NCBI GenBank assembly: GCA_000165345.1
Contig: CM000436.1
Coordinates: 576,001 to 640,000, forward strand
Reading direction: 5' to 3'
Length of the DNA stretch: 64,000 bases
Shown here: in pieces, positions 1 through 64,000 of the stretch
Numbering within the stretch: the stretch's first letter is position 1
Layout: the number at the start of each line of letters is the position of its first letter
Program-made: the position numbers and the translations under genes
Notes under the pieces: model-generated
The model's input: the letters and a program-made list of their open reading frames with translations, nothing else
Databases searched by the model: none
Told to the model about the DNA's origin: nothing

Positions 1-596
1 AATCTTGTCGTCTCAGATGCCGGTACTGCTGCAAATACAAGTATTGAAGAGTTAGATGTGGATGTATTAGAATATTTCAAAGCTAAATTATTGAATATAG
101 CTAATGCGAATGAAAGATCTTTAGCACCAATGGAAAGAAAAGCTAGGGAAAAACAATATCATTCTTTTTTGGGAAATACCCAATATTTCTCCGAATTTTA
201 CGATATGGAAATGATGTAAGTTAATATTATATTAATGATATTATAAAGAATATTAATTGGATTTAGATCAAATAATCTTCGCTTACACCAATCAAGTTTG
301 TCTCCTGATGAAAACAAAAGTCTCCCAAATTCTATATTAGATTGTGATGATATGGAGAATTTGGAACCTAAATTAAAACAAATTTCAACTCAAGATAAAG
401 GTAAGTTGATGAATAATCTAAACCCAAATTATGATTGAATGATTAATGATAAAAAATATGAACAATTAAACTGACAGAAATAGTTTCAATGATGGGAAGG
501 ATATGTAAAGAAATTAGTGTATCATTGGAGTCCAAGATTAAACCTTTTGAAATTAAAGAATTAAAGCTAAATTTTCAGCCGATTAATAAATTGTAG
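1..596 (+). CDS. 3' end of a multi-exon gene of unknown function; the 5' part lies upstream of the window
   Basis: Frame 1 is open from position 1 (…NLVVSDAGTAANTSIEELDVDVLEYFKAKLL…EFYDMEM) up to a GTAAGT donor at 216. An AG acceptor at 265-266 gives exon 267..400, which ends at a GTAAGT donor at 401. An AG acceptor at 476-477 gives exon 478..596, which ends at a TAG stop. Reading phase is preserved across both introns. No similarity to a known family recognised. Confidence 0.3.
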
Positions 597-658
597 ATAT
601 TACTGAATAATTATAATAGAACCTAGAGTGTTGTAGGGTCTAATGAAATAATATGAGT

Positions 659-1336
659 CTAAAGCTCATCCTTTGACTCTTGGTCGCTATTTTCTCCTTG
701 ATTATTTCTAGAAGAATGTAAAAGCATCATGATAGAGTTGAAGCTCCATAAATTATCACTACTGCTCTTGCTAACTATGGTTACTTCATATTGACCAACA
801 ATTGGACATCTTGGACAATTTCTGTTGTCAAATATGTGTCTTTTACTAACTGTTAGATACCCTTTAGCTTCAATATTATAAAGTCGAATCTTATCTTTAA
901 CATCAATAGTTTGTCCTGTATTCTTCTTTTCACATTCAACTCTAAAATAGCCACTAGATTCACCAGAACCACCAAAAATCTCAATTTGTCTACTTATCAT
1001 TGATTTTGAAGACTTATTAGATTGCACAAACTTCTCAGTAACTGAATGTAGTAAACGAATAGACTCCCCACATAATACAGGAAAGCCTGCACCCTTATAC
1101 TCAGCATCAGCTTCTCTAATGTAAAAATGTCCTTCTGAATCCAAATCTTTGCTACAAGTGACAGCCTGGTTACCATTTGCCCATGTTATCTTTGTCGTAT
1201 ATAAATGACATTTTGTATTTTGATGTAATACTGATACTGTACTTCCATAAGTAACCAATTCATTTTCTTCAGAATAAACACTTGAGAAAACCAGACCAAA
1301 GAAAACCACAACAAACCTCGTAAATAACCCAAACAT
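659..1336 (-). CDS. SDF2-like MIR-domain ER-lumenal protein (signal peptide, C-terminal KDEL)
   Basis: 225 aa. N-terminal hydrophobic signal (MFGLFTRFVVVFFGLVFSSVYS). Three MIR-like repeats (VTYGSTVSVLHQNTKCHLYT… / VLCGESIRLLHSVTEKF… / GQYEVTIVSKSSSDNLW) that follow the pattern of stromal-cell-derived factor 2. The C-terminus is …ESKDEL, an ER-retention signal. Confidence 0.7.
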   Translation of the reverse strand: MFGLFTRFVVVFFGLVFSSVYSEENELVTYGSTVSVLHQNTKCHLYTTKITWANGNQAVTCSKDLDSEGHFYIREADAEYKGAGFPVLCGESIRLLHSVTEKFVQSNKSSKSMISRQIEIFGGSGESSGYFRVECEKKNTGQTIDVKDKIRLYNIEAKGYLTVSKRHIFDNRNCPRCPIVGQYEVTIVSKSSSDNLWSFNSIMMLLHSSRNNQGENSDQESKDEL

Positions 1337-1428
1337 TCTACTAAGTTTTTGAAATCTGAACCGATTTTCTATATTCTTTGCGCAATATTCTCACTTTTCA
1401 TACTTGTTTTGACTAATTAAAAAGAAAA

Positions 1429-1466
1429 GTTGGCGCCATTTCCAGTGGGGCGCATTTTGCCCGCCT
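1429..1466. promoter_or_regulatory. GC-rich cis-motif cluster (GTTGGCGCCA … GGGGCGC … TTTGCCCGCC) in a divergent promoter
   Basis: Lies between the divergently oriented SDF2-like (-) and TPR/Aha1 (+) genes. It matches the E2F-like GGCGCC / CCCGCC motif family that recurs upstream of most genes in this window. Confidence 0.35.
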
Positions 1467-1951
1467 AGAAGGTGAAAAAGTAAAATGTGAGACAAAGAAT
1501 AAATAGTAGAAGATGACATGGCGGTGGAATGAAATATTAGGAAAAGAAATAATAAGTAATGATTATAGCAAGTTTTTTGCTGAGAATTATATTATTAAAA
1601 GTATTTTAAAACGTGTAGAAAGTATAAAAAAGAAGCAGTTAAAAGCAGCGAGTGGTGATTTATTTTTTTTTGAATTTCTTGATAGAAATACTCGGATATA
1701 TATTAAAAGATCAGGGAAGTGGCGCCAAATGTCGGTACCACCTTTAAAAGAAGAAATTAAAGGGGGAAGAGAAAAAAAGGGAATTAAAAAAAGGAGAAAA
1801 AAGTGCTTTTTTTTTTAAAAAATTCTCGGTGATTAGTTCTTTTTCACAGAATTTTTCAGTACCCAAATTTTTGGTAACTGGGAGATTTAAGAAAAGAGGT
1901 TTATTTTTGAGGTTTATTATTAAGGAAAGTGTGGAAACTTGTGAATAGAGG

Positions 1952-3496
1952 ATGAATATGGAGGACGAAAAAATGGAAGATACAACGATTAATAGTGATT
2001 CAGATGATCAGAGTGAGAGCAGTATGACTATGTTTAATAGTGCAAAAGAGCTGAAGGATGCTGGAAATGAGAGTTATAAGGGTGGAAATTACTCAGATGC
2101 AAGAGAAAAATATGAAAAAGGTTTAGAATTATTAGAGAAGATAGATCAAAAAGATGATGAAAAGGAAGGATTTGGAGAGGATGAAATGTCAGAATTACGT
2201 CAAAGCTTACAGTTGAATTTAGCAATGATATATGTGAAGATTCAGGAATGGTCAAAAGCTATTCAAGTAACAGGACAAGTATTGAAGAAGAATTCAAAGA
2301 ATGTCAAGGCTTTATATAGGAGAGGATTAGCTAGACTAGGCTTTGGAATGTATGAGGAGAGTAAGGAGGATTTCCAAAATGTATTAAAGTTGGATCCAAG
2401 CAATGCTGATGCTCACAGACAATTGAAGGTTTTACGCCAAAAGATTCAGGAAGATAATGAGAAGAATAAGAGTGGGTTTAGTAGAATGTTCCATGGAGGT
2501 TTGTACTCAGATAAGCAGCAGGATGTTGAGAAGAAGAAGAAAGAAGAGAGAGAGAGAAGAATTGAAAAGTATAGTCAATATCTTGCACAAATAAAATCAA
2601 AGAATTCTGAAATTGGCTCAGATGATGAAGAGGAAGAGGCTATGCCTTTTGAAGAATGGGAAAAGAAGGAGATAGAAAGGGAGAAGGAGGAGGAGAGGGA
2701 GAAGACAAGAGCAAATGAAAGGAATGCAAAGGAACTTAATGAAAAAAAGCCAGCAACCATTATTTCCAAGAAGAATAATGTAAGTAATGATGATGTAGAT
2801 TTGGATGAAGAAGATCTAAAGATTCTACAAGAAACTAAGAAAATGGGGTATTGCTACTTTAAGAGAGAGTTAACAGAACAAGAGAAAGAATTGAACAGGC
2901 AATTCACTCCAACTCTGATTAACAATAAAGATTCTTATTCTTGCGGTGCATCTCAGCAAAATGACTTGAGCTCTGCAGATATTGACAAATCAAGAGTTGG
3001 AATAAGCTCTTGGAACTCTAAAGGTACAACCTTTGAAGATAAAGATGTTTCTGAAACCGCTAGGTCCACCTTAAAGAGGATACTTTTAGAAGGGGATGGT
3101 AGGCATTTTACTGGAAAGGTTAGTGAAAAAGGAGATTTAAATGTTTCAATCTCAATTGAAAGTGTTGATAATTTATCTGGAGAAGCCTCTGTTGCAATGA
3201 TTCGTGGAACTAGAAGATTTCTCTTTGACTTCTCTGTCACATTAAAATGCGACTACACTCTTGATAATAACGAGAATGAAAAGTATTCATTTAGTATAAA
3301 CATTCCATCTCTAACTTCCATGTGTAATGAAGATGACGTTTTCGGTATTAAAGATTGTAGTATCAACTTTACAGGAAAACACAAGCATAATCACGATCTA
3401 ACTCTTATCAAGGATTTTGTTTTCAACAGCTATTGCCTTATACATTTAAAAGATTGTATTAATTTACTTACTAACGAGATTAACTCGCAATACTAG
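1952..3496 (+). CDS. TPR-repeat protein with a C-terminal Aha1 N-terminal-like domain (putative Hsp90 co-chaperone)
   Basis: 514 aa. The N-terminus carries 3 TPR repeats of the Hsp90/Hsp70-clamp type (AKELKDAGNESYKGGNYSDAREKYEKGLELL … KALYRRGLARLGFGMYEESKEDFQNVLKLDPSNADA). These are followed by a long charged E/K-rich linker. The C-terminal ~150 aa (ISSWNSKGTTFEDKDVSETARSTLKRILLEG…GEASVAMIRGTRRFLFDFSVTLKCDY) align to the Aha1 N-terminal domain pattern (NNWHW.E.D...W....L…GEASI…RKGKLIFFYEWSVKL). Confidence 0.65.
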   Translation: MNMEDEKMEDTTINSDSDDQSESSMTMFNSAKELKDAGNESYKGGNYSDAREKYEKGLELLEKIDQKDDEKEGFGEDEMSELRQSLQLNLAMIYVKIQEWSKAIQVTGQVLKKNSKNVKALYRRGLARLGFGMYEESKEDFQNVLKLDPSNADAHRQLKVLRQKIQEDNEKNKSGFSRMFHGGLYSDKQQDVEKKKKEERERRIEKYSQYLAQIKSKNSEIGSDDEEEEAMPFEEWEKKEIEREKEEEREKTRANERNAKELNEKKPATIISKKNNVSNDDVDLDEEDLKILQETKKMGYCYFKRELTEQEKELNRQFTPTLINNKDSYSCGASQQNDLSSADIDKSRVGISSWNSKGTTFEDKDVSETARSTLKRILLEGDGRHFTGKVSEKGDLNVSISIESVDNLSGEASVAMIRGTRRFLFDFSVTLKCDYTLDNNENEKYSFSINIPSLTSMCNEDDVFGIKDCSINFTGKHKHNHDLTLIKDFVFNSYCLIHLKDCINLLTNEINSQY

Positions 3497-3728
3497 CTGG
3501 ACCTAACTGAGAATAATCATTTTTTATTTACCTATTTTTTCTGTTTTCTCTCTATATCTTAATCAAAATTTTCAACTATTCTTTAAATTACCAGCTCTCT
3601 ATTTCATTGTCTAAATCATGACCAAACTTGAATATTTCTATTAATAGCTCTCAATTACTATAAACCCTATCCCAAATTAACTTTATCCCACTCTAAATAT
3701 TCAGCCTCTGACAAATAATGCATGCACA

Positions 3729-3756
3729 TTTTCCCGCCAGTTATTTGGGCGGGAAC
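3729..3756. promoter_or_regulatory. Inverted pair of E2F-like sites (TTTTCCCGCC … GGGCGGGAAC)
   Basis: Two CCCGCC/GGCGGG half-sites in opposite orientation, 8 nt apart, about 470 bp upstream of the CID-domain gene. Confidence 0.3.
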
Positions 3757-4220
3757 TTGTAAAAGAAAAATAATATATACAGGAAATTAGGGGGACTTGT
3801 AAGAATTGTCAATAATGAATAGTAGCGAATATAAATATTAAAACTTAAAAATATATTTACATTAATAAAGTTAGTAATCGATTTTAAAGTTCTTGATTCT
3901 CTTGAGTTTTATTAGGTTGATTGAGAATTCATTGAATTTAAAAAAAGAGGGTCTTCAAGAAAAAGTAAGGAAGGAACAGAATAAAAAATTTTATTTTTGT
4001 GGATAAATAACCGTAATCAAGTATTAGAAATATATAAATATATATTAGTGCGAATAATATAACTTATAATACTTTTAGTCTTTAGATGTGCAATAAATAA
4101 AATACTTTCTATTTATATATATCTATATATATTTCTATATGTATTTATATATATGTAAAGATATAAACATATATATAAATATTAAATATTATATAAGTGA
4201 TTTAATATATAAAGAAAAGA

Positions 4221-5163
4221 ATGAGAGATAATAAAGGCAGAGAAGAAAACTATCCAGTAGTTCCAACTGATAGAATACTGAGGAATTTTAAGCAGTTATC
4301 CCATCATAATGATTCAATTTCTCAAATGGCATCTTGGCTTTCTTTCTATAGAAGTTCAGGAGAACAACTTTGTTCTCTTTTCGGAGAAGCTTTTGTAGAT
4401 AAAAGTTTGAGAGAGGAGGAAAGATTGGCAATATTTTATGTATTTCATGAAATGGTTACTAGAGCAATTACAAATGATGATGAATCGAGGAAGTTTTTTT
4501 TAATAGGATATGAACAATTTCTTTTAACAGCTGCTCCCATTATTAGTAGACTAACTTTTGAACAAAGATCCCCATACTTACAGGTAGTAAGACTCTGGCA
4601 ATCTCATCAAAGATTCCCTCAAAATGTATGTGAGAGATTAAGATTATTATTTAATTCTCAGTCTGGTAAGTTAATTTAATTAAGAAATTAAATTGAAATT
4701 GATAATTTTAATGTTAATTTCTTTTTCTTTTCTTTATTTGTAATACTTTTTAGGAAATCAAGAAAGCTTAAGGAGCCCATCTTTATTAGACAAAAGGGAC
4801 AAAAAATTTACTTTAGATGTGATAAAATCCTTAAATAGAATCAAAGAAGGATATGAACTTGCAGTCAAGGCTGGCAATATTAGTAAAAAATTAGCTTCAA
4901 ATTCTAGCTCTAGCAATGATGTAACAAATTCAAATAGTGTATTAACCGGAACGTCATCTCCAACAGAATCACAAGAGCCTATAATCCCAGAAGATGACAC
5001 AGAAAATATGATTAGACAAAGCATAGAACAATACAAAGAAAGTCTGGATAAGATTACAGACGCATCCATTCTCTTATCCCAATGTCTTCAAGATGAACTT
5101 AAATCATTTAACGATATCAAAAGAATTCTTGAGGATATCTCAACAGAAGACAAAGAAGAATAA
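4221..5163 (+). CDS. CID (RPR) domain protein, Rtt103/SCAF8-like, 2 exons
   Basis: Exon 1 is 4221..4665, ending at a GTAAGT donor at 4666. An 88-nt intron follows; AG acceptor at 4752-53. Exon 2 is 4754..5163 and stays in phase, joining the two ORF-track pieces 4221..4679 and 4819..5163. The N-terminal ~140 aa resemble the CTD-interacting domain of Rtt103/Pcf11-family proteins. The C-terminal half is a coiled-coil/acidic region. Confidence 0.6.
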
Positions 5164-5345
5164 TATTCTTTACATTCAATACTATAGAACACTAAGCTAC
5201 TTATATATAATGCCGCCATTTCTTTCTGTTCCCTCTCAAACATGCAATACACATGCATGCATATATGCGTTTTTTTTTTGAACACGTGTATAGATATTTG
5301 CCCGCTTATTTAAATGGCAATGCCAGAAAATTCCTTATAAGACTT

Positions 5346-6134
5346 TTACTCTTGTTCATCGTCTTCAGTAATCTTTCTAGCGAGGTAGAATCTAAGATGA
5401 CCGGAGCCACTGCCTTCCAAGGGGTATTCGAGTTCAAGAGGTTGATTCTCACTCATACTGAGCTTTACGCTATTGCTCAAAGGAGTAGCCTTGGCAAAGT
5501 TATTTAGGTATCTAAGTGAGAATACTAATTGGCATGGCTCTGAAACATCAAGTGCAACAGCTTCAGAATCTGCTCCCTCTTTTGGTCTCAAAATAATACT
5601 ACCAGAACCTAAAGACCCTTTAGTTGAGAATCTGACGTTTTTGCTAGTTACATCAATGGAGAGAGAGTCTGAGAATTGTGCCATATCTCTACATAGTCTT
5701 TGGAATTCATTAGATGGCATAGTTACTACAGATGAAAAGCTTGTTTCTGGGATTTGAAGACTATCTTGATCAATAGAAATCAATGTTAGTTCAAACTCTG
5801 AAACTCGATCTCCATTTGGCGTTTCGAATATGAAAATCAGACTCTCAGAGTCATCATCATGTCTAAGTAAAACTTGATCATCATTTGAACATAACTTTAG
5901 TAGTTTCACTACATTTTGAGTATTTAATCCCAAAGTTCTATTCTTATCGCATCTATATCTCTCAAAAGCAGTATCCTTCAAGTATAAGCCAACTAAAGAA
6001 ACATGGCTATTGTCCATTGCTTGGATAGTTACTCCGCTTTCGTTACATTCAAGATTTACATCACTGACCAAATTTGTGATAGCTTCAAAAACCTTCCTCA
6101 AAATTCCTCCGTTTGATAATCTAGCTTCAAACAT
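5346..6134 (-). CDS. PCNA: Proliferating cell nuclear antigen (PCNA)
   Basis: 262 aa, collinear with eukaryotic PCNA along its full length (MFEARL…AMDNSHVSLV…YRCD…KLMDID…LRYLNNFAKATPLS…LKFYLAPKI…DE). This is the typical length for PCNA. Confidence 0.9.
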   Translation of the reverse strand: MFEARLSNGGILRKVFEAITNLVSDVNLECNESGVTIQAMDNSHVSLVGLYLKDTAFERYRCDKNRTLGLNTQNVVKLLKLCSNDDQVLLRHDDDSESLIFIFETPNGDRVSEFELTLISIDQDSLQIPETSFSSVVTMPSNEFQRLCRDMAQFSDSLSIDVTSKNVRFSTKGSLGSGSIILRPKEGADSEAVALDVSEPCQLVFSLRYLNNFAKATPLSNSVKLSMSENQPLELEYPLEGSGSGHLRFYLARKITEDDEQE

Positions 6135-6407
6135 TTTTTTTTAAATGAAATTGACCTATTTTTGACCTAGAATAAAAGTAACTTATAAAGAACTCCCTCT
6201 TATTTTTTCTCTATCCTTTATCTTGTTAGTCCACTATACACTTTTCTACTCAATTAAAGTCCTTTCCCCCTTTTTTTGTTGAACTCCCCACAACCTATAC
6301 CTGTGGAGGTTACCTTTTATTAATATTTCCAAATTATACAGCATAGACATATTTTCTGCGTTTTGCTTGCTTACAGACGATTTTCTTGTAGTATATACCC
6401 TCCCCAC

Positions 6408-6451
6408 ATGGCGCCGAGTCACGGGACTGCGGGGCAGTTGCCATGCATGTA
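6408..6451. promoter_or_regulatory. GC-rich motif block (ATGGCGCCGAG … CCATGCATGTA) in the PCNA divergent promoter
   Basis: A GGCGCC core plus an ATGCATG core between PCNA (- start at 6134) and the + gene at 6878. Confidence 0.3.
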
Positions 6452-6877
6452 AAAAAAAAGCAATAATTATGTACACGTAATAATTTTTTTTTTGTTTTTC
6501 TATTAATGGAAAGCAAATATAAATTGAGTTATTTTGTTATTAAAGCTCATATTAAGTAAGAATTTTTGTTTCCATATTTATTTATTCTACGTTATAGTAA
6601 CTTTCTTGTATTCAAAATATGATAGATGCTTGAAGCTAATTAAGAGATTCCTTCCTAATGTACTGCTGGAAAGTGCAAAATCAATAAGTAATATTTTAAT
6701 TCCTTAATAATCTTTTCTTTTCATCATTTAATTATTTATATATATATTCTCTAGTTACAAGGATTTCACACACATCTAGAAATGGTTTGCCGCCAATCTA
6801 TTTTTAGTTTGTGAAACTCTGCTAGGACTAAAAATCACAAGTATAAATATATAATTGAGCTTAGAGCATATTATAAA

Positions 6878-8203
6878 ATGAGCACAATAAGATATTTATT
6901 TAATGAAGCTGGTACTTGGAACAAAATTACCAATTTCATTTCGTCAAATCATCGAAGTGTGAATTCTCAAAGTACATTAAGGAATTTCGTCAAGAATTTG
7001 GGGGCTGCAAGCAGTAATAGTCAAATAAGGTCATCTACCGAACATATATCATCAAGAATTGAATCTTCATTTTCAAGTGCAGATAGAACTCAATCCTCTA
7101 AATTCTTTTCGGGCACATTTTCAGTATTATCAGAATGCTTAGTGAAAATAACTGACAATTTAGCTGATAATGAACTTCCTGCGAACATATTAACACAGAA
7201 AACAAACTCAATACAGATGTTCACACGAAAGATGATTGTTTTATTCTTGTTTGCTGGTTTTTTAGGATTATTTCCGGGTAGCTTTTTTCACAATCGAACA
7301 CCAGGACTTGATTTTACAGGGTTTTTTAGTAATAGGCGTGCATCCTCAAATCAACTAAGTAGCTTTTTAAGCTACTTTAATACTATGGGGAGTAAAATAT
7401 CTCAAAAAGATCCAATGGTTAATGAGTATGTAATTATTCAAAGACACCATAGAACACCAATAAAAGAAAATATGTTAATAAGTTCAACTTTAGGTCTTAA
7501 ACAAACGCAGATAATTAGTGGGTTCATGGAGAGTCATAATCCAGGAGGGCATGTGGTGGAAGCAATCTTTGCTAATAAGGTATATGGCAGTGCAACATTA
7601 CAAAACTGCATGAATCAGGAAGAGATAGTGATGACAGTTGTCCCTGAAACTTTAATTGGACGCTTTTTCTTAGACGATTTACATGATGAAGATTCAGTTA
7701 CCATAAGGGGAGTAATGAGATATTCGAATTACAAGGGATTTGGTACGGATAAATTTACCTTTCAATCGATTAAAGAGTCGGAAATGTACATGTCAATACC
7801 AAGAGTCTATGCTGTAGTTGACGCTTTATCCGGAGGTTCTAGATTTAGAGAATTTACATTGGATTATGCCTTGAGAGAAATAAACAAACTTATATCAGCA
7901 TTATGCGATGATTTCTATGGGGAGTCTGAGGAAAGAGATCGCAACCAATTTGTTACAGGATATTGGGGTGGAGGAGTTTTTGGGGGAGATAATCAATATA
8001 AATTTATTTTACAATTAATAGCAGCTTGCGTCTGCAATAGGCAATTGGTATATTCAGACGGGCTAAACAGGCTGGATGTTAACCAAATTAGGCAGATTGA
8101 AAGTAAATATACGACTTGTGGCCAACTCTCTGATGCATTCTTTAAAAAACATAGAACTAATAGTTTTAGTAAAGGGAACGCTCTCAAAGTGATGTTAATG
8201 TAG
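6878..8203 (+). CDS. Hypothetical protein with one internal hydrophobic segment
   Basis: A 441-aa uninterrupted ORF starting at ATG, with coding-like composition relative to its flanks. It has a Ser-rich N-terminus and a hydrophobic stretch (IVLFLFAGFLGLFPGSFF). No family recognised. Confidence 0.45.
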   Translation: MSTIRYLFNEAGTWNKITNFISSNHRSVNSQSTLRNFVKNLGAASSNSQIRSSTEHISSRIESSFSSADRTQSSKFFSGTFSVLSECLVKITDNLADNELPANILTQKTNSIQMFTRKMIVLFLFAGFLGLFPGSFFHNRTPGLDFTGFFSNRRASSNQLSSFLSYFNTMGSKISQKDPMVNEYVIIQRHHRTPIKENMLISSTLGLKQTQIISGFMESHNPGGHVVEAIFANKVYGSATLQNCMNQEEIVMTVVPETLIGRFFLDDLHDEDSVTIRGVMRYSNYKGFGTDKFTFQSIKESEMYMSIPRVYAVVDALSGGSRFREFTLDYALREINKLISALCDDFYGESEERDRNQFVTGYWGGGVFGGDNQYKFILQLIAACVCNRQLVYSDGLNRLDVNQIRQIESKYTTCGQLSDAFFKKHRTNSFSKGNALKVMLM

Positions 8204-8734
8204 AGGACATTGAAAACGTTTGGGACGTGTTTCAAAGCTAATATTTTTTAGAAGGGTATTTTTTCTTAGAACGTAATTTCCAAAATTTATCAAGTTAAAC
8301 TCTACATTACGTGTTTGTCCACATGTACATTGCATGCAAACATCGGCATACGCAGCTAGAATTTGTTTAAAACTCCGGTTCTACCTTCTTAATACTAGGG
8401 CACACAGTAGAATAGCTTTAATAAATAATTAAGTAATACAATACTAAATAGTGGCGGCTAGTGCCGCCTGATAGGGCTACAATTCTAATACAAGGTGAAT
8501 GTCCACAATGAATAATATTAACCTGGAAAATCAGAGAATATGGGGGTTGCATTATTCATGAAGAAAAAGAAACCCTCAAATTCTGGATCAGCCATCTGAT
8601 AGATTAGTATGTCACAGTGCGTGGTTTACGTATCACCATAAATAGGAACTAAGTACCATCAATAACAAAGGTGAAGATAGAAATCGCTTCGATTATATAT
8701 ACATATCGAATTGCAACAAAGCAATATTGAATGC

Positions 8735-9148
8735 TTAGAATTCTTGTGAGTTTCCTTGTTTGGATTTAGATTTCTTTGGCAACAAGACAGTTGGAATGTT
8801 TGGCAAGACACCACCGCTGGCAATAGTAACATTACCCAAGAACTTGCTGAGTTCTTCGTCATTTCTAACAGCCAATTGGATTTGTCTTGGGGTGATACGT
8901 GTCTTCTTAGCATCTCTGGCAGCATTACCAGCGAGTTCAAGAAGCTCAGCACATAAATACTCCAAGACGGCAGCGAGATAGACTGGAGCAGCAGCACCAA
9001 TTCTCTTTGCATATCTTCCCTTCTTTAAGTATCTTGCAACTCTACCAACTGGGAATTGTAATCCTGCTTTAGCAGAGTTTGACATAGTTTTACGGGTAGT
9101 CTTCTTTCCTCCACCTCTTCCACCTGAACTTGTTACTTTTCCAGACAT
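8735..9148 (-). CDS. H2AX: Histone H2A, H2A.X-type (C-terminal SQEF)
   Basis: 137 aa. Carries the canonical H2A core ([38 protein letters not shown]…[28 protein letters not shown]…GGVLPNI). The C-terminus ends …KQGNSQEF*, the SQ(E/D)-hydrophobic phosphorylation motif of H2A.X. Confidence 0.9.
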
Positions 9149-9410
9149 TCTTTCTTGATTTATTTTATATTCAATATATTTTTTTTTTGTTATATCAAAG
9201 TTGCGATTATCACACCTTCAAAATTGATAGAACTGTTTCCACTCCCATTACCGTTTTTTTTACTTTATTCATTATCCACACTTTCTCCCCACATCAACCC
9301 TCTTTTCATTTATTCCTGCCTTTCTAGTTGCTTATTTAGCCGCTATTTGGCCTCTGGCCACATATCTAATATTCCACGCAACGTCTTGTCTAGGCCCGGC
9401 TTGAATTATA

Positions 9411-9418
9411 GGCGGGAA
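9411..9418. promoter_or_regulatory. GGCGGGAA E2F-like site upstream of H2A
   Basis: About 265 bp upstream of the H2A start on the minus strand. Same motif family as the other promoters in the window. Confidence 0.25.
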
Positions 9419-10290
9419 TGACTTTATTGGTTTGGGAATTGGGTGGCAAGGTAATGGAGTAGTCAAAAATGCAAATGATGATGTAGAAAGATTACTAATG
9501 AAGACTGATTAGAATGAGAAAATATAGATTATTTGTTCATGATGATTACTGGTTAAATATTATTTTTATTAATGTTTTCTACATAATACTTTTATTTTAT
9601 TCTTAGCATATTTAGTACTTTTTTTTCTTAAATAAATTTGACACGTAATTGCATGCAATTTTTGCTATTAGATAATTTGTAGTTTTTTTTTGTATGTAAC
9701 ACCGGTATATACATTAATTTAGTTGCATGCATATCAGGATGTGTTATAAGTTCTAACAATGTTTTAAATAATATACAATTTAAATGTAAAAGATATTCGC
9801 CAAAAAGAAGTTATAGAATATTAATAGAATAATTAATTAATTTATAAAACAATGCAAGAATTTTAAAGAGTTAAATGTTGGAAAAGCTAATAATAATTAT
9901 AATATGACTTAACAAAATAATACAACAAAAAGTTGGTTATTATTATTTAATTATGAAAAGATGGTTTGAAAAAAAAATTGGATGGTTAAGCTTTTTTTCC
10001 CTACAAGAAAGGAAGGTTAAAATCATAACCTGGAAAAATCTGGGGGTAGGGGAAGAATTAAATAAATATACATTTATTTATCTCGACAAAAGAATTGAAA
10101 TACCATTAAGGTGGCATAAACCACACATTAAATGTAAATTTTGGACATAAATTTGAGAATTTAGTATTTAAAAAATAAAAGAAGTAATATATTATTACAA
10201 GAAATATATAATTTCTGTAATTAAATCAATGTAGTATAATATTAGTAATTTAGCAAAACAAAAAAATCATAAATTTTAAATATATTTAAA

Positions 10291-11892
10291 ATGGATAAAT
10301 ATTATGTAACCAATCAAATAGGAGAGGGAGGATTTGGTGAATGCTATTTGATAGAGACAAAAAAAGGAGAACTAATACAAGAAAAATTGGTGGCCAAAGT
10401 AGTTAATATGAGTAGAATGACTGAAATTGAAAAGAATAATTCCATTCAAGAAATTAAAATACTCAATATTATAAATCATATAAATTTGGTAAAATTGGTC
10501 GAATCTTATACTACTAAGAATCTACTTTGTATAATTATGGAGCTTGGTGAATATGGAAGCTTAGATGGTGAAATTGAAGCAAGAAGAAAAGAAGGACAAG
10601 ATAATATTTACTTTACTGAAGATGAAGTATTATTTATTTTTCTCCAAATACTTCTTGGAGTTAAATATTTACATGATAATAATATTGTTCATTGCGATAT
10701 TAAATCTAATAATACCATTTTATTCTCCAACGGAATGGTTAAACTTTCTGATTTTGGTATTTCCAATATTTTATCATCTAATAAGGATGAATTAAATAAG
10801 TCTGAAAGTTTTTCAAATCCTCTTGTACAAGGCTCTATTTATTATTTAGCACCTGAAATATATTCAAATATGCAACACGATAAAAAAAGTGATTGTTGGA
10901 GTATTGGTTGTTTATTATTGGAACTTTGTTCTTTAGAAAAAGTTTTCAGAAAGTATTCAATGCAAGAAATGTTAATATTTTCTATTAGAAATAAAGATCA
11001 ATTTAAAAAGGAAATTAATAATCATATTGAAACTTATGGTGTAAATAAGAGATATTCTCAAGAACTAGTCAATATAATTAAAGATTTACTTAATCCTAAT
11101 CCTCAAGAAAGACCAAATATTCAACAAATCTTTCAATCTAATATATATTTCTTGAATTTTATTAATTCATTTCTAAATACATGTAATCATAAACATTGGA
11201 ATCAATTTAATAGTATTTGTAAAGAGTTAAGTACTTTTAATTACAATTCTGTAAATAAAAAAAATTATATTAATATATCAAGAATTCCTTTCTGGATTAA
11301 ACAAGATGTGGATACTGAGAACAAAAGCTCCAAGTTTTTTTTAAAACAAAGTTTAGATGAATGGTTTAAAAGTCAGGAGATATTTACTTGTAATAGTTAT
11401 TCAAAGAGTAAGAGCTTAATGATTAACAATCAAAGTTCAAATGAACAAAATTGTGAAACAGGTCAAGGTAAGTACCAAGAGATTATTGATTATTTCAGCA
11501 ATAAAGAGAAGAACAAGCAAAATAAGAGACCACTTTCTAGAAAGGAAATATTATTACAACTTGAAACTACTGTTGAATTCTTTGTCACACAACTTAGTGC
11601 TATTAATAGTAAAAAAGTTACAACTGAAGAAATTATTAAGAGAAATCTCGCAAATAAACTTCGGGATAGTAATAGTACTAAAAAATCAACTAATACAAGA
11701 AACTCTTGTAAACAGCCAAAGATCTCACAAAAACTCCCATCTACAATTAACAGAACAAATAGTAATGCAAGCTTGAGAAAGAACCTAAAAATTAAATATG
11801 ATAAGGAAAGGGAACAATTAAGAGAGATCATGAGAAAAGGAAGAGCTGAAACCAAATTTAAAGGAAATATGGAAATAAATGATACAAGTTAA
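10291..11892 (+). CDS. Ser/Thr protein kinase, NEK (NIMA-related)-like, non-RD
   Basis: 533 aa. Kinase subdomains are present: glycine loop IGEGGFGECY, VAK lysine, catalytic loop HCDIKSNN (HCD in place of HRD), DFG, and APE as YLAPEI. The overall pattern is NEK-like. The C-terminal half is a non-catalytic low-complexity/basic region. Confidence 0.75.
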   Translation: MDKYYVTNQIGEGGFGECYLIETKKGELIQEKLVAKVVNMSRMTEIEKNNSIQEIKILNIINHINLVKLVESYTTKNLLCIIMELGEYGSLDGEIEARRKEGQDNIYFTEDEVLFIFLQILLGVKYLHDNNIVHCDIKSNNTILFSNGMVKLSDFGISNILSSNKDELNKSESFSNPLVQGSIYYLAPEIYSNMQHDKKSDCWSIGCLLLELCSLEKVFRKYSMQEMLIFSIRNKDQFKKEINNHIETYGVNKRYSQELVNIIKDLLNPNPQERPNIQQIFQSNIYFLNFINSFLNTCNHKHWNQFNSICKELSTFNYNSVNKKNYINISRIPFWIKQDVDTENKSSKFFLKQSLDEWFKSQEIFTCNSYSKSKSLMINNQSSNEQNCETGQGKYQEIIDYFSNKEKNKQNKRPLSRKEILLQLETTVEFFVTQLSAINSKKVTTEEIIKRNLANKLRDSNSTKKSTNTRNSCKQPKISQKLPSTINRTNSNASLRKNLKIKYDKEREQLREIMRKGRAETKFKGNMEINDTS

Positions 11893-12029
11893 TTATTTTG
11901 CGCCTAAAATGGTAATTAAAAATGATAATTAAAATCTGATTACTTAACAATAATATTGAACCATTTGATTTTAAAGCTAATAATATATTTAATACTAACT
12001 TTTGATCATTCAATCTTCCAATATGAATT

Positions 12030-12458
12030 ATGGACGAATTACATCCACTTTTTAGGAATAATGTTCCTTCTACTAGTGAGTTGAAGTCTAATGAAATTTA
12101 TTCAGCTCTTGTTGAGATTTCTGCTCAAAAAGTTCAGGATACTTCAATAAATAACAATAAATCCCAATTATCAAAAGTAGATAAGAATTCATCCAAGATC
12201 TCTGTATTATCAAAAGGTATTAATAAAACACATAATTCGGAAAGATATATAAAAGGCAGGTATCAACGTCATCTAGACAAAATAAAAGCTACAAAATCAA
12301 GAATGGAACAAGAAAAGAGACAAAATTATCTTGATAATATTACTAGTAAAAACCATCAAGTTACTGATGATCATCACCATGATCAACAAGTTAAGGAGCT
12401 TGCTGAAATGGAACTTTGCATGTCTATTTGGTCTAACAAAAACATATTTTCTGAATGA
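12030..12458 (+). CDS. Hypothetical small charged protein (uncertain)
   Basis: A 142-aa ATG ORF sitting 138 bp downstream of the kinase gene. The composition is charged and low-complexity. No recognisable promoter motifs lie upstream, so it may be spurious. Confidence 0.25.
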   Translation: MDELHPLFRNNVPSTSELKSNEIYSALVEISAQKVQDTSINNNKSQLSKVDKNSSKISVLSKGINKTHNSERYIKGRYQRHLDKIKATKSRMEQEKRQNYLDNITSKNHQVTDDHHHDQQVKELAEMELCMSIWSNKNIFSE

Positions 12459-12790
12459 TAGAGAGATTATTATTCTAAATTCAGTTATCTAGAAGCAATT
12501 AGATACTGAGTATAAATATATATATATTATATATACATCAATTTAGTATTTTCACGCTTTGAAATTTATTTAAAAATTTCCTTTCTTATTATTTTTTCCC
12601 TAATAACCAACGCCTACATAATATTTAACTAAAATTCTCATTTCCAATCAAAGTTCAAACCTAAATCTAAATACAAATCCAGATATTTCAACTATTAATA
12701 ATATCTTTATCGAATTTTTTTAATTCCCTCTAATAAATACCCTCTTGTTTTCTTTATAAAGATCTTTTTAACGATACCTGTATTATTTAA

Positions 12791-12823
12791 CAGGGCGGGC
12801 AACAGTTGGCGCCAAAATCTCGG
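12791..12823. promoter_or_regulatory. CAGGGCGGGCAACAGTTGGCGCCAAAA composite E2F-like element
   Basis: A GGCGGG half-site and a TTGGCGCCAA palindrome about 70 bp upstream of the actin-related protein ATG. Confidence 0.35.
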
Positions 12824-12889
12824 TATGAATTATTTGTAGAAACAAGTGTTAATGTCAGAGAAAAGGTAAAGAAAAAAAATAAAGCAGAA

Positions 12890-14161
12890 ATGAGTGGAAA
12901 GGAGACATTTATTGGAGGAGATGATGTGGGAGCAATTATTGTAGATGTAGGTAGTTGTATGACGAAGATAGGGTATGGTGGGGAAGATTGCCCAAGACAA
13001 GTTTGGCCTTCAGTAGTTGGAGTTAAGGAAAATGGTGATAAAAGGTTTCCGTTAAATTTCTTGAGTTATTTGGAAGATGTATCTGTGGAGCCTTGTTTAA
13101 AGTACGAAGATGGTGGTTTGATTTTGAATGGTGATGTATTTGAGGAGATTATTAGAACAACTTCAGGGAAAATTGGACTTTCAACAGATTTAAGGGAGCA
13201 TCCAATATTATTAACGGAACCATCCAAGCATAATAGACAGATTAGAGAAAAGGAGGTTGAAATAATGTTTGAAAAATTTGATGTGCCAGCAGTTTATACG
13301 GCAAAGAAGGCAATTTTGAGTGCTTTTTCTGTAGGTAGATCATCAGGTCTAGTCGTAGATATTGGAGCAACAGCAACTTCAATTGTTCCGATATTGGATG
13401 GATATACCCTTCAAAAACCACTATGTGAGTATCCAATAGGAGGAGATTTTCTGGATGACCAAATTGCCAGACATTTACTAAAAGAGAAGAATTTGAGTAT
13501 TTCCCCTAATTTCTCCTTTAAAAAGATAATTCACAAGGATAAACCATTAAGTTATGAAAGTGTTAACTTAGAGAAAGTGACAAGTTCATATATTGAATAT
13601 GGCAAAAGAGAGGTTTTAAGGAATATAAAGGAATCGATTTGTCGTTGCGCTGAGCACGAAGAGGTTGCTAAGACATCATCAGCACTTGCAACATCTACTT
13701 ATGAGTTGCCTGATGGCACATTAATAGACTCTGAACCTATTGGTATTCGTGTTCCCGAATGTTTATTAAATCCTGAGATGATTATCAATGATTCTGAATT
13801 TCCTCCAGTGAACACTAATGGGTTCCCAGGACTATGTTCTGCAATTTCTAATACTATCATAGCTTGTGATATTGATATCAGAAAAGACTTAATAGGAGCA
13901 GTGATTTTAACTGGAGGTACGTCCATAATTCCAGGTTTGGCTGACCGTGTTTCAAAATCCCTAGCTGAAGATGACAAATTATCAGGCGGAGGACCTAAAT
14001 TAAAGATTATATCCCCAAATTCTACAGTAGAAAGAAGATTTTCAAGCTGGATAGGTGGTAGTATTTTGGCATCTTTAGGTTCCTTCCAGCAAATGTGGTT
14101 CAGTAAGGAGGAGTATACCGAACATGGAGCAAAATTGGTTGAGAGAAAGTGTTCTAACTAA
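12890..14161 (+). CDS. Actin-related protein (Arp4-like)
   Basis: The ORF track starts at a TTG at 12806. The first in-frame ATG is 12890 (MSGKETFIGGDDVGAIIVDVGSCMTKIGYGGEDCPRQVWPSVVG…), which matches the actin/Arp N-terminal phosphate-1 motif. Actin-fold motifs run throughout (…VVDIGATATSIVPILDGY… GGTSIIPGLADR… WIGGSILASLGSFQQMWFSKEEYTEHG). Confidence 0.75.
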   Translation: MSGKETFIGGDDVGAIIVDVGSCMTKIGYGGEDCPRQVWPSVVGVKENGDKRFPLNFLSYLEDVSVEPCLKYEDGGLILNGDVFEEIIRTTSGKIGLSTDLREHPILLTEPSKHNRQIREKEVEIMFEKFDVPAVYTAKKAILSAFSVGRSSGLVVDIGATATSIVPILDGYTLQKPLCEYPIGGDFLDDQIARHLLKEKNLSISPNFSFKKIIHKDKPLSYESVNLEKVTSSYIEYGKREVLRNIKESICRCAEHEEVAKTSSALATSTYELPDGTLIDSEPIGIRVPECLLNPEMIINDSEFPPVNTNGFPGLCSAISNTIIACDIDIRKDLIGAVILTGGTSIIPGLADRVSKSLAEDDKLSGGGPKLKIISPNSTVERRFSSWIGGSILASLGSFQQMWFSKEEYTEHGAKLVERKCSN

Positions 14162-14428
14162 CTTACACGATTATTTCTCTTTTTTTCCCTTTTAAGCTAA
14201 TCTATAATTACATTACTATTTATTATAATTATTATTATCCTCTTAATTTTCATCTGTAATTTATTAATTTGGTACTTTTTTCACATTAAGATTCTATAAA
14301 CTTTTATTTAGAATGTTCTTAAATAGAAACAAGTTGTTATATAAATTTCATTAATAAAAAAAAGTAGGAAAAACTTGTTAAATTCTCATCTTAATAGAGA
14401 ATTTAATAAAATAAATAAATCTAGTAAT

Positions 14429-14456
14429 TTGCATGCAATTGGCGCGCGCGCCAAGC
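14429..14456. promoter_or_regulatory. TTTGCATGCAA + TTGGCGCGCGCGCCAA (AP2-like site plus a perfect 16-bp GC palindrome)
   Basis: Located about 90 bp upstream of the RCC1-repeat gene ATG. The two motif classes sit directly next to each other. Confidence 0.4.
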
Positions 14457-14547
14457 TGTTGTGATTATTGCAAGTATTTACAAAAATATTATCTAATGGA
14501 GTGAATGTAAAGGGTTGATTGATAAAGGAAGTGTGGGAAAAACATCT

Positions 14548-15804
14548 ATGTATTCTAGTGTTCAAAATCAAAATACAAAGAATGAATATTTGATAACAAC
14601 ATCAGATTATTTGCTGGATTTAAGCCGTCCAGTGAGTAAAAAGACAACAGTTTCTGTATATAAAGGTATTAATAATATAGAAACAATTCATACATTGGGA
14701 AAGAAGAAAATAATACAAGTGAGCTCAGGATTGAATCATGTGTTGTTTTTAACATCTGAATTTGAAATTTATTCATATGGAACAGGATTATTTGGACAAC
14801 TTGGACATGGAGAATCAATACAGAAGTTAAAGGAGCCAAAAAAGATACAAGAAGACATCGAGGGAGTAATAAAGATCACGGCAGGTACTTATAGTTCCAT
14901 AGCTTTAACAAGTAAAGGGGAGATATATAGGTGGGGATTGTATGATTTAAAGAGTCCAATAGTATTTAAACCAAAATTGGAGACATTTTTTGGAGGGAAG
15001 AATAAAGTTGTAGAAGTAGAATCATATAAGGAAAAGACATGTATAGCTTTGGATAATGGTGAGATATATGCTTGGGATTTTCATAATCCTAGGATGGAAT
15101 TAATTTGTAGGCTTAATGATACAATAGTTAAACAAATTTCAATTGGTGCTTATTTTACTCTAGTTTTAGATTCAGATTCACAGTTGTTTGTTTGGGGTGA
15201 TAATACATTTGGTGAATTTAGTGAGAATGATATGTATATTTATGATCCAGACTTTCCAAATTTTAGTAGATTAAAAATAGAAGCTTGGGGTCTTTCCACA
15301 AAGAATTCAAACTTAAAATACATAAAAGAGGATGAATTACCAAATAATATATGTGAAGATACGAAAATTGCGGAGGGTTTGGAAGGTAATTCTAGGGAAA
15401 TATATATAGAAAAGATTACATGCGGTGAAAAACATTGTTTAATATTAACTTCAATAAATTCTATTTTATGCATGGGAGATAATACATATGGACAATGTGG
15501 TATACTTGATGATAAAAAAAGCATTTATCCTCCAGTAACATTGAAAAAGTTTAGTGAGTTGGATTTTTTAAAGCCATTTATTTCGTGTGGAAGTAGATCA
15601 TCAGCAATTATTTCTCCAACAGGTAAACTATTTTTATGTGGTCAGTTATATACTAATTCTAAAAGTAACAAAAAGATTGGAGTTTCTAGATATGCTGATA
15701 AAATTGAAGATTTTAACAGACTTTACACAGAATACTCAATCATTCACAGAAACTCTTCTGTAATTGACTTCAATGATAAAACTTTTATTGTAATTTCAAA
15801 CTAG
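14548..15804 (+). CDS. RCC1 (regulator of chromosome condensation) repeat protein
   Basis: The ORF track starts at a TTG at 14515; the first in-frame ATG is 14548. It contains several RCC1-type blade repeats (…HVLFLTSEFEIYSYGTGLFGQLGHGE…, …SSIALTSKGEIYRWG…, …HCLILTSINSILCMGDNTYGQCG…). Confidence 0.7.
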   Translation: MYSSVQNQNTKNEYLITTSDYLLDLSRPVSKKTTVSVYKGINNIETIHTLGKKKIIQVSSGLNHVLFLTSEFEIYSYGTGLFGQLGHGESIQKLKEPKKIQEDIEGVIKITAGTYSSIALTSKGEIYRWGLYDLKSPIVFKPKLETFFGGKNKVVEVESYKEKTCIALDNGEIYAWDFHNPRMELICRLNDTIVKQISIGAYFTLVLDSDSQLFVWGDNTFGEFSENDMYIYDPDFPNFSRLKIEAWGLSTKNSNLKYIKEDELPNNICEDTKIAEGLEGNSREIYIEKITCGEKHCLILTSINSILCMGDNTYGQCGILDDKKSIYPPVTLKKFSELDFLKPFISCGSRSSAIISPTGKLFLCGQLYTNSKSNKKIGVSRYADKIEDFNRLYTEYSIIHRNSSVIDFNDKTFIVISN

Positions 15805-15916
15805 TCTTTGCTTTTAGTTAGATGAATTATACTAGCATTGCTAGTAGTATGATTATAGTTATTGTCGTTCGAACGTATTAATTAAAATTATTTAATCTCA
15901 AATCTATTTTATTTAA

Positions 15917-15971
15917 TTACACGTAATAATTACGTGTAATTAAAAATTCTTCCCGCCTGCATGCATGCAAT
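15917..15971. promoter_or_regulatory. Near-perfect palindrome TTACACGTAATAATTACGTGTAA followed by TTCCCGCC and TGCATGCATGCA
   Basis: Two inverted CACGTAAT units plus E2F-like and AP2-like cores, lying between the RCC1 gene and the HAP2-like gene. Confidence 0.35.
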
Positions 15972-16471
15972 AAAACTTGTCACCGGTATATGATTTTATT
16001 GACCACATAGATTTATGGTGTTAGTGAGCAAATTTTAGTAATAATTTTTTTGTACACAAATAAAATAATTATTCTTTTTTAATTAATAAGTGAATCATGA
16101 GTTTGGAATAACTTTATTATTAAAAAAAAAAAGAAAATCAAACTATTAATTTAGAGATTGATTAAATAATTTTTAATTGACATAAAGTTTGTTTAAAGAA
16201 TATTATTAAAAAATAAGGAATTGGATAAAGTGATATGATGAGTATTTAACAGTATCAGCTAAAATAATTAAAGTTATGGAGGAAAATCTATAAATATTTT
16301 TATTTGTTAATATGACCACACAAATAATAAGAGAATAATTAAAAAGTAAAATAGTGTGGGAGTTAAAAAAAGAATAAGTCGTTATGAAAGATATATAAAT
16401 TTATATGTAATGGTTTAAAATTGAGAGAAAATTTAAAAATTTAAGATGAAAGAAGAATAAAATAATATATA

Positions 16472-19325
16472 ATGGAGAAAATTATTTATTTATTATTAAT
16501 ATCAATAAACTGGTTGGTAGGAAATGCTATTTCACAGTTAATTGTGTCAGAACAAGAAATGTGTATGAATGGACAATGCAAAAAAATGTTGAACGGTCAT
16601 TTAGTTATACAGAATAATCAGGTAGGCTTATTTTTTTTTAGTAAAATAATAATTGAAAATTAAATATTTTGAAATTAATTAATTTTATAGGATGTATCGT
16701 TGAATTTTGGATCATCAGAAGTAAATGGAAAGAATGCAAAAGAAGCAGACCCAGGTTCTAATGGATTTAAGATTACAATAAAGAAGTCTCCAATATTAAT
16801 TGCATATGATTTGAGTTATATTTCAACTTTATATCATGATTTTCAAGAAGATATAAAATTGTTTTCGTTTACTCAAGTTGAAGGTGACCCATCTAGATTT
16901 TGTAATCATGAATTGAGAAGTTGTCAGAAAGTGAGAGACGAGTATTTATATGGAACACCAAATTGTAAGTTTTAATAAATTATTTTGAATTTAGCAATAT
17001 CTTAATAAAACATATTTAAAATGATTTATAGTGCCACCAGGTCAAAAAAATTGGACTCAAGAAACTCCAATACCACCTGGATCACAAGGATCGTGTTGTT
17101 GGTGTCCAGAATTATATGTAACGGTAAGTTCAATTGAATTAAAGTGCTGGAGGAGGGGCTTTTTATTAGGGATTAAGGTTTTTTATATTAGAGAAATTAA
17201 TGACATATTTACTCCCAATTAAATAATTTTTTTTTTTAGATAAATACTGATGCACCATTTTCAAGAGCTACATTACATTGTTCATGGATACGTAAGTTTA
17301 ATATATTACAAATGGAAATAATTTATTGAACTATTTTAAACTATTTATAGAGCAAAGAATGTGGTGGAATGTTTACTTATCGAAGTCATGCCCAGTTTGG
17401 ATACCACCATGGTGGACAGCTTTTAGAATAGGTGGATGGAACTGGCAATACTCATTAGAGGTTGAATTATCTTGGTTTAGTCCAACAGAATCATCAATTA
17501 ATAAGTTATCAAGTACAGAATTGGAAAATATGGAAAATGAATGTAAGAAAGAAAATAAGGATTCCACAATAGATTGTTCAAGATTAAGGCATAAAGAATC
17601 AGGAATTCAGACTTCTGTACATACATTAAATTCATCGTCTCCATCATTCTATGATCCAAATTTTGGAGCTTCAGTACAGGTAATAAGCTCAGGACCACCG
17701 TTTGGGAGTGCTAATGCAAAGGATTTGAATGGTTATTACATGTTACAACCAACATTTTCACCAAAAGGGATGCCTGCTAGTATTTCAATTCCTCCTTTAA
17801 GAAGTGGGTGTGGAAAAGCTTCAAAAAACCAAACAGAAGAGGAAATAAATGATTGTTTAAAGCCAACATTAATTATTCCTCCAGAAAATGCAGACTTTAC
17901 AGGAGTTTCATGTGATAAGATAGGAACAAGTGTTCATACTTGGAGTTCTGTGAACGGTAGATTTTGCTATCATCCACCTGGTACTTGTCAAAGAGCTCAG
18001 ATAGCTCACTTTTATAAGAAAGTTATAGAAGATCATTCACTTGGAAAGATTTCACAATATTCAGTAAGAGCACAAAATTCTGGTTCTCCACAGTTGATTT
18101 TGGATTCATTAGGAGAAATTGGTCATGAGGAGATGGATCAAAATGATATGGGAAATATAACTAATATACAATCACGCAGATTCTTTTTGGGATATAATTT
18201 TGATTCAATCTTTGACACAGAAATAATGTTCTCAGTCGAAGCTTCTTCTGTGTCTTGGGTAGCAACATCTTCTCCTGGAATTATTACATTTATAGAACCA
18301 CCACCTTTGGAGGCTTGCACAGCAATGAGTAGTTTTGGCTGTCCTCTAAAGGTTTATATTAAGAATAGTGGTAAGTTTGAATATATATATATATACATTT
18401 CGAATTGAATTGAAAATAACTTAACAAAAATATTCTATAGGGGATATTGATTCAGGTTTTGTAGTTCAAATACCTTATTGTACAAAGTCAGGAGTACAAA
18501 CAAGTGAGGTAGGTTTGTATTTAATTCATTCAAATTTATATAATTAATTAATTTAGGTTGATCCAATAATGGCACAAACAAAGAAGATTAAAGCCAATTC
18601 AATAGGAATTTTTACTTTTGTATTGGGAGTTTCCGTATTAACTGGGAGTGAATATAAGTGCGTGGTAAGTATATATATATTTAATGCATCCAATATATGC
18701 ATGCATACAATAAATGCATGCATGCAATATATTGGTAAACACTATTAAATAACAATATTAAATATTATTTCTATTCAAATAATAGGTTGTGTTGTATAAT
18801 TCATTTTCAGTTCAACTGGATCAGAATATGTTCACTTTTTCAACAACTTCTACAACGGTAAGTTTATTTGAAAGAAGATATCGTTTTTGAATCTTAATAT
18901 TAATTATTAATATAAATATTTTGATATCAAATTGAAAATTTAAGATTTCAATTGCAAGTTCAGATTCAATAATTTCTGATGTAGTAGTGAATCAAACTTC
19001 GTTAACAAACAAAAAGTTTGATTCTATGTTTACAGGAAATAAATGTATTTCTTGTGGATTAAATTTTTGGTGTTTAATAGCAAATAGTAAGTTAAAAATG
19101 AATCATTCTTTTAAAATTTAAAATAATTAAAATAAATTTCAGTTAAAGATTGTATTATGTTAGGTATTAAATGTATAGGGATAATACTTGGATTGATAAT
19201 AGGATTTGTTATATTATTAAAGTTGATAAAGATAATACTTGAACTACGTAAAAATAAGAAAATTGAAACAAGGATAATTAATAATAGCCAAGAAAGTTTA
19301 AGTCAAGGTATTAATAGGAAGAATT
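16472..19325 (+). CDS. HAP2: HAP2/GCS1-like gamete-fusogen candidate: 10-exon gene encoding a signal-peptide, Cys-rich, single-pass membrane protein
   Basis: Exons, all with GT..AG boundaries and consistent phase: 16472..16621, 16691..16964, 17032..17123, 17240..17291, 17351..18370, 18441..18508, 18557..18664, 18785..18856, 18945..19086, 19141..19325 (TGA stop). The model is about 720 aa. The N-terminus is a signal peptide (MEKIIYLLLISINWLVGNAIS). The ectodomain carries SQGSCCWCPELY and GRFCYHPPGTCQRAQIAHFY motifs, which resemble the conserved HAP2/GCS1 domain (CC.C … C.RF… H.F). A C-terminal TM helix (IKCIGIILGLIIGFVILLKLIKIIL) is followed by a short basic tail. The ORF track shows only the exon-sized fragments 16472.., 16700.., 17031.. 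and 17326... Confidence 0.6.
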
Positions 19326-19397
19326 GATTTGAATTGAAGTAAAACAAACAAAACAAAAGAAGCAATGAAAGTATATTAAAAGTTAATTAATATGGGC

Positions 19398-20560
19398 CTA
19401 GCTGAAAAAATTATTATTAATAATTTTGCCAGTATTTTTATCAATATGAATAGTAATGACTCCAAGATTTGGTAATTGCCATAATACAGATCCTAATAAG
19501 TGGAAATTAATTGATTAATTTAATTAAAGTTGAAATAATCAGAATTTCAATAAAAATACCTTTTAAAAGCCTTTTCAAGAAGTAATAATGGGATACCAAT
19601 ACGATTTCATTATTTTCAAGATCTTGATAATTCTTGATAAAATTAATAAATTGTTGAATTCTTTGATCCACTTGTTCATGATCTTCTGGAAGTACAATAT
19701 AATCTTTAAAGTTGGTGTCAGGAAGAAATGATATATCAGCTTTTGGGTAATTTTTGATAATTTCTTCCTTAGATAAACAAGGAACATCTGATATATATAG
19801 AGCTTTTTCTCTAACAAAATCCAATACACAAATTTTGCAATTTTCAGAAGATCTTTTTGAAATCAAATTTGAAGTTTCCATGGCTCTTCTTAAGTTGGAA
19901 GTAATAATCAAAGAAGCTCTTTCCATTATTGGTTTTCCTTTATATGTTGGCTAATTCAGAAATGTTTCAGGAAAAAAAAGTACAATTATTATAGAAAGAT
20001 ATTAAGTAAAGTTATTATTGGTTTAAAATATATGACCATATAATTGTCACTTACACCACCATTATCACCAAAATTATTCGCTTTTTCAACTCCATACTTG
20101 GATAAAGGAGCATCCAAAATACCTAAAGATTTAAAGAGTCATGTAATATATATTTATTGGTATTTTTATTTAATAAGTTTATTCCTGTTTAGTTAGTCTA
20201 TTATAATCCATTCAAATGTATTAATTAGATTGGATTATACTATTCTATTATAATAGGAAATGAACTTAATAACTTACCTGGATCTTTACTAGATAATAAT
20301 TCGTGTATATTCAAGGTTTTAATATTATGGTTTCTTAAGGCATTCATGGTACTTTCAGCATGTCGTATACAATGTACGGTGACAATATTCTTATATTTGG
20401 TTATTGGTTGGTTAGTTATAGCAGTATTGAATTGTTTCTCGCATTTTGTTTGGTTATTTGTAATTTTCCCAAATAGAGGAATGGCTATTTTTTTAAAGTC
20501 CAAGTTTTTGTTATTTTTTTGGAAAACAAATTTTTTCAAGATTGTTTTAACTTGAAGCAT
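19398..20560 (-). CDS. Histidine phosphatase (phosphoglycerate-mutase family) protein, 4 exons
   Basis: Minus-strand exons: 20278..20560 (ATG; contains IVTVHCIRHAEST, the RHG catalytic motif), 20055..20122 (GILDAPLSKYGVEKANNFGDNGG), 19560..19950 (…LIITSNLRRAMETSNLI… IVLVSHYYFLKRLL), and 19398..19492 (TAG stop). Donors are GTAAGT, GTAAGT and GTATTT. The last intron is the least certain. The alternative is read-through to the stop at 19507, as the ORF track has it. Confidence 0.5.
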
Positions 20561-20895
20561 TTTTTTTCCCTTTATTGGATTATTATATATTTTTATGATT
20601 ATATTTCAGTTATTATGCCAAAAGTTTAAAATAACAACATTAAATTATATTGGAATTCAATTAAAAATTATATTGTTCACAAATAATATCAATTAGTTGG
20701 AGTAATATTAAAGTGAATTGGTTAAAATAAATAAATATTACTTTTTTGGAGACTTTTTGAAACAAAATTTTAATAAAGTTGGCCTTTTAAATTAACCCCA
20801 CTCCAAAAAAAATCAATATACTCCTTTTAAGAATATTTTCAGAAAAGAATAACAAGAAATCCTCTTTTTCTTTCTTCTCTGTTAATACATTTATT

Positions 20896-20952
20896 TTTGC
20901 ATGCAAAAATAAATGTTATTAAAAACAATTAGGCGGGCAATCCGAGCGGGTC
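20896..20952. promoter_or_regulatory. TTTGCATGCAAAAA … AGGCGGGCAATCCGAGCGGGTC motif cluster in a divergent promoter
   Basis: Lies between the PGAM-like gene (- start at 20560) and XRN (+ start at 21200). It contains both AP2-like and E2F-like cores. Confidence 0.35.
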
Positions 20953-21199
20953 ATTCATGATTATATAAAGTCAATAATGGAAAAAAAAGTCAATATAGTA
21001 TAATAAAAGGAAGATAAGAAAAAAAAGAGTAAGAGAAGAGAAGAGGTGAAATGTTAAGAAAGAATTGATGACGAAGATAATTTTCAGAAAGTATTAATTG
21101 AATTTTCTTTGTTGTTTCGAATTACATCATTAATAAAAGTATTATTTTACTACTACTATTACTATTACTACTACAGTTTCCTTTTATTAAAAGAGAAAT

Positions 21200-25252
<4,053 letters not shown>

Positions 25253-25386
25253 ACACAAAAACTCTTAAACACTAGAACAAATTTTTTACTAGAGAAATTC
25301 TAATCAAAAATAATTCTTCAATCAAATTTATTATTAACAAACAGTTATTCCAATTCTTATACCTTATTTCCATCCTTTTTCTAATA

Positions 25387-28300
25387 TTAAAATAGATAAT
25401 ATATAGAAAAAGAAAAACAAAAGAAGAATTCATAAATTAACTTTGGAAATAAAATCTGCCAAATCATTATATTCTCCCTTAATATAATTATTCCCAAAAC
25501 TGTAAATAAGTATTTTGATAATATTATCCCCATCATCCAAATCTTTGGATTCCTTAATCCCAATGATGGAAGCTTAAGCATAATTGATAAAGAAAATAAA
25601 TGAGATGTCAAAAAATATATTACCAATAATTGAGATATTATCAAATGGAAATAATCCAATCCTATCAATCCAACATATTCTGGTATCGTTTCCAACTTTA
25701 ATTTATTACCCAAATTATAGAAATTATTCAATGATAATAAATATAATAAAATAATATTTTCGATACCTTTAATAGGTACCGAAATTAATCTATTATTATT
25801 ATTATTATTATTATTATTTTCTTTTGAATTATGATGAATTATTCCGTCCAATCTTAAACTCTCTATTGAAATTAATTGTATTATACTAGAAATTGAATAT
25901 GGTATTATTAATTCATTCTTTAATAAAAATATTAAAATTAAATGATGATTAAGCCATTGATTGATTAATAATCTATAATCTACAGTATTCTTTGTTTCTA
26001 TTGCACTTTTATCCAATTCTTTAGATAATTTTAATCGATGTCTTTTTATAAATAAATCATATATAGTCTTTGTTAGTTGTATTAAAGCCAAAATACGTAC
26101 AATATTATTATTGTTAATCCAATTAAACCAAACATATATTGGTACAATAACCATGATTAATATATTCCATCTATTTAATATATTCTTATAAACTATTAAT
26201 AATAAAAATAAATAAAATATTAATATAAATAATATAGTAATTTTAGATTTTAATAATAAATGAATATTAAAAAATCCAAAATTTAGAATTTGTTGAATTT
26301 CATAATCAAATATAAATGTAAAACGTATCAATATTAATTGTATAAATGGTAATAACATTTGTCTTAAATTATTTTTTGAACCAGAAAATAATAATATAAT
26401 CTGATAAGATATTAATAAAAATCTCACAACTTTTCCTTCATTTCTTGCAAATGATGCTGAATAACTACAAAAATGTATTAAACATAATAAAGTCATTATA
26501 CACCAATAAAAATTCCATCTCAATTCTTTATTATTCAAACTTAATTTAAAGATATTACAATAAAATGAATGTATCTCATACCGGTATCTTATCAATATGT
26601 GCATCATAATAAGCGTGATAATTGTAAATGTAAAAAAATTACAATAATATATAAAATCTTGGGTAAAAAATAAATTTTGAGAAAATAGATATATTCCAAT
26701 TAAATTAAAAATGGATGATATTAAAATAATAATTAAATAAATAGTAAATAATTGACCAGATTTGAATTGTATTGTATTGTATATAGATAATTGTTGTTTT
26801 GATGATGCTTCATTAGATTCTGAAGATGAAGATAAAGATAAGAATCCTTTTTTTTGATTAAACATGAATCTTGACATGCTTAAATTAAAGCTTGGAATAA
26901 TAATAATTGATACAAATACAAATAATGAAAAAATGATAAGAAATCCTTGAATAATTGATACCCAATCAAACTTGGATTTGTCTTTTAATAGCTTATTTTG
27001 AATAAGCAAAGCAAATTCATATGATAGTTGATAATGTTTCTTACATATACTGATCAAAGTTTCATAATTATTTTTTTGATTACTTTCACCGTTATTTTGA
27101 GCCCTTAATAAGTCAGCATTTTTAACTAATTGATAACTTTTATAGAATTCATAATACTTGGATTTAATTTGAGCGTCCTGTAATCTGATTTGACCTCCTA
27201 AGTTATTTAGGAGTCTGTTAAAGATTTGAAAAGCATTATTATGCATTACTTTTGCGTAATTAATTTCTTGTAAAAATTGTTGATGATGATCTTGATCATC
27301 ATGATCATCATGTTCGGTACCGCTTTTTAGATGGATCTTAAAATCCTCTCTAAATATACCCAAGTTATTTTCTGGTATTGGAATTCCTAATGATGAGGAT
27401 ATAATTGGAATAGTATCAATTTGATTAAGAACTTTAATGTTTTTAATTCTTTCATTTAAAGATACTTGCTCGGAAATTTTATTTTTTACTGGCAAATCCC
27501 ATTCGGGTATCTTTTCCATTGAAGTAATAAAAGGAATTGTAGAGAATGCAAAAAAGCCCGCGTTTGTTTCGGTAATGCAGGAGCCTCCGTGCCCGCCATT
27601 TTCATTCTGACCGTGATCTCCGAATAATAAAAATAAGATTTTTTCAGATTTATTATTTTTTTTAATAAAATTATGGATTTGTTGAGTAAATTCTTTAGGA
27701 GTGAGATGATCATTTTTATTGTTGATTTTGAGAAGTAGTTGTAAAGTTTTGACAGCTGTTTGATCCATTTGGGAGAGTTTATTCTTCATGTCATCGTTAT
27801 AAATACCAGAATAATGTCCAATATGATCAACCCCAATAAAATGATTTACCATAAACTTCCAATCATTATATTTTTCATAATGATTATTTGTATGATTTAA
27901 GAAAAAATTAATTTTATCTTCAACAAATTTATCCAAGCTATCAAAATCTCTGATATCTAATGATCCAAATTTATGATTATAATGAATTAATTCACTATAT
28001 AATAGATCCCATGTATCATCTCCAGCGACTACAGATTTTTTATTTTTTAAGAATAGATTTTTTAAAATAGTTGGAGTTTCTGCGTTATTTTTAGGTCTTA
28101 ATGCAGAAATAAGATCAAATATTCCAGGATTTTCTCCTGACATGAGAGATTTGATTCTAAAGGTTGTTAAGGTTGGGAAATCTGCTTTGAAATTAAAGAA
28201 ACGAATATGATTTTTTAATTCATCACTTCTCATCAATTCGTTTAAATACTTAAATTGATTATGAATTTGATTATTAGGATTTTTCGTTTCAATATTTAAA

Positions 28301-28512
28301 TAATCAATTCTTAAGGCATCAATAATAAAGTAAACTACTTTATCATATATAGGTTCAATTTCAAAATATTCAATTTCCGGTAATTTGAAGTCTTGATTAA
28401 GCGAACCATTTTGTTCTAAATTAGTTTTTTCACCATTAAATCCAATAAAAAATAATACTGTTCCAAGTAGGAGTACTGTTAAATAAGTCACAATTAGAAT
28501 TTGCTTAAACAT
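25387..28512 (-). CDS. GPI ethanolamine-phosphate transferase (PIG-O/PIG-G/PIG-N family; alkaline-phosphatase-like N-domain plus multi-TM C-domain)
   Basis: 1041 aa. It begins with an N-terminal TM helix. The lumenal catalytic domain carries …FIIDALRIDY… and …FLLFGDHGQNENGGHGGSCITETNAGFFAFS…, which are diagnostic of the GPI EtNP transferase sulfatase-fold family. A dozen or more hydrophobic segments follow in the C-terminal half. Confidence 0.75.
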   Translation of the reverse strand: MFKQILIVTYLTVLLLGTVLFFIGFNGEKTNLEQNGSLNQDFKLPEIEYFEIEPIYDKVVYFIIDALRIDYLNIETKNPNNQIHNQFKYLNELMRSDELKNHIRFFNFKADFPTLTTFRIKSLMSGENPGIFDLISALRPKNNAETPTILKNLFLKNKKSVVAGDDTWDLLYSELIHYNHKFGSLDIRDFDSLDKFVEDKINFFLNHTNNHYEKYNDWKFMVNHFIGVDHIGHYSGIYNDDMKNKLSQMDQTAVKTLQLLLKINNKNDHLTPKEFTQQIHNFIKKNNKSEKILFLLFGDHGQNENGGHGGSCITETNAGFFAFSTIPFITSMEKIPEWDLPVKNKISEQVSLNERIKNIKVLNQIDTIPIISSSLGIPIPENNLGIFREDFKIHLKSGTEHDDHDDQDHHQQFLQEINYAKVMHNNAFQIFNRLLNNLGGQIRLQDAQIKSKYYEFYKSYQLVKNADLLRAQNNGESNQKNNYETLISICKKHYQLSYEFALLIQNKLLKDKSKFDWVSIIQGFLIIFSLFVFVSIIIIPSFNLSMSRFMFNQKKGFLSLSSSSESNEASSKQQLSIYNTIQFKSGQLFTIYLIIILISSIFNLIGIYLFSQNLFFTQDFIYYCNFFTFTIITLIMMHILIRYRYEIHSFYCNIFKLSLNNKELRWNFYWCIMTLLCLIHFCSYSASFARNEGKVVRFLLISYQIILLFSGSKNNLRQMLLPFIQLILIRFTFIFDYEIQQILNFGFFNIHLLLKSKITILFILIFYLFLLLIVYKNILNRWNILIMVIVPIYVWFNWINNNNIVRILALIQLTKTIYDLFIKRHRLKLSKELDKSAIETKNTVDYRLLINQWLNHHLILIFLLKNELIIPYSISSIIQLISIESLRLDGIIHHNSKENNNNNNNNNRLISVPIKGIENIILLYLLSLNNFYNLGNKLKLETIPEYVGLIGLDYFHLIISQLLVIYFLTSHLFSLSIMLKLPSLGLRNPKIWMMGIILSKYLFTVLGIIILRENIMIWQILFPKLIYEFFFCFSFSIYYLF

Positions 28513-28746
28513 TTTGACTTTCGAAACTCCAGAGATGCAATTTCCTTTTTCTCATGCTATTTTGAATTCGTAGATACTTAAGATTCTCTAATTAATAAAG
28601 CATCCAAAACTACTAAAATTTGCCTTAAAAAGGAAAAAACAAAACAAGAAAGCAATTCCTTAGCTCTATTTTCTGTAAAAAGCTGAAGTGGAGTGTTTCT
28701 TTATTTCAAAAATACATTTACATATTTACATAAATGTACATGTATT

Positions 28747-28781
<35 letters not shown>

Positions 28782-29124
28782 GTATATGTGATTAATTAAT
28801 TAATTATGTATTACTACATATAATCATTCAGTTAGTATGTATTTGTATTACATGCGAATTTATATACTAATATTAATATCCTTAATCAGATAAGTTTCAG
28901 ATATTATTTAATAAAAATTCCTTACTTTTCCCTAAATCCCTTAATTTTGACCCTTCAATTCTACCTCCTCCAAACTATATTATTTGTATTTCCCCTTATA
29001 ATGTTAAACTTCCTTTCCTTTTCCTCTTTCTCCAACCTTTTCTTTTATATCTATCAAAAAATCTCCGATTTACCCCTCAGCTCACTAAATCAATCCCTTA
29101 ATCAAGAAGGCGGCACATCAATGT

Positions 29125-29155
29125 GGACGGGCGCGCACATTTGAAGTGCATGCAG
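29125..29155. promoter_or_regulatory. GACGGGCGCGCACATTTGAAGTGCATGCAG (E2F-like GGCGCGC plus AP2-like TGCATGCA)
   Basis: Located in the divergent promoter between the GPI transferase (- start at 28512) and the coiled-coil gene (+ start at 29311). Confidence 0.35.
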
Positions 29156-29310
29156 ATAAAAACAAAGGTGACGGTAAACAAGGCATGCAAAAGAGCAGAT
29201 AAGGAAAAAAAAATAGAGCGGATTTTTTTAAAGAGAAAAGAAAGTGAATATTATAAATAAATATATTTAGAATTTTACGGAGGGAGGTATATTAAAGAAA
29301 GGGTAATGTG

Positions 29311-32300
29311 ATGCAATTCAATTATGATGATCTGAATAATAAAAAAATAGATGGTTTTGTTGAGTTTGAGTCAGAATTAGCGAAATTAAGGAAAGAAACA
29401 AGTTTGTTATACAAGAATGAATATGTGAAGGATTTTTTAGAGAATTATCATTTGGAGATAAATGAAGCAAAGGAAAATAGTAAAGGGAGATGGAACAATA
29501 AAGGCGAGAATCTTCAAACAAAAAGAAATTTTAAGTCAACAAAAAACGATATAAATGCTGGCACATATCAGCCATACAGTTATGAAGTTGAATACAAGAG
29601 CGAGCAAGAAAGTGATGATTATTCCAGGAGGAAGAATGTAAAAAGTTTGAAGGAAAGAAAAAAGGAGAAAACTGGGAAAAAAAAAGGGAAGAAGGATTTG
29701 GTTGATGGAGGAATGATTAGTAATAATAATAATAATAATGGATTTGCTGTATTTTCAAGAAAATATGGCACTGAAGATGTTATAAATGGAAAAGGGTATT
29801 TAACAATGGATTTGAGTGAGATAAAAGGAGATATTGTAAAGTCACCAAAAAAAAAAACATCTCAGATTAATGGGGAATCTAAGACTAATAAGAAGAAAGA
29901 GAATTTAAGCTCAGTTAGCAAGAATCCTAAGAAGAATGATTTGAAAGACTCAAAAAAGCAAAAAATTCTATATCGTAATAAAAAGCTCTCTAATCCAGAT
30001 TCCAAGTTAGAGGTAATTTCTCAATCATATTCAATATTCTCTTCTTCTTCATCTTCCTCGGAAGAATCAGAAAATGAATATAGAGATCAAATAAAAAAGT
30101 ACAAGAAACGTCACTATTCTAAGGGAGATGAAAAAATCAAGTATTACTTGGATCAATCTTCTTCATTGGAAGATGAGAATGAAGGTGGAGACGAAGATGA
30201 AGGTATTCAGGAGTTTGAAGACCAAACAAATGGTCTAGCTGTGAGTAATAGCTTCTTATCTAGATTGCCAAATAATAGTCAGGCTCAAGCATTGTTGGCA
30301 TCACAACAGTATGAACAGAACGAAAGAGACCTTTTAATGAAGAGAATTCAGTCTTTAGAAGTAATTGAATCTTCTCAAAAAATGTTAATTTTGGAAACTC
30401 AAAATAAAGAGCAACAGTATAGAATCAGAAGTGAAGAATTACAGAAACAGGTTGAGTACAAAGATACGAAGCTTTTATTGTTGAATCAAGATTATGAAAT
30501 CTTAAAAAGGGATTTTGCATTACTTAAAGATGAAAAGGAAATGTTAAAGAATAAGTATACGGAAATGGAAGCTCATTGGAATCAAGAGTATGGAAATTTA
30601 TACAAATATAAAGTAGATTATGAGATCTTAAGTAAACAAAATGAAACTTTAATGATTGAGAAAAATTCCTTTATTAATTTGATTGAGGAAGATAAAGAAA
30701 GATATAGAAAAATGGAACTAAATAATACTAGTTTGATGTTGAATGTTGACAATTTAGAGAAAAGAAATCATGAAATTGTTGAAAGATGTTCAAAGTTACA
30801 AGAAGATCATGATTCTTTATCTAGAGAATATAATAAACTTTATCAAAAATATACTGCTCTACTTTCAGAGTATACTGCATCTAAAAAGAATGAAGAAAAT
30901 TTGAATGCATCTTTGGTAGAGCTACAGGATATTAACAAGAAACTTGATATTGAAGGAAGAGATATGAAAGAAAAATATAAGACTTTATCAGCTACAGAGA
31001 GAGTTTTAGAGCAGCTTCAAGAATCTAATGCTGAATTAATTGGTGAGATCTCTGCATTAAAAGAAGAAAGAGATATATTATCAGCGGACTATAAGATATT
31101 AGAAAAGAAGTATAAAACTTCAGAAGAGTCTATACATGAAATAAAGAATCAGTTATTAGATTTTACTCTGGAAAATCAAAAATTCAAAAAGTTAATTAAG
31201 CAAACAATTATCCCCTTAATTCCTGATGCTGAATATAATTCTACTATTGGACATATACTAATGGTAATGAATGCTAAAGAAAATTCCAGGATGAGTACTA
31301 AAGTATTAGAAGAGGAATATTTAAATAATATTAATAATAATGGTAAAGGTAAAAACAAGGATGAATTACAATTAGAGATTTCAAAAGTTTGGAAAGGTAT
31401 TGAAAGTCCATTTTCTCCAAAAAAAATCTCTTATATGATGAATGGATTATCTATAGATCATCAAAGTAGTACTATGTCAAGATTATTATCTCCAAAATCT
31501 GTTTCTAAGACTACAAATCTTGAGAAAAATTCCTTAAAATCTCCTTCAAATTCATCATCCCCAAAGAGTTTAAAAAATAAATCTAATAATATAAATAAAA
31601 CTGATCAATCTCCAAAGTCTGCTAAATATAATTCCAATTTGAATAAATTTGAAAAGTTATCTCCAAAAGGTCATCAACTTAATAAGGATGAATTAACTAC
31701 TAAATCAATGCCAATTCTTGATGGGGGAGGTCATATAAGTGAGAAAGTTGTTGTTCCTAAATTATTCAATTCAACTCCTGATTTATATCATGCCGATAAG
31801 AATGAAAATGGAAAGACTTTAAATCAAAATCAAGAAGAAAAGAATCATGTTAGTTTTAAAAAAGGAGTACAAATAGTAACTCCAAGACCTTTAGTAATTG
31901 ATGAGGATGATCATTCAATACCAGTAATATTACCAAAAAGACTTGAAGGAAAGATTAAAGATGTATTAGAAAATGAAGATAAAATTATTCCAGTAATTCC
32001 CAAAAATATTTCAAGTTTTAATGATAAAGAACAATATAATGATGATATTATATTAAACAATGTTGATATTGAGGATGAATCAGAATTTGCATTAGATATA
32101 GGAAAGAAAGAAGAAAATAGCGAGTTTATTGATAAAATAAATAAAAATTTACCAAGTGTTAACGATACAATAAGAATGATTGATAATTTAGAGAAACAGA
32201 TATTACTATTAAATGTTGAGAAAGTTCAACTTGAAGCAGAATTATCAACTTTGCCAAAAGATAATTGGTCAAAGAATGAAAAAGAGAAAAAAAATAAGGA

Positions 32301-32502
32301 TAATATAGAGAGGAGAATATTGGAAATTGAAAATAGTATAATAAAAGCAAGTTCTAATATTAAACATCTCAAAGATAATAAACATAAAAAAAACGATAAT
32401 ACAAATAACAGTCACAAAGATCATCACCATCATCATCATCATCATCATCAACAACAACAACAACAACAAAAACAAAAACATGAAAATAATATAAACAATT
32501 AA
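29311..32502 (+). CDS. Large coiled-coil protein with a K-rich N-terminus and a poly-His/poly-Gln C-terminus (hypothetical)
   Basis: The ORF track starts at a GTG at 29308; the first ATG is 29311. The protein is about 1064 aa. It has a long heptad-like central region (…LLMKRIQSLEVIESSQKMLILETQNKEQQYRIRSEELQKQVEY…), Ser/Lys-rich flanks, and a C-terminal HHHHHHHHHQQQQQQQ run. Confidence 0.5.
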   Translation: MQFNYDDLNNKKIDGFVEFESELAKLRKETSLLYKNEYVKDFLENYHLEINEAKENSKGRWNNKGENLQTKRNFKSTKNDINAGTYQPYSYEVEYKSEQESDDYSRRKNVKSLKERKKEKTGKKKGKKDLVDGGMISNNNNNNGFAVFSRKYGTEDVINGKGYLTMDLSEIKGDIVKSPKKKTSQINGESKTNKKKENLSSVSKNPKKNDLKDSKKQKILYRNKKLSNPDSKLEVISQSYSIFSSSSSSSEESENEYRDQIKKYKKRHYSKGDEKIKYYLDQSSSLEDENEGGDEDEGIQEFEDQTNGLAVSNSFLSRLPNNSQAQALLASQQYEQNERDLLMKRIQSLEVIESSQKMLILETQNKEQQYRIRSEELQKQVEYKDTKLLLLNQDYEILKRDFALLKDEKEMLKNKYTEMEAHWNQEYGNLYKYKVDYEILSKQNETLMIEKNSFINLIEEDKERYRKMELNNTSLMLNVDNLEKRNHEIVERCSKLQEDHDSLSREYNKLYQKYTALLSEYTASKKNEENLNASLVELQDINKKLDIEGRDMKEKYKTLSATERVLEQLQESNAELIGEISALKEERDILSADYKILEKKYKTSEESIHEIKNQLLDFTLENQKFKKLIKQTIIPLIPDAEYNSTIGHILMVMNAKENSRMSTKVLEEEYLNNINNNGKGKNKDELQLEISKVWKGIESPFSPKKISYMMNGLSIDHQSSTMSRLLSPKSVSKTTNLEKNSLKSPSNSSSPKSLKNKSNNINKTDQSPKSAKYNSNLNKFEKLSPKGHQLNKDELTTKSMPILDGGGHISEKVVVPKLFNSTPDLYHADKNENGKTLNQNQEEKNHVSFKKGVQIVTPRPLVIDEDDHSIPVILPKRLEGKIKDVLENEDKIIPVIPKNISSFNDKEQYNDDIILNNVDIEDESEFALDIGKKEENSEFIDKINKNLPSVNDTIRMIDNLEKQILLLNVEKVQLEAELSTLPKDNWSKNEKEKKNKDNIERRILEIENSIIKASSNIKHLKDNKHKKNDNTNNSHKDHHHHHHHHHQQQQQQQKQKHENNINN
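32421..32478 (+). repeat. Coding (CAT/CAC)9 (CAA)7 trinucleotide run, poly-His then poly-Gln
   Basis: catcaccatcatcatcatcatcatcatcaacaacaacaacaacaacaa at the 3' end of the coiled-coil gene. Confidence 0.8.
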
Positions 32503-32551
32503 TTATATTGAAATATTTCATAAAATAACTTTATTCGGATTTGGTATATGA

Positions 32552-33415
32552 TCAGTAAATATTGTTATATTTTTGAATAAATTTCTGATATTCTTTAGAT
32601 TCTTTATCAAGCTGTTCATTATAAGCACTTGCTATTGAGGCAAAATAGCATCCAAATAGTGGCAATAAAATGGAAGTTAGAAAAGCAAGAATAGCAAGTG
32701 AATATCCCCAAAAGAATTGAATATCAGATACAGATGGTGATTTAAATGTAAATTGAGGATATCCAAAATGTACCAAACTAAAAAATGAATTAATAGCAAT
32801 CCAAGATCCTCCAGCATTTACATAATATATTGGTAAAGTAATCATTGCAATAAGATTTGAGCACCCAAATAAGGTGGTATAAGCATAGGTGAGTGGAATA
32901 GATAAATTCTTATAAGAAAGGATGAATGTAATAAATCCAAAGATTACACATACAAGACAGCCAATAATTCCCGCTATCATTGTTAATGATCCAATATTAA
33001 GCATTCTAAAGTTATAACACGCATTTTGAGCATTTGGAAATTGGTATTTATCAATGGAACATACAGCAGCACTAGCTTCTCCAAAAGTTTTACCATTAAA
33101 ATAGTTAAATCGACTGCATACAAACTCTTCTAGACTAATTGGTGAAATGAAATTTTTTGATCCGTTATTTCGAGAATATTGATCCATAGCTGGTGACCAC
33201 ATATAATTAGTTCTATTACATCTTGATTTAATAGTAAACCCTCTAAGAGAAAGGTTAAAACTAATATATCCCATATTTTTAGTTTCATATACATAATTTT
33301 GCCAATTAGCACTAAAAAGTGATGATATCCATAGAGCTACAACAAGAAAAGTGGCAGTTGCCAAATAATATTTGCTAAATCCTCCAAATGGGTGTTTAGG
33401 TTTTTGGTAGTACAT
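32552..33415 (-). CDS. Tetraspan membrane protein with claudin/PMP22-like topology (candidate CLAMP-like protein)
   Basis: 287 aa. It has 4 predicted TM helices (YLATATFLVVALWISSLF; IGSLTMIAGIIGCLVCVIFGFITFIL; TLFGCSNLIAMITLPIYY; FWGYSLAILAFLTSILLPLFGCYFASIA). A large first extracellular loop contains a W…C…C arrangement (…MWSPAMDQYS…FVCSRFNYFNGKTFGEASAAVCSIDKY), as seen in claudin-family ECL1. Confidence 0.5.
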   Translation of the reverse strand: MYYQKPKHPFGGFSKYYLATATFLVVALWISSLFSANWQNYVYETKNMGYISFNLSLRGFTIKSRCNRTNYMWSPAMDQYSRNNGSKNFISPISLEEFVCSRFNYFNGKTFGEASAAVCSIDKYQFPNAQNACYNFRMLNIGSLTMIAGIIGCLVCVIFGFITFILSYKNLSIPLTYAYTTLFGCSNLIAMITLPIYYVNAGGSWIAINSFFSLVHFGYPQFTFKSPSVSDIQFFWGYSLAILAFLTSILLPLFGCYFASIASAYNEQLDKESKEYQKFIQKYNNIY

Positions 33416-33873
33416 TTATAAGGTGGGTATGCTAATTAAAATATGTTTATATAATTTGCATTTAATTATATTTATATATTTGTGTATATAAATATATATA
33501 TATTTATATATATTATAAATATATAAGAGTTTATTTATTTTCTTTTCAAAGCTTTGAATAAATCATATAATGATTTTTTTTTAATACTGATTTTGGGATT
33601 TGAACTTAGAATAACAGTATCTCCAAAATTAGAAATAGACTTGAAGAAAATTAAAAATAACTTAAGGGCTTGAAGGATATTAAACTTTTAGTATAAAGTC
33701 TTTGACCTGGAAGATTGAAAATCAATATATTTTCACTTAAGTTTTAAATTTCTAAATTAATAATTTCTTTTTTTTTTCTTGTAACGTTGATATTAATTTC
33801 AATTTTACTAGTTTGACTTTAATATTACATTTTTTTTATATCCATTAGAGGTATAATATGATAAAAAAAGTTA

Positions 33874-33972
33874 GTTGGCGCCTTGGCGCCAACAAAATAT
33901 GATTATTTGTAGTTGCATGCATTGAAAAAATTTGCCACGTAATGTAAATGCAAGTAGAGTTTGCATGCAAAC
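33874..33972. promoter_or_regulatory. Dense motif cluster: GTTGGCGCCTTGGCGCCAAC (tandem/palindromic E2F-like), GTTGCATGCATTG, GCCACGTAATG, TTTGCATGCAAAC
   Basis: Located in the divergent promoter between the tetraspan gene (- start at 33415) and the AN1 zinc-finger gene (+ start at 34167). All three recurrent motif classes occur within 100 bp. Confidence 0.4.
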
Positions 33973-34166
33973 AACGGTGTGAATAAAAAAAAAAATCAAT
34001 TAGTTTTTTTTTAAAAAGTGGGAATAATTTAATATATAGAGATTCAGAAGAAAAAATAAATTGTGGATTATTGTTTTTTCTTCTTTTTAAAGAAAACCAA
34101 GATATAAATGATTGTTTTTAAAGAGGAATTTTTTTAAGAGCAAAATAGAATAAAAGGAAAGTCAAA

Positions 34167-34958
34167 ATGGTTGAAGTTGAAGAATTTGGAATTAAGTGTA
34201 GCAATATGGAATGTAACCTAATTCAGTTTTTACCATTTGAGTGTTTCAAATGTAGAAAAAAATTCTGTATAGAACATGTAAATTCTGGAAAGCATATGTG
34301 CGAAAGTAAAGGCAATGATTTAGAACTAGATAATGGTTTTAAGGGAGGATTTGAGGAAAGAGAAAAAGCTTCGGTAAATTGCTCAATGAACGGTTGTTCA
34401 AATGTAGGGATAATATGTAGAAAGTGCAATAAAATGTTATGCTCGGAGCACATTTATGAATCTGAGCACGAATGTATGGGAAAGAATAGAGTTATAATTA
34501 GTAAAACCGCACTTGATTTGAAAAGAAGGTATTCAGGAGGAGAAATGTTAAGAGGATCAAAGCTTCCTGATGAAAATAAATCAAGTAAAATGTTGAGGAA
34601 AATAATGATAAAATCAAAAAGTATTGGAGATTCAAGTATTCCAGCTAGGAATAGAATTGCAGTAGCTTTATATGTAAGTAGTGGTGTGGAATGCTTAAAA
34701 TTTGTAAATAAGGACTTACCAATATGTATTTGGTTAAATGGGGAGAAGACAGTTGGATGGAACTTGGACTACATTTCAGAGAAATTAAGAGTATTACATG
34801 GGAATAATAAGGCAAAGTTTTTAGGATTGGTTTTATTTAAAAATAAGGATATTCAAGGGAATGAAATTCCAGAAAAGAAGATTCTAGAGATGAGCGTAGA
34901 ATTGAGAAAATGCGTTTCAGATGGGGAGTCTTTGCTACTTGATTATGGGCTTGCTTAA
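34167..34958 (+). CDS. AN1-type zinc-finger protein (two AN1 fingers, ZFAND1-like)
   Basis: 263 aa. It contains two C-X2-C-X9-12-C-X2-C-X4-C-X2-H-X5-H-X-C modules (CSNMECNLIQFLPFECFKCRKKFCIEHVNSGKHMC and CSMNGCSNVGIICRKCNKMLCSEHIYESEHEC), followed by a C-terminal ~110-aa domain. Confidence 0.65.
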   Translation: MVEVEEFGIKCSNMECNLIQFLPFECFKCRKKFCIEHVNSGKHMCESKGNDLELDNGFKGGFEEREKASVNCSMNGCSNVGIICRKCNKMLCSEHIYESEHECMGKNRVIISKTALDLKRRYSGGEMLRGSKLPDENKSSKMLRKIMIKSKSIGDSSIPARNRIAVALYVSSGVECLKFVNKDLPICIWLNGEKTVGWNLDYISEKLRVLHGNNKAKFLGLVLFKNKDIQGNEIPEKKILEMSVELRKCVSDGESLLLDYGLA

Positions 34959-35200
34959 TTGTGGGTAATTAACACAATATTTGTATTTGAATCATATTAT
35001 CTAACCAACAAATTTCTATTCCAATAAAAATTGAGCTATCACTTCTTCTAAATATAACTCAACTTTTGAATGATAATTCAAAGTAAAGTTTATCCAAGTT
35101 CAAAATTTGAGATTATATTATTTTTATTGCTCCCCCCTCATTCACAAACTCATTTGCCCCTTTTACAAGAAATTAACATGCAAATAATGAAAGTAAAGAC

Positions 35201-35244
35201 ATGGCGCTATGGCGCCACTAATGAAGGAGGAGAACCCGCCAGGG
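35201..35244. promoter_or_regulatory. ATGGCGCTATGGCGCCACT … GAACCCGCCAGGG
   Basis: A tandem GGCGC(C) pair and a CCCGCC site 80-120 bp upstream of the SNF2 ATPase ATG. Confidence 0.35.
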
Positions 35245-35322
35245 CAATAGATTAGGAAAACAAAAAGTGTAATAGTAAGGGGAAGAAAAAAAAAAAATCC
35301 TCTGGATGAATCGGAAAAGTTG

Positions 35323-38300
35323 ATGAGTGAAGGAAGTAATAGGATTATGAATAATGAAATTTATGGAATAGGTTCACAGAATCCTCCATTGGGTGGTGGT
35401 CATTTGATTCAATCGGGGGTAAGTGGAGGGATGATTGCAAGTCAAAAGGAGGGTACCGTTAATAGTGGGGCGATGATAGGAGGAGGAGGAAGTGATAGCA
35501 CTAGAGGAGCAGGTGGAGTGGGAGTAGGAATGGGAGCGAACGGGGCTGGGTATATGCCAAAACCATCTATGGATGTCATAAAGGATGCAACCAGTGGAAA
35601 ACAGAGTTGTTTAAGTGGAAATACGACATTTACTCATGCATGGTATCCAGAAATTTCTAAAATATTATATGATGTAAGTAAATCCAATTTATCTATTCAA
35701 GATAAAAGAGTACGAATTTTGTTATTAATTTTCCAATGGATAAAGAAGCAACAATGTGAGTTAGTAGACCCAAGTGTATTGTTTTCAGATAATAATATTG
35801 AGATTCTTGAAAATCAATTAAAAGCTTATAAGCATTTTTTAACAAGTGATGTACCTTTAAGTGAAAATATATTGGAGAAGAGTCTTGGCGTTAATATAGC
35901 TACTGGAAATAAGAGACAAAGGCTTGAAGGCCAAGAAGGAGGATCATCTATACAGAATACTCAACAAAATTCTTTTAAAGAAGAAAATAATATGGGAAAT
36001 AATACTAGTAACGTTGAAATAGAAGGATTTCAACCAGACTGGAACTTTATTAATTCTGTTATTAGAGATACTAATTCATTTAACTATAAAGTTCCAATAT
36101 CAAGACAAGGTTCTTCTATTATTGCTAGAAATCCAAATCAATGGATTGATTATAATAGAAAAGTTGAACAGAATAGAATGGCTCTTTTAATGAATAGGAA
36201 TATTGGTATGAATGGTAATATTAACACTCAAGGTTCAAATCCTGTAACTTCATCTAGCTCAGGAGGGGAAAATGCTAAAAAAGAAACGGAATCTTTGGCA
36301 AATAATTCCAAAATGGTCATTGATGATCATCCAACTAAGTCAGAGACAATAAGAAGTGAAGGTAAAACTGATTCCAGAGCCGAATCTAGAATGGAAGATA
36401 AAAATGTTGATAAAAACCTTGCGAATCAAAATCAAGATCAAGATGAGAGTATTCATAATAATGCAAATGAACATGATCAAACAGGAGTCAATAAGCCATC
36501 ATCATGTACAGATTCGAAACCTGAGGAACAAGATGAAGATTTGCTCTTAATACATAGAATTTCAAAGCTACTTAATTTCCAACATTTTATTAGAAATCAA
36601 ATAATAGTCTCCAGATATATTGAAGAAATGGATCCACCTCTCCCACAATTAAAATTTGTGACAGCAAGGGATGCTAGAAAGAATAAAGCTCTTTACCAAG
36701 CCAGAATTGATGGTTTAAAACATATCAAGGTCGTGGATGACATTAAAAGGCAAAGAAGGCAATTTATTTCAGAAATTTTAAAACATTCAAAAAGATTTCA
36801 AGATGTCCATCGTGAAAACCAGAGAAGTATTCGAAGAGTATGCTCTCATGTATTGAGACATTCCACTAATAAAGAAAGAAGGGATCAAAATTTGGAACAA
36901 CAAATGCAAAGAGCAAGATTGAATGCTTTAAAAGCTCAGGATGAAGAAGCATATTTAAGACTTTTGCATGAAGCTAAGAATGAAAGACTTTTGGAATTAG
37001 TTCATCAAACTGAAGATTATATGAATAAACTTGGGGCTTTAGTTATGGAACATAGAAAACAAGCAGGTTCAGCTGTAGACTTTGATGAACTTTACTTGGA
37101 AGAGAATCAGAAAGAGGGTGAAGAAGAAGAAGAGGATGAGGAGGTTGAAACTGGAGAGAATAATCAAAATCAAGAAGGGAAAGATCTTGGATATAAAGGA
37201 GATAAACATATATGTAATAAATGTGGCTGCTCAGGGAAACCACCTGATGAGAATCATCGAGAGGCTACCAAATTAGGATCTGCACAAGGAGATTCAGAAA
37301 AAACAATTGAGTCTAATGAAATTAAAATAATTGAAGATCAAAAAAATGGAGTTTCTTGTAGTTGTAACTCTCCAAATTGTACGTGCTCTTTATCTATTTC
37401 TACTTGTGATTGCAAATCTGAAACATGTTGTTCAAAGAACAAAAAGAAGAAACGATCTGCGCCTTTAATAAGAGCAAAAGAGAGATATTTCCAAGTTACC
37501 CATATGATACAAGAACATATAACAAAACAACCTGAATGTTTGAAAGGAGGTCAATTAAGAGAATATCAAATGAAAGGATTGGAGTGGTTAGTTTCTTTAT
37601 ATAACAATAATTTAAATGGAATTTTGGCTGATGCTATGGGATTGGGAAAGACTGTTCAAACTGTAAGTGTATTAGCACATATTTATGAGAATAAGGGAAA
37701 TAGAGGGCCTCATTTAATTATTGCTCCTTTATCTACTTTACATGGTAATTGGGAAAATGAATTTAACAGATGGTTACCAGATTTTGTCAAAGTTATTTAT
37801 GAAGGAAATAAAGAAATTAGAAAACAAATACGCTCTAAATATATGACAGGAGAGGCAAAGTTCCATGTTTTATTGACAACTGATGCATTCATAATGAAAG
37901 ATAAGCACTATTTACGAAAGTTTGATTGGGAATACATTATAGTAGATGAAGCTCATCGTTTAAAAAATCCAAAGAGTAAACTTGTACAAATCTTAAATAA
38001 TGGTTTTAGAGCAAAACATAGGCTTGCTTTAACCGGTACCCCACTTCAAAATGATTTACAAGAAGTTTGGGCATTATTAAATTACTTAATGCCAAGTATT
38101 TTCAACTCTTCTGAAACTTTTCAACAATGGTTTAATGAGCCTTTATCTTCTATAAAATCTTCAGGAAAAACAGGAGGAGGTTCGGATAATGGAATTGTTC
38201 CATTAGATATTAGTGAAGAGGAACAACTTTTAATTGTTGATAGATTGCATAAAGTTTTGAGACCTTTTCTATTAAGAAGAGAAAAAATCCAAGTTGCTAA

Positions 38301-40344
38301 TGAAGTACCTCCTAAATTAGAAGAAATACTTTGGTGTCCTTTAAGTGGTTTACAACAATATCTATATAAAGAACTTGAAAGTAATGAGAATTCTGGACCA
38401 AATGTATTAATGCAATTAAGAAAAGTATGTAATCATCCATTTTTATTTTCAACTGAGATACAATATCCATCAGATGAGAGTATTGTCAGAGTTTGTGGTA
38501 AATTTGTTATGTTAGATAGTATCTTACCAAAGTTAAGAGCAGCAGGACATAGAGTATTGATATTTAGTCAAATGACTAAATTATTAACACTTTTAGAGGT
38601 ATTTTTATCATTAAGAAATATGCCATTTTTAAGATTGGATGGAACAACTTTATCTGAAGATAGACAAGAAAGTCTCAAATTATTTAATGCTGAAAATAGT
38701 CCATACTTTGTTTTTCTATTGTCCACAAAAGCTGGTGGATTTGGTATTAATCTTCAATCGGCAGACACAGTAATATTATTTGATTCAGATTGGAATCCTC
38801 AGAATGATGAACAAGCACAAAGTAGAGCACATAGAATTGGCCAAAAGAAAGAGGTTTTGACTTTACGTTTTGTAACACCTGATACAGTGGAGGAGAGAAT
38901 TATGACAACAGCAGGAATAAAATTGGATAAGGATGCCTTAATTATAAAATCTGGAATGTATCATGATCTTTATGATGGTGATGATTTGGAACAAAAGAGA
39001 AAAGAAAAGATTCAAGAAATTTTGAGGAAACAAAGACAAAAAGAAGTAGTTAACTGCTATTATGACTCTGATCGTTTAAATAGAATTTTAGCAAGGTCAG
39101 ATCGTGATTTGGAAATCTTTGAGAGGGTTGATAGAATGAGAAAGATGTGTCATATTCCAGGACTTATTATGGATCCTACTTTACCTCCTTGTTTATTTGA
39201 ATGGAAGAAACAAGCTAAGATATCTAGAGTAACTATAGAAAATCCTCAAAAAGCTGAGGAGCTTTGGAAGCTTTGTTATACATTTGGCGATCCTTGGGTT
39301 GTACATCCAAAAAATAAGAGTTGGAGAAGAATACAAATTTTGGGGAATTCTGGTCAGAATAGTAATGAAATTGATAAAAAAGGTGTTGTCAGTAATTCTG
39401 AGGGAATATATAATGCTGGAAGAAGTACAAGATCTTCTATTAATACTATAAGTAATAGAAGATCATTGAATACAGAAGAATCCAATGAAGATGTTGAAAT
39501 GAAGGATGAGGAGTTAGAAGAAATGGATTCTATTGTAAGTTTAGGAGAAAGATCAGATTTAGAATTTGCAAGAAATAGGAAATCAATGTTTGAAGTTACT
39601 AGTAATATGAAAGCAATTAATGTTTCTAAAGATACAACAGGTGATGGCTCTCAAATAGGGAAAGAACTTGAAATTGGTACTATAAGTTCAACATTGGGTA
39701 CCGGGAATGAATTGGAAGATTTAAATGAAGAACAAATCACTCCAGAGGAAATAGAATATAGAAGGGAATCATTAAATGATGCTATTTTACAAGCTTGTGA
39801 CATGGCTATGAAGATTCCAGAATATGAGGCTTATATATCCCTTCCATCACAGACTATTTTCCCAGACTATTACCAGATTATTTCAAAACCTGTTTGCTTG
39901 CAACATATTCGACAGTTTGCAAAAAAGAGAGAATTCACCTCCTTACACAAATTGGAAAAGTATTTAGAACGACTTGCATCAAATGCTAAGACTTATAATG
40001 GAGTTAGCCATTTTCTATATTATTCAGCTCTTCATTTAACAAATACTATTATGATGGAGGTTAGAAAGAGAGTTGCTGTTGCATTCTATACATATAAACT
40101 TCCTGAAGGTCATATTAGGGATCACGAAGCTAAGCAACTTTTGGATGGTCTAAATTCCGTCTCAGAAACAGATTTGAATAGAAAACATATGTTGGTTCCA
40201 GATGTTGGCGACGAAGAGGAAGAAGAAGAGGAGGAAGAAAATGATGATGAGGAAGAAGAGGAAGATGAGGAAGAAAACGATGATGATGATGATGACGATA
40301 ATAATAAGAATAATCGAGTTGAAAAGAAAACTGGGAAAAAATAA
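35323..40344 (+). CDS. SNF2-family chromatin-remodelling ATPase (Brg1/Snf2/Sth1-like) with HSA-like region, DEXH helicase, HELICc, bromodomain and acidic tail
   Basis: The ORF track starts at a TTG at 35320; the first ATG is 35323. The protein is about 1673 aa. Motifs present: …LREYQMKGLEWLVSLYNNNLNGILADAMGLGKTVQT… (motif I), …IIVDEAHRLKN… (DEAH), …LALTGTPLQNDLQEVWALLNYL…, …RVLIFSQMTKLL… …QAQSRAHRIGQKKEV… (HELICc), and a C-terminal bromodomain (…FPDYYQIISKPVCLQHIRQ… YNGVSHFLYYSALHL…). The gene ends in a D/E-rich tail. Confidence 0.9.
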   Translation: MSEGSNRIMNNEIYGIGSQNPPLGGGHLIQSGVSGGMIASQKEGTVNSGAMIGGGGSDSTRGAGGVGVGMGANGAGYMPKPSMDVIKDATSGKQSCLSGNTTFTHAWYPEISKILYDVSKSNLSIQDKRVRILLLIFQWIKKQQCELVDPSVLFSDNNIEILENQLKAYKHFLTSDVPLSENILEKSLGVNIATGNKRQRLEGQEGGSSIQNTQQNSFKEENNMGNNTSNVEIEGFQPDWNFINSVIRDTNSFNYKVPISRQGSSIIARNPNQWIDYNRKVEQNRMALLMNRNIGMNGNINTQGSNPVTSSSSGGENAKKETESLANNSKMVIDDHPTKSETIRSEGKTDSRAESRMEDKNVDKNLANQNQDQDESIHNNANEHDQTGVNKPSSCTDSKPEEQDEDLLLIHRISKLLNFQHFIRNQIIVSRYIEEMDPPLPQLKFVTARDARKNKALYQARIDGLKHIKVVDDIKRQRRQFISEILKHSKRFQDVHRENQRSIRRVCSHVLRHSTNKERRDQNLEQQMQRARLNALKAQDEEAYLRLLHEAKNERLLELVHQTEDYMNKLGALVMEHRKQAGSAVDFDELYLEENQKEGEEEEEDEEVETGENNQNQEGKDLGYKGDKHICNKCGCSGKPPDENHREATKLGSAQGDSEKTIESNEIKIIEDQKNGVSCSCNSPNCTCSLSISTCDCKSETCCSKNKKKKRSAPLIRAKERYFQVTHMIQEHITKQPECLKGGQLREYQMKGLEWLVSLYNNNLNGILADAMGLGKTVQTVSVLAHIYENKGNRGPHLIIAPLSTLHGNWENEFNRWLPDFVKVIYEGNKEIRKQIRSKYMTGEAKFHVLLTTDAFIMKDKHYLRKFDWEYIIVDEAHRLKNPKSKLVQILNNGFRAKHRLALTGTPLQNDLQEVWALLNYLMPSIFNSSETFQQWFNEPLSSIKSSGKTGGGSDNGIVPLDISEEEQLLIVDRLHKVLRPFLLRREKIQVANEVPPKLEEILWCPLSGLQQYLYKELESNENSGPNVLMQLRKVCNHPFLFSTEIQYPSDESIVRVCGKFVMLDSILPKLRAAGHRVLIFSQMTKLLTLLEVFLSLRNMPFLRLDGTTLSEDRQESLKLFNAENSPYFVFLLSTKAGGFGINLQSADTVILFDSDWNPQNDEQAQSRAHRIGQKKEVLTLRFVTPDTVEERIMTTAGIKLDKDALIIKSGMYHDLYDGDDLEQKRKEKIQEILRKQRQKEVVNCYYDSDRLNRILARSDRDLEIFERVDRMRKMCHIPGLIMDPTLPPCLFEWKKQAKISRVTIENPQKAEELWKLCYTFGDPWVVHPKNKSWRRIQILGNSGQNSNEIDKKGVVSNSEGIYNAGRSTRSSINTISNRRSLNTEESNEDVEMKDEELEEMDSIVSLGERSDLEFARNRKSMFEVTSNMKAINVSKDTTGDGSQIGKELEIGTISSTLGTGNELEDLNEEQITPEEIEYRRESLNDAILQACDMAMKIPEYEAYISLPSQTIFPDYYQIISKPVCLQHIRQFAKKREFTSLHKLEKYLERLASNAKTYNGVSHFLYYSALHLTNTIMMEVRKRVAVAFYTYKLPEGHIRDHEAKQLLDGLNSVSETDLNRKHMLVPDVGDEEEEEEEEENDDEEEEEDEEENDDDDDDDNNKNNRVEKKTGKK

Positions 40345-40973
40345 ATATTCAAAGATATTAACACATGAAGTTGTATCTCTTTCATTTTCTCATGGTACTT
40401 TTTTATGTGAATTTAAGATCCACATAATATTTCAAGTATTATTTGTATTACTCAAAATAACTATATATTGAAACTTTGGCGCTTACTTTAGATAGTTTAT
40501 GTATGCACTTAATGGCTTACATGTACGGGCGCCAACAAATTGGAGTGGTTTGACCCAAATTCGTGATTTTTTTTTTTTAAATTAATTAATTAAGAGAAAA
40601 AGCAAACCTACACGTTAGGGATAGGACAACTAATGAAAAGTAGAAAAAATGGTATAAAGTTGATATTTTTAGAGCATATGATTAAGTTAATAAAAAAGTG
40701 AAAAGTATATGTATATATACATATATATTATTTAGTGAGATAGGAGTGGGATAGGGTACAAATTGCAAGAAATATTTCTCAATTCTCCTATTTCCCTTAA
40801 ATTAGGAATGATTAATAAGGTTAAGAATTAATTTACTAATTCTTTTTTTCTTTTTTAATTTAAATTAAAAAAAAAAAAGAGAAGATAAAGTGATTTATTA
40901 TTTAGTATTTAGGTTATAGGATTTAGACTCTACTCATTCTGTAATAAGAAAAGTTAAAGAAAAGAGATCAAAA

Positions 40974-41810
40974 ATGTTTGAAACAGTTGTATTGGTGGCA
41001 ATATTTACAATAGTTTTTACTGGACTAATTATGGCAGGTTATATTCAATATTATGAGAATGCACCTATAGAAGATATTAGAAAGCTTCTTAAAGAATCCT
41101 ATATAATTTTAGCCTTAATGGAATTATTATTTGGATTATTTGGAATTATTAGCTTTAAAGTAGAAATAGTTTTGCAATTTTTAGATTGGTGGTTATTTTA
41201 TCAAGCAAGTAATAAATATCCATATATATTTAGTATGGATTCATTTTTTCCAGTAAAAGTGATTATAGTTACATTAATTAAAGCAATAATAAGTATAAGA
41301 ACCTCCTTCAATATTCCTTTTAGGTCTCTCATATTTCCATATATAATGTCCACAGTCTGTATATTGCCATTACTATTTGCTTTTTCATATCCATATGAAG
41401 ACTCAGTAAGTTTTAAATAATGGTTAATTTAATTATGTAATAATAACTTAAACAAAATACATTAGAAATTAGCTCATATAGTTTGGGACAAAAGTAATGA
41501 TGAAGACATTTTAACCCGCTTCATTAAGATAGTTATGTCGGAAAGAAGTCGAAATGACTATTTGGTTCATTTGAAGATCCAAATTCAGAGGTAAGTTTTA
41601 ATAATTTCTTGAAAAACAATCAACCCAAGTTGATTGATAATTATCAAGACCAAAAAAAGAAGAAACTAATTTTATTTAATCAAATTTACTCCATTCAGAA
41701 ATATTGCAAGCTTATATAGGCAAAATAAGTATATTCGGTCTATAGTTTCAAAGTCTCCATTATATGTCAAAAACTTTATCGTTTCAAGGGCTAGTATTGA
41801 AGAAATCTAA
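40974..41810 (+). CDS. Hypothetical multi-pass membrane protein, probable 3-exon gene
   Basis: Exon 1 is 40974..41405. It encodes 144 aa with several hydrophobic helices (VVLVAIFTIVFTGLIMAGY…), and the ORF reads through a GTAAGT donor at 41406. Proposed exon 2 is 41466..41590: 41 codons stay open in the correct phase and end at a GTAAGT donor at 41591. Proposed exon 3 is 41699..41810, ending at a TAA stop. Only exon 1 is in the ORF track. Confidence 0.35.
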
Positions 41811-42100
41811 CAAATCCTCTATTACTTCACAGAGACAATTTATCACATATTTCGATACTTAATTTTATCTCAAATTTAAATCTAATTCATTTTTTAATTA
41901 ATTTTCCCACATTTATTTCACACGTAATTTTCTTTTTTCTATAACGGTTTTCCATGCATTTTAACACTTGGCGCCTAAATTTTTGTGTGTGTACAAAATA
42001 ATTTAAATAATTAAATAAATTAAAAGTGCAATTGAAAAAATATTATAAGGAAAGTTAGAAAGCCAGAATTCAATTAAAATAGAAGAATATTCAGGTTAAT

Positions 42101-42891
<791 letters not shown>

Positions 42892-43279
42892 TTTACATTA
42901 TCTAGATCATTTTATTAGCATTTACTTGTAATATTGTCAAATTAAGATTTCTGAGTTGCCGCGCGCGCCCAAAACTTTGTCTAAAATTCTATTTTGTGAT
43001 TTTGACCCCGGAAAAAATAGTATTAATAAAAGTAGAATAAAGAATAAATAAATGGGCAATTTGATTGAACAATGTTCACAAAAAAGGAAGCTTTAGAGGG
43101 CCTTTTGAATTAAAGTACTAGTTTAAGTTTTATTTTAATAATTTTGACGGAAATTAACGCTCCAAAAAGATTATAAATCAAATTATTACGCTTACACAAC
43201 AACCTATAATGCATAAACTCATTATGGTTTTATTAATAATGCAAATATAATAATAAATCGAAATTTTAAATAAATAATA

Positions 43280-45469
43280 ATGACAATTAGTAAGAGGGAG
43301 TTGAGATCATTCTTTGGGAGCTTGCACCCTCTAAATGTGGGGTTAGTTTTCAAAGTATATAAAGAACTCAACTATAATGATATTCAGTTTGATAAGTTAT
43401 CCGTAAGAAGGAATAAGTATACAACAAAGAGTACAGGTTTGGTCAATAATTATACTAAAAGCCAAAAAAGTAATAAAATTCGAGTTAAATATTCCGAATT
43501 TATTAAATATTTGGCAGAAAACCTCTTTGAAATGAATATTAAAGATCTTGGATATCTTCAGAGCTTAGAACTATTGGAAATTTTTCAATATATTAAGGAA
43601 AATGAGCCATCGATTAATAAAATGCATAACTCACATAAGCTAGAAAAATTAATATTTTCAATATTGAAGATTCATATTATATATATTTTGGAATTATCCA
43701 TTTTGCTATCTGAAATGAGTGAAATAAAGGCTATAATTGAAGATTTTTCAAAGTTACTGTTATGCTTTGAGATAAACGTTGAAGATCTTTTTTATAATAT
43801 TAGTGATAATGAACTTATTCAAATATTTAATTTAATTTGTTATTTCTTAGATTTGAAAGAAGAAATTATTTTAGATAAGAATCAGGATAATATCCTTATT
43901 AAAATTTTGAATATTTCTATGAACAAAATAAAAAAGCACTTTAATATTCTCTTACAACATCCATTAAAAATGAGTGAAATAATTAATCAGCCAAATAAAT
44001 CCAAATGGATTAGTTTACTCGATTCTAAAGATATTGTGATTTCAAATGAAGACTTGGTATTATACTTTATATTAAAGAATTTTAATGGTTATTGCGATAA
44101 CTTAATACAAGTTATGGAAATTATCCGTTTCAATTTCCTCTCAGATTCTGCTAAAAATGTGTATAATAGAGTCCAGAGCCCCGTTTTAAACTCAACAAAC
44201 ATAACCAGGAATGAATACTTTGTAAATAATGCATTAAGCTTTCCAAATTCTACAATTAAACCTAAATTTATGATTTTAAACAACTTATCGGATTGGTCTC
44301 AAATTCCCGTTATTAATAAACACTTTGTTATAGAAAATAACCTTAATACTGATGGTTGTTTTTCATATGAGGTACAGATTATGAATCAAGGTAAATTCAG
44401 ATTTCCTGGAAATTTCAATGATTTAGTCAAAACCTGGCATCTTTTCCTAGGAATTTCTATCAAAGTTAATGAAGAATTTCAGCCTTTTATATTTAATCTA
44501 TTTTCACTACTTTGTGAAAACTCTAACAAAAATCACACAGACAAATTTTTCCGTTGCAGTTCGATCTTAAAGTCATCCAAATATGACTTTAAAACAGGAA
44601 ATATATCAAAGAATATAATGGCGCCGGCGCCGACTGCTCTTTATAAAGAAAAGAATTACATGCAAAATGAAGTGGTTATACAAGAGGATGGATTAGTATT
44701 GGCAGATAGCAGTGGAAATGAAATTTGGAGGGATGAAAACAAAGTGATCTTTGTAGTAAATTTGAGGGAGAAGTTTATTTTAGTTGAGATTGGAGGACTA
44801 TTTTCTGTTTATATTGAAATTCTTGATAGTTTGTTTGAATATAGTGGATTACAAACAAAAAACAATCTCATTTTTCCATTAATAAGCTACAATCATGAAT
44901 ATTTTAATATAGAATTGAATTATTATTCTTGTAATTTGAGTATGAAGGAGGAACTGACAAACCTGAAGAAAATACAAAATCAAGAATACAAGAATAGATT
45001 AATTGGGTCCAAAACTAGAAGAAAATTACTCCTTGAGGTTAGTAAGAAACAGTCAGGAGCGCCAAAGAGAGTAACCAGACTTAGACCATCTGGGTCTACT
45101 AATGTTGTGATTCCTTTTTCTATGGATTCTTTAAATTCTCCTTTATTTTCTGTTACTCCTCCAACAGGTAGGAGAGGAAGACCAAAGAAAAATACCAACC
45201 AAGCATACATTAGAGAGTTGGCATATATGAATAACATGAAGGAATACTGTTCTTCATCGTTAGCAAAGGCTTCAAAGAAGAATGGAAGTAGGCAAATTCC
45301 AGAATCTACTGAAGTTCGAGATCCGGGCTCACTTGTAATAAAAAAGATCAAAAAGAAAGTAAAAGCCTCTACTACTAATAATCATCGTTATTTTAATTCC
45401 TTTTTAGGGAAACTTTTTACTAAAAGCCTCGAAAAGCTACTTGGTTTCTTTCGTGGCCGTCTGCTATAG
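43280..45469 (+). CDS. Hypothetical nuclear protein with a C-terminal AT-hook (GRRGRPKKN)
   Basis: A 729-aa ATG ORF. The N-terminal ~550 aa are Asn/Ile-rich with no recognised domain. The C-terminus carries an AT-hook motif (…TPPTGRRGRPKKNTNQ…) and basic patches. A GTTGCCGCGCGCGCCC motif lies upstream at 42956-42976. Confidence 0.5.
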   Translation: MTISKRELRSFFGSLHPLNVGLVFKVYKELNYNDIQFDKLSVRRNKYTTKSTGLVNNYTKSQKSNKIRVKYSEFIKYLAENLFEMNIKDLGYLQSLELLEIFQYIKENEPSINKMHNSHKLEKLIFSILKIHIIYILELSILLSEMSEIKAIIEDFSKLLLCFEINVEDLFYNISDNELIQIFNLICYFLDLKEEIILDKNQDNILIKILNISMNKIKKHFNILLQHPLKMSEIINQPNKSKWISLLDSKDIVISNEDLVLYFILKNFNGYCDNLIQVMEIIRFNFLSDSAKNVYNRVQSPVLNSTNITRNEYFVNNALSFPNSTIKPKFMILNNLSDWSQIPVINKHFVIENNLNTDGCFSYEVQIMNQGKFRFPGNFNDLVKTWHLFLGISIKVNEEFQPFIFNLFSLLCENSNKNHTDKFFRCSSILKSSKYDFKTGNISKNIMAPAPTALYKEKNYMQNEVVIQEDGLVLADSSGNEIWRDENKVIFVVNLREKFILVEIGGLFSVYIEILDSLFEYSGLQTKNNLIFPLISYNHEYFNIELNYYSCNLSMKEELTNLKKIQNQEYKNRLIGSKTRRKLLLEVSKKQSGAPKRVTRLRPSGSTNVVIPFSMDSLNSPLFSVTPPTGRRGRPKKNTNQAYIRELAYMNNMKEYCSSSLAKASKKNGSRQIPESTEVRDPGSLVIKKIKKKVKASTTNNHRYFNSFLGKLFTKSLEKLLGFFRGRLL

Positions 45470-45700
45470 CTTCTCCAATTCATATAAAATTATAATAATT
45501 TAATTGTCTTTACCATTTGACTCTTTTTTCTACACTATTATTTAAATCCAGCTACTTCTACTACTACTACTACTACAAGCTTTCACTTTTCTAACGCATA
45601 ACACTAACTCGCTTTTATTGTTACTCTCAGCATCTAATGCATAATCCTATTTCAAGCTCTACAAATACTCATCCACCAATGCTACAATTCTTTGCGCATG

Positions 45701-45741
45701 CACGCATGCAATCTTGCCCAGATTCTACCCGCCAAAATCGC
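45701..45741. promoter_or_regulatory. TTTGCGCATGCACGCATGCAATC … CTACCCGCCAAAATCGC
   Basis: Tandem GCATGCA cores plus a CCCGCC site, about 400 bp upstream of the transhydrogenase gene. Confidence 0.3.
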
Positions 45742-46152
45742 TTTACTTTTTTTACTATGCCTTATATAATTTTTTCATGCAAAATGCAAACCCGCTCAAT
45801 GTTGCCGCCCGACACGTGTCAAAAGTCTCGCCGGTATATGCATAAATAATATTTTTTATTGCAATGTGAACATTGCAATTGCATGTTTGAAAAAGGTAGA
45901 GATTAAGATAAAAAAGAAGAAAATAACTCGAGCCAAAGTTTAAATTTGTTTATACAAAAAATTTATTTATATATTTATATTAAATAAGAGGTTTAATAGG
46001 CTGAGAAACTTGGAGTATACCCCTAAATATAAATATATAATAAATTAGAGAAAGTCGTGATAACCGATAAAGCTAAAAATTGAGTGTATACAGGCTTGCG
46101 TTGTATCTTTTAAAGAAAAAGGAGAGTATTTACCACTCCAAAGGAGTGAATA

Positions 46153-49100
46153 ATGTGTAAAGGAAGAAATGCGTGGATGTTGAAAAGTTCGACTTCACTC
46201 ATATTGGCGATATGTTTGGTATTATTCCTAGTTCTGGAAAATGTTAGTTGTGAAGACGTCCCAATAAGACTGAAGACTTCGAATAATTTAAGAGGTGGGC
46301 CTAGTACTAATAGAGAGTCAAATATACTCGTCCCAGCATTTGAGCCAAGTAAAGAGTACGTTGATAAATACTTTTCCTATGTTGAATCTTTTCTCAAAAA
46401 TGTCAATTATTTATCAACTTTGAGTGTTTCTCTTGAGGTATTTAGCTCCATATGCTTTGTATTATGTCTGAGAGGGTTATCCACTCAAGAAACTGCGAAA
46501 AGAGGAAATTCTTTGGGAATCGTTGGGATAATATGTGCAATAGCAGCAACTTTCTTAGCACCGACTTTTACAATGAATTGGATTATGTTCATTGTACCAT
46601 TTGCTCTAGCAATTATCATTGGAATTCCTATATCTCATTGCGTTTCAATGGTTAATATACCTCAATTAGTTGCCTTATTTCACTCATTTGTGGGTTTGGC
46701 AGCAATGTTGATATCTTTTGCAAATTTATGGACACCATTCCAGTCATCTGAGGAAGAATTCTCAGCTGTTCATGCAATTGAGATGTTTATTGGAGAGGCT
46801 ATCTCAGCGATTACTTTTACTGGTAGTATTGTTGCAGCAGGAAAGTTACATGAAATATTCCCTTCAGGAGCTCTTAAGTTGCCTGGGCGTCATTTCTTAA
46901 ATGCGCTAATGGTAGCTGGTCTAATAGCTTTGGGGTCAGTCTTCATTATTATCACAGACTATGCAAATAGAACTTACTTAATGTATGGAAACAGTCTGCT
47001 CTCAATGTTATTGGGAATACATTTGGTGGCTTCTATTGGAGGAGCTGATATGCCTGTAGCAATATCTATGCTCAATTCTTATTCAGGATGGGCCACTTCA
47101 TTCACAGGATTCCTCATCAACTCAAAGATGCTCATTATTTGTGGAGCTCTAATTGGTTCATCTGGTGCAATCCTTTCTCATATTATGTGTTTGGGAATGA
47201 ATAGATCACTACTCAATGTAATGCTTGGAGGATGGGAATCTAATGGAGACTCTAATGAAGCTCAAGCTCTTGGAGATCAATCGGATGTTAATAAAACAAA
47301 TGCAATGAAGGTAGCTAGAGACCTTTTGTCTGCAAAAAAGGTACTTATAGTCCCTGGTTATGGTATGGCCGTTTCAAGATCCCAACAAGATGTAGCTTCT
47401 ATAGTAAATGCTCTTAGACTGAGAGATATTTACGTAGAATTTGCTATACATCCTGTTGCTGGCAGAATGCCAGGTCATATGAATGTATTACTTGCAGAGG
47501 CTGATGTTCCCTACTCTATTGTCAAGGAAATGGAGGATGTAAATCCTCATATGGAAAGTTTTGATGTTGTATTGGTCATTGGAGCAAATGATACAGTAAA
47601 TCCACTTGCACTTGAAAAAGATTCCAAAATTAATGGAATGCCAGTTATAGAAGTTTGGAGAGCTTCTAAGGTTATTGTTTCAAAGAGAAGTCTAGGGAAA
47701 GGATATGCAGCTATTGACAATCCACTCTTCTTTATGAAAAACGTAGAAATGATCTTCGGAAATGCTAAGGATTCTATGATTAACATCTTACAAAATATTA
47801 TTTCCATATCTCCGGAACAAAAGAAAGCCAATTTGAATGATGATCAAGAAACTATTGACGGTACAACAGCATCTCAAGAAGATAATGAAGAGTATCCTAC
47901 CCCTACTATGACTATTGGAGTCTTAAAAGAAGATCTCCCTAGTGAAAAGCTAGTTGCTATTGCTCCAAATTTTGTCAAAAAGCTCCGTAAGCTTGGATTT
48001 AGAGTCCTTGTAGAAAGTGGAGCTGGAACAAAAAGTCAATTTGATGATCAAAAGTACGAAAACGCATCTTGCACAATTATGGCTACTCGTCAAGACGTTG
48101 TAAGTCGATCTGACGTTATTGTTAAGGTACAGAAACCAACTGATGAAGAAATCTCGCAGATGAAATCTGGCCAAACTTTGGTTAGCTACATATGGCCAGC
48201 ACAAAATCCATCGCTGCTTGAATCTTTAGCTAAAAAGGGAGTTACTACTATAGCTTTGGATGAGGTTCCAAGAACTACAAGAGCACAAAAGCTTGATATT
48301 AGAAGCAGTATGAGTAATTTAGCAGGTTATAGAGCTGTAATTGAAGCCTTTGTTCAGCTTCCTAAATTATCAAAGTCTTCTATTACTGCTGCTGGAAGAG
48401 TGGATGCTGCTAGAGTATTTGTAATTGGAGCTGGTGTGGCTGGATTACAGGCTATTGCTACTGCAAAGAACCTTGGGGCTGATGTATATGCAAGCGACAC
48501 AAGAACTGCAACTAGAGAAGAAGTTGAGAGTTTAGGAGCTAAGTTTGTTACTGTTGATATTAAGGAAGATGGCGATTCTGGGTCAGGATATGCCAAAGTA
48601 ATGAGTCCAGAGTACTTAAAAGCACAAAGTAAGCTCTATTCTAAAATGATAAGGAGCTGCGATGTTGTAATTACTACAGCATTAATTCCAGGAAAGCCTT
48701 CACCAAAGATTATCACCAGAGAAATGGTCAATTCTATGAAACCTGGAAGTGTTATTGTCGATATGGCAGCAGAAATGGCTGACACAGCTTCTGGATGGGG
48801 CGGAAATTGCGAAATTACCAAGAAAGATCAAATCTATCTGGATGAAAAGAGTGGTGTTACTATTATTGGACTTACAAATCTACCATCAACTATGCCATCT
48901 CAAGCTTCTGAATTATTTAGTATGAATGTTGTACATATGCTAGAAGAACTTGGAGGAGCAGAGCACTTTTCTGTTGATATGAAAGATGATCTATTGAAGG
49001 AAATGGTTGTTACAATTAACGAAAAAGTTACATATGTACCAGTTGATAAAAGACCTCCCCCACCAAAGAGTGAAAGTTCTAATTCCTCCTCTTCTTCATC

Positions 49101-49584
49101 TTCCAGTTCTTCATCAACAGAAACATCCCATAGATCATTCTCATCAATTATGGAGAGAGTTATCTATTCCAATGTCTCCTTTGGATTCTTCGTATTCATT
49201 TCTGTTCTTGTTTCTATTGGACTTGGTTATATCATTGATCATGATACATTGGGTAATATTCTTGTATTTTCACTCTCTGTTATTGTTGGTTATTACTGTA
49301 TATGGAATGTTACTCCTTCTTTGCATACTCCATTAATGTCTGTAACCAATGCGTTATCTGGGATTATCATTATAGGAGCAATGCTGGAATGTGGCCCAGT
49401 CATTTTATTCACTGATTTCCAAGTCTATTCTTTCCTCTTGTTCTTGGCTATGTTACTCAGCTCCATTAACATAATTGGAGGATTTTATGTTACTACCAGA
49501 ATGTTGTATATGTTCACCGATAACCAAGTTGGATCTTGTACAGGAGAAGAAGCTCAGGGTACAAAGCACACTACAATCATATAA
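46153..49584 (+). CDS. PNT: NAD(P) transhydrogenase, single polypeptide with permuted domain order dIIb-dIII-dI-dIIa (PntB-like portion N-terminal to PntA-like portion)
   Basis: 1143 aa. The N-terminal signal-like segment is followed by multi-TM PntB-type helices (…DMPVAISMLNSYSGWA…). Next comes the NADP(H)-binding dIII domain (…KKVLIVPGYGMAVSRSQQDV… AIHPVAGRMPGHMNVLLAEADVPY… VVLVIGANDTVNP…). Next is the alanine-dehydrogenase-like dI NAD(H) domain (…VFVIGAGVAGLQAIATAKNLGADVYASDTR…), followed by C-terminal TM helices. This beta-before-alpha arrangement is the one described for coccidian/apicomplexan transhydrogenases. Confidence 0.85.
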   Translation: MCKGRNAWMLKSSTSLILAICLVLFLVLENVSCEDVPIRLKTSNNLRGGPSTNRESNILVPAFEPSKEYVDKYFSYVESFLKNVNYLSTLSVSLEVFSSICFVLCLRGLSTQETAKRGNSLGIVGIICAIAATFLAPTFTMNWIMFIVPFALAIIIGIPISHCVSMVNIPQLVALFHSFVGLAAMLISFANLWTPFQSSEEEFSAVHAIEMFIGEAISAITFTGSIVAAGKLHEIFPSGALKLPGRHFLNALMVAGLIALGSVFIIITDYANRTYLMYGNSLLSMLLGIHLVASIGGADMPVAISMLNSYSGWATSFTGFLINSKMLIICGALIGSSGAILSHIMCLGMNRSLLNVMLGGWESNGDSNEAQALGDQSDVNKTNAMKVARDLLSAKKVLIVPGYGMAVSRSQQDVASIVNALRLRDIYVEFAIHPVAGRMPGHMNVLLAEADVPYSIVKEMEDVNPHMESFDVVLVIGANDTVNPLALEKDSKINGMPVIEVWRASKVIVSKRSLGKGYAAIDNPLFFMKNVEMIFGNAKDSMINILQNIISISPEQKKANLNDDQETIDGTTASQEDNEEYPTPTMTIGVLKEDLPSEKLVAIAPNFVKKLRKLGFRVLVESGAGTKSQFDDQKYENASCTIMATRQDVVSRSDVIVKVQKPTDEEISQMKSGQTLVSYIWPAQNPSLLESLAKKGVTTIALDEVPRTTRAQKLDIRSSMSNLAGYRAVIEAFVQLPKLSKSSITAAGRVDAARVFVIGAGVAGLQAIATAKNLGADVYASDTRTATREEVESLGAKFVTVDIKEDGDSGSGYAKVMSPEYLKAQSKLYSKMIRSCDVVITTALIPGKPSPKIITREMVNSMKPGSVIVDMAAEMADTASGWGGNCEITKKDQIYLDEKSGVTIIGLTNLPSTMPSQASELFSMNVVHMLEELGGAEHFSVDMKDDLLKEMVVTINEKVTYVPVDKRPPPPKSESSNSSSSSSSSSSSTETSHRSFSSIMERVIYSNVSFGFFVFISVLVSIGLGYIIDHDTLGNILVFSLSVIVGYYCIWNVTPSLHTPLMSVTNALSGIIIIGAMLECGPVILFTDFQVYSFLLFLAMLLSSINIIGGFYVTTRMLYMFTDNQVGSCTGEEAQGTKHTTII

Positions 49585-50361
49585 TATTTCAAGATTATCC
49601 AGTTTAACTCTTGAAATTCATTGAGAGTTATTATCTACTGATTTATATGTATTAATCCTTTTTTTTTTCAAGATCTTACCATATTAAGTCGATTTACCAA
49701 TGTATATTATTCATTATAGTTATCGGAAATAACATAATCTATCAACCATTTATGCTCCAGTAAAGCTTAAGGCTCGTTTATTACAAAGGTGTTTAGTATT
49801 AGAACCCAAGATCTTTCTCAAATTAAACAAGAAACAAAAACTAAATGAATACTTTATACAGATATAACAAACAATATCTGGCTTTGAGATGATATCACAA
49901 TAAACATTGGTTTAGTTTGGTAAAATTTCAAATTTAAGGCTATTTCATTACTAAGATAGAATTAGTTGACGGAAACTTCTATTATTAGTACCACTATCAT
50001 CCTAGAGATTTTGTTATAATGTGAATAAACGACTACTTTTTTTCCTCGTCTCGTTTAACTCTAGACGCTTTTATTCATCAAAATTAGAACTTTCAATGTT
50101 AAACTAACACAATAGAAATTTCAATTATTAAGTAATAAAGAAAATACTTAAATTCAGCAAACGAATTCCAAGTTTTACAAAGAAAATTAATTTAGTAGAC
50201 AGAATATTAATTCTTAGTACTAAAGTAATTTAGTAATTGTTGAATGAAAATCTCCAGCGAGCAAAATGAGAAAAGTCATGTCTTAAAGAATAGTGATGTT
50301 GCTTCTAGAAATAAATACTTTGTAGACTTGTAATTCTAATAGGCCTTTTAACTGAAGTAAT

Positions 50362-50745
50362 TCAGTGAGCAACTGGCTGTGACTGAGTTGAAACTGGTTG
50401 TTGCTGGGATTGTGGCTGAGATTGATTCTGATTCTGGTAGAATCCACGGCCTCTACCTCCACGGCCACGTCCTCTCATTCCTCTACCTCTTCCTCTGCCT
50501 CTACCTCTGCGTCTATCACCCTTAACTGGGGCACCATTTGGACCAGAGACATTGACAGCCTTACGACGGCCCTTGTCATCAGTTTCAATTTCATATTCTA
50601 CTCTCTCATCTTGTGCCAAGGATCTGAATCCTTCAACCTTAATATTCTGCTGGTGCACAAAGATATCCTCAGATCCGTCGTCGGGGGTAATGAATCCGAA
50701 CCCCTTAGTCGAATCAAACCACTTGCAAACTCCAGATAAAGGCAT
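50362..50745 (-). CDS. Cold-shock domain (Y-box-like) protein with an RG-rich C-terminal tail
   Basis: 127 aa. The N-terminus [31 protein letters not shown]… is a canonical CSD with RNP1/RNP2-like motifs. The C-terminus is [24 protein letters not shown] followed by a Q-rich end. Confidence 0.85.
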
Positions 50746-51119
50746 TTTAACAAGTTTTATAGGTTTCTCTTAAAATCGTTTAAATCCAAAGAATTTACGT
50801 TGTCTAATGGGGTCTAAGAGAAGCTACACTAGTGTAAAATGTGAAATATACTTTACCGCGCAAAGTCTTTTATTAATAATAAAATAAAAAGTGAATATAT
50901 TATATAATCAACTTGAATATATAATATTTAAATATATATATACATATATGTTTATTTATTTATATATATTGAATGGGCAATCCACTTTTCTAAATTTGTT
51001 AACTTTTAATCAACTTGACAAATCGTATTCATAATTACTAATAAAACTAATTGATATATTAACTAATCTTAATATTTATACTAATCAACTTTGCCTTATA
51101 CATCAAATACAGATATATA

Positions 51120-51800
51120 TAATATATTGGAGACGCGTGAGACACGACATTTAGTACCGGCGTACATAGGCGGGTAATTCAGCGCGAAGGGTGGGGAATT
51201 GTCTCAGAACCAATCAATTCTTTATAAGGCAGAGGGTATAAAGCCAAGTTGCAATTTTAAAAGATATACGAAAGAGCTGAATTTAAAAAGAAGTAATGCG
51301 GGTAATAGACATTTCGGGAGCAAAAATTGCTATAAGTGGATCCTAGAGGAGATATATTTGGCGGGAAGCCCACAGGTAAATACCAATGTGTGGGTACTTC
51401 AGCGCCTGGGAGGTTTATTAGTTAGAATGAAAAAAATTGAGGTTGAGTAGACCTAACGGCATTTATGATTTCACTTCTCCTATTGGTAGGTATTCAGATT
51501 CGTATTGCCGGACATGTAATGTAAAAATTAATATTGAGTGCCTGAATCCATGTGGCGCCAAAATTGTATTTTGTGTTGTATGGGCGAGTAATGCAGTAGT
51601 AAGATAATGTTGGTAATAGTAATTTCAGTATAGTAGCGGTAATATTATTGTTAGCAGTAGTAGTATTTATAATAGCAAAGCAGAAGTTGGCTTTAGAGAT
51701 GAGTAACTGCTCTCTATGTCTTTAGGAATTTTACTTGAAGAATTAGACTAAATTTTTAGCATAAAAGACAATGATTTGGCGCGCTGCTAAAAATTTACAT
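51120..51800. other. GC-elevated non-coding block in a 1.2-kb intergenic region (candidate structured ncRNA or complex regulatory region)
   Basis: It has no ATG ORF; the ORF-track entry 51199..51450 starts at a TTG. Its composition is clearly less AT-rich than the neighbouring intergenic DNA. It contains several GGCGGG/GGCGCC/GCGCGC cores (51165-51195, 51550-51566, 51774-51793) and self-complementary stretches. I could not match it to U-snRNAs or tRNA by eye. Confidence 0.2.
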
Positions 51801-51959
51801 GATTAAAAATGTCAGACGAAAATGAATTCAGAATAATGAATATACACAAGTGCATATTCATATAGTCAGGATCAGTATATTCTTTAGATAAATTTACATC
51901 GAAGAAATGAGGGGGTTTTGTGTTGTTGGTCAATTAATTAGGTTCAATAAAAAATTGAG

Positions 51960-53109
51960 CTAATAGTTAATTCTGGATCTCTTTCTATATTGAGTTAATT
52001 TTTGATCCTGTTTTGAGCGTATTTTCTGATAAACAAAATCTTTCCAGTAACTAGAAACAGATTGTGAAAAATCAACATGTATTCTGAAATAATGAGTTAA
52101 TTTAGTTGATGGAAAAATATAAGTTACGATGAATTATCACAAAAATAAGATAAAGTTCAGGGAGAAGAAGAAAAGGGAAAGATCGTAGTTAGAAGTCAAC
52201 TTACCTTCTATCGTCAATTACAGCGTTCTGCATTTTCAAAAATGCCATTTCACACTGTTGTTTAGTTTCAAACTCAATGAATGCATATTGAAGAGAGTCT
52301 CCAGTCTTGTAGTCTCTAATAATGTTACAAGATTTTACTTCGCCAAATCTCGAGAATATAAGCTCTAAGTCATCGTCTTGAGTAACTGGATTGAGCTTAC
52401 AAACAAAAAGGACATTTTCTGGAGGTTTCATATCAGCATCAGGAATATCTCCAAGAATCTCTAAGGTTATAGCTCTAGATTTAGCTTCTCTTTCACTAAT
52501 AGAATTTAGAGCTTTAACTTCATCCTGATCATACGTTTGAACCAATGGATCAGTTTCTTCTGGAGGTGAATTAGGTGGAATGATTTCTAGAAGCTGTGGA
52601 GAGTCTTCAAAAGGATCATCCAATATATACGTATGTAGAATCATAACTTTTTGTAAAGGTATAGAATTTTCATCTGTAATAACTTGGTTGAGTTTAGACA
52701 AAATAGGAATCCCTTCCTCAACTTGAGCAAAAATTACATGATTACCATCCAAATGACTTAATTCATCTTTCAGTGTAAAATAAAACTCTGAACCCAAAGA
52801 ATTCTTGGAAATATGATTGACCATTCCTAGAACCCCCATTCTTTTATGCTTAAGTTTTGGTGTAGTTTCAAGTTCCAAAGATATATTATCCTTTTTCTGA
52901 TTACTTAATAACTGATAAAGTGAGGAATTCCCATATTGCTTAGATCTGCCAGTTCTGGCAATGAAATCTTTCTCTATCTTATAAAATTCACAATTATTAT
53001 AGAATTTAAGCTTACAGAGCTTTAGAAAGTTTTCACACGTCTTTGGACAAAGATCCACATTTAAATCAATCACCAAGTCCCCTAAAGTAGTTTCAATTAA
53101 CACAGACAT
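51960..53109 (-). CDS. PPIL4: Peptidyl-prolyl isomerase-like 4 (cyclophilin-RRM protein, PPIL4), 2 exons
   Basis: Minus-strand exon 1 is 52205..53109. It starts MSVLIETTLGDLVIDLNVDLCPKTCENFLKLCKLKFYN… (cyclophilin fold) and contains the RRM …ENVLFVCKLNPVTQDDDLELIFSRFGEVKSCNIIRDYKTGDSLQYAFIEFE… The ORF ends …VIDDRR at a GTAAGT donor. Exon 2 is 51960..52083 and begins IHVDFSQSV…, the conserved motif that directly follows the RRM in PPIL4 orthologs. It ends at a TAG stop. The intron is 121 nt. Confidence 0.8.
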
Positions 53110-53260
53110 GTAAGAATCAAGTTCTTCTTATTGAACTAATCCAAAAATCAATAATCTAAATCTTCATGTTATCAAGTTAATCTCAAATGTATTCCTTTGA
53201 ACTTTAACCTCTAATTTGATTAGACACTTTTTATTAATTATTATGGTTGCTTCTTTATAT

Positions 53261-53278
53261 CTTTAGGCGGGTAATTCC
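53261..53278. promoter_or_regulatory. CTTTAGGCGGGTAATTCC E2F-like site
   Basis: About 150 bp upstream of the PPIL4 start on the minus strand. The same AGGCGGGTAATTC string occurs again at 51166-51181. Confidence 0.3.
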
Positions 53279-53620
53279 TCACTAAGTGTTACCGGTATGC
53301 ATTTTTTTTATTTCTTAAAAGACTATATTTACCGTCATTTTTTTCATGTGGACAACAAAAAATTAAAAATTGTTAAAAAATATTACATGCTCGTATTTTA
53401 GTAGTAAAAGGAAAGGGAAAGAGAAAACTACAAAATAGGAGAATTTGTAACAGACAATAAACTTCGTAGAATATTACTAATTTATGAGAAAATAATAAAG
53501 TTCAATATTGAATCAAGAAGGGTAGAACAAAAATATTTAAGAATTATTGAGAACTCTTTTCTTTATTTCCTTTGGATTTGCTACTTTAACTGGCTTGAAT
53601 TAATCTGACCATTTCAAAAT

Positions 53621-54748
53621 ATGAGCAAAAAGAATGATGCTCGACCTTGCTCTAAAAGGTTTTTAAAATTTCCAAAAATGGGCAGTTCACTAAAAATATA
53701 CACACAAGGTATGAAAATAATAGTCGATAGTTTTTACTGTTAAGCCAAAAGCCCTCTAGTATTAAATTCTTTTAATATTTATATTGGAATGCAGTAAGAA
53801 CCATAGAAAACGGATAAGCTACTTTTGTCTCAGTAATCTTCATGTATGATTTTGTTTTGATCATCAAAGATCAAGAGATGATCTGCTAAAGAGAGACTTT
53901 GATGGCATAAGTTAGCTTTAATTAACGCTAAAATTTGAATTCCACTAACTATAATACCCCTTTTACAAATTGTATTTTTTTTTTTTTTTTAGAAGAATCT
54001 GAACCTGAAAAATTTCAAGTAAGAAAAAATAGTGCACTTGATAACTTACTTGAGTTATCGTTTCCACCAGTGAGGTCTTTTGATGGAGAAAAAAGGTAAA
54101 GTTAAAAATAATAGCATTTTGCTTGATTTGATTTAGTTTAATTCAAACGATTCTTAATATATATTATACATCAACTATTAATACACTTTTTAGATCATAT
54201 GAATTTCGATACCCAAATAGCAAAAGGTCACTATTCCCATTTGAACTAACACCTAGAACGCTCTGTTGTATAGATAATATTAAAATGGGAGTGAAAACGG
54301 TAAGTATGATAGCCTCAATTTTTCTGGTATCAATCTTATTATTACCTAATTTAATATATCTATTTCTCCCATATTTTCATAGGGAGCTATAATTGGATCT
54401 ATCTTTGGCGGAATCAATGGTGCATACCATGCACTAAAATACAGGAATTATATGGCAATTCCAGTCTTTGCTGTAAGTCAAAAACTAATTCAGAGTCAAA
54501 TTTCGTTAATAATCTTATCCCTTTATTAGATTGGTGGAGCCATTAGTTTTGGATTCTTTCTTGGGTGTGGGATGATAGTTAGATGCCAACCCTCAGAATT
54601 TACCAATTATAAATTTCATAATAAATGTAGTCAGGTCATTTTTCCAATATACTTTAATAAGATTGAAAGAGTTTCCCGCCAAGACTTCAAAATACATGAT
54701 AATTTGAACAATTTCTACAAATTCCAAAATGATAAAATATCAAAATAA
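53621..54748 (+). CDS. Small 5-exon gene encoding a glycine-zipper (GxxxG) two-helix membrane protein (Tim17/PRAT- or TMEM14-like?); not in the ORF track
   Basis: Exons: 53621..53708 (ATG, MSKKNDARPCSKRF…; donor AAG|GTATGA), 53993..54095 (donor GTAAAG), 54194..54299 (donor GTAAGT), 54383..54472 (GAIIGSIFGGINGAYHALKYRNYMAIPVFA; donor GTAAGT) and 54530..54748 (IGGAISFGFFLGCGMIV…; TAA stop). Phases are consistent. The first intron (about 284 nt) and the exact 3' end are the least certain parts. Confidence 0.3.
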
Positions 54749-54920
54749 CCAATCAAGTACAAAACAAATTATTAATTTTCAATTTTATTGATATTTAAAA
54801 ACCTATTAATTTTATCATTAATACTATGTATCTACGCGTTATGATTTCTGTATAAATTTTCCACAAGACCTATATCAACTATTTTAAGCCATGCAATTTT
54901 CCCTATACCGGCATTTACTT

Positions 54921-54959
54921 GCATACATGCGCAAAAGGCGGCAACTCTCTGCATGTATA
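54921..54959. promoter_or_regulatory. GCATACATGCGCAAAAGGCGGCAACTCTCTGCATGTATA
   Basis: Located 165-200 bp upstream of the adenosine kinase ATG. It contains ATGCGC and GGCGGC cores flanked by TGCAT half-sites. Confidence 0.3.
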
Positions 54960-55123
54960 TACTTTAAGTGGGAATCATTAAGATATTTTGATTCTTTTTT
55001 TTCTTAAATTTTTAAAAGGGAAAAAGAGGCAAAAAAATTAACAAATCTAGTCGATATATCCACTATTTACTTGGATAAATAATAACTTTCAATCTATAGA
55101 TTTTTAATATTGATTTGGAAGAA

Positions 55124-56287
55124 ATGAGGGGAAAGAAAATATTTGGAATGTGCAACCCGATCTTGGATATAGTGTTAAAGGCATCTCCTGATAGAATAAA
55201 GGATTTAGGGCTTAAGATAGGGTCAACGACTCTTGGAAATGATGAGGAAGTTTTCAAGCTAATTGGTGATATAATTTCAAACAATGAAGATGCTAATTTT
55301 GTAGCAGGAGGATCTCTTTTAAATGCATTTCGAGTCTGTAAGGAGCTGTCAAATAAGGACGAAAAAAATAAAGATGATTCAATTTCAGTATTTTTTTCAG
55401 GAGGAATTAGCGATGACTCTGGGGGAATTTTACTTCAGGAATTGCTCACGGAAATTGGAATTGAATTTGAATTCCATATTACTAACAAGGCGAATCTGGA
55501 AACAGCAAAATGCGTAGTTTTTGTAACTGAAGAAGAGAGAACGCTTCTCGCAGGATTAGGAGCTGCTAAGGAATATTCGATTACCACTTTTGAGTCAGAA
55601 AATATTCAACATGCTTTAAAGACCGCAAATATATTCGCAACAAGTGGATTCTTTGTTGAAGTTTGTTTCCAGGCAATTCTTAAATCTGCTCAATATATTC
55701 ATCAATTTAGATCTAACGAATGTTCATTTGTATTTGGACTTTCAGCTACTTATATTCCAGAAAAGTATATGAATGAGTTATTCCAACTTCTACCAATGAT
55801 TGATTATATCATTGGAAACCAAGAAGAATTTGTCTCTTTATATAAAAGTATCAACAATATCCTTCAAATTGAAGACGATGACCAACTATTACTTTCGCAG
55901 GATAATATAAATCAACCAGAAAACGATGCTTTAGAAAGAATTCTCACAGAAATTCATAAGCATCTTAAACCCACATGTATTATACTATGCACAAGAGCCC
56001 ATTTACCCGTTATTTCATTCAACCCTAAAGATCCTAATAGTTGTATAAAATATCATGAATGTATTCACGTCCCTAAAGAAAGGCTCATTGATGTTAATGG
56101 CTGTGGGGATGCATTTAAGGGTGGGCTTATTTACGGTATTTCAAACTCTTATCCTTTAGATGCAAGCATATATATGGGGCATTATGCTGCCTCTAATGTT
56201 GCTCAAAATGTTGGCTGTGATTTTGATTTCTCAAATAAACCAACTCTTAGTGAAATTATACAACTAACTTCATCTAAAAATAATTAA
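55124..56287 (+). CDS. ADK: Adenosine kinase (PfkB/ribokinase superfamily)
   Basis: The ORF track starts at a TTG at 55115; the first ATG is 55124 (MRGKKIFGMCNPILDIVLKA…). The N-terminal GxxNPxLD motif and the …VAGGSLLNAFRVC… block match adenosine kinase. The C-terminal PfkB signature is …DVNGCGDAFKGGLIYGI…. Confidence 0.75.
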   Translation: MRGKKIFGMCNPILDIVLKASPDRIKDLGLKIGSTTLGNDEEVFKLIGDIISNNEDANFVAGGSLLNAFRVCKELSNKDEKNKDDSISVFFSGGISDDSGGILLQELLTEIGIEFEFHITNKANLETAKCVVFVTEEERTLLAGLGAAKEYSITTFESENIQHALKTANIFATSGFFVEVCFQAILKSAQYIHQFRSNECSFVFGLSATYIPEKYMNELFQLLPMIDYIIGNQEEFVSLYKSINNILQIEDDDQLLLSQDNINQPENDALERILTEIHKHLKPTCIILCTRAHLPVISFNPKDPNSCIKYHECIHVPKERLIDVNGCGDAFKGGLIYGISNSYPLDASIYMGHYAASNVAQNVGCDFDFSNKPTLSEIIQLTSSKNN

Positions 56288-56367
56288 TTTCCGCAAATAT
56301 CTAATTTTAGGTTTAATACATTCCCAATATTATTAATAATACTAATTTTGCCATTATTTATTTTTTT

Positions 56368-56435
56368 CACCACGTAATACAATTTTTATACCTGCATGTA
56401 ATTTTTACTATTCATTTCCATCTTGGCGCCAATCC
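56368..56435. promoter_or_regulatory. CACCACGTAATAC … CCTGCATGTAAT … TCTTGGCGCCAATCC
   Basis: CACGTAAT, TGCATG and GGCGCCAA motifs lie 300-360 bp upstream of CDC45. Confidence 0.35.
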
Positions 56436-56733
56436 TACACATTTATTATTAAATAAAATAAAAAAAATTTGTGTTAAATAAATAATATGCGAGTAGGGTT
56501 GTTTAATTTTTTTTTCTTTCGTACCAAGAAATAATTTCAAAATAGATTGAATTCAATTAAGAGAAGAATAACAATTAATTACATGGGTTTTTGATTTATG
56601 TGTGTTCATGAGCTTGCAAGGCTTTGTGGCGAATTTATCAAAGGTCTTTTTTTTTTATTGAAAATTACCCCTAGTTATAAGCATAAGTAATTAAAAAGAT
56701 AATTGAATAAGATAATACTTAGATTTTGAGAGG

Positions 56734-58854
56734 ATGCCGGCTATTCCAGCAGTGGATTTTGTTTCACAATATTACCTCCCATTTGTTGAAAAGATCCAAA
56801 TCAGTAATAGAGAGGATTCTAATAAAGTCTTTCCAAAAGTTTGGATATTCTCTTCAAATGATGTGGATTCTCTTTGTACTAGCACTATACTTATTAATCA
56901 ATTCTTTAAGCATGATGAGATACAGTGTATGCTAAATTGTGTTACCCACTATAACGAGATTTCTAAGATTCTACAAGAATACAAAAATTACTCAAAACAA
57001 AGAGAGCTTGTGAATATATGTATATTGATCAATTTAGGAGCCATGGTAAATATTCTACACTCACTTAGGCTTTGGCTTGGAGAAGATTTGGAAATTTGGA
57101 TTTTCGATTTTCATAGGCCTGCCATTGATGAGTTAATGCTTACAATTGGAGGAAATTATAACAATAACAATGTATTGATCCTTTCTATTCAAGAATACAA
57201 TTTCTTGGTAAATAGTAAATCTGGTAGAAAGAAATCACGTAAGAATAGCTCAAATCCAAGTGATGGACAAACTAACGAATCTAGTTCAACATTTTCTTCA
57301 AATAATCCTTTTGCTTCATTATCTCAGACTATTGATGATTTGGATATACTAATGGGTACTTCAAATGGAGAATCCCAAAGCTATAATGAGCAAATTGAGG
57401 ATGAGACAGATGAACTTTTTGGAGAGTATTGTGGGGATCCAAGTAGTCTTGTGATTGTCCAAACATTAGATAATTCAATAACTTCAGAAAGAATAGATGG
57501 AAATGTATTATGGTACTCTTCAATCGGAATTAGCTGGTGTTATATTAATAGGTATATTGAACTACTAGATTATGAAATGTATTTTGACTTACTCAATGGA
57601 ATCCTTTCAAAATACACAGGTGATATGAGCAATATAAATTCAAAAAAAACTAGTAATAAAAAATATTGGCCAAAGTACATAAAGAATGACCTTTCAATCC
57701 CGCTTTATCGTCATTGGAATCTAATGGATTCAGTATATCATAGTGAATATCTATATTCAACAATGGGTTTATGGAAGACAGAAAATAGCAGGGATACAAT
57801 AATGAATAGAAGAGTGGCCTCTGGGATTTCATTGAAAGATTTTACAACCAAATTTTATCTTCTTGAAAAAGAAGTATCGAAAAAAGTTGTTCAGGACTTT
57901 CCAAAAGGATTTTCAGGGTTTGAGAGTGGATCAGAAACTGCATCACAGTCTCTACAAATCCCAGTATTTCTGAAGTATTTACCATCTATAGTATTAGACT
58001 CAGAGTTACATCCACACTTATCATCTCTTGATATGGCCCAAATCCTTCATACTCTGTTGACAAACGACTGTAGACTAGCAGATAGCGGAGAAAGCTTCAT
58101 GGATGCAATAGTTTCGTCAGGAGCTCTAAATAGAATGGAACTAAAACATAATACAATGTCAGAAAGATTACTGAATGAGGAGAAAAATAACGAAAATGAT
58201 AGTTCTAAACTTAACCAAATTCTTGGTAAAGACCAAAAAATACAGCTTCTATTCAGGGATTGTTTTAGGGTAGGGCTACAACTCCTAGATCTATCGGGAG
58301 CTGATTTTAACCAAATTAATGTATTTCAAGACCATTCCTGGAAACAGCTAAAATGCTACATTGAAGAAGCAAAGCTTCTGCTTTCACTAAAATTAAAATA
58401 TGTAAAAATGCTGCTATCGTCATCTATAAATGGAGGAACTTTGATAAAACACAACTATTTCACTCTTGCTGAGCTTAATGATATAGAAATTTCACACCCT
58501 TTAAATCTAAGAATTGTTGGTTACTCTATTATCGACATAATATCAAGAAATCGTGATCTCCAAGATAAGCTTGTGATAATCTCAAAAAATAGTACCAACA
58601 AGGTTGCCACAATAGTTGGAATTACTCCGGGCTACGATAGCAATTCTCCAAATTTATTTGGAGCAATTTTCTCTAAAGTAATAGACATTATTCTAGAGGA
58701 AGGCCAAGGCCTTCTAGGAGAGGAGCACTTCTTTGTTCAAGATGAGTTTGATTTTTCTATTCTAAGAATTCATGCAAATTTCCTTGAACAATTTACTTCA
58801 AATCTTTTCAAATATATTGAAAGCAGCAAACATATATTGACTAATTCAATATAA
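56734..58854 (+). CDS. CDC45: CDC45 replication-initiation protein
   Basis: 706 aa. The N-terminal DHH-like region …VWIFSSNDVDSLCTSTILINQFFKHDEIQCMLNCV…, the …ICILINLGAMVNIL… block and the …IWIFDFHRPAIDE… block are collinear with the conserved CDC45 blocks (…DVDALCA…, …ILINCGANVD…, …THRP…). The mid-region …LYRHWNLMDSVYHSEYLYSTMGLWK… matches the LYQHWSL…LW block. Confidence 0.8.
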   Translation: MPAIPAVDFVSQYYLPFVEKIQISNREDSNKVFPKVWIFSSNDVDSLCTSTILINQFFKHDEIQCMLNCVTHYNEISKILQEYKNYSKQRELVNICILINLGAMVNILHSLRLWLGEDLEIWIFDFHRPAIDELMLTIGGNYNNNNVLILSIQEYNFLVNSKSGRKKSRKNSSNPSDGQTNESSSTFSSNNPFASLSQTIDDLDILMGTSNGESQSYNEQIEDETDELFGEYCGDPSSLVIVQTLDNSITSERIDGNVLWYSSIGISWCYINRYIELLDYEMYFDLLNGILSKYTGDMSNINSKKTSNKKYWPKYIKNDLSIPLYRHWNLMDSVYHSEYLYSTMGLWKTENSRDTIMNRRVASGISLKDFTTKFYLLEKEVSKKVVQDFPKGFSGFESGSETASQSLQIPVFLKYLPSIVLDSELHPHLSSLDMAQILHTLLTNDCRLADSGESFMDAIVSSGALNRMELKHNTMSERLLNEEKNNENDSSKLNQILGKDQKIQLLFRDCFRVGLQLLDLSGADFNQINVFQDHSWKQLKCYIEEAKLLLSLKLKYVKMLLSSSINGGTLIKHNYFTLAELNDIEISHPLNLRIVGYSIIDIISRNRDLQDKLVIISKNSTNKVATIVGITPGYDSNSPNLFGAIFSKVIDIILEEGQGLLGEEHFFVQDEFDFSILRIHANFLEQFTSNLFKYIESSKHILTNSI

Positions 58855-59012
58855 TAGAGTAGATATTCATCTTAGGATCTTTTACTAGTATTAATCTTTA
58901 AATATTATAAGAAAGTATATATTATGTTTAAAATATAATGATAAAAATAAATATTATCATTTTTTTTGTCCACATTAAATTTTGTTACCGTTGTTTACTG
59001 CCATTTGCATGC

Positions 59013-59091
59013 ATGCATTCAAATTACAATTTAATTACGTCATTTTAAAATTTAATTCCCGCCTAGTTTGTGGAGCAAATCATGCATCTTG
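59013..59091. promoter_or_regulatory. ATTTGCATGCATGCATTC … TAATTACGTCATT … AATTCCCGCCTAGT … ATCATGCATC
   Basis: All three motif classes (AP2-like, ACGT-core, E2F-like) occur 370-440 bp upstream of the DAG kinase ATG. Confidence 0.35.
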
Positions 59092-59457
59092 TAATTTGTT
59101 AAATAAATGAAAGTTAGAAAATAAAATCAAAGGCATAAAAGGCGAAATAAGGAAGATTTATTGGTTTAGTTTTTAAAGATTTGATAATAAGAAGAGTTGT
59201 TGGTTGTTTGACTGATAACGAGAGCTATTTAAATTTTCCAATTAATTATTAGGTAAAGATTGTGAATTAGACAGCAATTAGCAATTTGACAGTATTACTT
59301 GGGATCTTCTTCCGAAATCAAGAAATTAACATTTATAAGGAGTACATCTTAAGACTGAAGGTAAAGATTTTGAAAACTATTTAGAAAAAAAGTAAATCAT
59401 AAATAATTTCAAGAAATTTAGTATGTAAGTTAATTTAAAAAAAAAATAGTTATTGAA

Positions 59458-61308
59458 ATGGAAAAGGAGCAATCTAAAGGTAAATTAAATCAAAACTCAA
59501 AGAATGAAAATAGTATTGTTCAGAATGAAACCGATAAATGTGAACTTTGCGGTGAAAATACAAATATTTCGAATTTCAGAGAGTATATTGGAAACCCCTT
59601 AGCATTTATTTATTTATTTTATAACAAGCTAAGTGGAGGAAACATTGAAACATACTTTACAAAAAATCTTAAAGAAATAGTTTTAGATGTTGATGGTATA
59701 GTTACACATATGAATTTTGTGGATATGATCTCAGATTTTGAGTCAGGAATAAATCAGGTCAAGAATTCATTAAAAATTACAAATAAAGATATTTGCATTA
59801 TTGGAATTGGGGGGGATGGGAGTTTTAGTACACTGGTGAATAAATTCTTGGAAAGCATTCCAGAAAACAAAAATCGCCTTATTTTTGCTGTTTTACCTTT
59901 TGGAACTGGGAATGACTGGGCAAAAAGTTTTGGATGGAGTAGCTATGGGAATATGAAGTTTATGAAGGATGATTTCTCTCCTTTAATAGATCTTGCGAGA
60001 GGAATTTTTACCTCAAATTTAATCAACTTTGATACTTGGATGATTGAGGTTGAAATTTTTGATAGTGAGGATTCCAGCTTTCAAAGAGTTAATCCAATTT
60101 CTCAAGAGCTTGAGAGGGTTAATAATAATGATGATGAAGGTAAAAAGCTACTCTTATTGAAGAGAAGATGTATTAACTACTTCAGTTTTGGAGAGGAGTC
60201 TAGGGTTGGAATCACCTTTGATACTTATAGAAAGAGGAATGTTCTTTTAAATAGAGCATTATATGGTTTAGCAGGTTCCATGTTTACTGTCAATATGAAT
60301 AATAAGCATCAAAGTAATACTCCTCTTTCTCATAGTACAAGAAAAATTTATTTAGAAGACCCCGAACATCCAAATAAGGAGACTAATAATCTAGAATGTG
60401 CTTTATGTCCAAATGGTACAGTTCATTCTTCTGAAGATTCTCAAGAAAATTCTACTTGTCCAACTTTACTTAGCAGTGTTTCACTGGTTTTCCTCAATAT
60501 TGAAACTTTTGGAGGAGGCGTCAAATTATGGAAGAACTCAAAGAATGTAGGACCATCCATTTCCAAAACATCGTCCAATCTTAATTTTGGTGAAATGGTT
60601 GGCAATCTTAGTTCTTTTTTGGTTAATCCTATTTCCTTGGATTTTGATACTTTTAAACAAATAAAAAATCCTAAATCAGGAGATGATGCCGAATCAAGCT
60701 CAAGATCTGAATCTGACTCAAATTATGATTTAGAGTCAGAGTCTGATATCAATCTTGATTCTGATAAATCTATTCTAGATCTAAAGGAGTCTGATATTAA
60801 CAGACTAAATGAAGAGCAAAACGACCAGGATATTGACTCATTAAAAGAGGATCAATTAAACAATACTGCTAAGGATAATATTTTAAATATTGTACCAGAT
60901 TCTTGTGATAAAAAGCTTGAAATTATGAGCTTTTCAGGATTAATAGATTTTAGCTCTATATTTGTACCATATATGAGTACAGCAAAAAGAGTGGGACAAT
61001 TTTCGCCTTTTCAAACTGATTCACAACCTCATTTTGAAGAGGAATTATCTTCAAAAATAAGTGAATTAGAAATCCAAAATTCAGAAAATAATTCCAAAAG
61101 TTATAAAAAATTAGGAAACACTCTAAAGATGGACTTCTTCAATAAAGACAACTCTGAATGTAACTCTGATTTTATTGAAGTTTATTTCCAAATCGATGGA
61201 GAATACTACTTGGCAAAAGAACCAAAGCAATGCTCTGTTAAATATGACCAACAAATTAAAGTTCTAAGATGTATTATTCCATATAGCCCATTCAAAAATA
61301 TCCATTAA
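59458..61308 (+). CDS. Diacylglycerol kinase (DAGK catalytic plus accessory domain)
   Basis: 616 aa. The catalytic motifs are …ICIIGIGGDGSFSTLVN… (GGDG) and …AVLPFGTGNDWAKSFGW… (the PLGTGNDLAR-like motif). The accessory-domain hallmark …FDTWMIEVEI… is also present. The C-terminal third is an acidic/Ser-rich low-complexity region. Confidence 0.7.
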   Translation: MEKEQSKGKLNQNSKNENSIVQNETDKCELCGENTNISNFREYIGNPLAFIYLFYNKLSGGNIETYFTKNLKEIVLDVDGIVTHMNFVDMISDFESGINQVKNSLKITNKDICIIGIGGDGSFSTLVNKFLESIPENKNRLIFAVLPFGTGNDWAKSFGWSSYGNMKFMKDDFSPLIDLARGIFTSNLINFDTWMIEVEIFDSEDSSFQRVNPISQELERVNNNDDEGKKLLLLKRRCINYFSFGEESRVGITFDTYRKRNVLLNRALYGLAGSMFTVNMNNKHQSNTPLSHSTRKIYLEDPEHPNKETNNLECALCPNGTVHSSEDSQENSTCPTLLSSVSLVFLNIETFGGGVKLWKNSKNVGPSISKTSSNLNFGEMVGNLSSFLVNPISLDFDTFKQIKNPKSGDDAESSSRSESDSNYDLESESDINLDSDKSILDLKESDINRLNEEQNDQDIDSLKEDQLNNTAKDNILNIVPDSCDKKLEIMSFSGLIDFSSIFVPYMSTAKRVGQFSPFQTDSQPHFEEELSSKISELEIQNSENNSKSYKKLGNTLKMDFFNKDNSECNSDFIEVYFQIDGEYYLAKEPKQCSVKYDQQIKVLRCIIPYSPFKNIH

Positions 61309-61501
61309 ATACAAAATTATTCTAATTGATCTATTCTACTCAAATTAATATATTTCTATTCTTTATCCAATTCAAATTATTTCAAAGTATTAATCAATCT
61401 AAAAATCTCTAATTCTTATCATCTACGTTTATATATTTTCAAAATTTCTTATTCTTCTAGCCATTCTTTCTATTTCGGTACCACAATATTTTTTCTATAT
61501 T

Positions 61502-61561
61502 CTGCATGCATACAAGGCGGGTGACTTCCCCACAAAACTATGACCGGTTTGGCGCCAATGC
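61502..61561. promoter_or_regulatory. CTGCATGCATACAAGGCGGGTGAC … GGTTTGGCGCCAATGC
   Basis: A TGCATGCA site directly abutting a GGCGGG site, with a TTGGCGCCAA site 25 bp downstream. It lies about 270-320 bp upstream of the V-ATPase G-like gene. Confidence 0.35.
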
Positions 61562-61827
61562 ACTCACAAATTTGTATAAAATAAAGTAGTAAAAATAGAT
61601 TGGGAGGAAAAATTGGGAGAAGATTGGAATAGTGTGGCTAGAAATTAAAAGGAAAAAAATTTTATAAGAAGCCAAAAGTGTCTATGGAAAAAGGAAAATC
61701 AAGCTTATAGCAAAGATTTTTTTTAATTGCTTGGGTGAATATACTAATACCTATTAATTTGAGATAATAAGACTGAATTTTGCATGTTGTCAATAAAACT
61801 AAAGTTTCATTAAGAAAATGAAATAAA

Positions 61828-62577
61828 ATGTTTAATATTTTTATATGTTGTACCCATGGCAATTTAAATAATTCTTCAACCGAAGATAAAGAAGAATTAA
61901 TTTTTGAACTTGATAAAGAAAAGGATTCCCAAGGAAAAAGTTTAAGTGAGACCTTTCAAAACTCTATTAGAGAGTTAAAGAAAGCAGAAACAGAGGCTCT
62001 AAAAATTGTTGAGAAGGCAAAGAAGAATAAAAAGGATTATTTACTTCAAGCAGAGGCTGCAGCTGAAGAAATTGTTAAGCCTTACTATGAACTTGCAAAT
62101 CAGGAGTATAAAGAAATTGAAGATTCACTAAACAAAGAGTTCCACATCAAGTCTTTAGAAAATATCTTGGAAATACAAGAAAGTTCTGATAATATTGAAG
62201 AAATTGATCTAAAGGAGAGAAAGAAGCAGACTATAGAGTATATATATTCCAAAATTTCAGATGTGAAGCTTATTTTAGAAAATCCAAAGTATGTAAAAAG
62301 CCAGTTAGAGAAGCACAAAGTTAGTAAAGTTCATCAAAAGAGACATCTAATTAGGAGTAGATTTTTGTCTTGGAGAAGTAAAGATTACACAGAAAAGGAG
62401 AAAGAGTCACAAAAGAAGCATAAACAAACCAATAAAGAAAAAACGATATCTTTCTCTGTTGAAAAGAAGGATTCATCAATGTCAACCATTGAATTAGATG
62501 AAGATTACTCGAGGATAGATAATTTATACGGAGCATCTCGAGTTGTTAATTCTTTCAATACAATACATTTGAATTAG
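61828..62577 (+). CDS. V-type ATPase subunit G-like protein with N- and C-terminal extensions
   Basis: 249 aa. The central region …SIRELKKAETEALKIVEKAKKNKKDYLLQAEAAAEEIVKPYYELANQEYKEIE… follows the V-ATPase G N-terminal helix pattern (QQLLQAEK.A.E.V..AR…KQAKEEA..E…YR). The later …IYSKISDVKLILENPKYV… matches the conserved …VCDV+P.VHPN motif. The N-terminus is MFNIFICCTHGN (a di-Cys). The C-terminus is basic and K-rich. Confidence 0.5.
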   Translation: MFNIFICCTHGNLNNSSTEDKEELIFELDKEKDSQGKSLSETFQNSIRELKKAETEALKIVEKAKKNKKDYLLQAEAAAEEIVKPYYELANQEYKEIEDSLNKEFHIKSLENILEIQESSDNIEEIDLKERKKQTIEYIYSKISDVKLILENPKYVKSQLEKHKVSKVHQKRHLIRSRFLSWRSKDYTEKEKESQKKHKQTNKEKTISFSVEKKDSSMSTIELDEDYSRIDNLYGASRVVNSFNTIHLN

Positions 62578-62638
62578 AATTTCTATTTTAATTTTAAAAA
62601 AAAATGCACATAGGATTTTATTACTTTAAAACTTGTAT

Positions 62639-64000
62639 CTATTTCCTATTATCTAAAGAGCTATGGATTGCTCCAGAAATATAATGTAAGATTTTGGTAG
62701 AAATAATGACAAATTGCTGTGAGTAATTGCAAAATGAGGAGAAGTTACCAGTTAAATATGAGTATATAAATGAAGCAAGAAGCAAAAGTAGGGTAACTAG
62801 GACTGGAGATGTTAATACATAAGTAATCTCATCGAATCCCAAGATAATTATTAGCAAATAAATCCACCAGGGAATGTTTTGTGGTTGTCTTCCTGTTGAT
62901 TGTATTAGCTGAGCTTTTGAAAATATACTTGTAATTTCTTGTGATGCTTTAGATTCAATTTCTTTAAGATTACTTTCCGATATCAAAGGTACCGAATCTA
63001 AAAATTTACCATTTCCATGATCTTTATTCAATGCAATTATTCCTGAAAGATCCTCAGAATTTTCGATAATCTTATCAAACAGATTGGAGGATCTACCAGA
63101 AAATGGAATTAGTTGGTCTTTTCTTGGGTAGAAAACATTAGTAATCTGAAGAGAGTTATTTTTAGCTTTAATGAAGAGTTCCTTCATTATCTTAGCATCC
63201 TCTCCTATCCATTGTCTGGGTACTCCATCCTGATCAAGCTCAAATTCGCTTTTAAATCTATCTACAATATTAATATGGAAATACTTTGACTGTTGTTGGA
63301 TTAATTGTATGAACTTTAATACAAGTTGAAGAGCAATTTCTTCTTCTAAACCAGAAGAAGTGAATTCATTCATATTAGAATTCTTAAATAGAGTAATCCA
63401 TTGTTGTTCATATTTGGAAACAAGAAGTCTATGGATATTGACTATAGAGGAACCAGTTAGCTCCCAAAAATCATCTAATTTGAGTTTTGGATCAGAAAGA
63501 AAATGATCGCCAAGAAGAGGAGAGATCTCTTTCAAAATATCCTTAATTAAACTCTCAAAGAACTCTTCAACAAGCTTTTCATAAATCTTCTTGGAGTGGA
63601 TCTCTAAAGTCTCACTTAGTAACTTTCTTTGTTCTTGAGTATTATAAGTAGCTAAGAAAACTTCTTTTCCTTGAGAGTTTAGAGAGATTTCATTCAGAAT
63701 ATCAGGAATACATTTTTCTTTAATAGGAGAGATAAGATGCTGCCTAGATATCACACTTGGGAATTCAGTTTTCCATTTTAAAGATAAGGAGTCAAATTTA
63801 AGAAGTTCTTTATTTACCCAAGAAGATGAATCAAAGGACACATAGTGGCTTTCTTCATTGCTTTCTTTATCATATTGTACTTGATGGTCTTCAATTCCTT
63901 TCTTATAGTAATCAAGAATGTTAGTATATTGTCTCAGATCTTGTCTCTCCAGAGACATCCTAGAATTGACAGCATTTTGGAATTCATGGAATATAAATAC
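62639..64000 (-). CDS. SEY1: RHD3/Sey1 (ER-fusion dynamin-like GTPase), C-terminal part only; the N-terminal GTPase domain lies beyond the 3' edge of the window
   Basis: The minus-strand frame is open to position 64000, with no stop upstream of the M at 63958. The encoded region is the long helical-bundle middle domain of RHD3/Sey1 (…EFPSVISRQHL… LVSKYEQQWITLFKNSNMNEF…). It is followed by the two closely spaced TM helices (…IPWWIYLLIIILGFDEITYVLTSPVLVTLLLLLASFIYSYLTG…) and a short tail. Confidence 0.7.
   Translation of the reverse strand, partial: VFIFHEFQNAVNSRMSLERQDLRQYTNILDYYKKGIEDHQVQYDKESNEESHYVSFDSSSWVNKELLKFDSLSLKWKTEFPSVISRQHLISPIKEKCIPDILNEISLNSQGKEVFLATYNTQEQRKLLSETLEIHSKKIYEKLVEEFFESLIKDILKEISPLLGDHFLSDPKLKLDDFWELTGSSIVNIHRLLVSKYEQQWITLFKNSNMNEFTSSGLEEEIALQLVLKFIQLIQQQSKYFHINIVDRFKSEFELDQDGVPRQWIGEDAKIMKELFIKAKNNSLQITNVFYPRKDQLIPFSGRSSNLFDKIIENSEDLSGIIALNKDHGNGKFLDSVPLISESNLKEIESKASQEITSIFSKAQLIQSTGRQPQNIPWWIYLLIIILGFDEITYVLTSPVLVTLLLLLASFIYSYLTGNFSSFCNYSQQFVIISTKILHYISGAIHSSLDNRK

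Follow-up and report, generated by a model that had tools for sequence, protein, structure and literature searches.

Known E2F and AP2_1 promoter boxes and a candidate TGCATG-coupled element, (A)CACGTAAT, in spacers of Cryptosporidium parvum chromosome 8

Short motifs recur in the spacers of this locus, which raises the question of whether they are known promoter elements or include something additional. A first-pass annotation, made from the letters of the DNA, had read them as a three-part promoter grammar composed of E2F-like boxes, ApiAP2-like sites and a third element, (C)ACGTAAT. The window, i.e., the whole 64,000-nucleotide stretch analysed (CM000436.1, positions 576,001 to 640,000), corresponds to C. 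parvum chromosome 8 from cgd8_2150 to cgd8_2390 and neighbours. Its encoded proteins are identical to the chromosome 8 entries of this species, which bears out the earlier guess of Cryptosporidium. The region is gene-dense (49 kb of gene sequence), and its short, AT-rich spacers, 15,008 bp in total or 23% of the window, contain clusters of short putative transcription-factor binding sites. Chance expectations were derived from dinucleotide-preserving shuffles for the whole window and from Markov backgrounds of order 1 to order 3 for the spacers, and 22 promoter-bearing spacers were compared with 8 convergent ones. All sites listed by the first-pass annotation were present, with offsets of 0-10 bp (mostly 0-3 bp); the largest concerned CACGTAAT, found at 6474 rather than 6466, and TGCATGCATGCA, found at 59006-59017 rather than 59016. 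Each of the three motif classes recurred far above chance in the window.

Two of these classes belong to known types. Almost all promoter-bearing spacers have E2F/DP boxes (TTGGCGCCAA-type palindromes and TTTCCCGCC/GGCGGGAA), so that the claim of a motif in nearly every upstream spacer holds for this class: 20 of 22 promoter-bearing spacers had E2F-type boxes versus 0 of 8 convergent spacers (Fisher P=8e-6), the latter being only 1.9 kb in total, for which ~4.7 boxes would be expected by density. About half of the promoter-bearing spacers carry the ApiAP2 "AP2_1" palindrome TGCATGCA. This palindrome occurred 18 times in the whole window versus 0.56 expected and 15 times in spacers versus 0.12-1.0 expected; corresponding values were 9 versus 0.71 for TTGGCGCCAA with at most one mismatch (whole window) and 14 versus 0.06-2.7 for GGCGCCAA (spacers). 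Conservation was assessed as identity in C. sp. chipmunk genotype I and C. ubiquitum, respectively, relative to random spacer windows (background 0.73/0.58-0.59). Identity was 0.90/0.88 for TGCATGCA (P<=0.0006) and 0.89/0.82 for GGCGGG (P<=0.006), and of 14 TTGGCGCC sites, 8 were unchanged in C. ubiquitum (P<2e-4). Reading GGCGCC/CCCGCC as E2F/DP boxes and TGCATGCA as an ApiAP2 site is consistent with the published C. parvum motif catalogue as well as with the enrichment, promoter specificity and conservation found here. Both TGCATGCA and CACGTAAT were absent from 6.3 kb of orthologous C. bovis spacer.

These boxes lie in clusters. In the divergent MIR/TPR-Aha1 spacer, E2F-type TTGGCGCCAT and CCCGCC occur with the G-box GTGGGG (1430..1465) at positions conserved in all six intestinal-clade species, and a second E2F-type box, GTGGCGCCAA, lies at 1719-1728. 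The CID-domain gene is preceded by TGCATGCA and an inverted E2F pair, TTCCCGCC and GGCGGGAA (3719..3755). The E2F box GGCGGGAA on the plus strand at 9411..9418, which precedes the H2A start codon by 263 bp and lies near a G-box, CTCCCCACA (9283-9293), is also conserved in all six species. GGCGGGCA and the perfect palindrome TTGGCGCCAA (12794..12815) precede the BAF53-like actin gene by 84 bp. At ~100 bp ahead of the RCC1 gene, TGCATGCA adjoins an extended E2F palindrome, TTGGCGCGCGCGCCAA (14430..14454), with a GCGCGC core conserved to C. ubiquitum. The divergent His-phosphatase/XRN spacer has TGCATGCA and GGCGGGCA (20898..20939), and at 29121..29154 we found ATGTGGAC (the minus-strand form of GTCCACAT), the E2F-type box GGGCGCGC and TGCATGCA. 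Tandem E2F boxes, ATGGCGCTATGGCGCCAC and CCCGCC, precede the SNF2/Brahma gene by ~100 bp (35201..35240), and E2F-type TTGGCGCT and GGGCGCCAA lie downstream of it and upstream of the next gene (40476..40535). A 729-aa gene has the upstream E2F-type box CCGCGCGCGCCC (42959..42970), which chipmunk genotype I and C. ubiquitum retain. The transhydrogenase gene is preceded by GCATGCACGCATGCA, CCCGCC, CACGTG and GCCGGTATATG (45696..45842). A 1.2-kb spacer precedes the cold-shock-domain gene and contains four E2F-type boxes (51169..51785), GGCGGG at 51169, GGCGGGAA at 51360, GTGGCGCCAA at 51552 and TTGGCGCGCT at 51776; C. ubiquitum and chipmunk genotype I have comparable boxes. Between the divergent cyclophilin-RRM (cgd8_2350) and Romo1 genes lie GGCGGGTA and TTACCGGTATG (53266..53299). 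Upstream of the V-ATPase G gene, TGCATGCA, GGCGGGTG, the G-box TTCCCCACA and TTGGCGCCAA (61503..61558) form a block that has hardly changed in chipmunk genotype I and C. ubiquitum.

Some details of the earlier reading were revised. The site at 45705 is present but is CGCATGCA, a 7/8 match rather than a perfect TGCATGCA, and the boxes at 20931, 53264 and 61516 consist of GGCGGG followed by CA, TA or TG rather than GGCGGGAA. Adjacency of different classes was confirmed at 14430-14454, 33875-33981 and 61503-61558. Additional copies that had escaped the earlier list were TGCATGCA at 3719, 5254, 8331, 9724 and 18698-18726, E2F boxes at 1719, 6410, 42959 and 51776, and ATTACGTG at 8306. The three TGCATGCA copies at 18698..18726 are in the annotated HAP2 gene span, past the end of the long ORF at 18408.

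The third class was supported as a recurrent element. CACGTAAT occurred 8 times in spacers versus 0.21-0.50 expected (order 1 to 3; P 8e-11 to 6e-8), an excess that survived Bonferroni correction over all 8-mers with both order-1 and order-3 backgrounds. All 8 copies were in spacer, which makes up 23% of the window (P=9e-6), and none in the 49 kb of gene sequence; ACGTAAT itself occurred 11 times in the whole window versus 3.65 in dinucleotide shuffles. In an unbiased scan of spacer k-mers, CACGTAAT ranked 6th (order-3) to 11th (order-1) among all 8-mers, and was the third motif class, behind GGCGCCAA and TGCATGCA, when AT/poly-A repeats and overlapping variants were disregarded. The motif also recurred elsewhere in the genome. 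In an independent set, the genome-wide lncRNA FASTA supplement of PMC7840661 (mostly antisense to coding sequence), CACGTAAT and its reverse complement were found 12 times (Poisson P=9e-4), whereas the composition-matched controls CACGT+ATA/TAA/AAA/ATT/TAT occurred 4 times each, a modest replication with only a 3-fold excess. An A was at position -1 in 8 of the 12 copies. Five of these lncRNA contexts were compared with the window, and all lay outside it (four judged by exact match, Cp_lnc_214 against the surroundings of CACGTAAT in the window); each had TGCATG nearby and most also had an E2F-type box. The consensus is (A)CACGTAAT with an invariant ACGTAAT part, a real additional DNA element, but with weaker evidence than E2F and TGCATGCA.

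We found that every ACGTAAT locus of the window (8/8) was within 40 bp of TGCATG/CATGCA, compared with a null mean of 1.4 (0/20,000 randomisations; P<5e-5), at a distance of 8-38 bp with either orientation and variable spacing; a perfect TGCATGCA was within 40 bp of 5 of the 8 loci (P=5e-5). Thus, (C)ACGTAAT stands as a further recurrent element, both statistically and outside the window, but not as an independent third part, since every instance is TGCATG-coupled. Its modules often also include an E2F box, TTGTCCACAT and a CCGGTATA/AACGGT-type element. Nor is the grammar limited to three parts: the modules repeatedly contain G-box (CCCCACA), TTGTCCACAT and CCGGTATA-type elements as well.

The divergent PCNA (cgd8_2150)/PARG (cgd8_2160) spacer has, on the plus strand, a CCCCACA G-box, the E2F box ATGGCGCC, CATGCATG and CACGTAAT (6402..6481, the last at 6474-6481). 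This CACGTAAT persists up to C. meleagridis; chipmunk genotype I has CACGTAAG in its place, and C. ubiquitum has lost the site. The convergent PARG/H2A spacer carries on the minus strand ATTACGTG (i.e., CACGTAAT), with TTGTCCACAT, TGCATGCA and AACATCGGCATA (8306..8351), of which the ACGTAAT arm is absent in C. meleagridis and more distant species. In the divergent H2A/kinase spacer (9642..9731, plus strand), CACGTAAT abuts TGCATGCA and is followed by AACACCGGTATATA and a second TGCATGCA; C. parvum through chipmunk genotype I share an identical block, AAATTTGACACGTAATTGCATGCAATT, for which C. ubiquitum has TACGTAATTGCATGTAATT with diverged flanks. Upstream of HAP2 (cgd8_2220), the inverted pair CACGTAAT-A-ATTACGTG occurs with TTCCCGCC, TGCATGCATGCA and GTCACCGGTATATG (15920..15994). 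All six species recognisably share this module in its entirety; each of its ACGTAAT arms is off by one base in some of them. The divergent cgd8_2280/zf-AN1 (cgd8_2290) spacer contains, on the plus strand, tandem TTGGCGCCTTGGCGCCAA, TGCATGCA, CACGTAAT (33936-33943), TGCATGCA and AACAACGGTGTG (33875..33981); it is conserved entire in chipmunk genotype I, and C. ubiquitum keeps TTTGCCACGTAA with a different eighth base. At 41921..41977 (plus strand), CACGTAAT is accompanied by TAACGGTT, CCATGCAT and TTGGCGCCTA, and is not conserved in chipmunk genotype I, which has CACGTGTT. Located 300-360 bp upstream of CDC45 (cgd8_2380) are CACGTAAT, CTGCATGTAAT and TTGGCGCCAA (56371..56432, plus strand), this CACGTAAT being kept in chipmunk genotype I and replaced by CACGCAAT in C. 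ubiquitum. Between CDC45 and DAGK (cgd8_2390), the minus-strand module 58968..59063 comprises GTCCACAT, TTACCGTTG, TGCATGCATGCA, AATTACGTCA (= TGACGTAATT on the minus strand) and TTCCCGCC; chipmunk genotype I and C. ubiquitum both retain its AATTACGTCATT, TGCATGCATGCA-type and TTCCCGCC parts.

Conservation of the third motif is partial. Sites 9642, 33936, 56371 and 59034 lie inside blocks whose conservation extends to chipmunk genotype I and/or C. ubiquitum, and decay is seen in close relatives (8306 in C. meleagridis, 41921 in chipmunk genotype I, 6474 in C. ubiquitum). Identity of CACGTAAT in chipmunk genotype I/C. ubiquitum was 0.83/0.67, not significantly above the spacer background (P=0.10/0.21, n=8; P=0.05/0.10 with GACGTAAT added), and its columns were barely more conserved than their own +-10 bp flanks.

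This lack of significance, the small number of exact copies (8) and the absence of enrichment among one-mismatch variants (42 versus 31 expected) are what one would see if the recurrence were a chance or compositional artefact of AT-rich spacer, spotted post hoc. We consider this highly improbable given the Bonferroni-proof excess confined to noncoding sequence, the TGCATG coupling, the replication in the lncRNA set and the independent discovery of CACGTA by FIRE in a genome-wide analysis. It is also rather unlikely that the grammar is two-part, with CACGTAAT a variant or secondary site of a known ApiAP2 specificity (CACACA, "AP2_2" or G-box-like) or a site read by a second AP2 domain of the TGCATG binder. 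The preferred -1 base does yield ACACGTAAT, which has ACAC in common with CACACA, CACGTA was filed with ACACAT and GCACAC under "Motif 2" (Oberstaller 2013), and a multi-domain ApiAP2 would suit the strict coupling. However, the invariant part is ACGTAAT rather than ACAC, the best conserved instance is GACGTAAT at 59034, C. ubiquitum has TACGTAAT at 9642, and CACGTAAT has no resemblance to G.GGGG; the main-text PBM summary includes no ACGT-core motif, and the mixed orientation and variable spacing relative to TGCATG (0 to 38 bp) argue against a rigid two-domain footprint.

In tandem spacers, the element follows the stop codon of the upstream gene by 84-180 bp and precedes the downstream ATG by 180-640 bp, which leaves its target transcript uncertain. 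The modules might accordingly be antisense or intergenic lncRNA promoters, or boundary/3'-end elements of upstream genes, rather than promoters of downstream coding genes. The convergent location of the 8306 module fits this, as do the published lncRNAs, which are mostly antisense, biased to gene 3' ends and preceded within 100 bp by E2F and AP2_1 motifs. Moreover, the external CACGTAAT examples are lncRNA sequences, one of them 20 nt from an lncRNA 5' end, and TTGTCCACAT and a TATACCGG-like motif are the reported lncRNA-upstream motifs 5 and 4. Nevertheless, we regard this possibility as doubtful: 3 of the 8 loci lie between divergent genes, away from any gene 3' end, and occurrence on either strand does not fit a strand-specific RNA signal. 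Even so, the element would still be a transcription-factor site, and only the target transcript would differ.

Overall, the known E2F and AP2_1 vocabulary plus (A)CACGTAAT as a genuine extra, TGCATG-coupled element and putative factor site is the probable explanation. Most likely, a sequence-specific factor binds (A)CACGTAAT and may cooperate with TGCATG-binding ApiAP2 proteins, which would tune stage-specific or cell-cycle output at a subset of AP2_1-regulated promoters, perhaps including bidirectional or antisense-lncRNA promoters. Candidate binders are the one bZIP classed as "other" (non-CCAAT) in the C. parvum count, or an ApiAP2 domain whose motif is either unassigned or of the CACACA type; the earlier bZIP/bHLH attribution is only an analogy drawn from the ACGT core.

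Compared with known systems, (A)CACGTAAT was found in the literature examined only as the FIRE hexamer CACGTA, not as a separately named element. In the Oberstaller 2013 supplement, "Motif 2" is described as "G-box-like", and CACGTA/TACGTG is informative for expression clusters 39, 42, 45 and 83, with 39 and 42 also being TGCATGCA clusters. Recurrent AP2 specificities in the main-text PBM summary are TGCAT, CACACA (bound by four C. parvum AP2 domains) and G-box. E2F boxes and AP2_1 in Cryptosporidium promoters have been described since 2003-2014 and are already-known C. parvum promoter vocabulary. The promoter motifs of the window are mostly such known biology, joined by one credible new candidate cis-element, (A)CACGTAAT.

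The sequence examined is AT-rich (~30% G+C). PARG, a BAF53-like actin, NAD(P) transhydrogenase and CDC45 are encoded by four of its long open reading frames, whose products are identical to entries from C. parvum chromosome 8. The NCBI gene calls on the same contig were used to place 31 genes, with domains assigned by Pfam; the Oberstaller 2013 supplementary tables supplied identifiers for PCNA (cgd8_2150), PARG (cgd8_2160), HAP2 (cgd8_2220), zf-AN1 (cgd8_2290), PfkB (cgd8_2370), CDC45 (cgd8_2380) and DAGK (cgd8_2390). Between the genes lie 30 spacers with a total length of 15,008 bp (23% of the window). In 22 of them, divergent or tandem, one or more genes start (promoter-bearing spacers); the other eight, together only 1.9 kb, are convergent. 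Gene models vary among public annotations of the identical sequence at 16559–19327, 19398–20560, 42101–42891 and 53621–54748: HAP2 is given 609, 691 or 713 aa and the His-phosphatase 139 or 278 aa, while Romo1 and a gene of 119 aa are each annotated in some assemblies only. Spacer boundaries are therefore approximate at these places. The intron-like gap of the 119-aa gene model (42101–42891) holds an (ATA)n microsatellite (~42770–42810), which is longer in C. parvum than in chipmunk genotype I or C. ubiquitum. Neither an Rfam scan at the gathering threshold nor a tRNA scan revealed RNA genes hidden in spacers, and a reading of the spacers in such terms was dropped.

The first-pass annotation had described a three-part promoter grammar consisting of E2F-like boxes, AP2-like sites and an ACGTAAT element. 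All sites listed for these classes were present and most lay 0–3 bp from the assigned coordinate, with the largest offsets (8–10 bp) found for CACGTAAT at 6474 (assigned to 6466) and TGCATGCATGCA at 59006–59017 (assigned to 59016). The AP2-type site at 45705 exists but reads CGCATGCA, an imperfect version of the ApiAP2 “AP2_1” palindrome TGCATGCA, and three of the boxes described as GGCGGGAA are in fact GGCGGG followed by other bases. Several sites had been missed, including TGCATGCA at 3719, 5254, 8331 and 9724 and a triple copy at 18698–18726, E2F boxes at 1719, 6410, 42959 and 51776, and ATTACGTG, which is CACGTAAT on the other strand, at 8306.

All three classes exceeded chance in the whole window when compared with dinucleotide-preserving shuffles: 18 observed versus 0.56 expected for TGCATGCA, 9 versus 0.71 for the E2F-type palindrome TTGGCGCCAA with at most one mismatch, and 11 versus 3.65 for ACGTAAT. 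We also scanned the spacers without bias for every k-mer of length 6, 7 or 8, with the same spacers as training sequence for the Markov backgrounds (order 1 and order 3). With AT and poly-A repeats and overlapping variants set aside, the top 8-mer classes were GGCGCCAA (14 observed, 0.06–2.7 expected), TGCATGCA (15 observed, 0.12–1.0 expected) and CACGTAAT (8 observed, 0.21–0.50 expected), the last with P values of 8e-11 to 6e-8 that pass Bonferroni correction over all 8-mers. All eight copies of CACGTAAT were in spacers and none occurred in 49 kb of gene sequence (P=9e-6). One-mismatch variants of CACGTAAT were not enriched (42 observed versus 31 expected), and the element is therefore sharply defined. 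Besides, ACTACTAC/TACTACTA repeats were in excess in spacers.

E2F-type boxes were the most widespread class. Spacers contained 33 GGCGCC, GCGCGC or GGCGGG boxes, many with T-rich or A-rich flanks and including four perfect copies of TTGGCGCCAA; the sequences fit the consensus TTTSSCGC or the palindromic TTGGCGCCAA. Such boxes were found in 20 of 22 promoter-bearing spacers versus none of the eight convergent ones (Fisher P=8e-6, with a convergent total of only 1.9 kb), which bears out the earlier statement that nearly every upstream spacer carries GC-rich elements. Only four copies of GGCGCC or GGCGGG were present in 49 kb of genes, and the median distance from GGCGCC boxes to the nearest start codon was 276 bp.

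Perfect copies of the AP2_1 palindrome TGCATGCA (BGCATGCAH) numbered 18, and several of these overlapped in tandem. Fifteen were in spacers, the other three lay past the long HAP2 open reading frame, and long open reading frames contained none. Ten of the 22 promoter-bearing spacers had AP2_1 sites, as did two of the eight convergent ones; the median distance from TGCATGCA to the nearest start codon was 448 bp. The three copies at 18698–18726 fall within the annotated span of HAP2 (cgd8_2220), 290 bp after its long open reading frame stops, and could be in an intron or in an internal or antisense promoter.

The third class, with the preferred form (A)CACGTAAT and the invariant part ACGTAAT, was more restricted: [C/G]ACGTAAT was found in 7 of 22 promoter-bearing spacers and 1 of 8 convergent ones. 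The median distance from ACGTAAT to the nearest start codon was 393 bp, and in tandem spacers the element lay 84–180 bp beyond the upstream stop codon. A TGCATG or CATGCA hexamer occurred 8–38 bp from all eight [C/G]ACGTAAT loci; when positions were randomised within their own spacers, the mean was 1.4 of 8, and eight was reached in none of 20,000 trials. Perfect TGCATGCA was within 40 bp of five of the eight loci (P=5e-5). The order and orientation of ACGTAAT relative to the TGCATG site were variable. For example, CACGTAAT directly adjoins TGCATGCA at 9642 in the spacer between H2A and the kinase gene; upstream of HAP2 an inverted pair CACGTAAT-A-ATTACGTG (15920/15929) is followed by TGCATGCATGCA; and in the zf-AN1 region (33914–33969) TGCATGCA stands on both sides of the ACGTAAT element.

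Other parts also recurred in these modules, namely E2F boxes, the known G-box CCCCACA, TTGTCCACAT, and an element of the CCGGTATA or AACGGT type. A grammar of three parts is therefore too small, and, given the TGCATG coupling, CACGTAAT accompanies the AP2_1 site and does not stand as a class of its own. TTGTCCACAT/ATGTGGAC stands beside TGCATGCA and ACGTAAT in spacers at 8316–8325, 29121–29128, 53346–53353 and 58967–58975, and all four window copies of GTCCACAT are in spacers; TTGTCCACAT/ATGTGGAC fits the lncRNA-upstream “Motif5 TTGTCCACATK” (Li et al. 2021 Table S3, PMC7840661). In several modules TGCATGCA is followed by an AACAnCGGTA / CACCGGTATATA element, with sites at 8340–8351, 9696–9709, 15977–15992, 33970–33981, 45826–45840, 53286–53299 and 58985–58996 (minus strand). 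This element may be the lncRNA-upstream “Motif4”, which has hits such as CCTATACCGGCTGTC, and it partially resembles the Myb YAACGG site. Of six CCGGTA sites, five are fully intact in chipmunk genotype I (P=0.004).

The lncRNA sequences from across the C. parvum genome (Li et al. 2021 supplement, PMC7840661) served as a replication set. Among the sequences listed there, CACGTAAT and its reverse complement had at least 12 copies, versus at least 4 for each control (CACGT followed by ATA, TAA, AAA, ATT or TAT; Poisson P=9e-4), and A was at position -1 in 8 of the 12 copies. At least 35 copies of TGCATGCA were found among the same listed sequences, versus at least 3 of the control TGCTAGCA. Five of the listed contexts of CACGTAAT, all from outside the window, were inspected (four by exact match and Cp_lnc_214 by comparison with the window contexts), and all five had the same company as the window sites: GGCGCCAAC-AACACGTAAT close to TGCATG; ATGGCGCC-CGAACACGTAAT, then TTGCATGCGCATG; TTCCCGCC-TGCCACGTAAC, then ATTACGTGCATGCA; GCCGGTATAC, ACACGTAAT, TGTCCACA, TGCATGCATGC and ATTACGTG in this order; and ATTACGTGTTTGCATG, then TTTACCGCCAAA. 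The over-representation by which a generic cis-regulatory element is judged was present for CACGTAAT both in window spacers and in the listed part of this external set.

Orthologous sequence was compared for C. hominis, C. tyzzeri, C. meleagridis and C. bovis in the left third of the window only, and for Cryptosporidium sp. chipmunk genotype I and C. ubiquitum in regions around PARG, zf-AN1 and CDC45 that together cover most of it. Gene order was the same in every species compared. In a permutation test on 13.4 kb of aligned spacer (background identity to C. parvum 0.73 in chipmunk genotype I and 0.59 in C. ubiquitum), TGCATGCA was the best conserved motif, with identities of 0.90/0.88 (P<=0.0006), and GGCGGG reached 0.89/0.82 (P<=0.006). 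GGCGGG was fully kept in C. ubiquitum at 7 of 12 sites versus 1.7 expected, and TTGGCGCC at 8 of 14 versus 1.2 expected. The values for CACGTAAT were 0.83/0.67 against a background of about 0.73/0.58 (P=0.10/0.21, n=8), and those for [C/G]ACGTAAT 0.85/0.71 (P=0.05/0.10); the columns of the CACGTAAT motif were little more conserved than their own flanks. Conservation therefore backs the E2F and AP2_1 classes strongly and CACGTAAT weakly, and since the permutation test was not significant for CACGTAAT, we do not claim conservation as proof of its function.

Individual ACGTAAT sites differed in this respect. Those at 9642, 33936, 56371 and 59034 are well kept within conserved blocks, and those at 6474, 8306, 15920/15929 and 41921 drift. 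AAATTTGACACGTAATTGCATGCAATT in the H2A/kinase spacer is unchanged from C. parvum to chipmunk genotype I and becomes TACGTAATTGCATGTAATT with diverged flanks in C. ubiquitum. The module upstream of HAP2 was recognisable as a whole in all six species, and the modules at 33875–33981, 56371–56432, 58968–59063 and 61503–61558 are kept in chipmunk genotype I and C. ubiquitum. C. bovis was dropped as a distant footprinting partner, as its spacers could not be aligned and the 6.3 kb of orthologous spacer from the MIR-domain gene to HAP2 contained neither TGCATGCA nor CACGTAAT. The same 6.3 kb had few E2F-type boxes despite identical gene order. The C. bovis lineage may use a different cis-regulatory vocabulary or place it differently.

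Two further observations concern the H2A locus. On the minus strand, which is the sense strand of H2A, a hairpin GGCGGC-ACUA-GCCGCC (6-bp stem and 4-nt loop, followed by ACUAU) lies at 8428–8473, ~262 nt 3' of the H2A stop codon (8735). Across the species from C. parvum to C. ubiquitum the surrounding block is 100% identical, and C. bovis retains the stem-loop in a spacer that otherwise cannot be aligned. In Rfam the hairpin best matched the histone 3' UTR stem-loop RF00032, on the correct strand, but with only 19.4 bits where the gathering threshold is 34 (E=0.011 for the 531 nt searched); no literature linking SLBP or histone stem-loops to Cryptosporidium histone genes was found. At the other end of the gene, the H2A-proximal 240 bp of the H2A/kinase spacer (9149–9390), which adjoin the H2A start codon, form a near-invariant block across six species that contains CCACACTTTCTCCCCACA (a G-box) and TTGGCCACATATCTAATATTCCAC. 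It probably represents the 5' UTR and core promoter of H2A.

The best-supported reading of the motif modules is that they are clusters of predicted transcription-factor sites. A reading of CACGTAAT as an RNA element of 3' UTRs was rejected because copies of the element lie on both strands and three of the spacers that carry it are divergent. In tandem spacers the modules lie close to the 3' end of the upstream gene, and one module is in a convergent spacer; they may therefore also drive antisense lncRNAs. If the modules are clusters of factor sites, E2F/DP boxes would act as a near-universal promoter element, TGCATGCA as an ApiAP2 element of some promoters, and (A)CACGTAAT as a further putative protein-binding site that modifies AP2_1-dependent promoters. 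With regard to its binder, the ACGT core and the conserved variant TGACGTAAT resemble bZIP sites; the main alternative candidate would be an ApiAP2 domain without an assigned motif or with a CACACA-type motif. A more specific, rather speculative scheme that we regard as possible is that (A)CACGTAAT is the predicted site of a C. parvum factor (e.g., the sole non-CCAAT bZIP) acting as an obligate partner of a TGCATG-binding ApiAP2, and that together with TTGTCCACAT and CCGGTATA-type elements it makes up a composite module that picks a subset of AP2_1 targets (such as HAP2, H2A, PCNA, CDC45 and DAGK) for a particular stage or S phase. How Cryptosporidium regulates its genes is poorly understood, and few of its transcription factors are recognisable. 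An element tightly coupled to AP2_1 could help explain how genes under a common TGCATGCA, bound by at least four ApiAP2 proteins, differ in expression, and it would provide a concrete bait sequence for finding a new factor.

Known bZIP elements with an ACGT core include plant G/A-hybrid boxes such as the Opaque-2 site and ATF/CREB-PAR hybrids such as TGACGTAA. TGACGTAAT at 59034 is what we take to be a textbook ATF-like sequence. By analogy, the window element appears bZIP-like in having an ACGT core with a CAC- or GAC- half and a GTAAT half, and in forming an inverted pair upstream of HAP2. All sites contain the ACGT core; the other half is CAC in eight sites, GAC in one and TAC in C. ubiquitum. 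The differences are that only the GTAAT half is invariant, that most sites are non-palindromic, with the inverted pair at HAP2 only, and that the bZIP repertoire of C. parvum is minimal, with one member counted besides CCAAT-binding factors (Oberstaller 2013 Table 2).

The first two classes, as had been proposed, correspond to known E2F/DP and ApiAP2 promoter motifs of C. parvum (motifs 1, 3 and 4 of Oberstaller 2013). An upstream E2F/DP motif has been described by Bankier 2003, Mullapudi 2007, Oberstaller 2013 (motifs 3 and 4, DTTGSCGCCH and TTTGGCGGGAAV) and, with ATAC-seq, Xiao 2025, in which E2F motifs predominate in the open-chromatin peaks of sporozoites; two E2F and two DP genes have been reported. 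The window boxes share with it identical sequences (TTGGCGCCAA palindromes and TTTCCCGCC/GGCGGGAA), the rank of commonest upstream motif, positions before replication genes (PCNA, CDC45 and H2A) and cross-species conservation. There is no substantive difference, the tandem or extended TTGGCGCCTTGGCGCCAA and TTGGCGCGCGCGCCAA being local variants, and judged by sequence the boxes would simply be another instance of this motif. AP2_1 (BGCATGCAH) is motif 1 of Oberstaller 2013; published PBM data show four AP2 domains (cgd2_3490, cgd1_3520, cgd5_4250 and cgd8_3230) binding TGCAT in vitro, TGCATGYR has been linked to macrogamont genes, and both E2F and AP2_1 motifs precede C. parvum lncRNAs (Li et al. 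2021, PMC7840661). The window copies are the identical palindrome, are likewise confined to non-coding DNA and precede the late or sexual-stage genes HAP2 (cluster 103) and DAGK (cluster 124). They differ in occurring also in two convergent spacers and as a triple within the HAP2 span, and in the systematic presence of ACGTAAT alongside a subset of sites, a pairing for which we found no description. E2F and AP2_1, two-thirds of the finding, simply re-derive published knowledge from one window and represent a useful sanity check, not a new result.

The third class has little precedent. A full-text literature search for ACGTAA or CACGTAAT with Cryptosporidium returned primers only, Mullapudi 2007 contains no ACGT motif, papers on AP2 cgd2_3490/macrogamonts, lncRNAs and F-RBP do not mention the motif, and CACGTAAT was not found in the main texts on C. 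parvum E2F/AP2 motifs. A 2025 review catalogues six C. parvum motifs only (AP2_1, AP2_2, G-box, E2F, GAGA and CAAT). Regarding the G-box-like “Motif 2” (core G[T/C]GGGG), none of the ACGTAAT sites has a GGGG/CCCC run, within it or directly beside it, that belongs to the motif. Among the five lncRNA-upstream motifs in Table S3 of Li et al. 2021 (PMC7840661), motif 5 (TTGTCCACATK) and motif 4 (CCCATACCAGGTGGA, TATACCGG-like) are related to the window modules, where TTGTCCACAT and TATACCGG/CCGGTATA-type elements accompany ACGTAAT and TGCATGCA; they match these partner elements and not CACGTAAT, which is outside all five. (A)CACGTAAT is a credible candidate cis-element without a separate description in the literature searched, with strong enrichment, replication and coupling, and weak conservation.

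A partial precedent for the element is the hexamer CACGTA/TACGTG reported by FIRE for expression clusters 39, 42, 45 and 83 (Oberstaller 2013 Table S3; Z=6, robustness 6/10), which shares the core CACGTA with CACGTAAT. It differs in being a 6-mer only, of low Z score, and in its placement under “Motif 2, G-box-like” (DTGTGGGG), where it was merged with an unrelated G-rich motif and neither named nor discussed; the full 8–9-mer (A)CACGTAAT, its TGCATG coupling and its conservation are not described in Table S3. None of the six window genes checked (PCNA, cluster 121; PARG, 104; HAP2, 103; zf-AN1, 112; CDC45, 88; DAGK, 124) is a member of these four clusters. Clusters 39 and 42 are also TGCATGCA clusters, which is in line with the coupling of the two elements observed in the window.

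Follow-up and report, generated by a model that had tools for sequence, protein, structure and literature searches.

A TPR clamp and an Aha1-type N-domain in a single Cryptosporidium polypeptide: member of an annotated family and putative Hsp90 co-chaperone

Aha-type co-chaperones and the chaperone binding protein family

The strong stimulation of Hsp90 ATPase by canonical Aha1 is driven by three elements: the NxNNWHW motif, the RKxK element and the C-domain. NxNNWHW, described as the best conserved element among Aha-type co-chaperones, is needed for their action in vivo (PMC6426937); the C-domain has been described as a module that anchors the N-domain; and the N-domain in isolation binds apo Hsp90 only and stimulates weakly. 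An Aha1-type N-domain joined to a TPR domain has also been described, in the Plasmodium protein PF13_0190/PF3D7_1334200 ("chaperone binding protein, putative"), which was assigned this architecture in 2011 and which a 2021 review tabulates as a second 'PfAha1'. PF3D7_1334200 is expressed, is present among chaperone-related proximity hits, and is upregulated along with other proteostasis genes.

The window analysed here, a 64,000-nucleotide stretch of Cryptosporidium DNA, carries at 1952..3496 (+ strand) a gene whose product is, by its sequence, the Cryptosporidium member of the same family. An earlier note on this DNA had proposed that one polypeptide here combines a TPR clamp with an Aha1 N-domain, and so it does: the reading frame listing gives a single, complete and uninterrupted exon of 514 codons plus stop, and the 514-aa product matches TPR_1, TPR_2 and Aha1_N in Pfam. 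As a TAG lies in frame two codons 5' of the ATG, M1 is the earliest possible start. The gene model corresponds to the database protein, and the C. hominis counterpart P0001, already named for both domains, is 99% identical and of equal length, with 4 substitutions. An antisense open reading frame (2953..3240, 95 aa) was treated as a chance occurrence within the coding region.

The fusion is by no means unique to this gene: it is already known, as a feature of an annotated family and not as a new kind of system, and its detection from the letters alone is a correct re-discovery of the architecture. The proposed survey of alveolates found the architecture in all apicomplexan genera sampled and in chromerids. 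Conservation of the family extends over Apicomplexa, chromerids and ochrophyte algae: there are orthologues in Toxoplasma, Eimeria, Babesia, Theileria, Besnoitia, Plasmodium, Vitrella, Chromera, diatoms and further ochrophytes, and every named organism in the sample that has the family belongs to one of these three groups. Homology is colinear over the full length, the middle block and the SxWN block described below being shared, and the same domain order recurs in more than 12 genera, transcript-derived sequences included. An exhaustive family search returned 1,308 cluster representatives; conservation was counted on 91 long family representatives, and Pfam domains were surveyed in 100 members. 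In a second subfamily, the same Aha1_N clade is joined to another clamp-type TPR (Hop-TPR1/PP5/SGTA class), closest to those of Hop TPR1, SGTA and CHIP. That two types of TPR are attached to one Aha1_N clade speaks for selection of the very combination of a TPR clamp and Aha1_N.

The family is widespread and well conserved, and is missing from standard lists of parasite co-chaperones. Our literature search found no functional study of any member; to characterise the family would fill a real gap.

The TPR clamp, the linker and the Aha1-type domain

The protein begins with an acidic, Ser-rich tail (aa 1-27; 1952..2032, + strand) of low pLDDT and poor conservation (column mean 0.29), followed by a domain of three TPRs (aa 28-165; 2033..2446, +). 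TPR_1 and TPR_2 both exceed their Pfam cutoffs, at 44.0 and 50.8 bits, with three stretches each over approximately aa 28-165. The AF2 model is confident over aa ~21-180 (pLDDT >90, and ~98 for the three-TPR domain) and has seven helices over aa 24-181, that is, the three TPRs plus capping helix that characterise EEVD-binding TPR co-chaperones. The segment comprising the seventh, capping helix and a conserved tail (aa 166-190; 2447..2521, +; model helix 152-181) is covered by the alignment to P. falciparum 2FBN and FKBP51, which reaches through the tail; as in FKBP-type TPR co-chaperones, tail residues F180, Y185 and D187 are kept, at 85-89% of the family. The closest TPR in the PDB sequence search is indeed of the FKBP51/52 type (2FBN, E = 9e-21; FKBP51, E = 1e-18), with PP5, AIP, RPAP3, SPAG1 and Cyp40 as further near relatives.

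The two-carboxylate clamp is complete and is nearly invariant among the 91 representatives: K35 (85/91), N39 (78/91), N89 (87/91), K119 (90/91) and R123 (91/91), the last two aligning with FKBP51 K352 and R356. The claim that the three TPRs are of the type that binds EEVD is borne out by these residues. Cryptosporidium Hsp90, we assume, ends in MEEVD. Sequence alone does not tell Hsp90 from Hsp70 as the preferred partner of this TPR. Pfam gave no FKBP_C or cyclophilin match at E ≤ 10; the name 'peptidylprolyl isomerase' carried by several orthologues in UniRef is unsupported for this protein because the PPIase domain is absent, the likeness to immunophilins being limited to the TPR part.

Beyond the TPR tail lies an E/K/R-rich linker (aa 191-282; 2522..2797, +). 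D, E, K and R make up 59% of aa 186-264, AF2 predicts two long helices there (186-220 and 233-264), and the orthologue alignment shows F233 and W236, the aromatic residues of a 'FEEWEK' motif, to be invariant. The long E/K-rich linker noticed earlier is present as this charged helical stretch, but the region is more than a spacer: within it lies a family-specific conserved block, DLDEEDLKILQETKKMGYCYFKRELTEQEKELNRQFTP (aa 283-322; 2798..2917, +), with a mean conservation of 0.55 in the alignments, a pLDDT of 56-76, and near-invariant K296, Y302, F303 and P320 (92-97% of representatives). Searches with this block yielded only noise in Pfam at E ≤ 10 (GBP_PSP 0.22, Ntox15 0.02) and in the PDB (titin 0.059), and its profile drew from a database of 5.8 billion proteins 12 short fragments of the same family and no other architecture; the two named fragments come from Cyclotella, a diatom, and Choristocarpus, a brown alga. 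A variable spacer rich in Ser, Asn and Asp follows (aa 323-349; 2918..2998, +), with a conservation of 0.18 and predicted to be disordered (pLDDT <50).

The assignment of the C-terminal ~150 aa to the Aha1 N-domain is upheld by profile and by fold. Aha1_N (PF09229) matches aa 363-482 with E = 3.2e-14 and 53.7 bits (gathering cutoff 23.6), and is matched by 100 of 100 family members. The fold itself, on which Pfam, the PDB profile search, AF2 and Foldseek agree, occupies aa 361-514 (3032..3493, +), where the protein ends, and is modelled at pLDDT ~90 as a helix, a long curved antiparallel sheet and a C-terminal helix. The 11 best Foldseek matches in the PDB are all Aha1 N-domains (3N72, 6XLB, 1USV, 1USU and 7DMD among their entries), at probability 1.00 and 16-20% identity; target-normalised TM-scores are 0.33-0.68, and 0.54-0.68 for chains of the isolated N-domain. 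The PDB profile search with this C-terminal domain likewise returned Aha1 chains only. The AHSA1/START-like C-domain (PF08327) is absent, with no Pfam match even at E ≤ 10 and none among the 100 family members, and no canonical two-domain Aha1 of Cryptosporidium was found in the literature.

As judged from the alignments, conservation in the Aha1_N half is centred on two sites with a function in canonical Aha1: the position of NxNNWHW and the hairpin bearing D53 and RKxK. The first is occupied by an SxWNxxGT(T)[W/Y/F]EE[K/R]D block, here SSWNSKGTTFEDKD (aa 350-366; 2999..3049, +), which surpasses every other stretch of the family in conservation (mean 0.68) and in which S352, W354, N355, G358, T360 and E362 are each kept in ≥98% of the 91 representatives. 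We take this block to lie where NxNNWHW does, judging by the known sequences of yeast and human Aha1 and by the start of the Pfam match, at aa 363 and profile position 1. NxNNWHW as such is not found: the segment reads SSWNSKGTTF, with a family consensus of S.WN..GT(T)W, and only the last aromatic position is in common. The two blocks singled out in the earlier note are where it placed them (SSWNSKGTTFEDKD at aa 352-365 and GEASV..RGTRRFLFDFSVTL at aa 410-431), but with one aromatic shared, its 'NNWHW-like' was overstated.

The second site is a conserved β-hairpin (aa 406-430; 3167..3241, +), located by HMM alignment to 1USV, 1USU and 7DMD and by column counts. It is the second most conserved part of the Aha1_N domain, at 0.54 as against 0.27-0.31 for the rest, and its G410-E411-A412 ... 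I417-R418-G419-T420-R421-R422-F-L-F-D aligns with G52-D53 ... R59-K60-G61-K62-V63-I64 of yeast Aha1, where the corresponding hairpin contacts the middle domain of Hsp90 and bears RKxK. In the family columns yeast I64 is matched by an invariant arginine, R422; I64 is reportedly a hydrophobic contact with Hsp90, and if this is so, the mode of docking may differ. The literal RKxK is not found either: yeast R59-K60-G61-K62 becomes I417-R418-G419-T420, and the family consensus is V-R-G-K-K-R, so that the Cryptosporidium protein has IRGT followed by RR where the family at large has VRGKKR. The element is modified and not lost, because its glycine is retained and the equivalent of K60, the only residue of RKxK that robust stimulation requires, is still basic (R418 here, R in 59/91 representatives). 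E411 corresponds to the acidic residue D53 of yeast and E67 of human Aha1 and is D or E in 75/91 representatives; the human E67K substitution abolishes Hsp90 binding.

Possible roles at Hsp90

A bivalent Hsp90 co-chaperone, as the earlier note foresaw, is a reasonable prediction, since the architecture is as it described and the EEVD-clamp residues are present and near-invariant. The reading that we favour, with moderate confidence, is a cytosolic Hsp90 co-chaperone of the Hch1 kind, held by its TPR on the EEVD tail where canonical Aha1 would be anchored by its C-domain; that both modules bind Hsp90, in what geometry and with what kinetic direction, we infer. The N-terminal FKBP-type TPR, its clamp being intact, would hold the C-terminal EEVD peptide of Hsp90, and the long charged helical linker would let the Hch1-like Aha1_N domain reach the middle domain of the same Hsp90 dimer. 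Docking there would be through the conserved hairpin, with E411 and the basic loop R418-G-T-R-R422, and would place the invariant SxWN..GT.EEKD segment where canonical Aha1 shows NxNNWHW to the Hsp90 N-domains. With no Aha1 C-domain in the protein, the anchoring that this domain gives in canonical Aha1 is probably supplied by the TPR–EEVD tether; the description of the C-domain as an anchor for the N-domain provides the rationale for such a swap. The net outcome would be a modulated Hsp90 ATPase or conformational cycle. Stimulation of the ATPase is plausible; as NxNNWHW, the literal RKxK and the C-domain are all lacking, the phrase 'activates the ATPase' used earlier goes further than the sequence does.

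Hsp90 is a drug target in apicomplexan parasites, its co-chaperones setting client specificity and kinetics, and a natural Aha1-type N-domain tied to the Hsp90 tail would test current models of Aha1, in which the C-domain is mainly an anchor and NxNNWHW and RKxK act jointly. It is conceivable, though we rather doubt it, that the family constitutes a third class of Aha-type co-chaperone: besides the TPR–EEVD tether in place of the C-domain anchor, SxWNxxGTxWEEKD and xRGKKR would have co-evolved as substitutes for NxNNWHW and RKxK, the middle block would make an extra contact, and the effect on Hsp90 would differ in kind from that of Aha1 or Hch1, for example as engagement independent of nucleotide state or as a brake on the cycle. 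Were this true, the family would offer a parasite-selective handle on Hsp90, given its apparent restriction to apicomplexans, chromerids and ochrophytes and given that we know of no human equivalent.

In most TPR co-chaperones the effector is the non-TPR domain, and here that domain might have diverged to a task other than Hsp90 docking, such as binding of a client or partner or chaperone-like holding, with the TPR recruiting Hsp70 or Hsp90 to the partner. The replacement of both Aha signature motifs by different, equally invariant sequences would suit such a divergence, as would the invariant Arg at the yeast I64 position, the conserved block at aa 283-322 that has no counterpart in Aha1, the identity of only 16-20% to Aha1 N-domains, and an Hsp90-independent chaperone-like activity of human Aha1, reported in PMC8037086. 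We nevertheless regard it as unlikely: the surface conserved is the very hairpin with which canonical Aha1 contacts Hsp90, the D53/E67 acidic residue is retained, and profile and fold searches alike lead to Aha1 alone.

Less likely still is a Hop-like bridge, with the TPR clamp on the EEVD tail of Hsp70 and Aha1_N on Hsp90, coupling the hand-over of clients to the Hsp90 cycle. Clamp-type TPRs bind the tails of both chaperones, the TPR of the second subfamily is nearest to those of Hop TPR1, SGTA and CHIP, all of them Hsp70 binders, and the TPR of the Plasmodium orthologue earned it a place on a shortlist of SGTA-like factors; but the TPR of the Cryptosporidium protein is nearest to the Hsp90-preferring FKBP51/52 type, down to the seventh helix and tail. 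That shortlisting goes back to a PfGet3-BirA proximity fraction that yielded four PF3D7_1334200 peptides, against none in the control; its authors named the protein a candidate Sgt2/A, a TPR factor of the tail-anchored protein (GET) pathway. Such a role appears very improbable for a protein that has an Aha1_N fold where SGTA would have its dimerisation domain and Gln/Met-rich client-binding domain, neither of which is present; several unrelated TPR co-chaperones were in the same fraction, so the labelling may reflect general proximity to chaperones. That two neighbouring genes have been read as one, an idea with nothing behind it beyond the long low-complexity linker, can be dismissed, and the single gene originally claimed accepted, on the unbroken frame, the stop just 5' of the ATG and the colinear orthologues, transcript-derived ones among them, of so many genera.

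Likeness to known systems

With FKBP51/FKBP52 and P. falciparum 2FBN the Cryptosporidium protein shares the TPR clamp, an insert between TPR1 and TPR2, the seventh helix and an F..MF...Y tail (E = 1e-18 to 9e-21), but it has no detectable FKBP or other PPIase domain. With canonical Aha1/Ahsa1 (yeast Aha1, human AHSA1, PfAha1 PF3D7_0306200) it has in common the N-domain fold and the general place of the two conserved elements; it differs in its N-terminal TPR clamp, in lacking both the C-terminal AHSA1 domain and NxNNWHW, in its altered RKxK and in a sequence only 16-20% identical. Yeast Hch1 is closer in one respect, being a lone domain of Aha1_N fold with no Aha1 C-domain, and likewise keeps the acidic equivalent of D53. 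Hch1, however, has NxNNWHW and RKxK in literal form and no TPR (PMC6426937), whereas the Cryptosporidium protein has neither literal motif and adds the TPR clamp, the long linker and the extra conserved block.

The nearest system is that of Plasmodium PF3D7_1334200 and its orthologues, which have the same FKBP-type TPR, charged linker, ETKKMGYCYF block, SSWN..GTT.EEKD block and Aha1_N domain; E-values against the Cryptosporidium protein run from 4e-65 (Besnoitia) to ~1e-34..-37 (Plasmodium). Nothing essential is different: the Cryptosporidium member has F361 for the usual W/Y and no W at 369, and the insert in its Aha1_N sheet is shorter than in the PF3D7_1334200 family.

A TPR clamp and an Aha1 N-domain in one reading frame

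The window is AT-rich eukaryotic DNA (GC about 30%) in which an uninterrupted ORF of 514 codons (1952..3496, + strand) encodes the window protein; an in-frame TAG two codons 5' of the ATG makes M1 its earliest possible start. The earlier note had read this ORF as a TPR clamp fused, via a charged linker, to an Aha1 N-domain, and comparisons with Pfam, PDB sequences, AF2 models and Foldseek bear this out. Pfam places Aha1_N (PF09229) at aa 363-482 with E = 3.2e-14 and 53.7 bits (gathering cutoff 23.6), and TPR_1 and TPR_2 each match three stretches above their cutoffs. Among PDB sequences, aa 28-198 align best with FKBP-type immunophilin TPR domains (P. falciparum 2FBN, E = 9e-21; FKBP51, E = 1e-18), followed by those of PP5, Cyp40, AIP, RPAP3 and SPAG1; the PDB chains matched by a profile of the C-terminal half are all Aha1 (7DMD, 1USV, 1USU, 6XLB). 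Both folded domains are modelled with confidence by AF2, and the 11 best Foldseek PDB matches of the C-terminal model are all Aha1 N-domains, at probability 1.00, with target-normalised TM-scores of 0.33-0.68 (0.54-0.68 for isolated N-domain chains) and 16-20% identity. The interdomain segment, aa 186-264, is 59% charged, with two long helices predicted. The domain evidence thus shows the earlier description of the sequence to be correct; the interpretation drawn from it, a bivalent co-chaperone tethered to the EEVD tail of Hsp90 and activating its ATPase, is partly supported. With the ORF uninterrupted, an artefact of the gene model can in practice be discounted, and a 95-aa antisense ORF inside the coding region (2953-3240, - strand) is taken as a chance ORF.

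The neighbouring genes, for a CID-domain protein (4221-4679, +), PCNA (5346-6134, -) and a poly(ADP-ribose) glycohydrolase (6878-8203, +), are an ordinary eukaryotic context, functionally unlinked to the TPR–Aha1_N gene. Elsewhere, 659-1336 (-) encodes what looks like an SDF2-like ER-resident protein of 225 aa, which is hydrophobic at its N-terminus, contains a MIR domain and ends in KDEL; 17326-18408 (+) matches part of the male gamete fusion factor HAP2/GCS1 (Pfam profile positions 155-399 of 515) and, given the TTG at its start, is probably a fragment of a longer gene; and a 1041-aa ORF at 25387-28512 (-) gave no Pfam match at E ≤ 1e-5.

Family membership and phyletic spread

By sequence, the window protein belongs to the 'chaperone binding protein' family of TPR–Aha1_N proteins and has every block that its members share. 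The C. hominis protein, of equal length and 99% identical (4 substitutions), is already named for 'Activator of Hsp90 ATPase N-terminal' by one source. Full-length two-domain orthologues occur in all Cryptosporidium species sampled and, beyond them, in a diatom, in Besnoitia and in Plasmodium ('chaperone binding protein, putative'). The P. falciparum member, PF13_0190 (PF3D7_1334200), appeared under that same name, with Aha1_N and TPR_1/TPR_2, in a 2011 domain-context paper (PMC3090354); since the architecture is also annotated for the window protein, it was already known, and what is added here is the replacement of motifs, the missing C-domain, a newly recognised conserved block and how widely the family is distributed.

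The C-terminal-half profile retrieved 134 proteins from a word-indexed database, and when 1.84 billion cluster representatives were searched exhaustively, 1,308 matched at E ≤ 1e-3. Of these, 647 reached E ≤ 1e-10 and 76 reached E ≤ 1e-30; the top matches are mostly 450-690 aa long, with the matched region at the C-terminal end. Pfam scanning of 100 members found Aha1_N in all of them, TPR in 51—many of those lacking a TPR match are visibly truncated, on short contigs—and the Aha1 C-terminal domain in none. Named members comprise apicomplexans and relatives (Toxoplasma, two species of Eimeria, Babesia, Theileria, Besnoitia, Cardiosporidium, Rhytidocystis and a gregarine), the chromerids Vitrella and Chromera, the diatoms Conticribra, Nitzschia, Cylindrotheca, Attheya and Cyclotella, and other ochrophytes (the xanthophyte Tribonema, the dictyochophyte Octactis and a brown-algal fragment). 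All named members in this small sample are apicomplexans, chromerids or ochrophyte stramenopiles, groups with red-alga-derived plastids of their own or in their ancestors; none of the ~30 clusters looked up bore the name of a ciliate, dinoflagellate, plant, animal or fungus, which does not imply absence.

Some UniRef orthologues (C. ubiquitum, Toxoplasma B6K996, Babesia, Chromera, Tribonema, Octactis) are called 'peptidylprolyl isomerase'. Despite these names we reject the window protein as an immunophilin: Pfam detects no PPIase domain in it, and the name therefore seems to have been transferred from TPR likeness to FKBP-type immunophilins.

Conserved blocks of the C-terminal half

Conservation across the Aha1_N half of the family is very uneven, averaging 0.68 in an SxWN block (aa 350-366), 0.54 in a hairpin (aa 406-430) and 0.27-0.31 in the remainder of the domain. 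The consensus of the first block is S.WN..GT(T)[W/Y/F]EE[K/R]D, with S352, W354, N355, G358, T360 and E362 each at least 98% conserved; the Pfam match begins at aa 363. By an inferred rather than a computed match to the yeast and human Aha1 sequences, this block probably occupies the position of the canonical NxNNWHW. The earlier note had spoken of an NNWHW-like block: the last aromatic residue appears to be shared, the rest of the motif not. The hairpin corresponds in HMM alignment to yeast G52-D53...R59-K60-G61-K62-V63-I64. E411 falls on D53 (D or E in 75 of the 91 long representatives of the family), I417 on R59, R418 on K60 (R in 59/91), G419 on G61, T420 on K62 (K in 58/91) and R422 on I64 (R in 79/91).

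Canonical Aha1 binds the Hsp90 middle domain through its N-domain; its RKxK is dispensable for binding and required for robust stimulation, while NxNNWHW, the most conserved element, is required in vivo (PMC6426937). Within RKxK it is K60 that matters, maximal stimulation by R59A and K62A staying wild-type (preprint 10.1101/2025.06.10.658861), and human Aha1 E67K abolishes Hsp90 binding. Joint replacement of both motifs would fit the reported cooperation of K60 with NxNNWHW. Given these changes in the motifs, and an Arg where yeast has I64, the C-terminal half may have diverged to a role outside Hsp90, a reading that we consider unlikely, though deserving of some weight.

A further conserved block, ...ETKKMGYCYFKRELTEQEKEL...P, lies within the 'linker' at aa 283-322 (window 2798-2917), between its charged part and the Aha1_N domain. 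Algal members have LRGYKKTSDGRTTSYF.RE..E.EK.LIG.I.PK, and K296, Y302, F303 and P320 are near-invariant in family alignments. Neither Pfam nor the PDB gave a meaningful match, and a database profile search found the block in no other architecture, returning short fragments of the family only, among them one from a diatom and one from a brown alga. Speculatively, it could be a distant counterpart of 'GEGDPRWIVEER', the peptide that precedes NxNNWHW in metazoan Ahsa1.

Proposed anchoring on Hsp90 and likeness to Aha1

The two-carboxylate clamp positions of the window protein are K35, N39, N89, K119 and R123, conserved in 85, 78, 87, 90 and 91 of the 91 representatives, respectively. K119 and R123 align with K352 and R356 of FKBP51, and the FKBP-type likeness extends past the seventh helix into the tail, where F180, Y185 and D187 are conserved. 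The TPR might prefer Hsp70, making the protein a Hop-like bridge; this we think quite improbable. A second subfamily, with members some 400 aa long (P0118, P0133 and P0142, found by database search), has a TPR of the Hop-TPR1/PP5/SGTA class followed by a short Ser/Thr/Pro-rich linker and the same middle block and Aha1_N clade, which supports the TPR–Aha1_N pairing itself being functional. The clade is thus seen fused to two distinct classes of clamp-type TPR, which may have arisen either by divergence or in separate fusion events.

Our literature search found no binding, ATPase or genetic studies of any family member. PF3D7_1334200 is entered without reference as a second 'PfAha1, ATPase activator' in a 2021 review table (PMC8616389), is one of a group of proteostasis genes whose expression is raised in artemisinin-resistant isolates (PMC9019836), and receives no mention in two recent reviews of parasite Hsp90 co-chaperones. 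It was also recovered in the PfGet3 proximity-labelling fraction and, because of its TPR, shortlisted as an SGTA-like candidate (PMC8629386); a GET-pathway role rests on this labelling, but other TPR co-chaperones were recovered by it too, and we give such a role very little credence.

The isolated Aha1 N-domain binds apo Hsp90 only, and the C-domain is a conserved anchoring module (PMC13156637). The window protein finishes at the Aha1_N fold and so lacks an AHSA1 C-domain; on the simplest reading a TPR–EEVD tether would substitute for it as anchor, and the N-domain and upstream segment would engage Hsp90 in a related, non-identical way. Like canonical Aha1, the protein retains the acidic residue on which binding depends and is basic at the K60 position, and conservation in its family peaks at the two functionally important places; unlike canonical Aha1 and Hch1, it has neither the literal NxNNWHW nor the literal RKxK motif, and, unlike canonical Aha1, it lacks the anchoring C-domain. 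Its closest working likeness, as far as sequence can suggest, would be an Hch1-type, N-domain-only Aha co-chaperone provided with a TPR anchor.

What the first reader, a model, noticed from the sequence alone, without database searches (positions are those of the whole stretch)
16472..19325. Ten-exon gene encoding a HAP2/GCS1-like fusogen candidate, visible only as fragments in the ORF track
Four separate ORF-track fragments (16472.., 16700.., 17031.., 17326..) and six further small exons join through nine GT..AG introns (50-130 nt) with perfectly maintained phase. Together they give one ~720-aa type-I membrane protein: signal peptide, Cys-rich ectodomain, a single C-terminal TM helix and a short basic tail. 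The ectodomain contains SQGSCCWCPELY and GRFCYHPPGTCQRAQIAHFY. The CC.C and C.RF…H.F arrangements are the ones I associate with the conserved HAP2/GCS1 domain of gamete fusogens, which are class-II viral-fusion-protein-like. A 9-intron gene is striking in an otherwise intron-poor, compact genome. HAP2 is the key male-gamete fusion factor in apicomplexans and a transmission-blocking target.
Basis: partly seen in the sequence, partly recalled or inferred. Interest (0 to 1): 0.8.

Follow-up and report, generated by a model that had tools for sequence, protein, structure and literature searches.

The report
Cryptosporidium parvum HAP2 gamete-fusion gene

Summary
Both the observation and the interpretation hold. 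Ten exons (16472-19327, + strand) join through nine GT..AG introns of 48-121 nt into a 720-aa ORF. That ORF is residue-for-residue identical to GenBank QOY39979.1 (CPATCC_004046, 'Male gamete fusion factor', C. parvum IOWA-ATCC chromosome 8). The window is 100% identical to that record over the 18.9 kb compared.

The protein matches Pfam PF10699 HAP2-GCS1 over the whole profile (E 2.5e-42). It keeps the family's conserved cysteines and the Glu/Arg pair of the fusion-loop region. It has a signal-peptide-like N-terminus, one C-terminal TM helix and a basic tail. With a 47-sequence alignment AlphaFold2 gives pLDDT 76.6. The best PDB matches to that model are HAP2 crystal structures (E ~1e-32, TM 0.69-0.76), followed by other class II fusogens.

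All nine introns sit at the same positions in C. canis, C. felis and C. serpentis, and every exon shows third-codon-position substitution bias.

The gene is cgd8_2220. Tandel et al. 2019 tagged it and found it only in male gamonts and gametes, at one pole. So the finding is correct but already known. Fusion activity itself has not been shown in Cryptosporidium in the papers I read. Minor extras are mis-spliced orthologue models, an unusually Trp-rich fusion-loop region and a conserved upstream motif.

The parts
16472..16621 (+). Exon 1 (aa 1-50): start codon, signal-peptide-like hydrophobic N-terminus, first conserved Cys pair (C31, C36)
16622..16690 (+). Intron 1, 69 nt, GTAGGC..TATAG, phase 0
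   Evidence: GT..AG conserved in 4 species; length 60-81 nt
16691..16964 (+). Exon 2 (aa 51-142): includes the conserved Glu E103, equivalent to Chlamydomonas E126
16965..17031 (+). Intron 2, 67 nt, phase 1
17032..17123 (+). Exon 3 (aa 142-172): SQGSCCWCPELY, the CCxC signature (C163, C164, C166) and the start of fusion-loop region 1
   Evidence: substitutions against C. canis 0/0/14 by codon position
17124..17239 (+). Intron 3, 116 nt, phase 0
   Evidence: 57-69 nt in the other species
17240..17291 (+). Exon 4, a 52-nt mini-exon (aa 173-190): INTDAPFSRATLHCSWI with the conserved Arg R181 (equivalent to Chlamydomonas R185) and C186
   Evidence: 83-88% identity and no gaps in 3 other species
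17292..17350 (+). Intron 4, 59 nt, phase 1
17351..18370 (+). Exon 5 (aa 190-530): Trp-rich fusion-loop region 2 (QQRMWWNVYLSKSCPVWIPPWW), the remainder of the elongated part of the ectodomain (domains I and II by homology), the invariant core CDKIGTS...GRFCYHPPGTCQ (C377, C395, C402), and the start of domain III
18371..18440 (+). Intron 5, 70 nt, phase 1
18441..18508 (+). Exon 6 (aa 530-552): domain III strands, C543
18509..18556 (+). Intron 6, 48 nt, phase 0
18557..18664 (+). Exon 7 (aa 553-588): domain III, C587
18665..18785 (+). Intron 7, 121 nt, phase 0. It carries three TGCATGCA motifs (18698-18726) in a near-palindrome, which is absent from this intron in C. canis, C. felis and C. serpentis
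18786..18857 (+). Exon 8 (aa 589-612): end of domain III (LYNSFSVQLDQNMFTFSTTSTT)
18858..18944 (+). Intron 8, 87 nt, phase 0
18945..19086 (+). Exon 9 (aa 613-660): stem region with conserved membrane-proximal cysteines (C646, C655)
19087..19142 (+). Intron 9, 56 nt, phase 1
19143..19327 (+). Exon 10 (aa 660-720 plus TGA): C663, transmembrane helix (~aa 664-692), short basic cytoplasmic tail
16314..16362 (+). Candidate promoter element, function inferred only. GACCACAC ... GTAAAATAGTGTGGGA lies -158 to -110 from the ATG. The GTAAAA-NN-GTGTGG block is conserved at about the same distance in C. canis and C. felis

Best explanation
The locus is the Cryptosporidium parvum orthologue of HAP2/GCS1 (cgd8_2220 = CPATCC_004046, chromosome 8). 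It is a ten-exon gene encoding a 720-aa type I membrane glycoprotein with a class II fusion-protein ectodomain.

The mechanism is inferred by homology with Chlamydomonas, Arabidopsis and Plasmodium HAP2. The protein sits at one pole of the male gamete. After the gamete attaches to the female, hydrophobic loops at the tip of domain II insert into the target membrane. Here those loops are aa ~167-180 and ~187-212, they are Trp-rich, and they are braced by the conserved R181/E103 pair. The protein then trimerises, domain III (aa ~500-610) and the stem fold back towards the TM anchor, and the two bilayers are pulled together and merge.

Shown here: the gene structure, family membership, conserved residues, predicted fold and purifying selection. 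Shown in the literature: male-restricted expression and polar localisation. Inferred: fusogenic activity and a requirement for fertilisation in Cryptosporidium.
For: The spliced ORF is 720 aa with no internal stop and is identical to QOY39979.1 'Male gamete fusion factor'. The window is 100% identical to CP044415.1 over 18,856 nt.

PF10699 matches at E 2.5e-42 over the full profile. Direct phmmer hits reach Arabidopsis and T. cruzi HAP2 structures. A family profile containing this protein hits 5MF1 at 4.7e-134.

E103 is conserved in 38/38 aligned relatives, R181 in 35/38, the CCxC cysteines in 33-38/38, and C377, C395 and C402 in 47/47. E103 and R181 map to Chlamydomonas E126 and R185.

The AF2 model has pLDDT 76.6. 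Its top Foldseek hits are HAP2 structures 6DBS, 5OW3, 6E18 and 5MF1 (E 1e-32 to 1e-27, target-normalised TM 0.69-0.76), then Fsx1, RVFV Gc, EFF-1, alphavirus E1 and flavivirus E. Domain III matches PfHAP2 D3 (9yc3_B) at TM 0.77 and rmsd 3.5.

Intron positions are conserved in four species, exons are gap-free and introns are free to vary in length. Codon-position differences against C. canis are 88/55/389, and dN/dS against C. serpentis is 0.20.

From the literature: HAP2-HA is found only in male gamonts and gametes, at the pole facing the female (PMC6877471). cgd8_2220 is used as the male marker (PMC7840661). A HAP2 intron has been validated experimentally (10.1101/2024.11.22.624643). The introns of this annotation are RNA-seq supported (PMC8744675).
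Against: None of the papers I read reports a knockout, antibody block or fusion assay for Cryptosporidium HAP2. A 2026 review still says only that it 'may' be part of the adhesion or fertilisation machinery (PMC13007382).

Sequence identity to solved HAP2 structures is only 15-17%. The structure is a prediction whose alignment consists of HAP2 homologues, and with 5 sequences it failed (pLDDT 33.8).

I did not see RNA-seq reads myself. Splice support is comparative plus the annotators' published statement.
Confidence: 0.95

Rival explanations
1. The protein is a genuine HAP2-family member, but in Cryptosporidium it serves mainly as an adhesion or recognition molecule at the male pole, and membrane merger is carried out by something else. 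This parasite has an unusual problem: the male must cross three membranes to reach a female enclosed by host-derived membranes.
For: Function is untested in this parasite. [quoted passage not shown] A second male-apex protein, GGC1, exists.
Against: All the fusogen-specific features are retained under purifying selection. These are the hydrophobic tip loops, the Arg/Glu pair, domain III, the stem cysteines and the TM anchor. An adhesion-only protein would not need all of them.
Confidence: 0.04
2. The ten-exon model is partly wrong: one or more small exons are not used, or alternative junctions are used, so the real product differs from 720 aa.
For: Deposited models for this gene vary widely, at 349, 394, 593, 609, 622, 691, 713 and 720 aa. 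The C. canis and C. felis models use other junctions.
Against: The exact 720-aa model is the curated IOWA-ATCC model, whose introns the authors describe as RNA-seq supported. Each small exon is conserved, gap-free and third-position biased. Exon 4 carries the family-conserved Arg and Cys. The variant models either delete conserved residues or insert intron-encoded peptide that is not conserved.
Confidence: 0.02
3. The fragmented ORFs are a decaying pseudogene, or a chance concatenation of AT-rich ORFs.
For: The gene appears only as fragments in a prokaryote-style ORF list.
Against: The spliced ORF is intact in four species, with 24 of 25 Cys conserved. dN/dS is 0.20. There is a full-length Pfam match. 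The protein has been detected in male gametes.
Confidence: 0.005

Closest known systems
C. parvum HAP2, cgd8_2220 / CPATCC_004046 (QOY39979.1); Tandel et al. 2019, Nat Microbiol (PMC6877471)
   Same: It is the same gene. The 720-aa product is identical and the DNA is identical over the 18.9 kb compared.
   Different: Nothing differs. Older deposited models of the same locus are truncated or fragmented, for example XP_627125.1 at 349 aa, which roughly corresponds to exon 5 alone.
HAP2/GCS1 of Chlamydomonas reinhardtii (PDB 5MF1, 6E18, 6DBS) and Arabidopsis thaliana (5OW3)
   Same: The Pfam family is the same, as are the three-domain class II fold, the CCxC and core cysteines, the Glu/Arg pair (E126/R185 corresponding to E103/R181) and the type I topology.
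   Different: Identity is only about 15-17%. The tip region is much richer in Trp, with 8 W in aa 166-222 against 0-5 in the 35 non-Cryptosporidium relatives compared. The cytoplasmic tail is very short at about 25 aa. The male gamete that carries the protein lacks a flagellum.
Apicomplexan HAP2 proteins (Plasmodium HAP2, PfHAP2 D3 in PDB 9YC3; HAP2-domain proteins of Neospora, Besnoitia, Eimeria and Theileria)
   Same: These are the nearest non-Cryptosporidium relatives found with a Cryptosporidium-based profile (E 1e-54 to 1e-14). Domain III superposes on PfHAP2 D3 at TM 0.77. In Plasmodium the protein is male-gamete specific and a transmission-blocking target (cited).
   Different: Identity to the Cryptosporidium protein is about 20-30%. 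The coccidian proteins are longer, at 850-1130 aa. Function has been shown genetically in Plasmodium but not in Cryptosporidium.
Class II viral fusion proteins, EFF-1/AFF-1 and archaeal Fsx1 (the fusexin superfamily)
   Same: The overall fold is shared, with Foldseek E 1e-13 to 1e-6. The foldback fusion mechanism is presumed to be the same.
   Different: There is no detectable sequence-family membership (7-10% identity), and TM scores are much lower (0.25-0.5) than to HAP2 structures.

Membership tests
HAP2/GCS1 gamete fusogens (Pfam PF10699) | Match to the PF10699 profile above its gathering score, over most of the ectodomain | tested here: met
   145.6 bits against a cut-off of 27.4, E 2.5e-42, aa 34-660, profile 2-513 of 515. 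46 of the 47 sequences in the alignment (the query, four Cryptosporidium orthologues and 42 more distant relatives) hit the same family.
HAP2/GCS1 gamete fusogens (Pfam PF10699) | Three-domain class II fusion-protein fold | tested here: met
   The AF2 model has pLDDT 76.6 and pTM 0.66. The best PDB matches are HAP2 6DBS, 5OW3, 6E18 and 5MF1 (E 1.5e-32 to 2e-27, target-normalised TM 0.69-0.76), followed by other class II fusogens. Caveat: this is a predicted structure, not a solved one.
HAP2/GCS1 gamete fusogens (Pfam PF10699) | Conserved cysteine framework (CCxC in domain II, invariant core cysteines, domain III and stem cysteines) | tested here: met
   C163, C164 and C166 sit in columns that are Cys in 33-38 of 38 relatives. 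C377, C395 and C402 are Cys in 47/47, C543 in 46/46 and C587 in 44/44. 24 of 25 Cys are conserved among four Cryptosporidium species.
HAP2/GCS1 gamete fusogens (Pfam PF10699) | Conserved Arg-Glu pair that braces the fusion loops (Chlamydomonas R185-E126; PMC8777248) | tested here: met
   R181 lies in a column that is Arg in 35/38 relatives and E103 in a column that is Glu in 38/38. The same profile columns align to chain residues 165 and 106 of 5MF1, which is R185 and E126 with a consistent offset of 20. The residues are present; the salt bridge itself was not tested.
HAP2/GCS1 gamete fusogens (Pfam PF10699) | Type I topology: signal peptide, large ectodomain, single C-terminal TM helix, cytoplasmic tail | tested here: met
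   The only Kyte-Doolittle 19-aa windows at or above 1.6 start at aa 7 and at aa 656-678. The tail has 6 K/R and 2 D/E. AF2 predicts helices at aa 2-16 and 660-710. No dedicated signal-peptide predictor was available.
HAP2/GCS1 gamete fusogens (Pfam PF10699) | Expression restricted to one gamete type (male or minus) and localisation at the fusion site | not testable with these tools
   From the literature only: HAP2-HA expressed from the native locus labels only male gamonts and gametes, at the pole oriented towards the female (PMC6877471).
HAP2/GCS1 gamete fusogens (Pfam PF10699) | Required for gamete membrane fusion, with trimerisation and membrane insertion of the fusion loops | not testable with these tools
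   None of the papers I read reports a functional test in Cryptosporidium. The role is inferred from Chlamydomonas and Plasmodium.
Viral class II fusion proteins, considered as the structural superfamily only | Shared fold with alphavirus E1, flavivirus E and bunyavirus Gc | tested here: met
   Foldseek E 8e-12 (RVFV Gc) to about 1e-5, at 7-10% identity and TM 0.2-0.5. This is fold resemblance only, not sequence-family membership.

The most novel reading that the evidence does not exclude
The gene itself is known, so the remaining novel readings are about details.

(a) The exceptionally Trp-rich tip (aa 186-222: SWIQQRMWWNVYLSKSCPVWIPPWWTAFRIGGWNW) is conserved in all four Cryptosporidium species examined. 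It could be an adaptation that lets Cryptosporidium HAP2 attack host-derived membranes around the female gamete, not just a naked gamete membrane.

(b) Male-specific transcription could depend on the conserved upstream GACCACA...GTAAAA-NN-GTGTGG element and/or the C. parvum-lineage TGCATGCA cluster in intron 7. That might help to explain why HAP2-promoter fluorescent reporters failed in Tandel et al. 2019.

Neither reading is excluded by my evidence, and neither is supported beyond sequence pattern.
Probability: 0.12. Interest if true: 0.4.

Novelty: already known. Interest (0 to 1): 0.12.

Why it matters
HAP2 is the conserved eukaryotic gamete fusogen and a validated transmission-blocking antigen in Plasmodium. 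In Cryptosporidium, sex is obligatory for making oocysts, both for transmission and for sustaining infection, so HAP2 is a plausible 'contraceptive' vaccine or drug target, as Tandel et al. 2019 argued.

None of this is new. The gene is annotated, tagged, used as the standard male marker, and even mined for a synthetic intron. The practical value of this re-analysis is modest:
- It confirms that the 720-aa IOWA-ATCC model is the correct one among at least eight discordant deposited lengths.
- It shows that several orthologue models are mis-spliced or N-terminally truncated.
- It pinpoints the likely fusion loops and domain III for immunogen design.

Tried and rejected
- AF2 with only the five Cryptosporidium sequences gave an unusable model (pLDDT 33.8).
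- A second word-indexed homologue search with the Cryptosporidium alignment found nothing beyond the same four clusters. The exhaustive HMMER search was needed to reach other HAP2s.
- An Rfam scan of 15800-19600 at a permissive threshold gave only two sub-threshold miRNA-like hairpin hits (24 and 22 bits against gathering scores of 93 and 100). I dismissed these as chance matches to AT-rich palindromes. No intronic snoRNA or other known RNA was found.
- The intron 7 TGCATGCA cluster was tested for conservation as a possible regulatory element. It is absent from the same intron in C. canis, C. felis and C. serpentis, so it is not a conserved feature of the gene.
- The minus strand across the gene has no ORF longer than 66 aa, so there is no sign of an overlapping gene.
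- The pseudogene and chance-ORF readings are rejected.
- A literature search for a link between HAP2 and the male regulator Myb-M returned only a review.
Full report
**1. Observation**

The region 15800-20000 was read and its ORFs listed.

I rebuilt the splice chain by hand and by script. The ten exons are 16472-16621, 16691-16964, 17032-17123, 17240-17291, 17351-18370, 18441-18508, 18557-18664, 18786-18857, 18945-19086 and 19143-19327. They give a 2163-nt CDS, which is 720 codons plus TGA.

The nine introns are 69, 67, 116, 59, 70, 48, 121, 87 and 56 nt long. All begin GTA(A/G)G and end AG, and they are 12-26% GC. Exon end phases are 0, 1, 0, 1, 1, 0, 0, 0, 1. The stated intron range of 50-130 nt is slightly off, since the real range is 48-121 nt. 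Otherwise the description is accurate.

**2. Identity of the locus**

A homologue search returned only Cryptosporidium proteins, all pre-annotated with PF10699: C. meleagridis 97%, C. canis 83%, C. felis 76% and C. serpentis 64% identity.

An exact-sequence look-up showed that my 720-aa translation is already in the collection as QOY39979.1 / CPATCC_004046, 'Male gamete fusion factor [Cryptosporidium parvum]'. Sibling entries carry locus tags *_8g2220.

The encoding contig is CP044415.1 (C. parvum IOWA-ATCC chromosome 8, assembly GCA_015245375.1). Record positions 576042-594897 are 100% identical to window 8472-27327.

The neighbours are a histone H2A, a protein kinase, an actin-like protein and an RCC1-repeat protein upstream, then a histidine phosphatase (minus strand) and an XRN exonuclease downstream. 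Seven of the eight genes lying wholly within the locus are intronless (span = 3 x (residues + 1)), so the 'intron-poor context' statement holds locally.

**3. Independent support for the exon-intron model**

I fetched the orthologous loci of C. canis (L002), C. felis (L003) and C. serpentis (L004) and aligned the genomic DNA.
- All nine donor and acceptor pairs are GT..AG at the homologous positions in all four species.
- Exons 2-9 align without gaps, or in exon 5 with gaps in multiples of three, at 67-88% identity.
- Introns are 45-73% identical, full of indels, and vary freely in length. Intron 5 ranges from 59 to 241 nt and intron 7 from 59 to 121 nt.
- Projecting the C. parvum exon map onto the other genomes gives intact ORFs of 720, 713 and 739 aa, each with a hydrophobic N-terminus. 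24 of the 25 C. parvum cysteines are conserved.
- Substitutions against C. canis fall 88/55/389 on codon positions 1/2/3, and each exon on its own shows the bias. For example exon 3 is 0/0/14, exon 4 is 1/0/8 and exon 9 is 6/0/25. dN/dS against C. serpentis is 0.20.

The identical model comes from the IOWA-ATCC annotation. [quoted passage not shown] A HAP2 (cgd8_2220) intron has also been transplanted into a nanoluciferase reporter without loss of signal (10.1101/2024.11.22.624643).

**4. What the protein is**

*Sequence family.* Pfam gives PF10699 HAP2-GCS1 at 145.6 bits (cut-off 27.4), E 2.5e-42, aa 34-660 against profile positions 2-513 of 515, with no other family matched. Direct phmmer against PDB sequences finds Arabidopsis HAP2 (5OW3, 2e-5) and T. 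cruzi HAP2 (5OW4, 9e-4).

An exhaustive HMMER search of 1.84 billion representatives with the Cryptosporidium alignment found 60 relatives at E <= 1e-3. The named nearest ones are HAP2-domain proteins of Neospora, Besnoitia, Eimeria and Theileria. In the 47-sequence alignment built from the query, its four Cryptosporidium orthologues and 42 of these relatives, 46 sequences hit PF10699.

*Conserved residues.* In that 47-sequence alignment the C. parvum residues occupy the family's conserved columns:

| C. parvum residue | Conservation of the column |
|---|---|
| E103 | Glu in 38/38 |
| R181 | Arg in 35/38 |
| C163, C164, C166 | Cys in 33-38/38 |
| C186 | Cys in 37/38 |
| C203 | Cys in 40/41 |
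| C377, C395, C402 | Cys in 47/47 |
| C543 | Cys in 46/46 |
| C587 | Cys in 44/44 |
| C646, C655, C663 | Cys in 41-42 of 43-45 |

The profile of this alignment matches the Chlamydomonas crystal-structure sequence 5MF1 at 4.7e-134 across the whole ectodomain. In that alignment the E and R columns fall on chain residues 106 and 165. With a consistent offset of 20 these are E126 and R185, the salt-bridge pair described as a HAP2 hallmark (PMC8777248).

*Topology.* Hydropathy shows only two hydrophobic segments, aa ~4-22 and aa ~660-695, followed by a 25-aa tail with 6 K/R and 2 D/E.

**5. Fold**

With the five-sequence alignment AF2 failed (pLDDT 33.8). With the 47-sequence alignment it gave mean pLDDT 76.6 and pTM 0.66, with an almost all-beta ectodomain and a C-terminal helix.

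Foldseek against the PDB ranks the matches as follows:
- HAP2 structures first: 6DBS at 1.5e-32 (TM 0.73), 5OW3 at 7.8e-32 (0.76), 6E18 at 8.2e-32 (0.69), 5MF1 at ~2e-27 (0.75), and C. merolae HAP2 7S0K.
- Then archaeal Fsx1 (1e-13), Rift Valley fever virus Gc (8e-12) and C. elegans EFF-1 (2e-10).
- Then other bunyavirus Gc, alphavirus E1 and flavivirus E.
- Domain III matches the malaria transmission-blocking antigen PfHAP2 D3 (9YC3_B) at TM 0.77 and rmsd 3.5 A.

**6. Mechanism**

By homology, the protein is anchored in the male-gamete membrane by its C-terminal helix. The loops between C166 and R181 (PELYVTINTDAPFS) and between C186 and C203 and beyond (SWIQQRMWWNVYLSKS, PVWIPPWW) correspond to the Chlamydomonas fusion loops and would insert into the female-side membrane. 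Trimerisation and foldback of domain III and the stem would then drive hemifusion and pore opening (model summarised in PMC8777248).

What is shown for Cryptosporidium is expression and location. [quoted passage not shown]

What is not shown, in the papers I could read, is a requirement for fusion. Tandel et al. propose genetic ablation as future work. A 2026 review still says HAP2 'may be' part of the adhesion or fertilisation machinery.

**7. Comparison and novelty**

This is not a new member of the family but the known gene itself, so novelty is 'already known'. The respects in which Cryptosporidium HAP2 differs from other HAP2s are minor:
- It is only 15-17% identical to solved HAP2s and 19-32% identical to the non-Cryptosporidium relatives in the alignment.
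- It has the most Trp-rich tip region in the 47-sequence sample, with 8 W in aa 166-222 against 0-5 elsewhere.
- It has a very short cytoplasmic tail.

**8. Things seen in passing**

- Deposited models of this gene are discordant: 349, 394, 593, 609, 622, 691, 713 and 720 aa within the parvum/hominis/meleagridis/tyzzeri cluster.
- The C. canis model reads into intron 2 (NCKFRFTDLSML in place of LPPGQK) and lacks five residues (ELDSG) at the exon 5/6 junction.
- The C. felis model retains intron 1 (a 20-aa insert) and skips exon 4, deleting the conserved Arg.
- The C. meleagridis and C. serpentis models start at internal Met codons and lack the signal peptide.
- TGCATGCA occurs 18 times in the window against 0.56 expected. 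Two overlapping copies lie ~505 nt upstream of the HAP2 ATG and three lie in intron 7. The intron copies are not conserved.
- A GTAAAA-NN-GTGTGG block at -126 to -113, with a GACCACA ~30 nt upstream, is conserved in C. canis and C. felis. It is unique in the window.
- A 31-nt perfect palindrome lies at 15914-15944.

**9. Verdict**

The finding is real and correctly interpreted, but it rediscovers a published, annotated gene. Interest as a discovery is low.

Noticed in passing
L002 (C. canis), L003 (C. felis), L004 (C. serpentis); protein ids P0001-P0016: Public gene models of HAP2 orthologues are inconsistent. Within the parvum/hominis/meleagridis/tyzzeri cluster the lengths are 349, 394, 593, 609, 622, 691, 713 and 720 aa. 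The C. canis model reads into intron 2 and lacks five residues (ELDSG) at the exon 5/6 junction. The C. felis model retains intron 1 and skips the 52-nt exon 4, which carries the conserved Arg. The C. meleagridis and C. serpentis models lack the signal peptide. Projecting the C. parvum exon map gives clean ORFs of 720, 713 and 739 aa.
   Followed up: yes
window 3719-61510 (18 sites); 15958-15969; 18698-18726: The palindromic octamer TGCATGCA occurs 18 times against 0.56 expected from shuffles. Two overlapping copies lie ~505 nt upstream of the HAP2 start and three lie inside HAP2 intron 7 in a near-palindromic 17-nt-spaced array. The intron 7 cluster is absent from the same intron in C. canis, C. 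felis and C. serpentis.
   Followed up: partly
window 16314-16362 (-158 to -110 from the HAP2 ATG); L002 and L003 at about -149 to -113: GACCACAC ... AAAGTAAAATAGTGTGGGA forms an imperfect inverted repeat (CCACAC / GTGTGG). Its 3' block GTAAAA-NN-GTGTGG is conserved in position in C. canis and C. felis within otherwise poorly alignable upstream DNA, and it is unique in the 64-kb window. It is a candidate male-specific promoter element and is untested.
   Followed up: partly
window 17095-17416 (protein aa 166-222): The predicted fusion-loop region of Cryptosporidium HAP2 is unusually rich in tryptophan: 8 W in 57 aa, as in SWIQQRMWWNVYLSKSCPVWIPPWWTAFRIGGWNW. The 35 non-Cryptosporidium family members compared have 0-5. 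It is conserved in all four Cryptosporidium species.
   Followed up: partly
window 15914-15944: A 31-nt perfect palindrome, TTAATTACACGTAAT-A-ATTACGTGTAATTAA, lies in the intergenic region between the RCC1-repeat gene (stop at 15804) and HAP2. It produced a sub-threshold miRNA-like Rfam hit. Its ACACGTAAT core is partly present in C. canis.
   Followed up: no
window 19398-20560, minus strand: The downstream neighbour is a histidine-phosphatase (PF00300) gene of 278 aa spread over 1163 nt, so it too contains intron(s). It appears as two separate ORF fragments (19507-19926 and 20240-20560) in the ORF list. It is the only other spliced gene in the 18.9-kb neighbourhood.
   Followed up: no

Follow-up and report, generated by a model that had tools for sequence, protein, structure and literature searches.

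cgd8_2280 of Cryptosporidium parvum: a genus-restricted four-pass membrane protein with a claudin-like predicted shape

CLAMP is an apicomplexan membrane protein with four transmembrane (TM) helices, cytosolic ends and claudin-like features, and its cytosolic, C-terminal proline-rich domain is required for rhoptry discharge (PMC10690463). Every apicomplexan genome is reported to encode it (PMC10047546, PMC9815656), and it is said to be strongly conserved and readily detected (PMC9815656, PMC10690463). In Theileria equi CLAMP, an epitope in the first extracellular loop (ECL1) lies at residues 103-136, and epitopes in the second (ECL2) lie at residues 208-232 (PMC8085155). A sequence-only reading of a stretch of C. 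parvum DNA had proposed that a small gene in it encodes a claudin-like tetraspan protein, possibly an orthologue or paralogue of CLAMP. Our analysis indicates that this gene, cgd8_2280, encodes an uncharacterised, genus-restricted, strongly conserved four-pass membrane protein with a predicted shape that is claudin-like.

The gene, its range and its expression

The window, by which we mean the whole stretch of 64,000 nucleotides that was analysed, contains on its reverse strand an intact open reading frame (ORF; 32552-33415) that runs from ATG to stop in a single exon and encodes 287 amino acids, with the stop codon at 32552-32554. The predicted protein is an exact match to C. parvum Iowa II XP_627131.1/EAK89422.1. 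We identify the ORF as cgd8_2280 from the published qRT-PCR primers of this gene, which have unique sites inside the ORF (32968-32989 and 32792-32813). Literature searches for cgd8_2280 or its accessions, or for a named C. parvum CLAMP gene, found nothing. The gene is single-copy and present in every Cryptosporidium genome examined, with full-length orthologues in 10 other Cryptosporidium clusters; the orthologues are from Cryptosporidium only, with 97-53% identity and conserved synteny. It is under purifying selection (dN/dS = 0.15-0.25 in comparisons with three species) and is transcribed, and for these reasons we regard it as a real gene; its ORF, identity, conservation and genus restriction are likewise established, as are the four hydrophobic segments described below. 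Searches outside the genus were consistently negative: a profile of 11 orthologues, run exhaustively with HMMER against 1.84 billion proteins (E <= 0.001), matched nothing outside Cryptosporidium; the same profile again returned Cryptosporidium proteins only when applied to 3656 word-sharing candidates at E <= 10; and no relatives turned up when JGI metagenomes were scanned for the motifs IQFFWGY and WIAINS[FL]F.

For cgd8_2280, RNA-seq gives 8.8-9.6 log2 CPM in sporozoites, compared with 5.7-6.2 after 24 h and 6.5-6.6 after 48 h, an enrichment of approximately 10-fold in sporozoites (PMC6877471 supplement). By qRT-PCR, the transcript is detected at all times from 2 to 72 h at nearly flat levels (PMC3305300 supplement), with no peak at 12 h; by contrast, the level of gp40/15 is close to zero at 2-6 h and reaches its maximum at 12 h.

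A divergent intergenic spacer of 751 bp (33416-34166; 21% G+C) separates cgd8_2280 from the AN1 zinc-finger gene cgd8_2290. This divergent pairing is kept across the genus, with spacers of 733 bp in C. ubiquitum, 364 bp in C. bovis and 172 bp in C. serpentis. The spacer contains a motif cluster (33876-33969) made up of tandem E2F-like TGGCGCC sequences (33876-33891), an ACGTG box and two TGCATGCA palindromes (33914-33921 and 33962-33969). TGGCGCC occurs 21 times in the window, against 0.38 expected, and TGCATGCA occurs 18 times, against 0.56 expected. C. ubiquitum keeps the GGCGCC pair at an unchanged distance, C. bovis has a degenerate version of it, and C. serpentis has none. The region had been read as a motif-dense promoter shared by the two divergent genes; the arrangement is indeed conserved, and the cluster is real and partly conserved, but it lies nearer to the AN1 gene (195-290 bp from the ATG) than to cgd8_2280 (460-555 bp), and its assignment to cgd8_2280 is therefore unproven.

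Topology and parts of the protein

When TM segments are called at a Kyte-Doolittle 19-residue mean above 1.4, exactly four segments pass (residues 16-37, 136-175, 181-199 and 232-264), confirming the four helices of the original claim. Residues 200-220 fall below the threshold, with a mean of approximately 0.9, and this stretch is probably the reason for the "5 TM" in the UniProt name of the protein. Lys and Arg residues, as counted from the sequence, number three at the N-terminal end, one in the TM2-TM3 loop, four in the C-terminal tail and one in ECL2, a distribution that supports a predicted N-in/C-in orientation. In the AF2 model of cgd8_2280, the helices span residues 14-33, 129-169, 175-218 and 232-286.

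All parts of the protein are encoded on the reverse strand. The putatively cytosolic N-terminal end (residues 1-15; 33371-33415) is basic (K5, K7, K15), with 13% invariant columns and pLDDT <50 at residues 1-7. TM1 (residues 16-37; 33305-33370), called from hydropathy and the first AF2 helix, would be an uncleaved signal anchor, because its hydrophobic core is longer than 20 residues and has no small -3/-1 cleavage pair; a cleavable signal peptide was rejected on the same grounds.

The first loop spans residues ~38-138 and is approximately 100 amino acids long, with W38 right after TM1 and Cys at positions 66, 100, 119 and 133; W38 and the four Cys are invariant in the alignment of 11 orthologues. 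The expected large first loop is thus present with its Trp, and the pattern is W...C...C...C...C rather than the W...C...C that had been described. ECL1 can be divided into three parts. Part a (residues 38-66; 33218-33304; 52% invariant columns) includes W38 and C66, three predicted beta-strands (39-45, 49-55 and 59-63) and the motif L57-[R/W]58-G59-F60. Part b (residues 67-94; 33134-33217) is a hypervariable, low-confidence insert with 0% invariant columns, pLDDT <50 at residues 78-91 and sequons at N67 and N84. Part c (residues 95-138; 33002-33133; 45% invariant columns) has two short predicted helices and the invariant C100, C119 and C133, and is joined to TM2 by the conserved sequence FPNAQxACYNFRMLN.

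TM2 (residues 139-168; 32912-33001) is supported by hydropathy and the AF2 helix at 129-169, and hydropathy and the AF2 model likewise place a short cytosolic loop at residues 169-172, which includes K169 (32900-32911). TM3 (residues 173-199; 32819-32899; 59% invariant columns) contains the conserved motif LFGCSN, and its predicted helix runs on past the membrane to residue 218 (168-209 in the model of the C. serpentis orthologue); a long TM3 that extends beyond the membrane is known in claudins. ECL2 (residues 200-235; 32711-32818; 64% invariant columns) contains no Cys and carries the motifs NAGGSWIAINS and IQFFWGYS; a single strand, predicted at residues 224-225 (218-222 in the model of the C. 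serpentis orthologue), would add to the ECL1 sheet. TM4 (residues 236-262; 32630-32710), called from hydropathy and containing the motif LLPLFGCYF, is the most conserved segment of the protein, with 74% invariant columns. The predicted cytosolic C-terminal tail (residues 263-287; 32555-32629) is helical and Lys/Glu-rich, has 25 residues, no proline in C. parvum and 0% invariant columns, and ends across species mostly in Y-N-x-[IVL]-[YR].

Invariant columns therefore make up 59-74% of TM3, ECL2 and TM4, versus 0-13% of the two tails, and invariant polar residues (N140, S186, N187, Q233 and Y177/Y179) lie within the membrane helices. ECL1 is less conserved than the membrane core, and adhesion through ECL1 alone would predict the opposite.

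Claudin-like shape and competing assignments

The AF2 models of cgd8_2280 and its C. serpentis orthologue (pLDDT 69.7 and 62.1, respectively) were built on one shallow alignment (Neff 1.7) and are of moderate confidence. In both, TM1 is followed in order by three strands, two helices, TM2, a long TM3, the ECL2 strand and TM4. In Foldseek comparisons with the PDB, the best 15 matches of the cgd8_2280 model are all members of the claudin superfamily (TARP gamma-2/5/7, claudin-19 and GARLH4/LHFPL4), and seven of the eight best matches of the C. serpentis model are GSG1L, GARLH4 or DUOXA1. The scores are weak, generic bundles are interleaved among the claudin-like matches, and there was no Foldseek match at E <= 0.001 for these models. 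As in PMP22/EMP/MP20/Claudin proteins, there are four TM helices with cytosolic ends, the orientation being predicted.

Tests at the level of sequence gave no sign of kinship with claudins. Pfam searches with all 11 orthologues at E <= 10 returned no PF00822, PF13903 or related family, only noise (PDGLE, ABC2_membrane_5), and hhalign against an alignment of seven PF00822 members gave a probability of 0.2% (E = 0.3). The claudin/PMP22/TARP sequences in that alignment were validated: all seven score 75-193 bits on PF00822, and the CLDN4 sequence matches 7tdm_A with 451 bits over residues 1-209. A search of PDB sequences with the family profile found no claudin. The ECL1 signature W-(~17-20 residues)-G-L-W-x-x-C-(8-10 residues)-C is absent from cgd8_2280: the first ECL1 Cys is 8 residues after position 58 (a Trp in C. 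bovis, C. ryanae and C. serpentis), rather than the 3 of the signature, and the second follows the first at an interval of 34 residues. The PDZ-binding -YV motif at the C-terminus of classical claudins is also absent: the last residues are -NNIY in C. parvum, and -VY, -LR, -YL or -RY in other species. The proposed resemblance to claudins thus survives in part: structure prediction and comparison, the check suggested at the outset, place the best matches in the claudin superfamily, weakly and at E values above 0.001, whereas every PMP22/claudin sequence test is negative. We conclude that the claudin-like predicted shape holds weakly, and at the level of the fold only.

AF2 may have defaulted to a familiar tetraspan shape. 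If the claudin matches are an artefact of bundle geometry and a shallow alignment, cgd8_2280 could be an unrelated housekeeping protein with four or five passes, such as an ER or Golgi resident, or a transporter subunit or chaperone, and would be an ordinary finding. Detection of the transcript at every sampling time between 2 and 72 h is consistent with this, as are the high conservation of the membrane helices with their invariant polar residues, the weak structural scores interleaved with generic bundles, and the UniProt prediction of five TM segments. Nonetheless, the long loop on the lumenal or extracellular side contains a conserved strand region and four invariant Cys, features that typify an exposed ectodomain braced by disulfides; the strands are predicted in both AF2 models; the top structural matches are almost exclusively claudin-superfamily proteins rather than random bundles; there is no Pfam transporter match; and restriction to a single genus is unusual for core housekeeping machinery. 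We regard a housekeeping function as a serious but rather doubtful alternative.

The only nominally significant sequence match in the PDB is to TM1-TM2 of CXCR4 (residues ~42-122, query residues 140-226), at E = 0.006 and 19 bits with the family profile and E = 0.05 with the single sequence. Distant kinship with seven-pass chemokine-type receptors would account for this match, but the alignment covers a single hydrophobic helical hairpin, the score is typical of compositional likeness between membrane helices, and there is neither a 7tm Pfam match nor a GPCR among the structural matches. Since cgd8_2280 has four hydrophobic segments, not seven, we consider such kinship effectively refuted.

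Two other families were considered and rejected. Tetraspanins (PF00335), the type of four-TM family that the sequence-only reading had named as a competing assignment, share the four TM helices and cytosolic ends; however, their first loop is small, and it is the second that is large and bears a CCG motif. In cgd8_2280, by contrast, the large loop with the Cys comes first, ECL2 (residues 200-235) is free of Cys, and Pfam gave no match. The core of DUOXA1, a dual oxidase maturation factor, is reportedly a claudin-like domain, according to cryo-EM papers from 2020-2021. DUOXA proteins have five TM helices and their own Pfam family (PF10204), whereas four segments of cgd8_2280 pass the threshold and there is no PF10204 match; the likeness is at the level of the fold only. 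We know of no NOX/DUOX partner in Cryptosporidium.

A possible role, and comparison with known tetraspan proteins

Could cgd8_2280 nonetheless be a highly diverged CLAMP orthologue or functional equivalent, that is, a microneme tetraspan that, on contact with the host, licenses rhoptry discharge with CLIP and SPATR homologues? CLAMP itself is characterised by a location in micronemes and a stable complex with CLIP and SPATR. Its gross plan, by prediction only, matches the description of CLAMP (four TM helices, cytosolic ends, claudin-like outer loops; PMC10690463), and its loops are of similar size, with ECL1 at residues 38-138 and ECL2 at residues 200-235, compared with T. equi epitopes at 103-136 and 208-232 (PMC8085155). 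Its single copy, purifying selection, presence throughout the genus and ~10-fold mRNA enrichment in sporozoites fit as well, and although CLAMP is reported apicomplexan-wide (PMC10047546, PMC9815656), its C. parvum gene was not found by name in the literature. On the other hand, the profile found no apicomplexan match outside the genus among 1.84 billion proteins, even though CLAMP is described as strongly conserved and readily detected. The proline-rich tail of CLAMP is absent, residues 263-287 forming a proline-free stretch of 25 residues without any invariant column. Against cgd8_2280, the T. equi CLAMP loop peptides (PMC8085155) score no better than shuffled ones (z = -0.5 and 0.3), and a chimeric query assembled from the published peptides matched nothing in a large protein collection. 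Moreover, ECL2 of cgd8_2280 lacks the Cys found in T. equi, database annotators have never named the protein CLAMP, and its qRT-PCR profile is flat, unlike that of gp40/15. The proposal of CLAMP orthology or paralogy is not supported by the profile search, the proline-free tail or the peptide scores, in a comparison made through T. equi peptides and published descriptions rather than full-length CLAMP; nor, as CLAMP is known here from those peptides and descriptions, is cgd8_2280 its recognisable orthologue. A highly diverged orthologue or functional equivalent seems to us unlikely.

We favour, with a probability of about one half, a Cryptosporidium-only tetraspan of the claudin/PMP22/TARP type that acts through contacts made by its outer sheet and by TM3-ECL2-TM4. 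Such a protein is predicted to have four membrane passes and cytosolic N- and C-terminal ends, most likely as a left-handed four-helix bundle, with the enlarged ECL1 and one ECL2 strand forming a small beta-sheet; disulfides among the four invariant Cys would brace ECL1. By analogy with proteins of the same shape, it would probably act through protein-protein contacts of the outer sheet and the very conserved TM3-ECL2-TM4 face, as an adhesion protein, a membrane organiser or an auxiliary subunit. It is presumably not an enzyme or a cytosolic signalling adaptor, because its cytosolic ends are short and unconserved. We would place it in the surface membrane or in that of a secretory organelle, and published data indicate transcription throughout development, with an mRNA maximum in sporozoites. 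A bolder version, in which a parasite-made claudin-fold protein is brought by sporozoites to their surface and helps to build the tight-junction-like annular ring, the sealed zone of attachment to the enterocyte that is unique to Cryptosporidium, or replaces CLAMP in the discharge of the single rhoptry, is very unlikely; if true, it would represent a lineage-specific solution to host-cell docking that is invisible to standard homology searches.

Cryptosporidium is a major cause of childhood diarrhoea and, to our knowledge, is missing several of the proteins with which Toxoplasma and Plasmodium invade; surface or secretory membrane proteins found in this genus only are therefore candidates for a part in attachment and in building its unusual epicellular niche. 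Since cgd8_2280 is single-copy, strongly constrained and sporozoite-enriched, with a predicted disulfide-braced loop and a hypervariable insert, it is a tractable target for tagging or knock-down and might also be an antigen. For now, it amounts to a plausible lead and not a discovery.

Among known systems, cgd8_2280 shares with the claudin, PMP22, EMP, MP20, TARP-gamma, LHFPL and GSG1L proteins four TM helices, a predicted N-in/C-in orientation and a first outer loop larger than the second. As in claudin-type tetraspans, there is a Trp after TM1, Cys in ECL1, predicted strands in ECL1 with one more in ECL2, and a long TM3; the W38-L57 spacing (19 residues) mirrors that of W30-L50 in claudins (20 residues). 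By contrast, its ECL1 has approximately 100 residues, four Cys and a hypervariable insert, as against approximately 50 residues and two Cys in a classical claudin; GLW-x-x-C is replaced by L-[R/W]-G-F-x5-C; and, unlike claudins, the protein has no detectable sequence kinship with the family or -YV PDZ motif, and is confined to one protist genus. CLAMP, like cgd8_2280, is apicomplexan, has four TM helices, ends that lie in the cytosol and loops of similar proportions, and is claudin-like only in topology or fold, and both are expressed in an invasive stage; the two differ in that only CLAMP has a proline-rich cytosolic domain and in the Cys framework of ECL2, with two Cys in T. equi CLAMP and none in cgd8_2280. 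We read cgd8_2280 as a claudin-shaped tetraspan that is probably new as a variant.

Identity, neighbours and distribution of cgd8_2280

The 287-residue ORF at 32552-33415 (- strand), in DNA of ~30% G+C with closely spaced genes and few introns, encodes a protein identical to C. parvum Iowa II XP_627131.1/EAK89422.1, labelled in databases as 'hypothetical protein' or 'uncharacterized protein with 5 transmembrane domain'. We name the gene cgd8_2280 because of three anchors: cgd8_2260 (PIG-O, phosphodiesterase-like, 1041 aa; 25387-28512), cgd8_2330 (transhydrogenase; 46153-49584), and published qRT-PCR primers for cgd8_2280, which map uniquely and within the ORF. A literature search found no mention of the gene or its accessions in the main text of the papers searched. 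The convergent neighbour, a ~1064-aa ORF taken to be cgd8_2270 (29308-32502, +), ends 49 bp from the cgd8_2280 stop codon (32552-32554), which leaves room only for overlapping or extremely short 3' UTRs. Its Lys/Glu/Asn-rich product has a C-terminal His9-Gln7 tract (about 32425-32470), and no detected Pfam domain; in three other species, homologues of 938-1056 aa occupy the corresponding position. Elsewhere in the window, ~1.9 kb (41420-43280) between 148-aa and 729-aa ORFs has no ORF of at least 80 aa on either strand, and may harbour a gene that is non-coding or split by introns; G+C is at its window minimum (0.236) in 42001-44000.

A single-sequence search with cgd8_2280 matched only Cryptosporidium, once per genome, with orthologue identity ranging from 97% (C. 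meleagridis) down to 53% (C. serpentis, a gastric species). Beyond the genus, an 11-sequence HMMER profile found no match with E ≤ 0.001 among 1.84 billion representative proteins, a word-indexed search found none even at E ≤ 10, and a JGI metagenome scan yielded no relatives. C. ubiquitum, C. bovis and C. serpentis keep the same locus order (SNF2 helicase gene, AN1 zinc-finger gene, cgd8_2280, ~1000-aa gene), the AN1 gene being divergent from cgd8_2280 and the ~1000-aa gene convergent with it; dN/dS against these three species is 0.15-0.25.

Topology and predicted fold

Mean Kyte-Doolittle hydropathy exceeds 1.4 at four stretches (residues 16-37, 136-175, 181-199 and 232-264); residues 200-220 are mildly hydrophobic, under this threshold, which probably explains the '5 TM' database label. 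Lys and Arg cluster in the N-terminal end, the four-residue loop between membrane helices TM2 and TM3, and the C-tail, and therefore indicate that both ends are cytosolic. The first outer loop (ECL1) spans about residues 38-138, the second (ECL2) has no Cys, and W38, C66, C100, C119 and C133 are invariant across 11 Cryptosporidium orthologues aligned end to end. The sequence-only reading had described a tetraspan protein with a large W...C...C first loop; the four segments, W38 and the loop stand, with four invariant Cys in place of two. Invariance is 59-74% in TM3, ECL2 and TM4, about 50% in the strand-forming start and Cys-rich end of ECL1, and 0-13% in ECL1 residues 67-94 and both cytosolic ends. 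The invariant tetrapeptide L-F-G-C occurs twice, in TM3 (residues 183-186, LFGCSN; ~32858-32869) and in TM4 (residues 254-257, LFGCYF; ~32645-32656). In TM4, C256 sits close to the cytosolic end, and claudins carry a palmitoylated Cys at a comparable position.

An AlphaFold2 model of cgd8_2280 from the 11-sequence alignment (model 1; pLDDT 69.7, pTM 0.61) has a helix at 14-33, strands at 39-45, 49-55 and 59-63, short helices, and a helix at 129-169, followed by a helix at 175-218, a short ECL2 strand and a helix at 232-286. Model 2, which targets the C. serpentis orthologue, has lower confidence (pLDDT 62.1), the same element order and a clearer ECL2 strand; both models were built on one common shallow alignment (Neff 1.7). 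For model 1, each of the 15 best Foldseek hits belongs to the claudin superfamily, claudin-19 among them (E 0.1-0.4; target-normalised TM-scores 0.28-0.53), and seven of the eight best hits of model 2 are GSG1L, GARLH4 or DUOXA1 (E 0.16-0.9), a direction consistent across both models with zero individually significant matches. The predicted structures suggest that the protein is probably claudin-shaped, on weak statistics.

Sequence family tests do not place the protein among the claudins; structure prediction and Foldseek weakly favour a likeness in shape. No orthologue matches PMP22_Claudin, Claudin_2 or related Pfam families at E ≤ 10, and hhalign gives a probability of 0.2% for the 11-orthologue alignment against a seven-member reference alignment (CLDN1, CLDN2, CLDN4, CLDN5, PMP22, EMP1 and stargazin, validated as follows: CLDN4 matches PDB 7tdm_A over its full length, and the PF00822 scores of the seven are 75-193 bits). 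Claudins are likewise absent from a family-profile search of all PDB sequences, in which the sole match was TM1-ICL1-TM2 of CXCR4 (19 bits, E = 0.006) to residues 140-226 (~32738-32998), with ITLPiyyVnAggsW aligned to ITLPFWAVDAVANW. With a single hairpin aligned, we judge this a compositional likeness of helical hairpins rather than kinship.

Expression and the divergent spacer

By qRT-PCR, cgd8_2280 transcript is present at all time points of the 2-72 h course, at 2e-4 to 1.6e-3 relative to 18S rRNA and dipping at 6 h; the invasion-related gp40/15, by contrast, stays close to zero at 2-6 h and reaches its peak at 12 h. In RNA-seq, excysted sporozoites give log2 CPM values of 9.4/8.8/9.6, against 5.7/6.2/5.9 for the 24 h and 6.6/6.6/6.5 for the 48 h samples, and the gene is on the sporozoite-expressed list (PMC6877471 supplement). 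The two sources agree poorly in level and profile: qRT-PCR places cgd8_2280 about 1000-fold over the AN1 gene, cgd8_2290, and nearly flat over time (PMC3305300 supplement), and RNA-seq shows moderate expression in culture (about 60-100 CPM) with a 10-fold sporozoite excess (PMC6877471 supplement). Sporozoite enrichment is compatible with an invasive-stage role, but does not discriminate, because numerous housekeeping genes of its cluster share this enrichment. The main rival reading, which we consider rather unlikely, makes cgd8_2280 an unrelated membrane subunit with a housekeeping role and ascribes its claudin likeness to an artefact of modelling.

The spacer to the AN1 gene shrinks from 751 bp in C. 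parvum (33416-34166) to 172 bp in C. serpentis; we compared it with 2768-3500, 3137-3500 and 3329-3500 of the orthologous loci of C. ubiquitum (L001), C. bovis (L002) and C. serpentis (L003). A cluster at 33876-33969 holds two TGGCGCC and two TGCATGCA sites. The tandem GGCGCC pair is kept at the same distances in C. ubiquitum, the cluster is degenerate in C. bovis, and none was found in the C. serpentis spacer. Across the window, the E2F-like element (TGGCGCC; palindrome TGGCGCCA) occurs 21 times (0.38 expected) and TGCATGCA 18 times (0.56 expected), each a >30-fold excess, mostly in intergenic DNA upstream of genes (for example at 1431, 1720, 12807, 35210, 51553, 56424 and 61550); these are general Cryptosporidium promoter elements, with nothing peculiar to this locus. 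The distance from the cluster to the start codon is 195-290 bp for the AN1 gene and 460-555 bp for cgd8_2280. The motif-dense promoter proposed for both genes is real as a cluster; a common bidirectional promoter is possible, but the cluster is more simply assigned to the nearer AN1 gene. Closer to cgd8_2280 are separate conserved blocks, such as TAAATGCAAAT, 37-46 bp upstream of the ATG in two species. Non-coding blocks common to the C. parvum and C. ubiquitum spacers include AATGTAATATTAAAGTCAAACT, AGGTCAAAGAC, TTTGGAGATACT and TAAATGCAAAT.

Comparison with CLAMP and the claudins

CLAMP is a microneme protein that crosses the membrane four times, has both ends in the cytosol and shares residues with claudins; CLIP and SPATR are its complex partners, and its C-terminal, cytosolic proline-rich domain is needed for rhoptry discharge and dispensable for complex formation (PMC10690463). 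Published accounts call it highly conserved and place it in every apicomplexan genome (PMC10047546, PMC9815656). The gross plan of cgd8_2280 is alike, with CLAMP known here by description and by T. equi peptides (PMC8085155), but the 25-residue C-tail of cgd8_2280 is unconserved and proline-free. Its profile reaches no apicomplexan protein outside Cryptosporidium in HMMER or word-indexed searches, although a match that clears E = 1e-5 against a small parasite database might miss the thresholds of billion-sequence databases. A query assembled from the T. equi peptides retrieved no protein, their local alignments to cgd8_2280 (z = -0.5 and 0.3) are no better than those of shuffled versions, and T. 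equi CLAMP has two ECL2 Cys where cgd8_2280 has none. On these peptides and descriptions, the earlier proposal of a CLAMP orthologue or paralogue is not supported, and orthology or functional equivalence is an improbable, minority reading.

We favour, at a probability of about 0.5, a Cryptosporidium-restricted tetraspan of claudin-like architecture, with an enlarged, disulfide-braced ECL1 and a contact-based action, which would operate through the outer sheet and the highly conserved TM3-ECL2-TM4 face. Since no sequence test places the protein in PF00822, we file it as a variant of a known fold type. It merely echoes the claudin signature W-GLW-C-C: W38 follows TM1 and leads to L57-[R/W]58-G59-F60 at a spacing of 19 residues (20 in claudins), the first Cys comes 8 residues further on instead of 3, and ECL1 is twice the usual claudin length.
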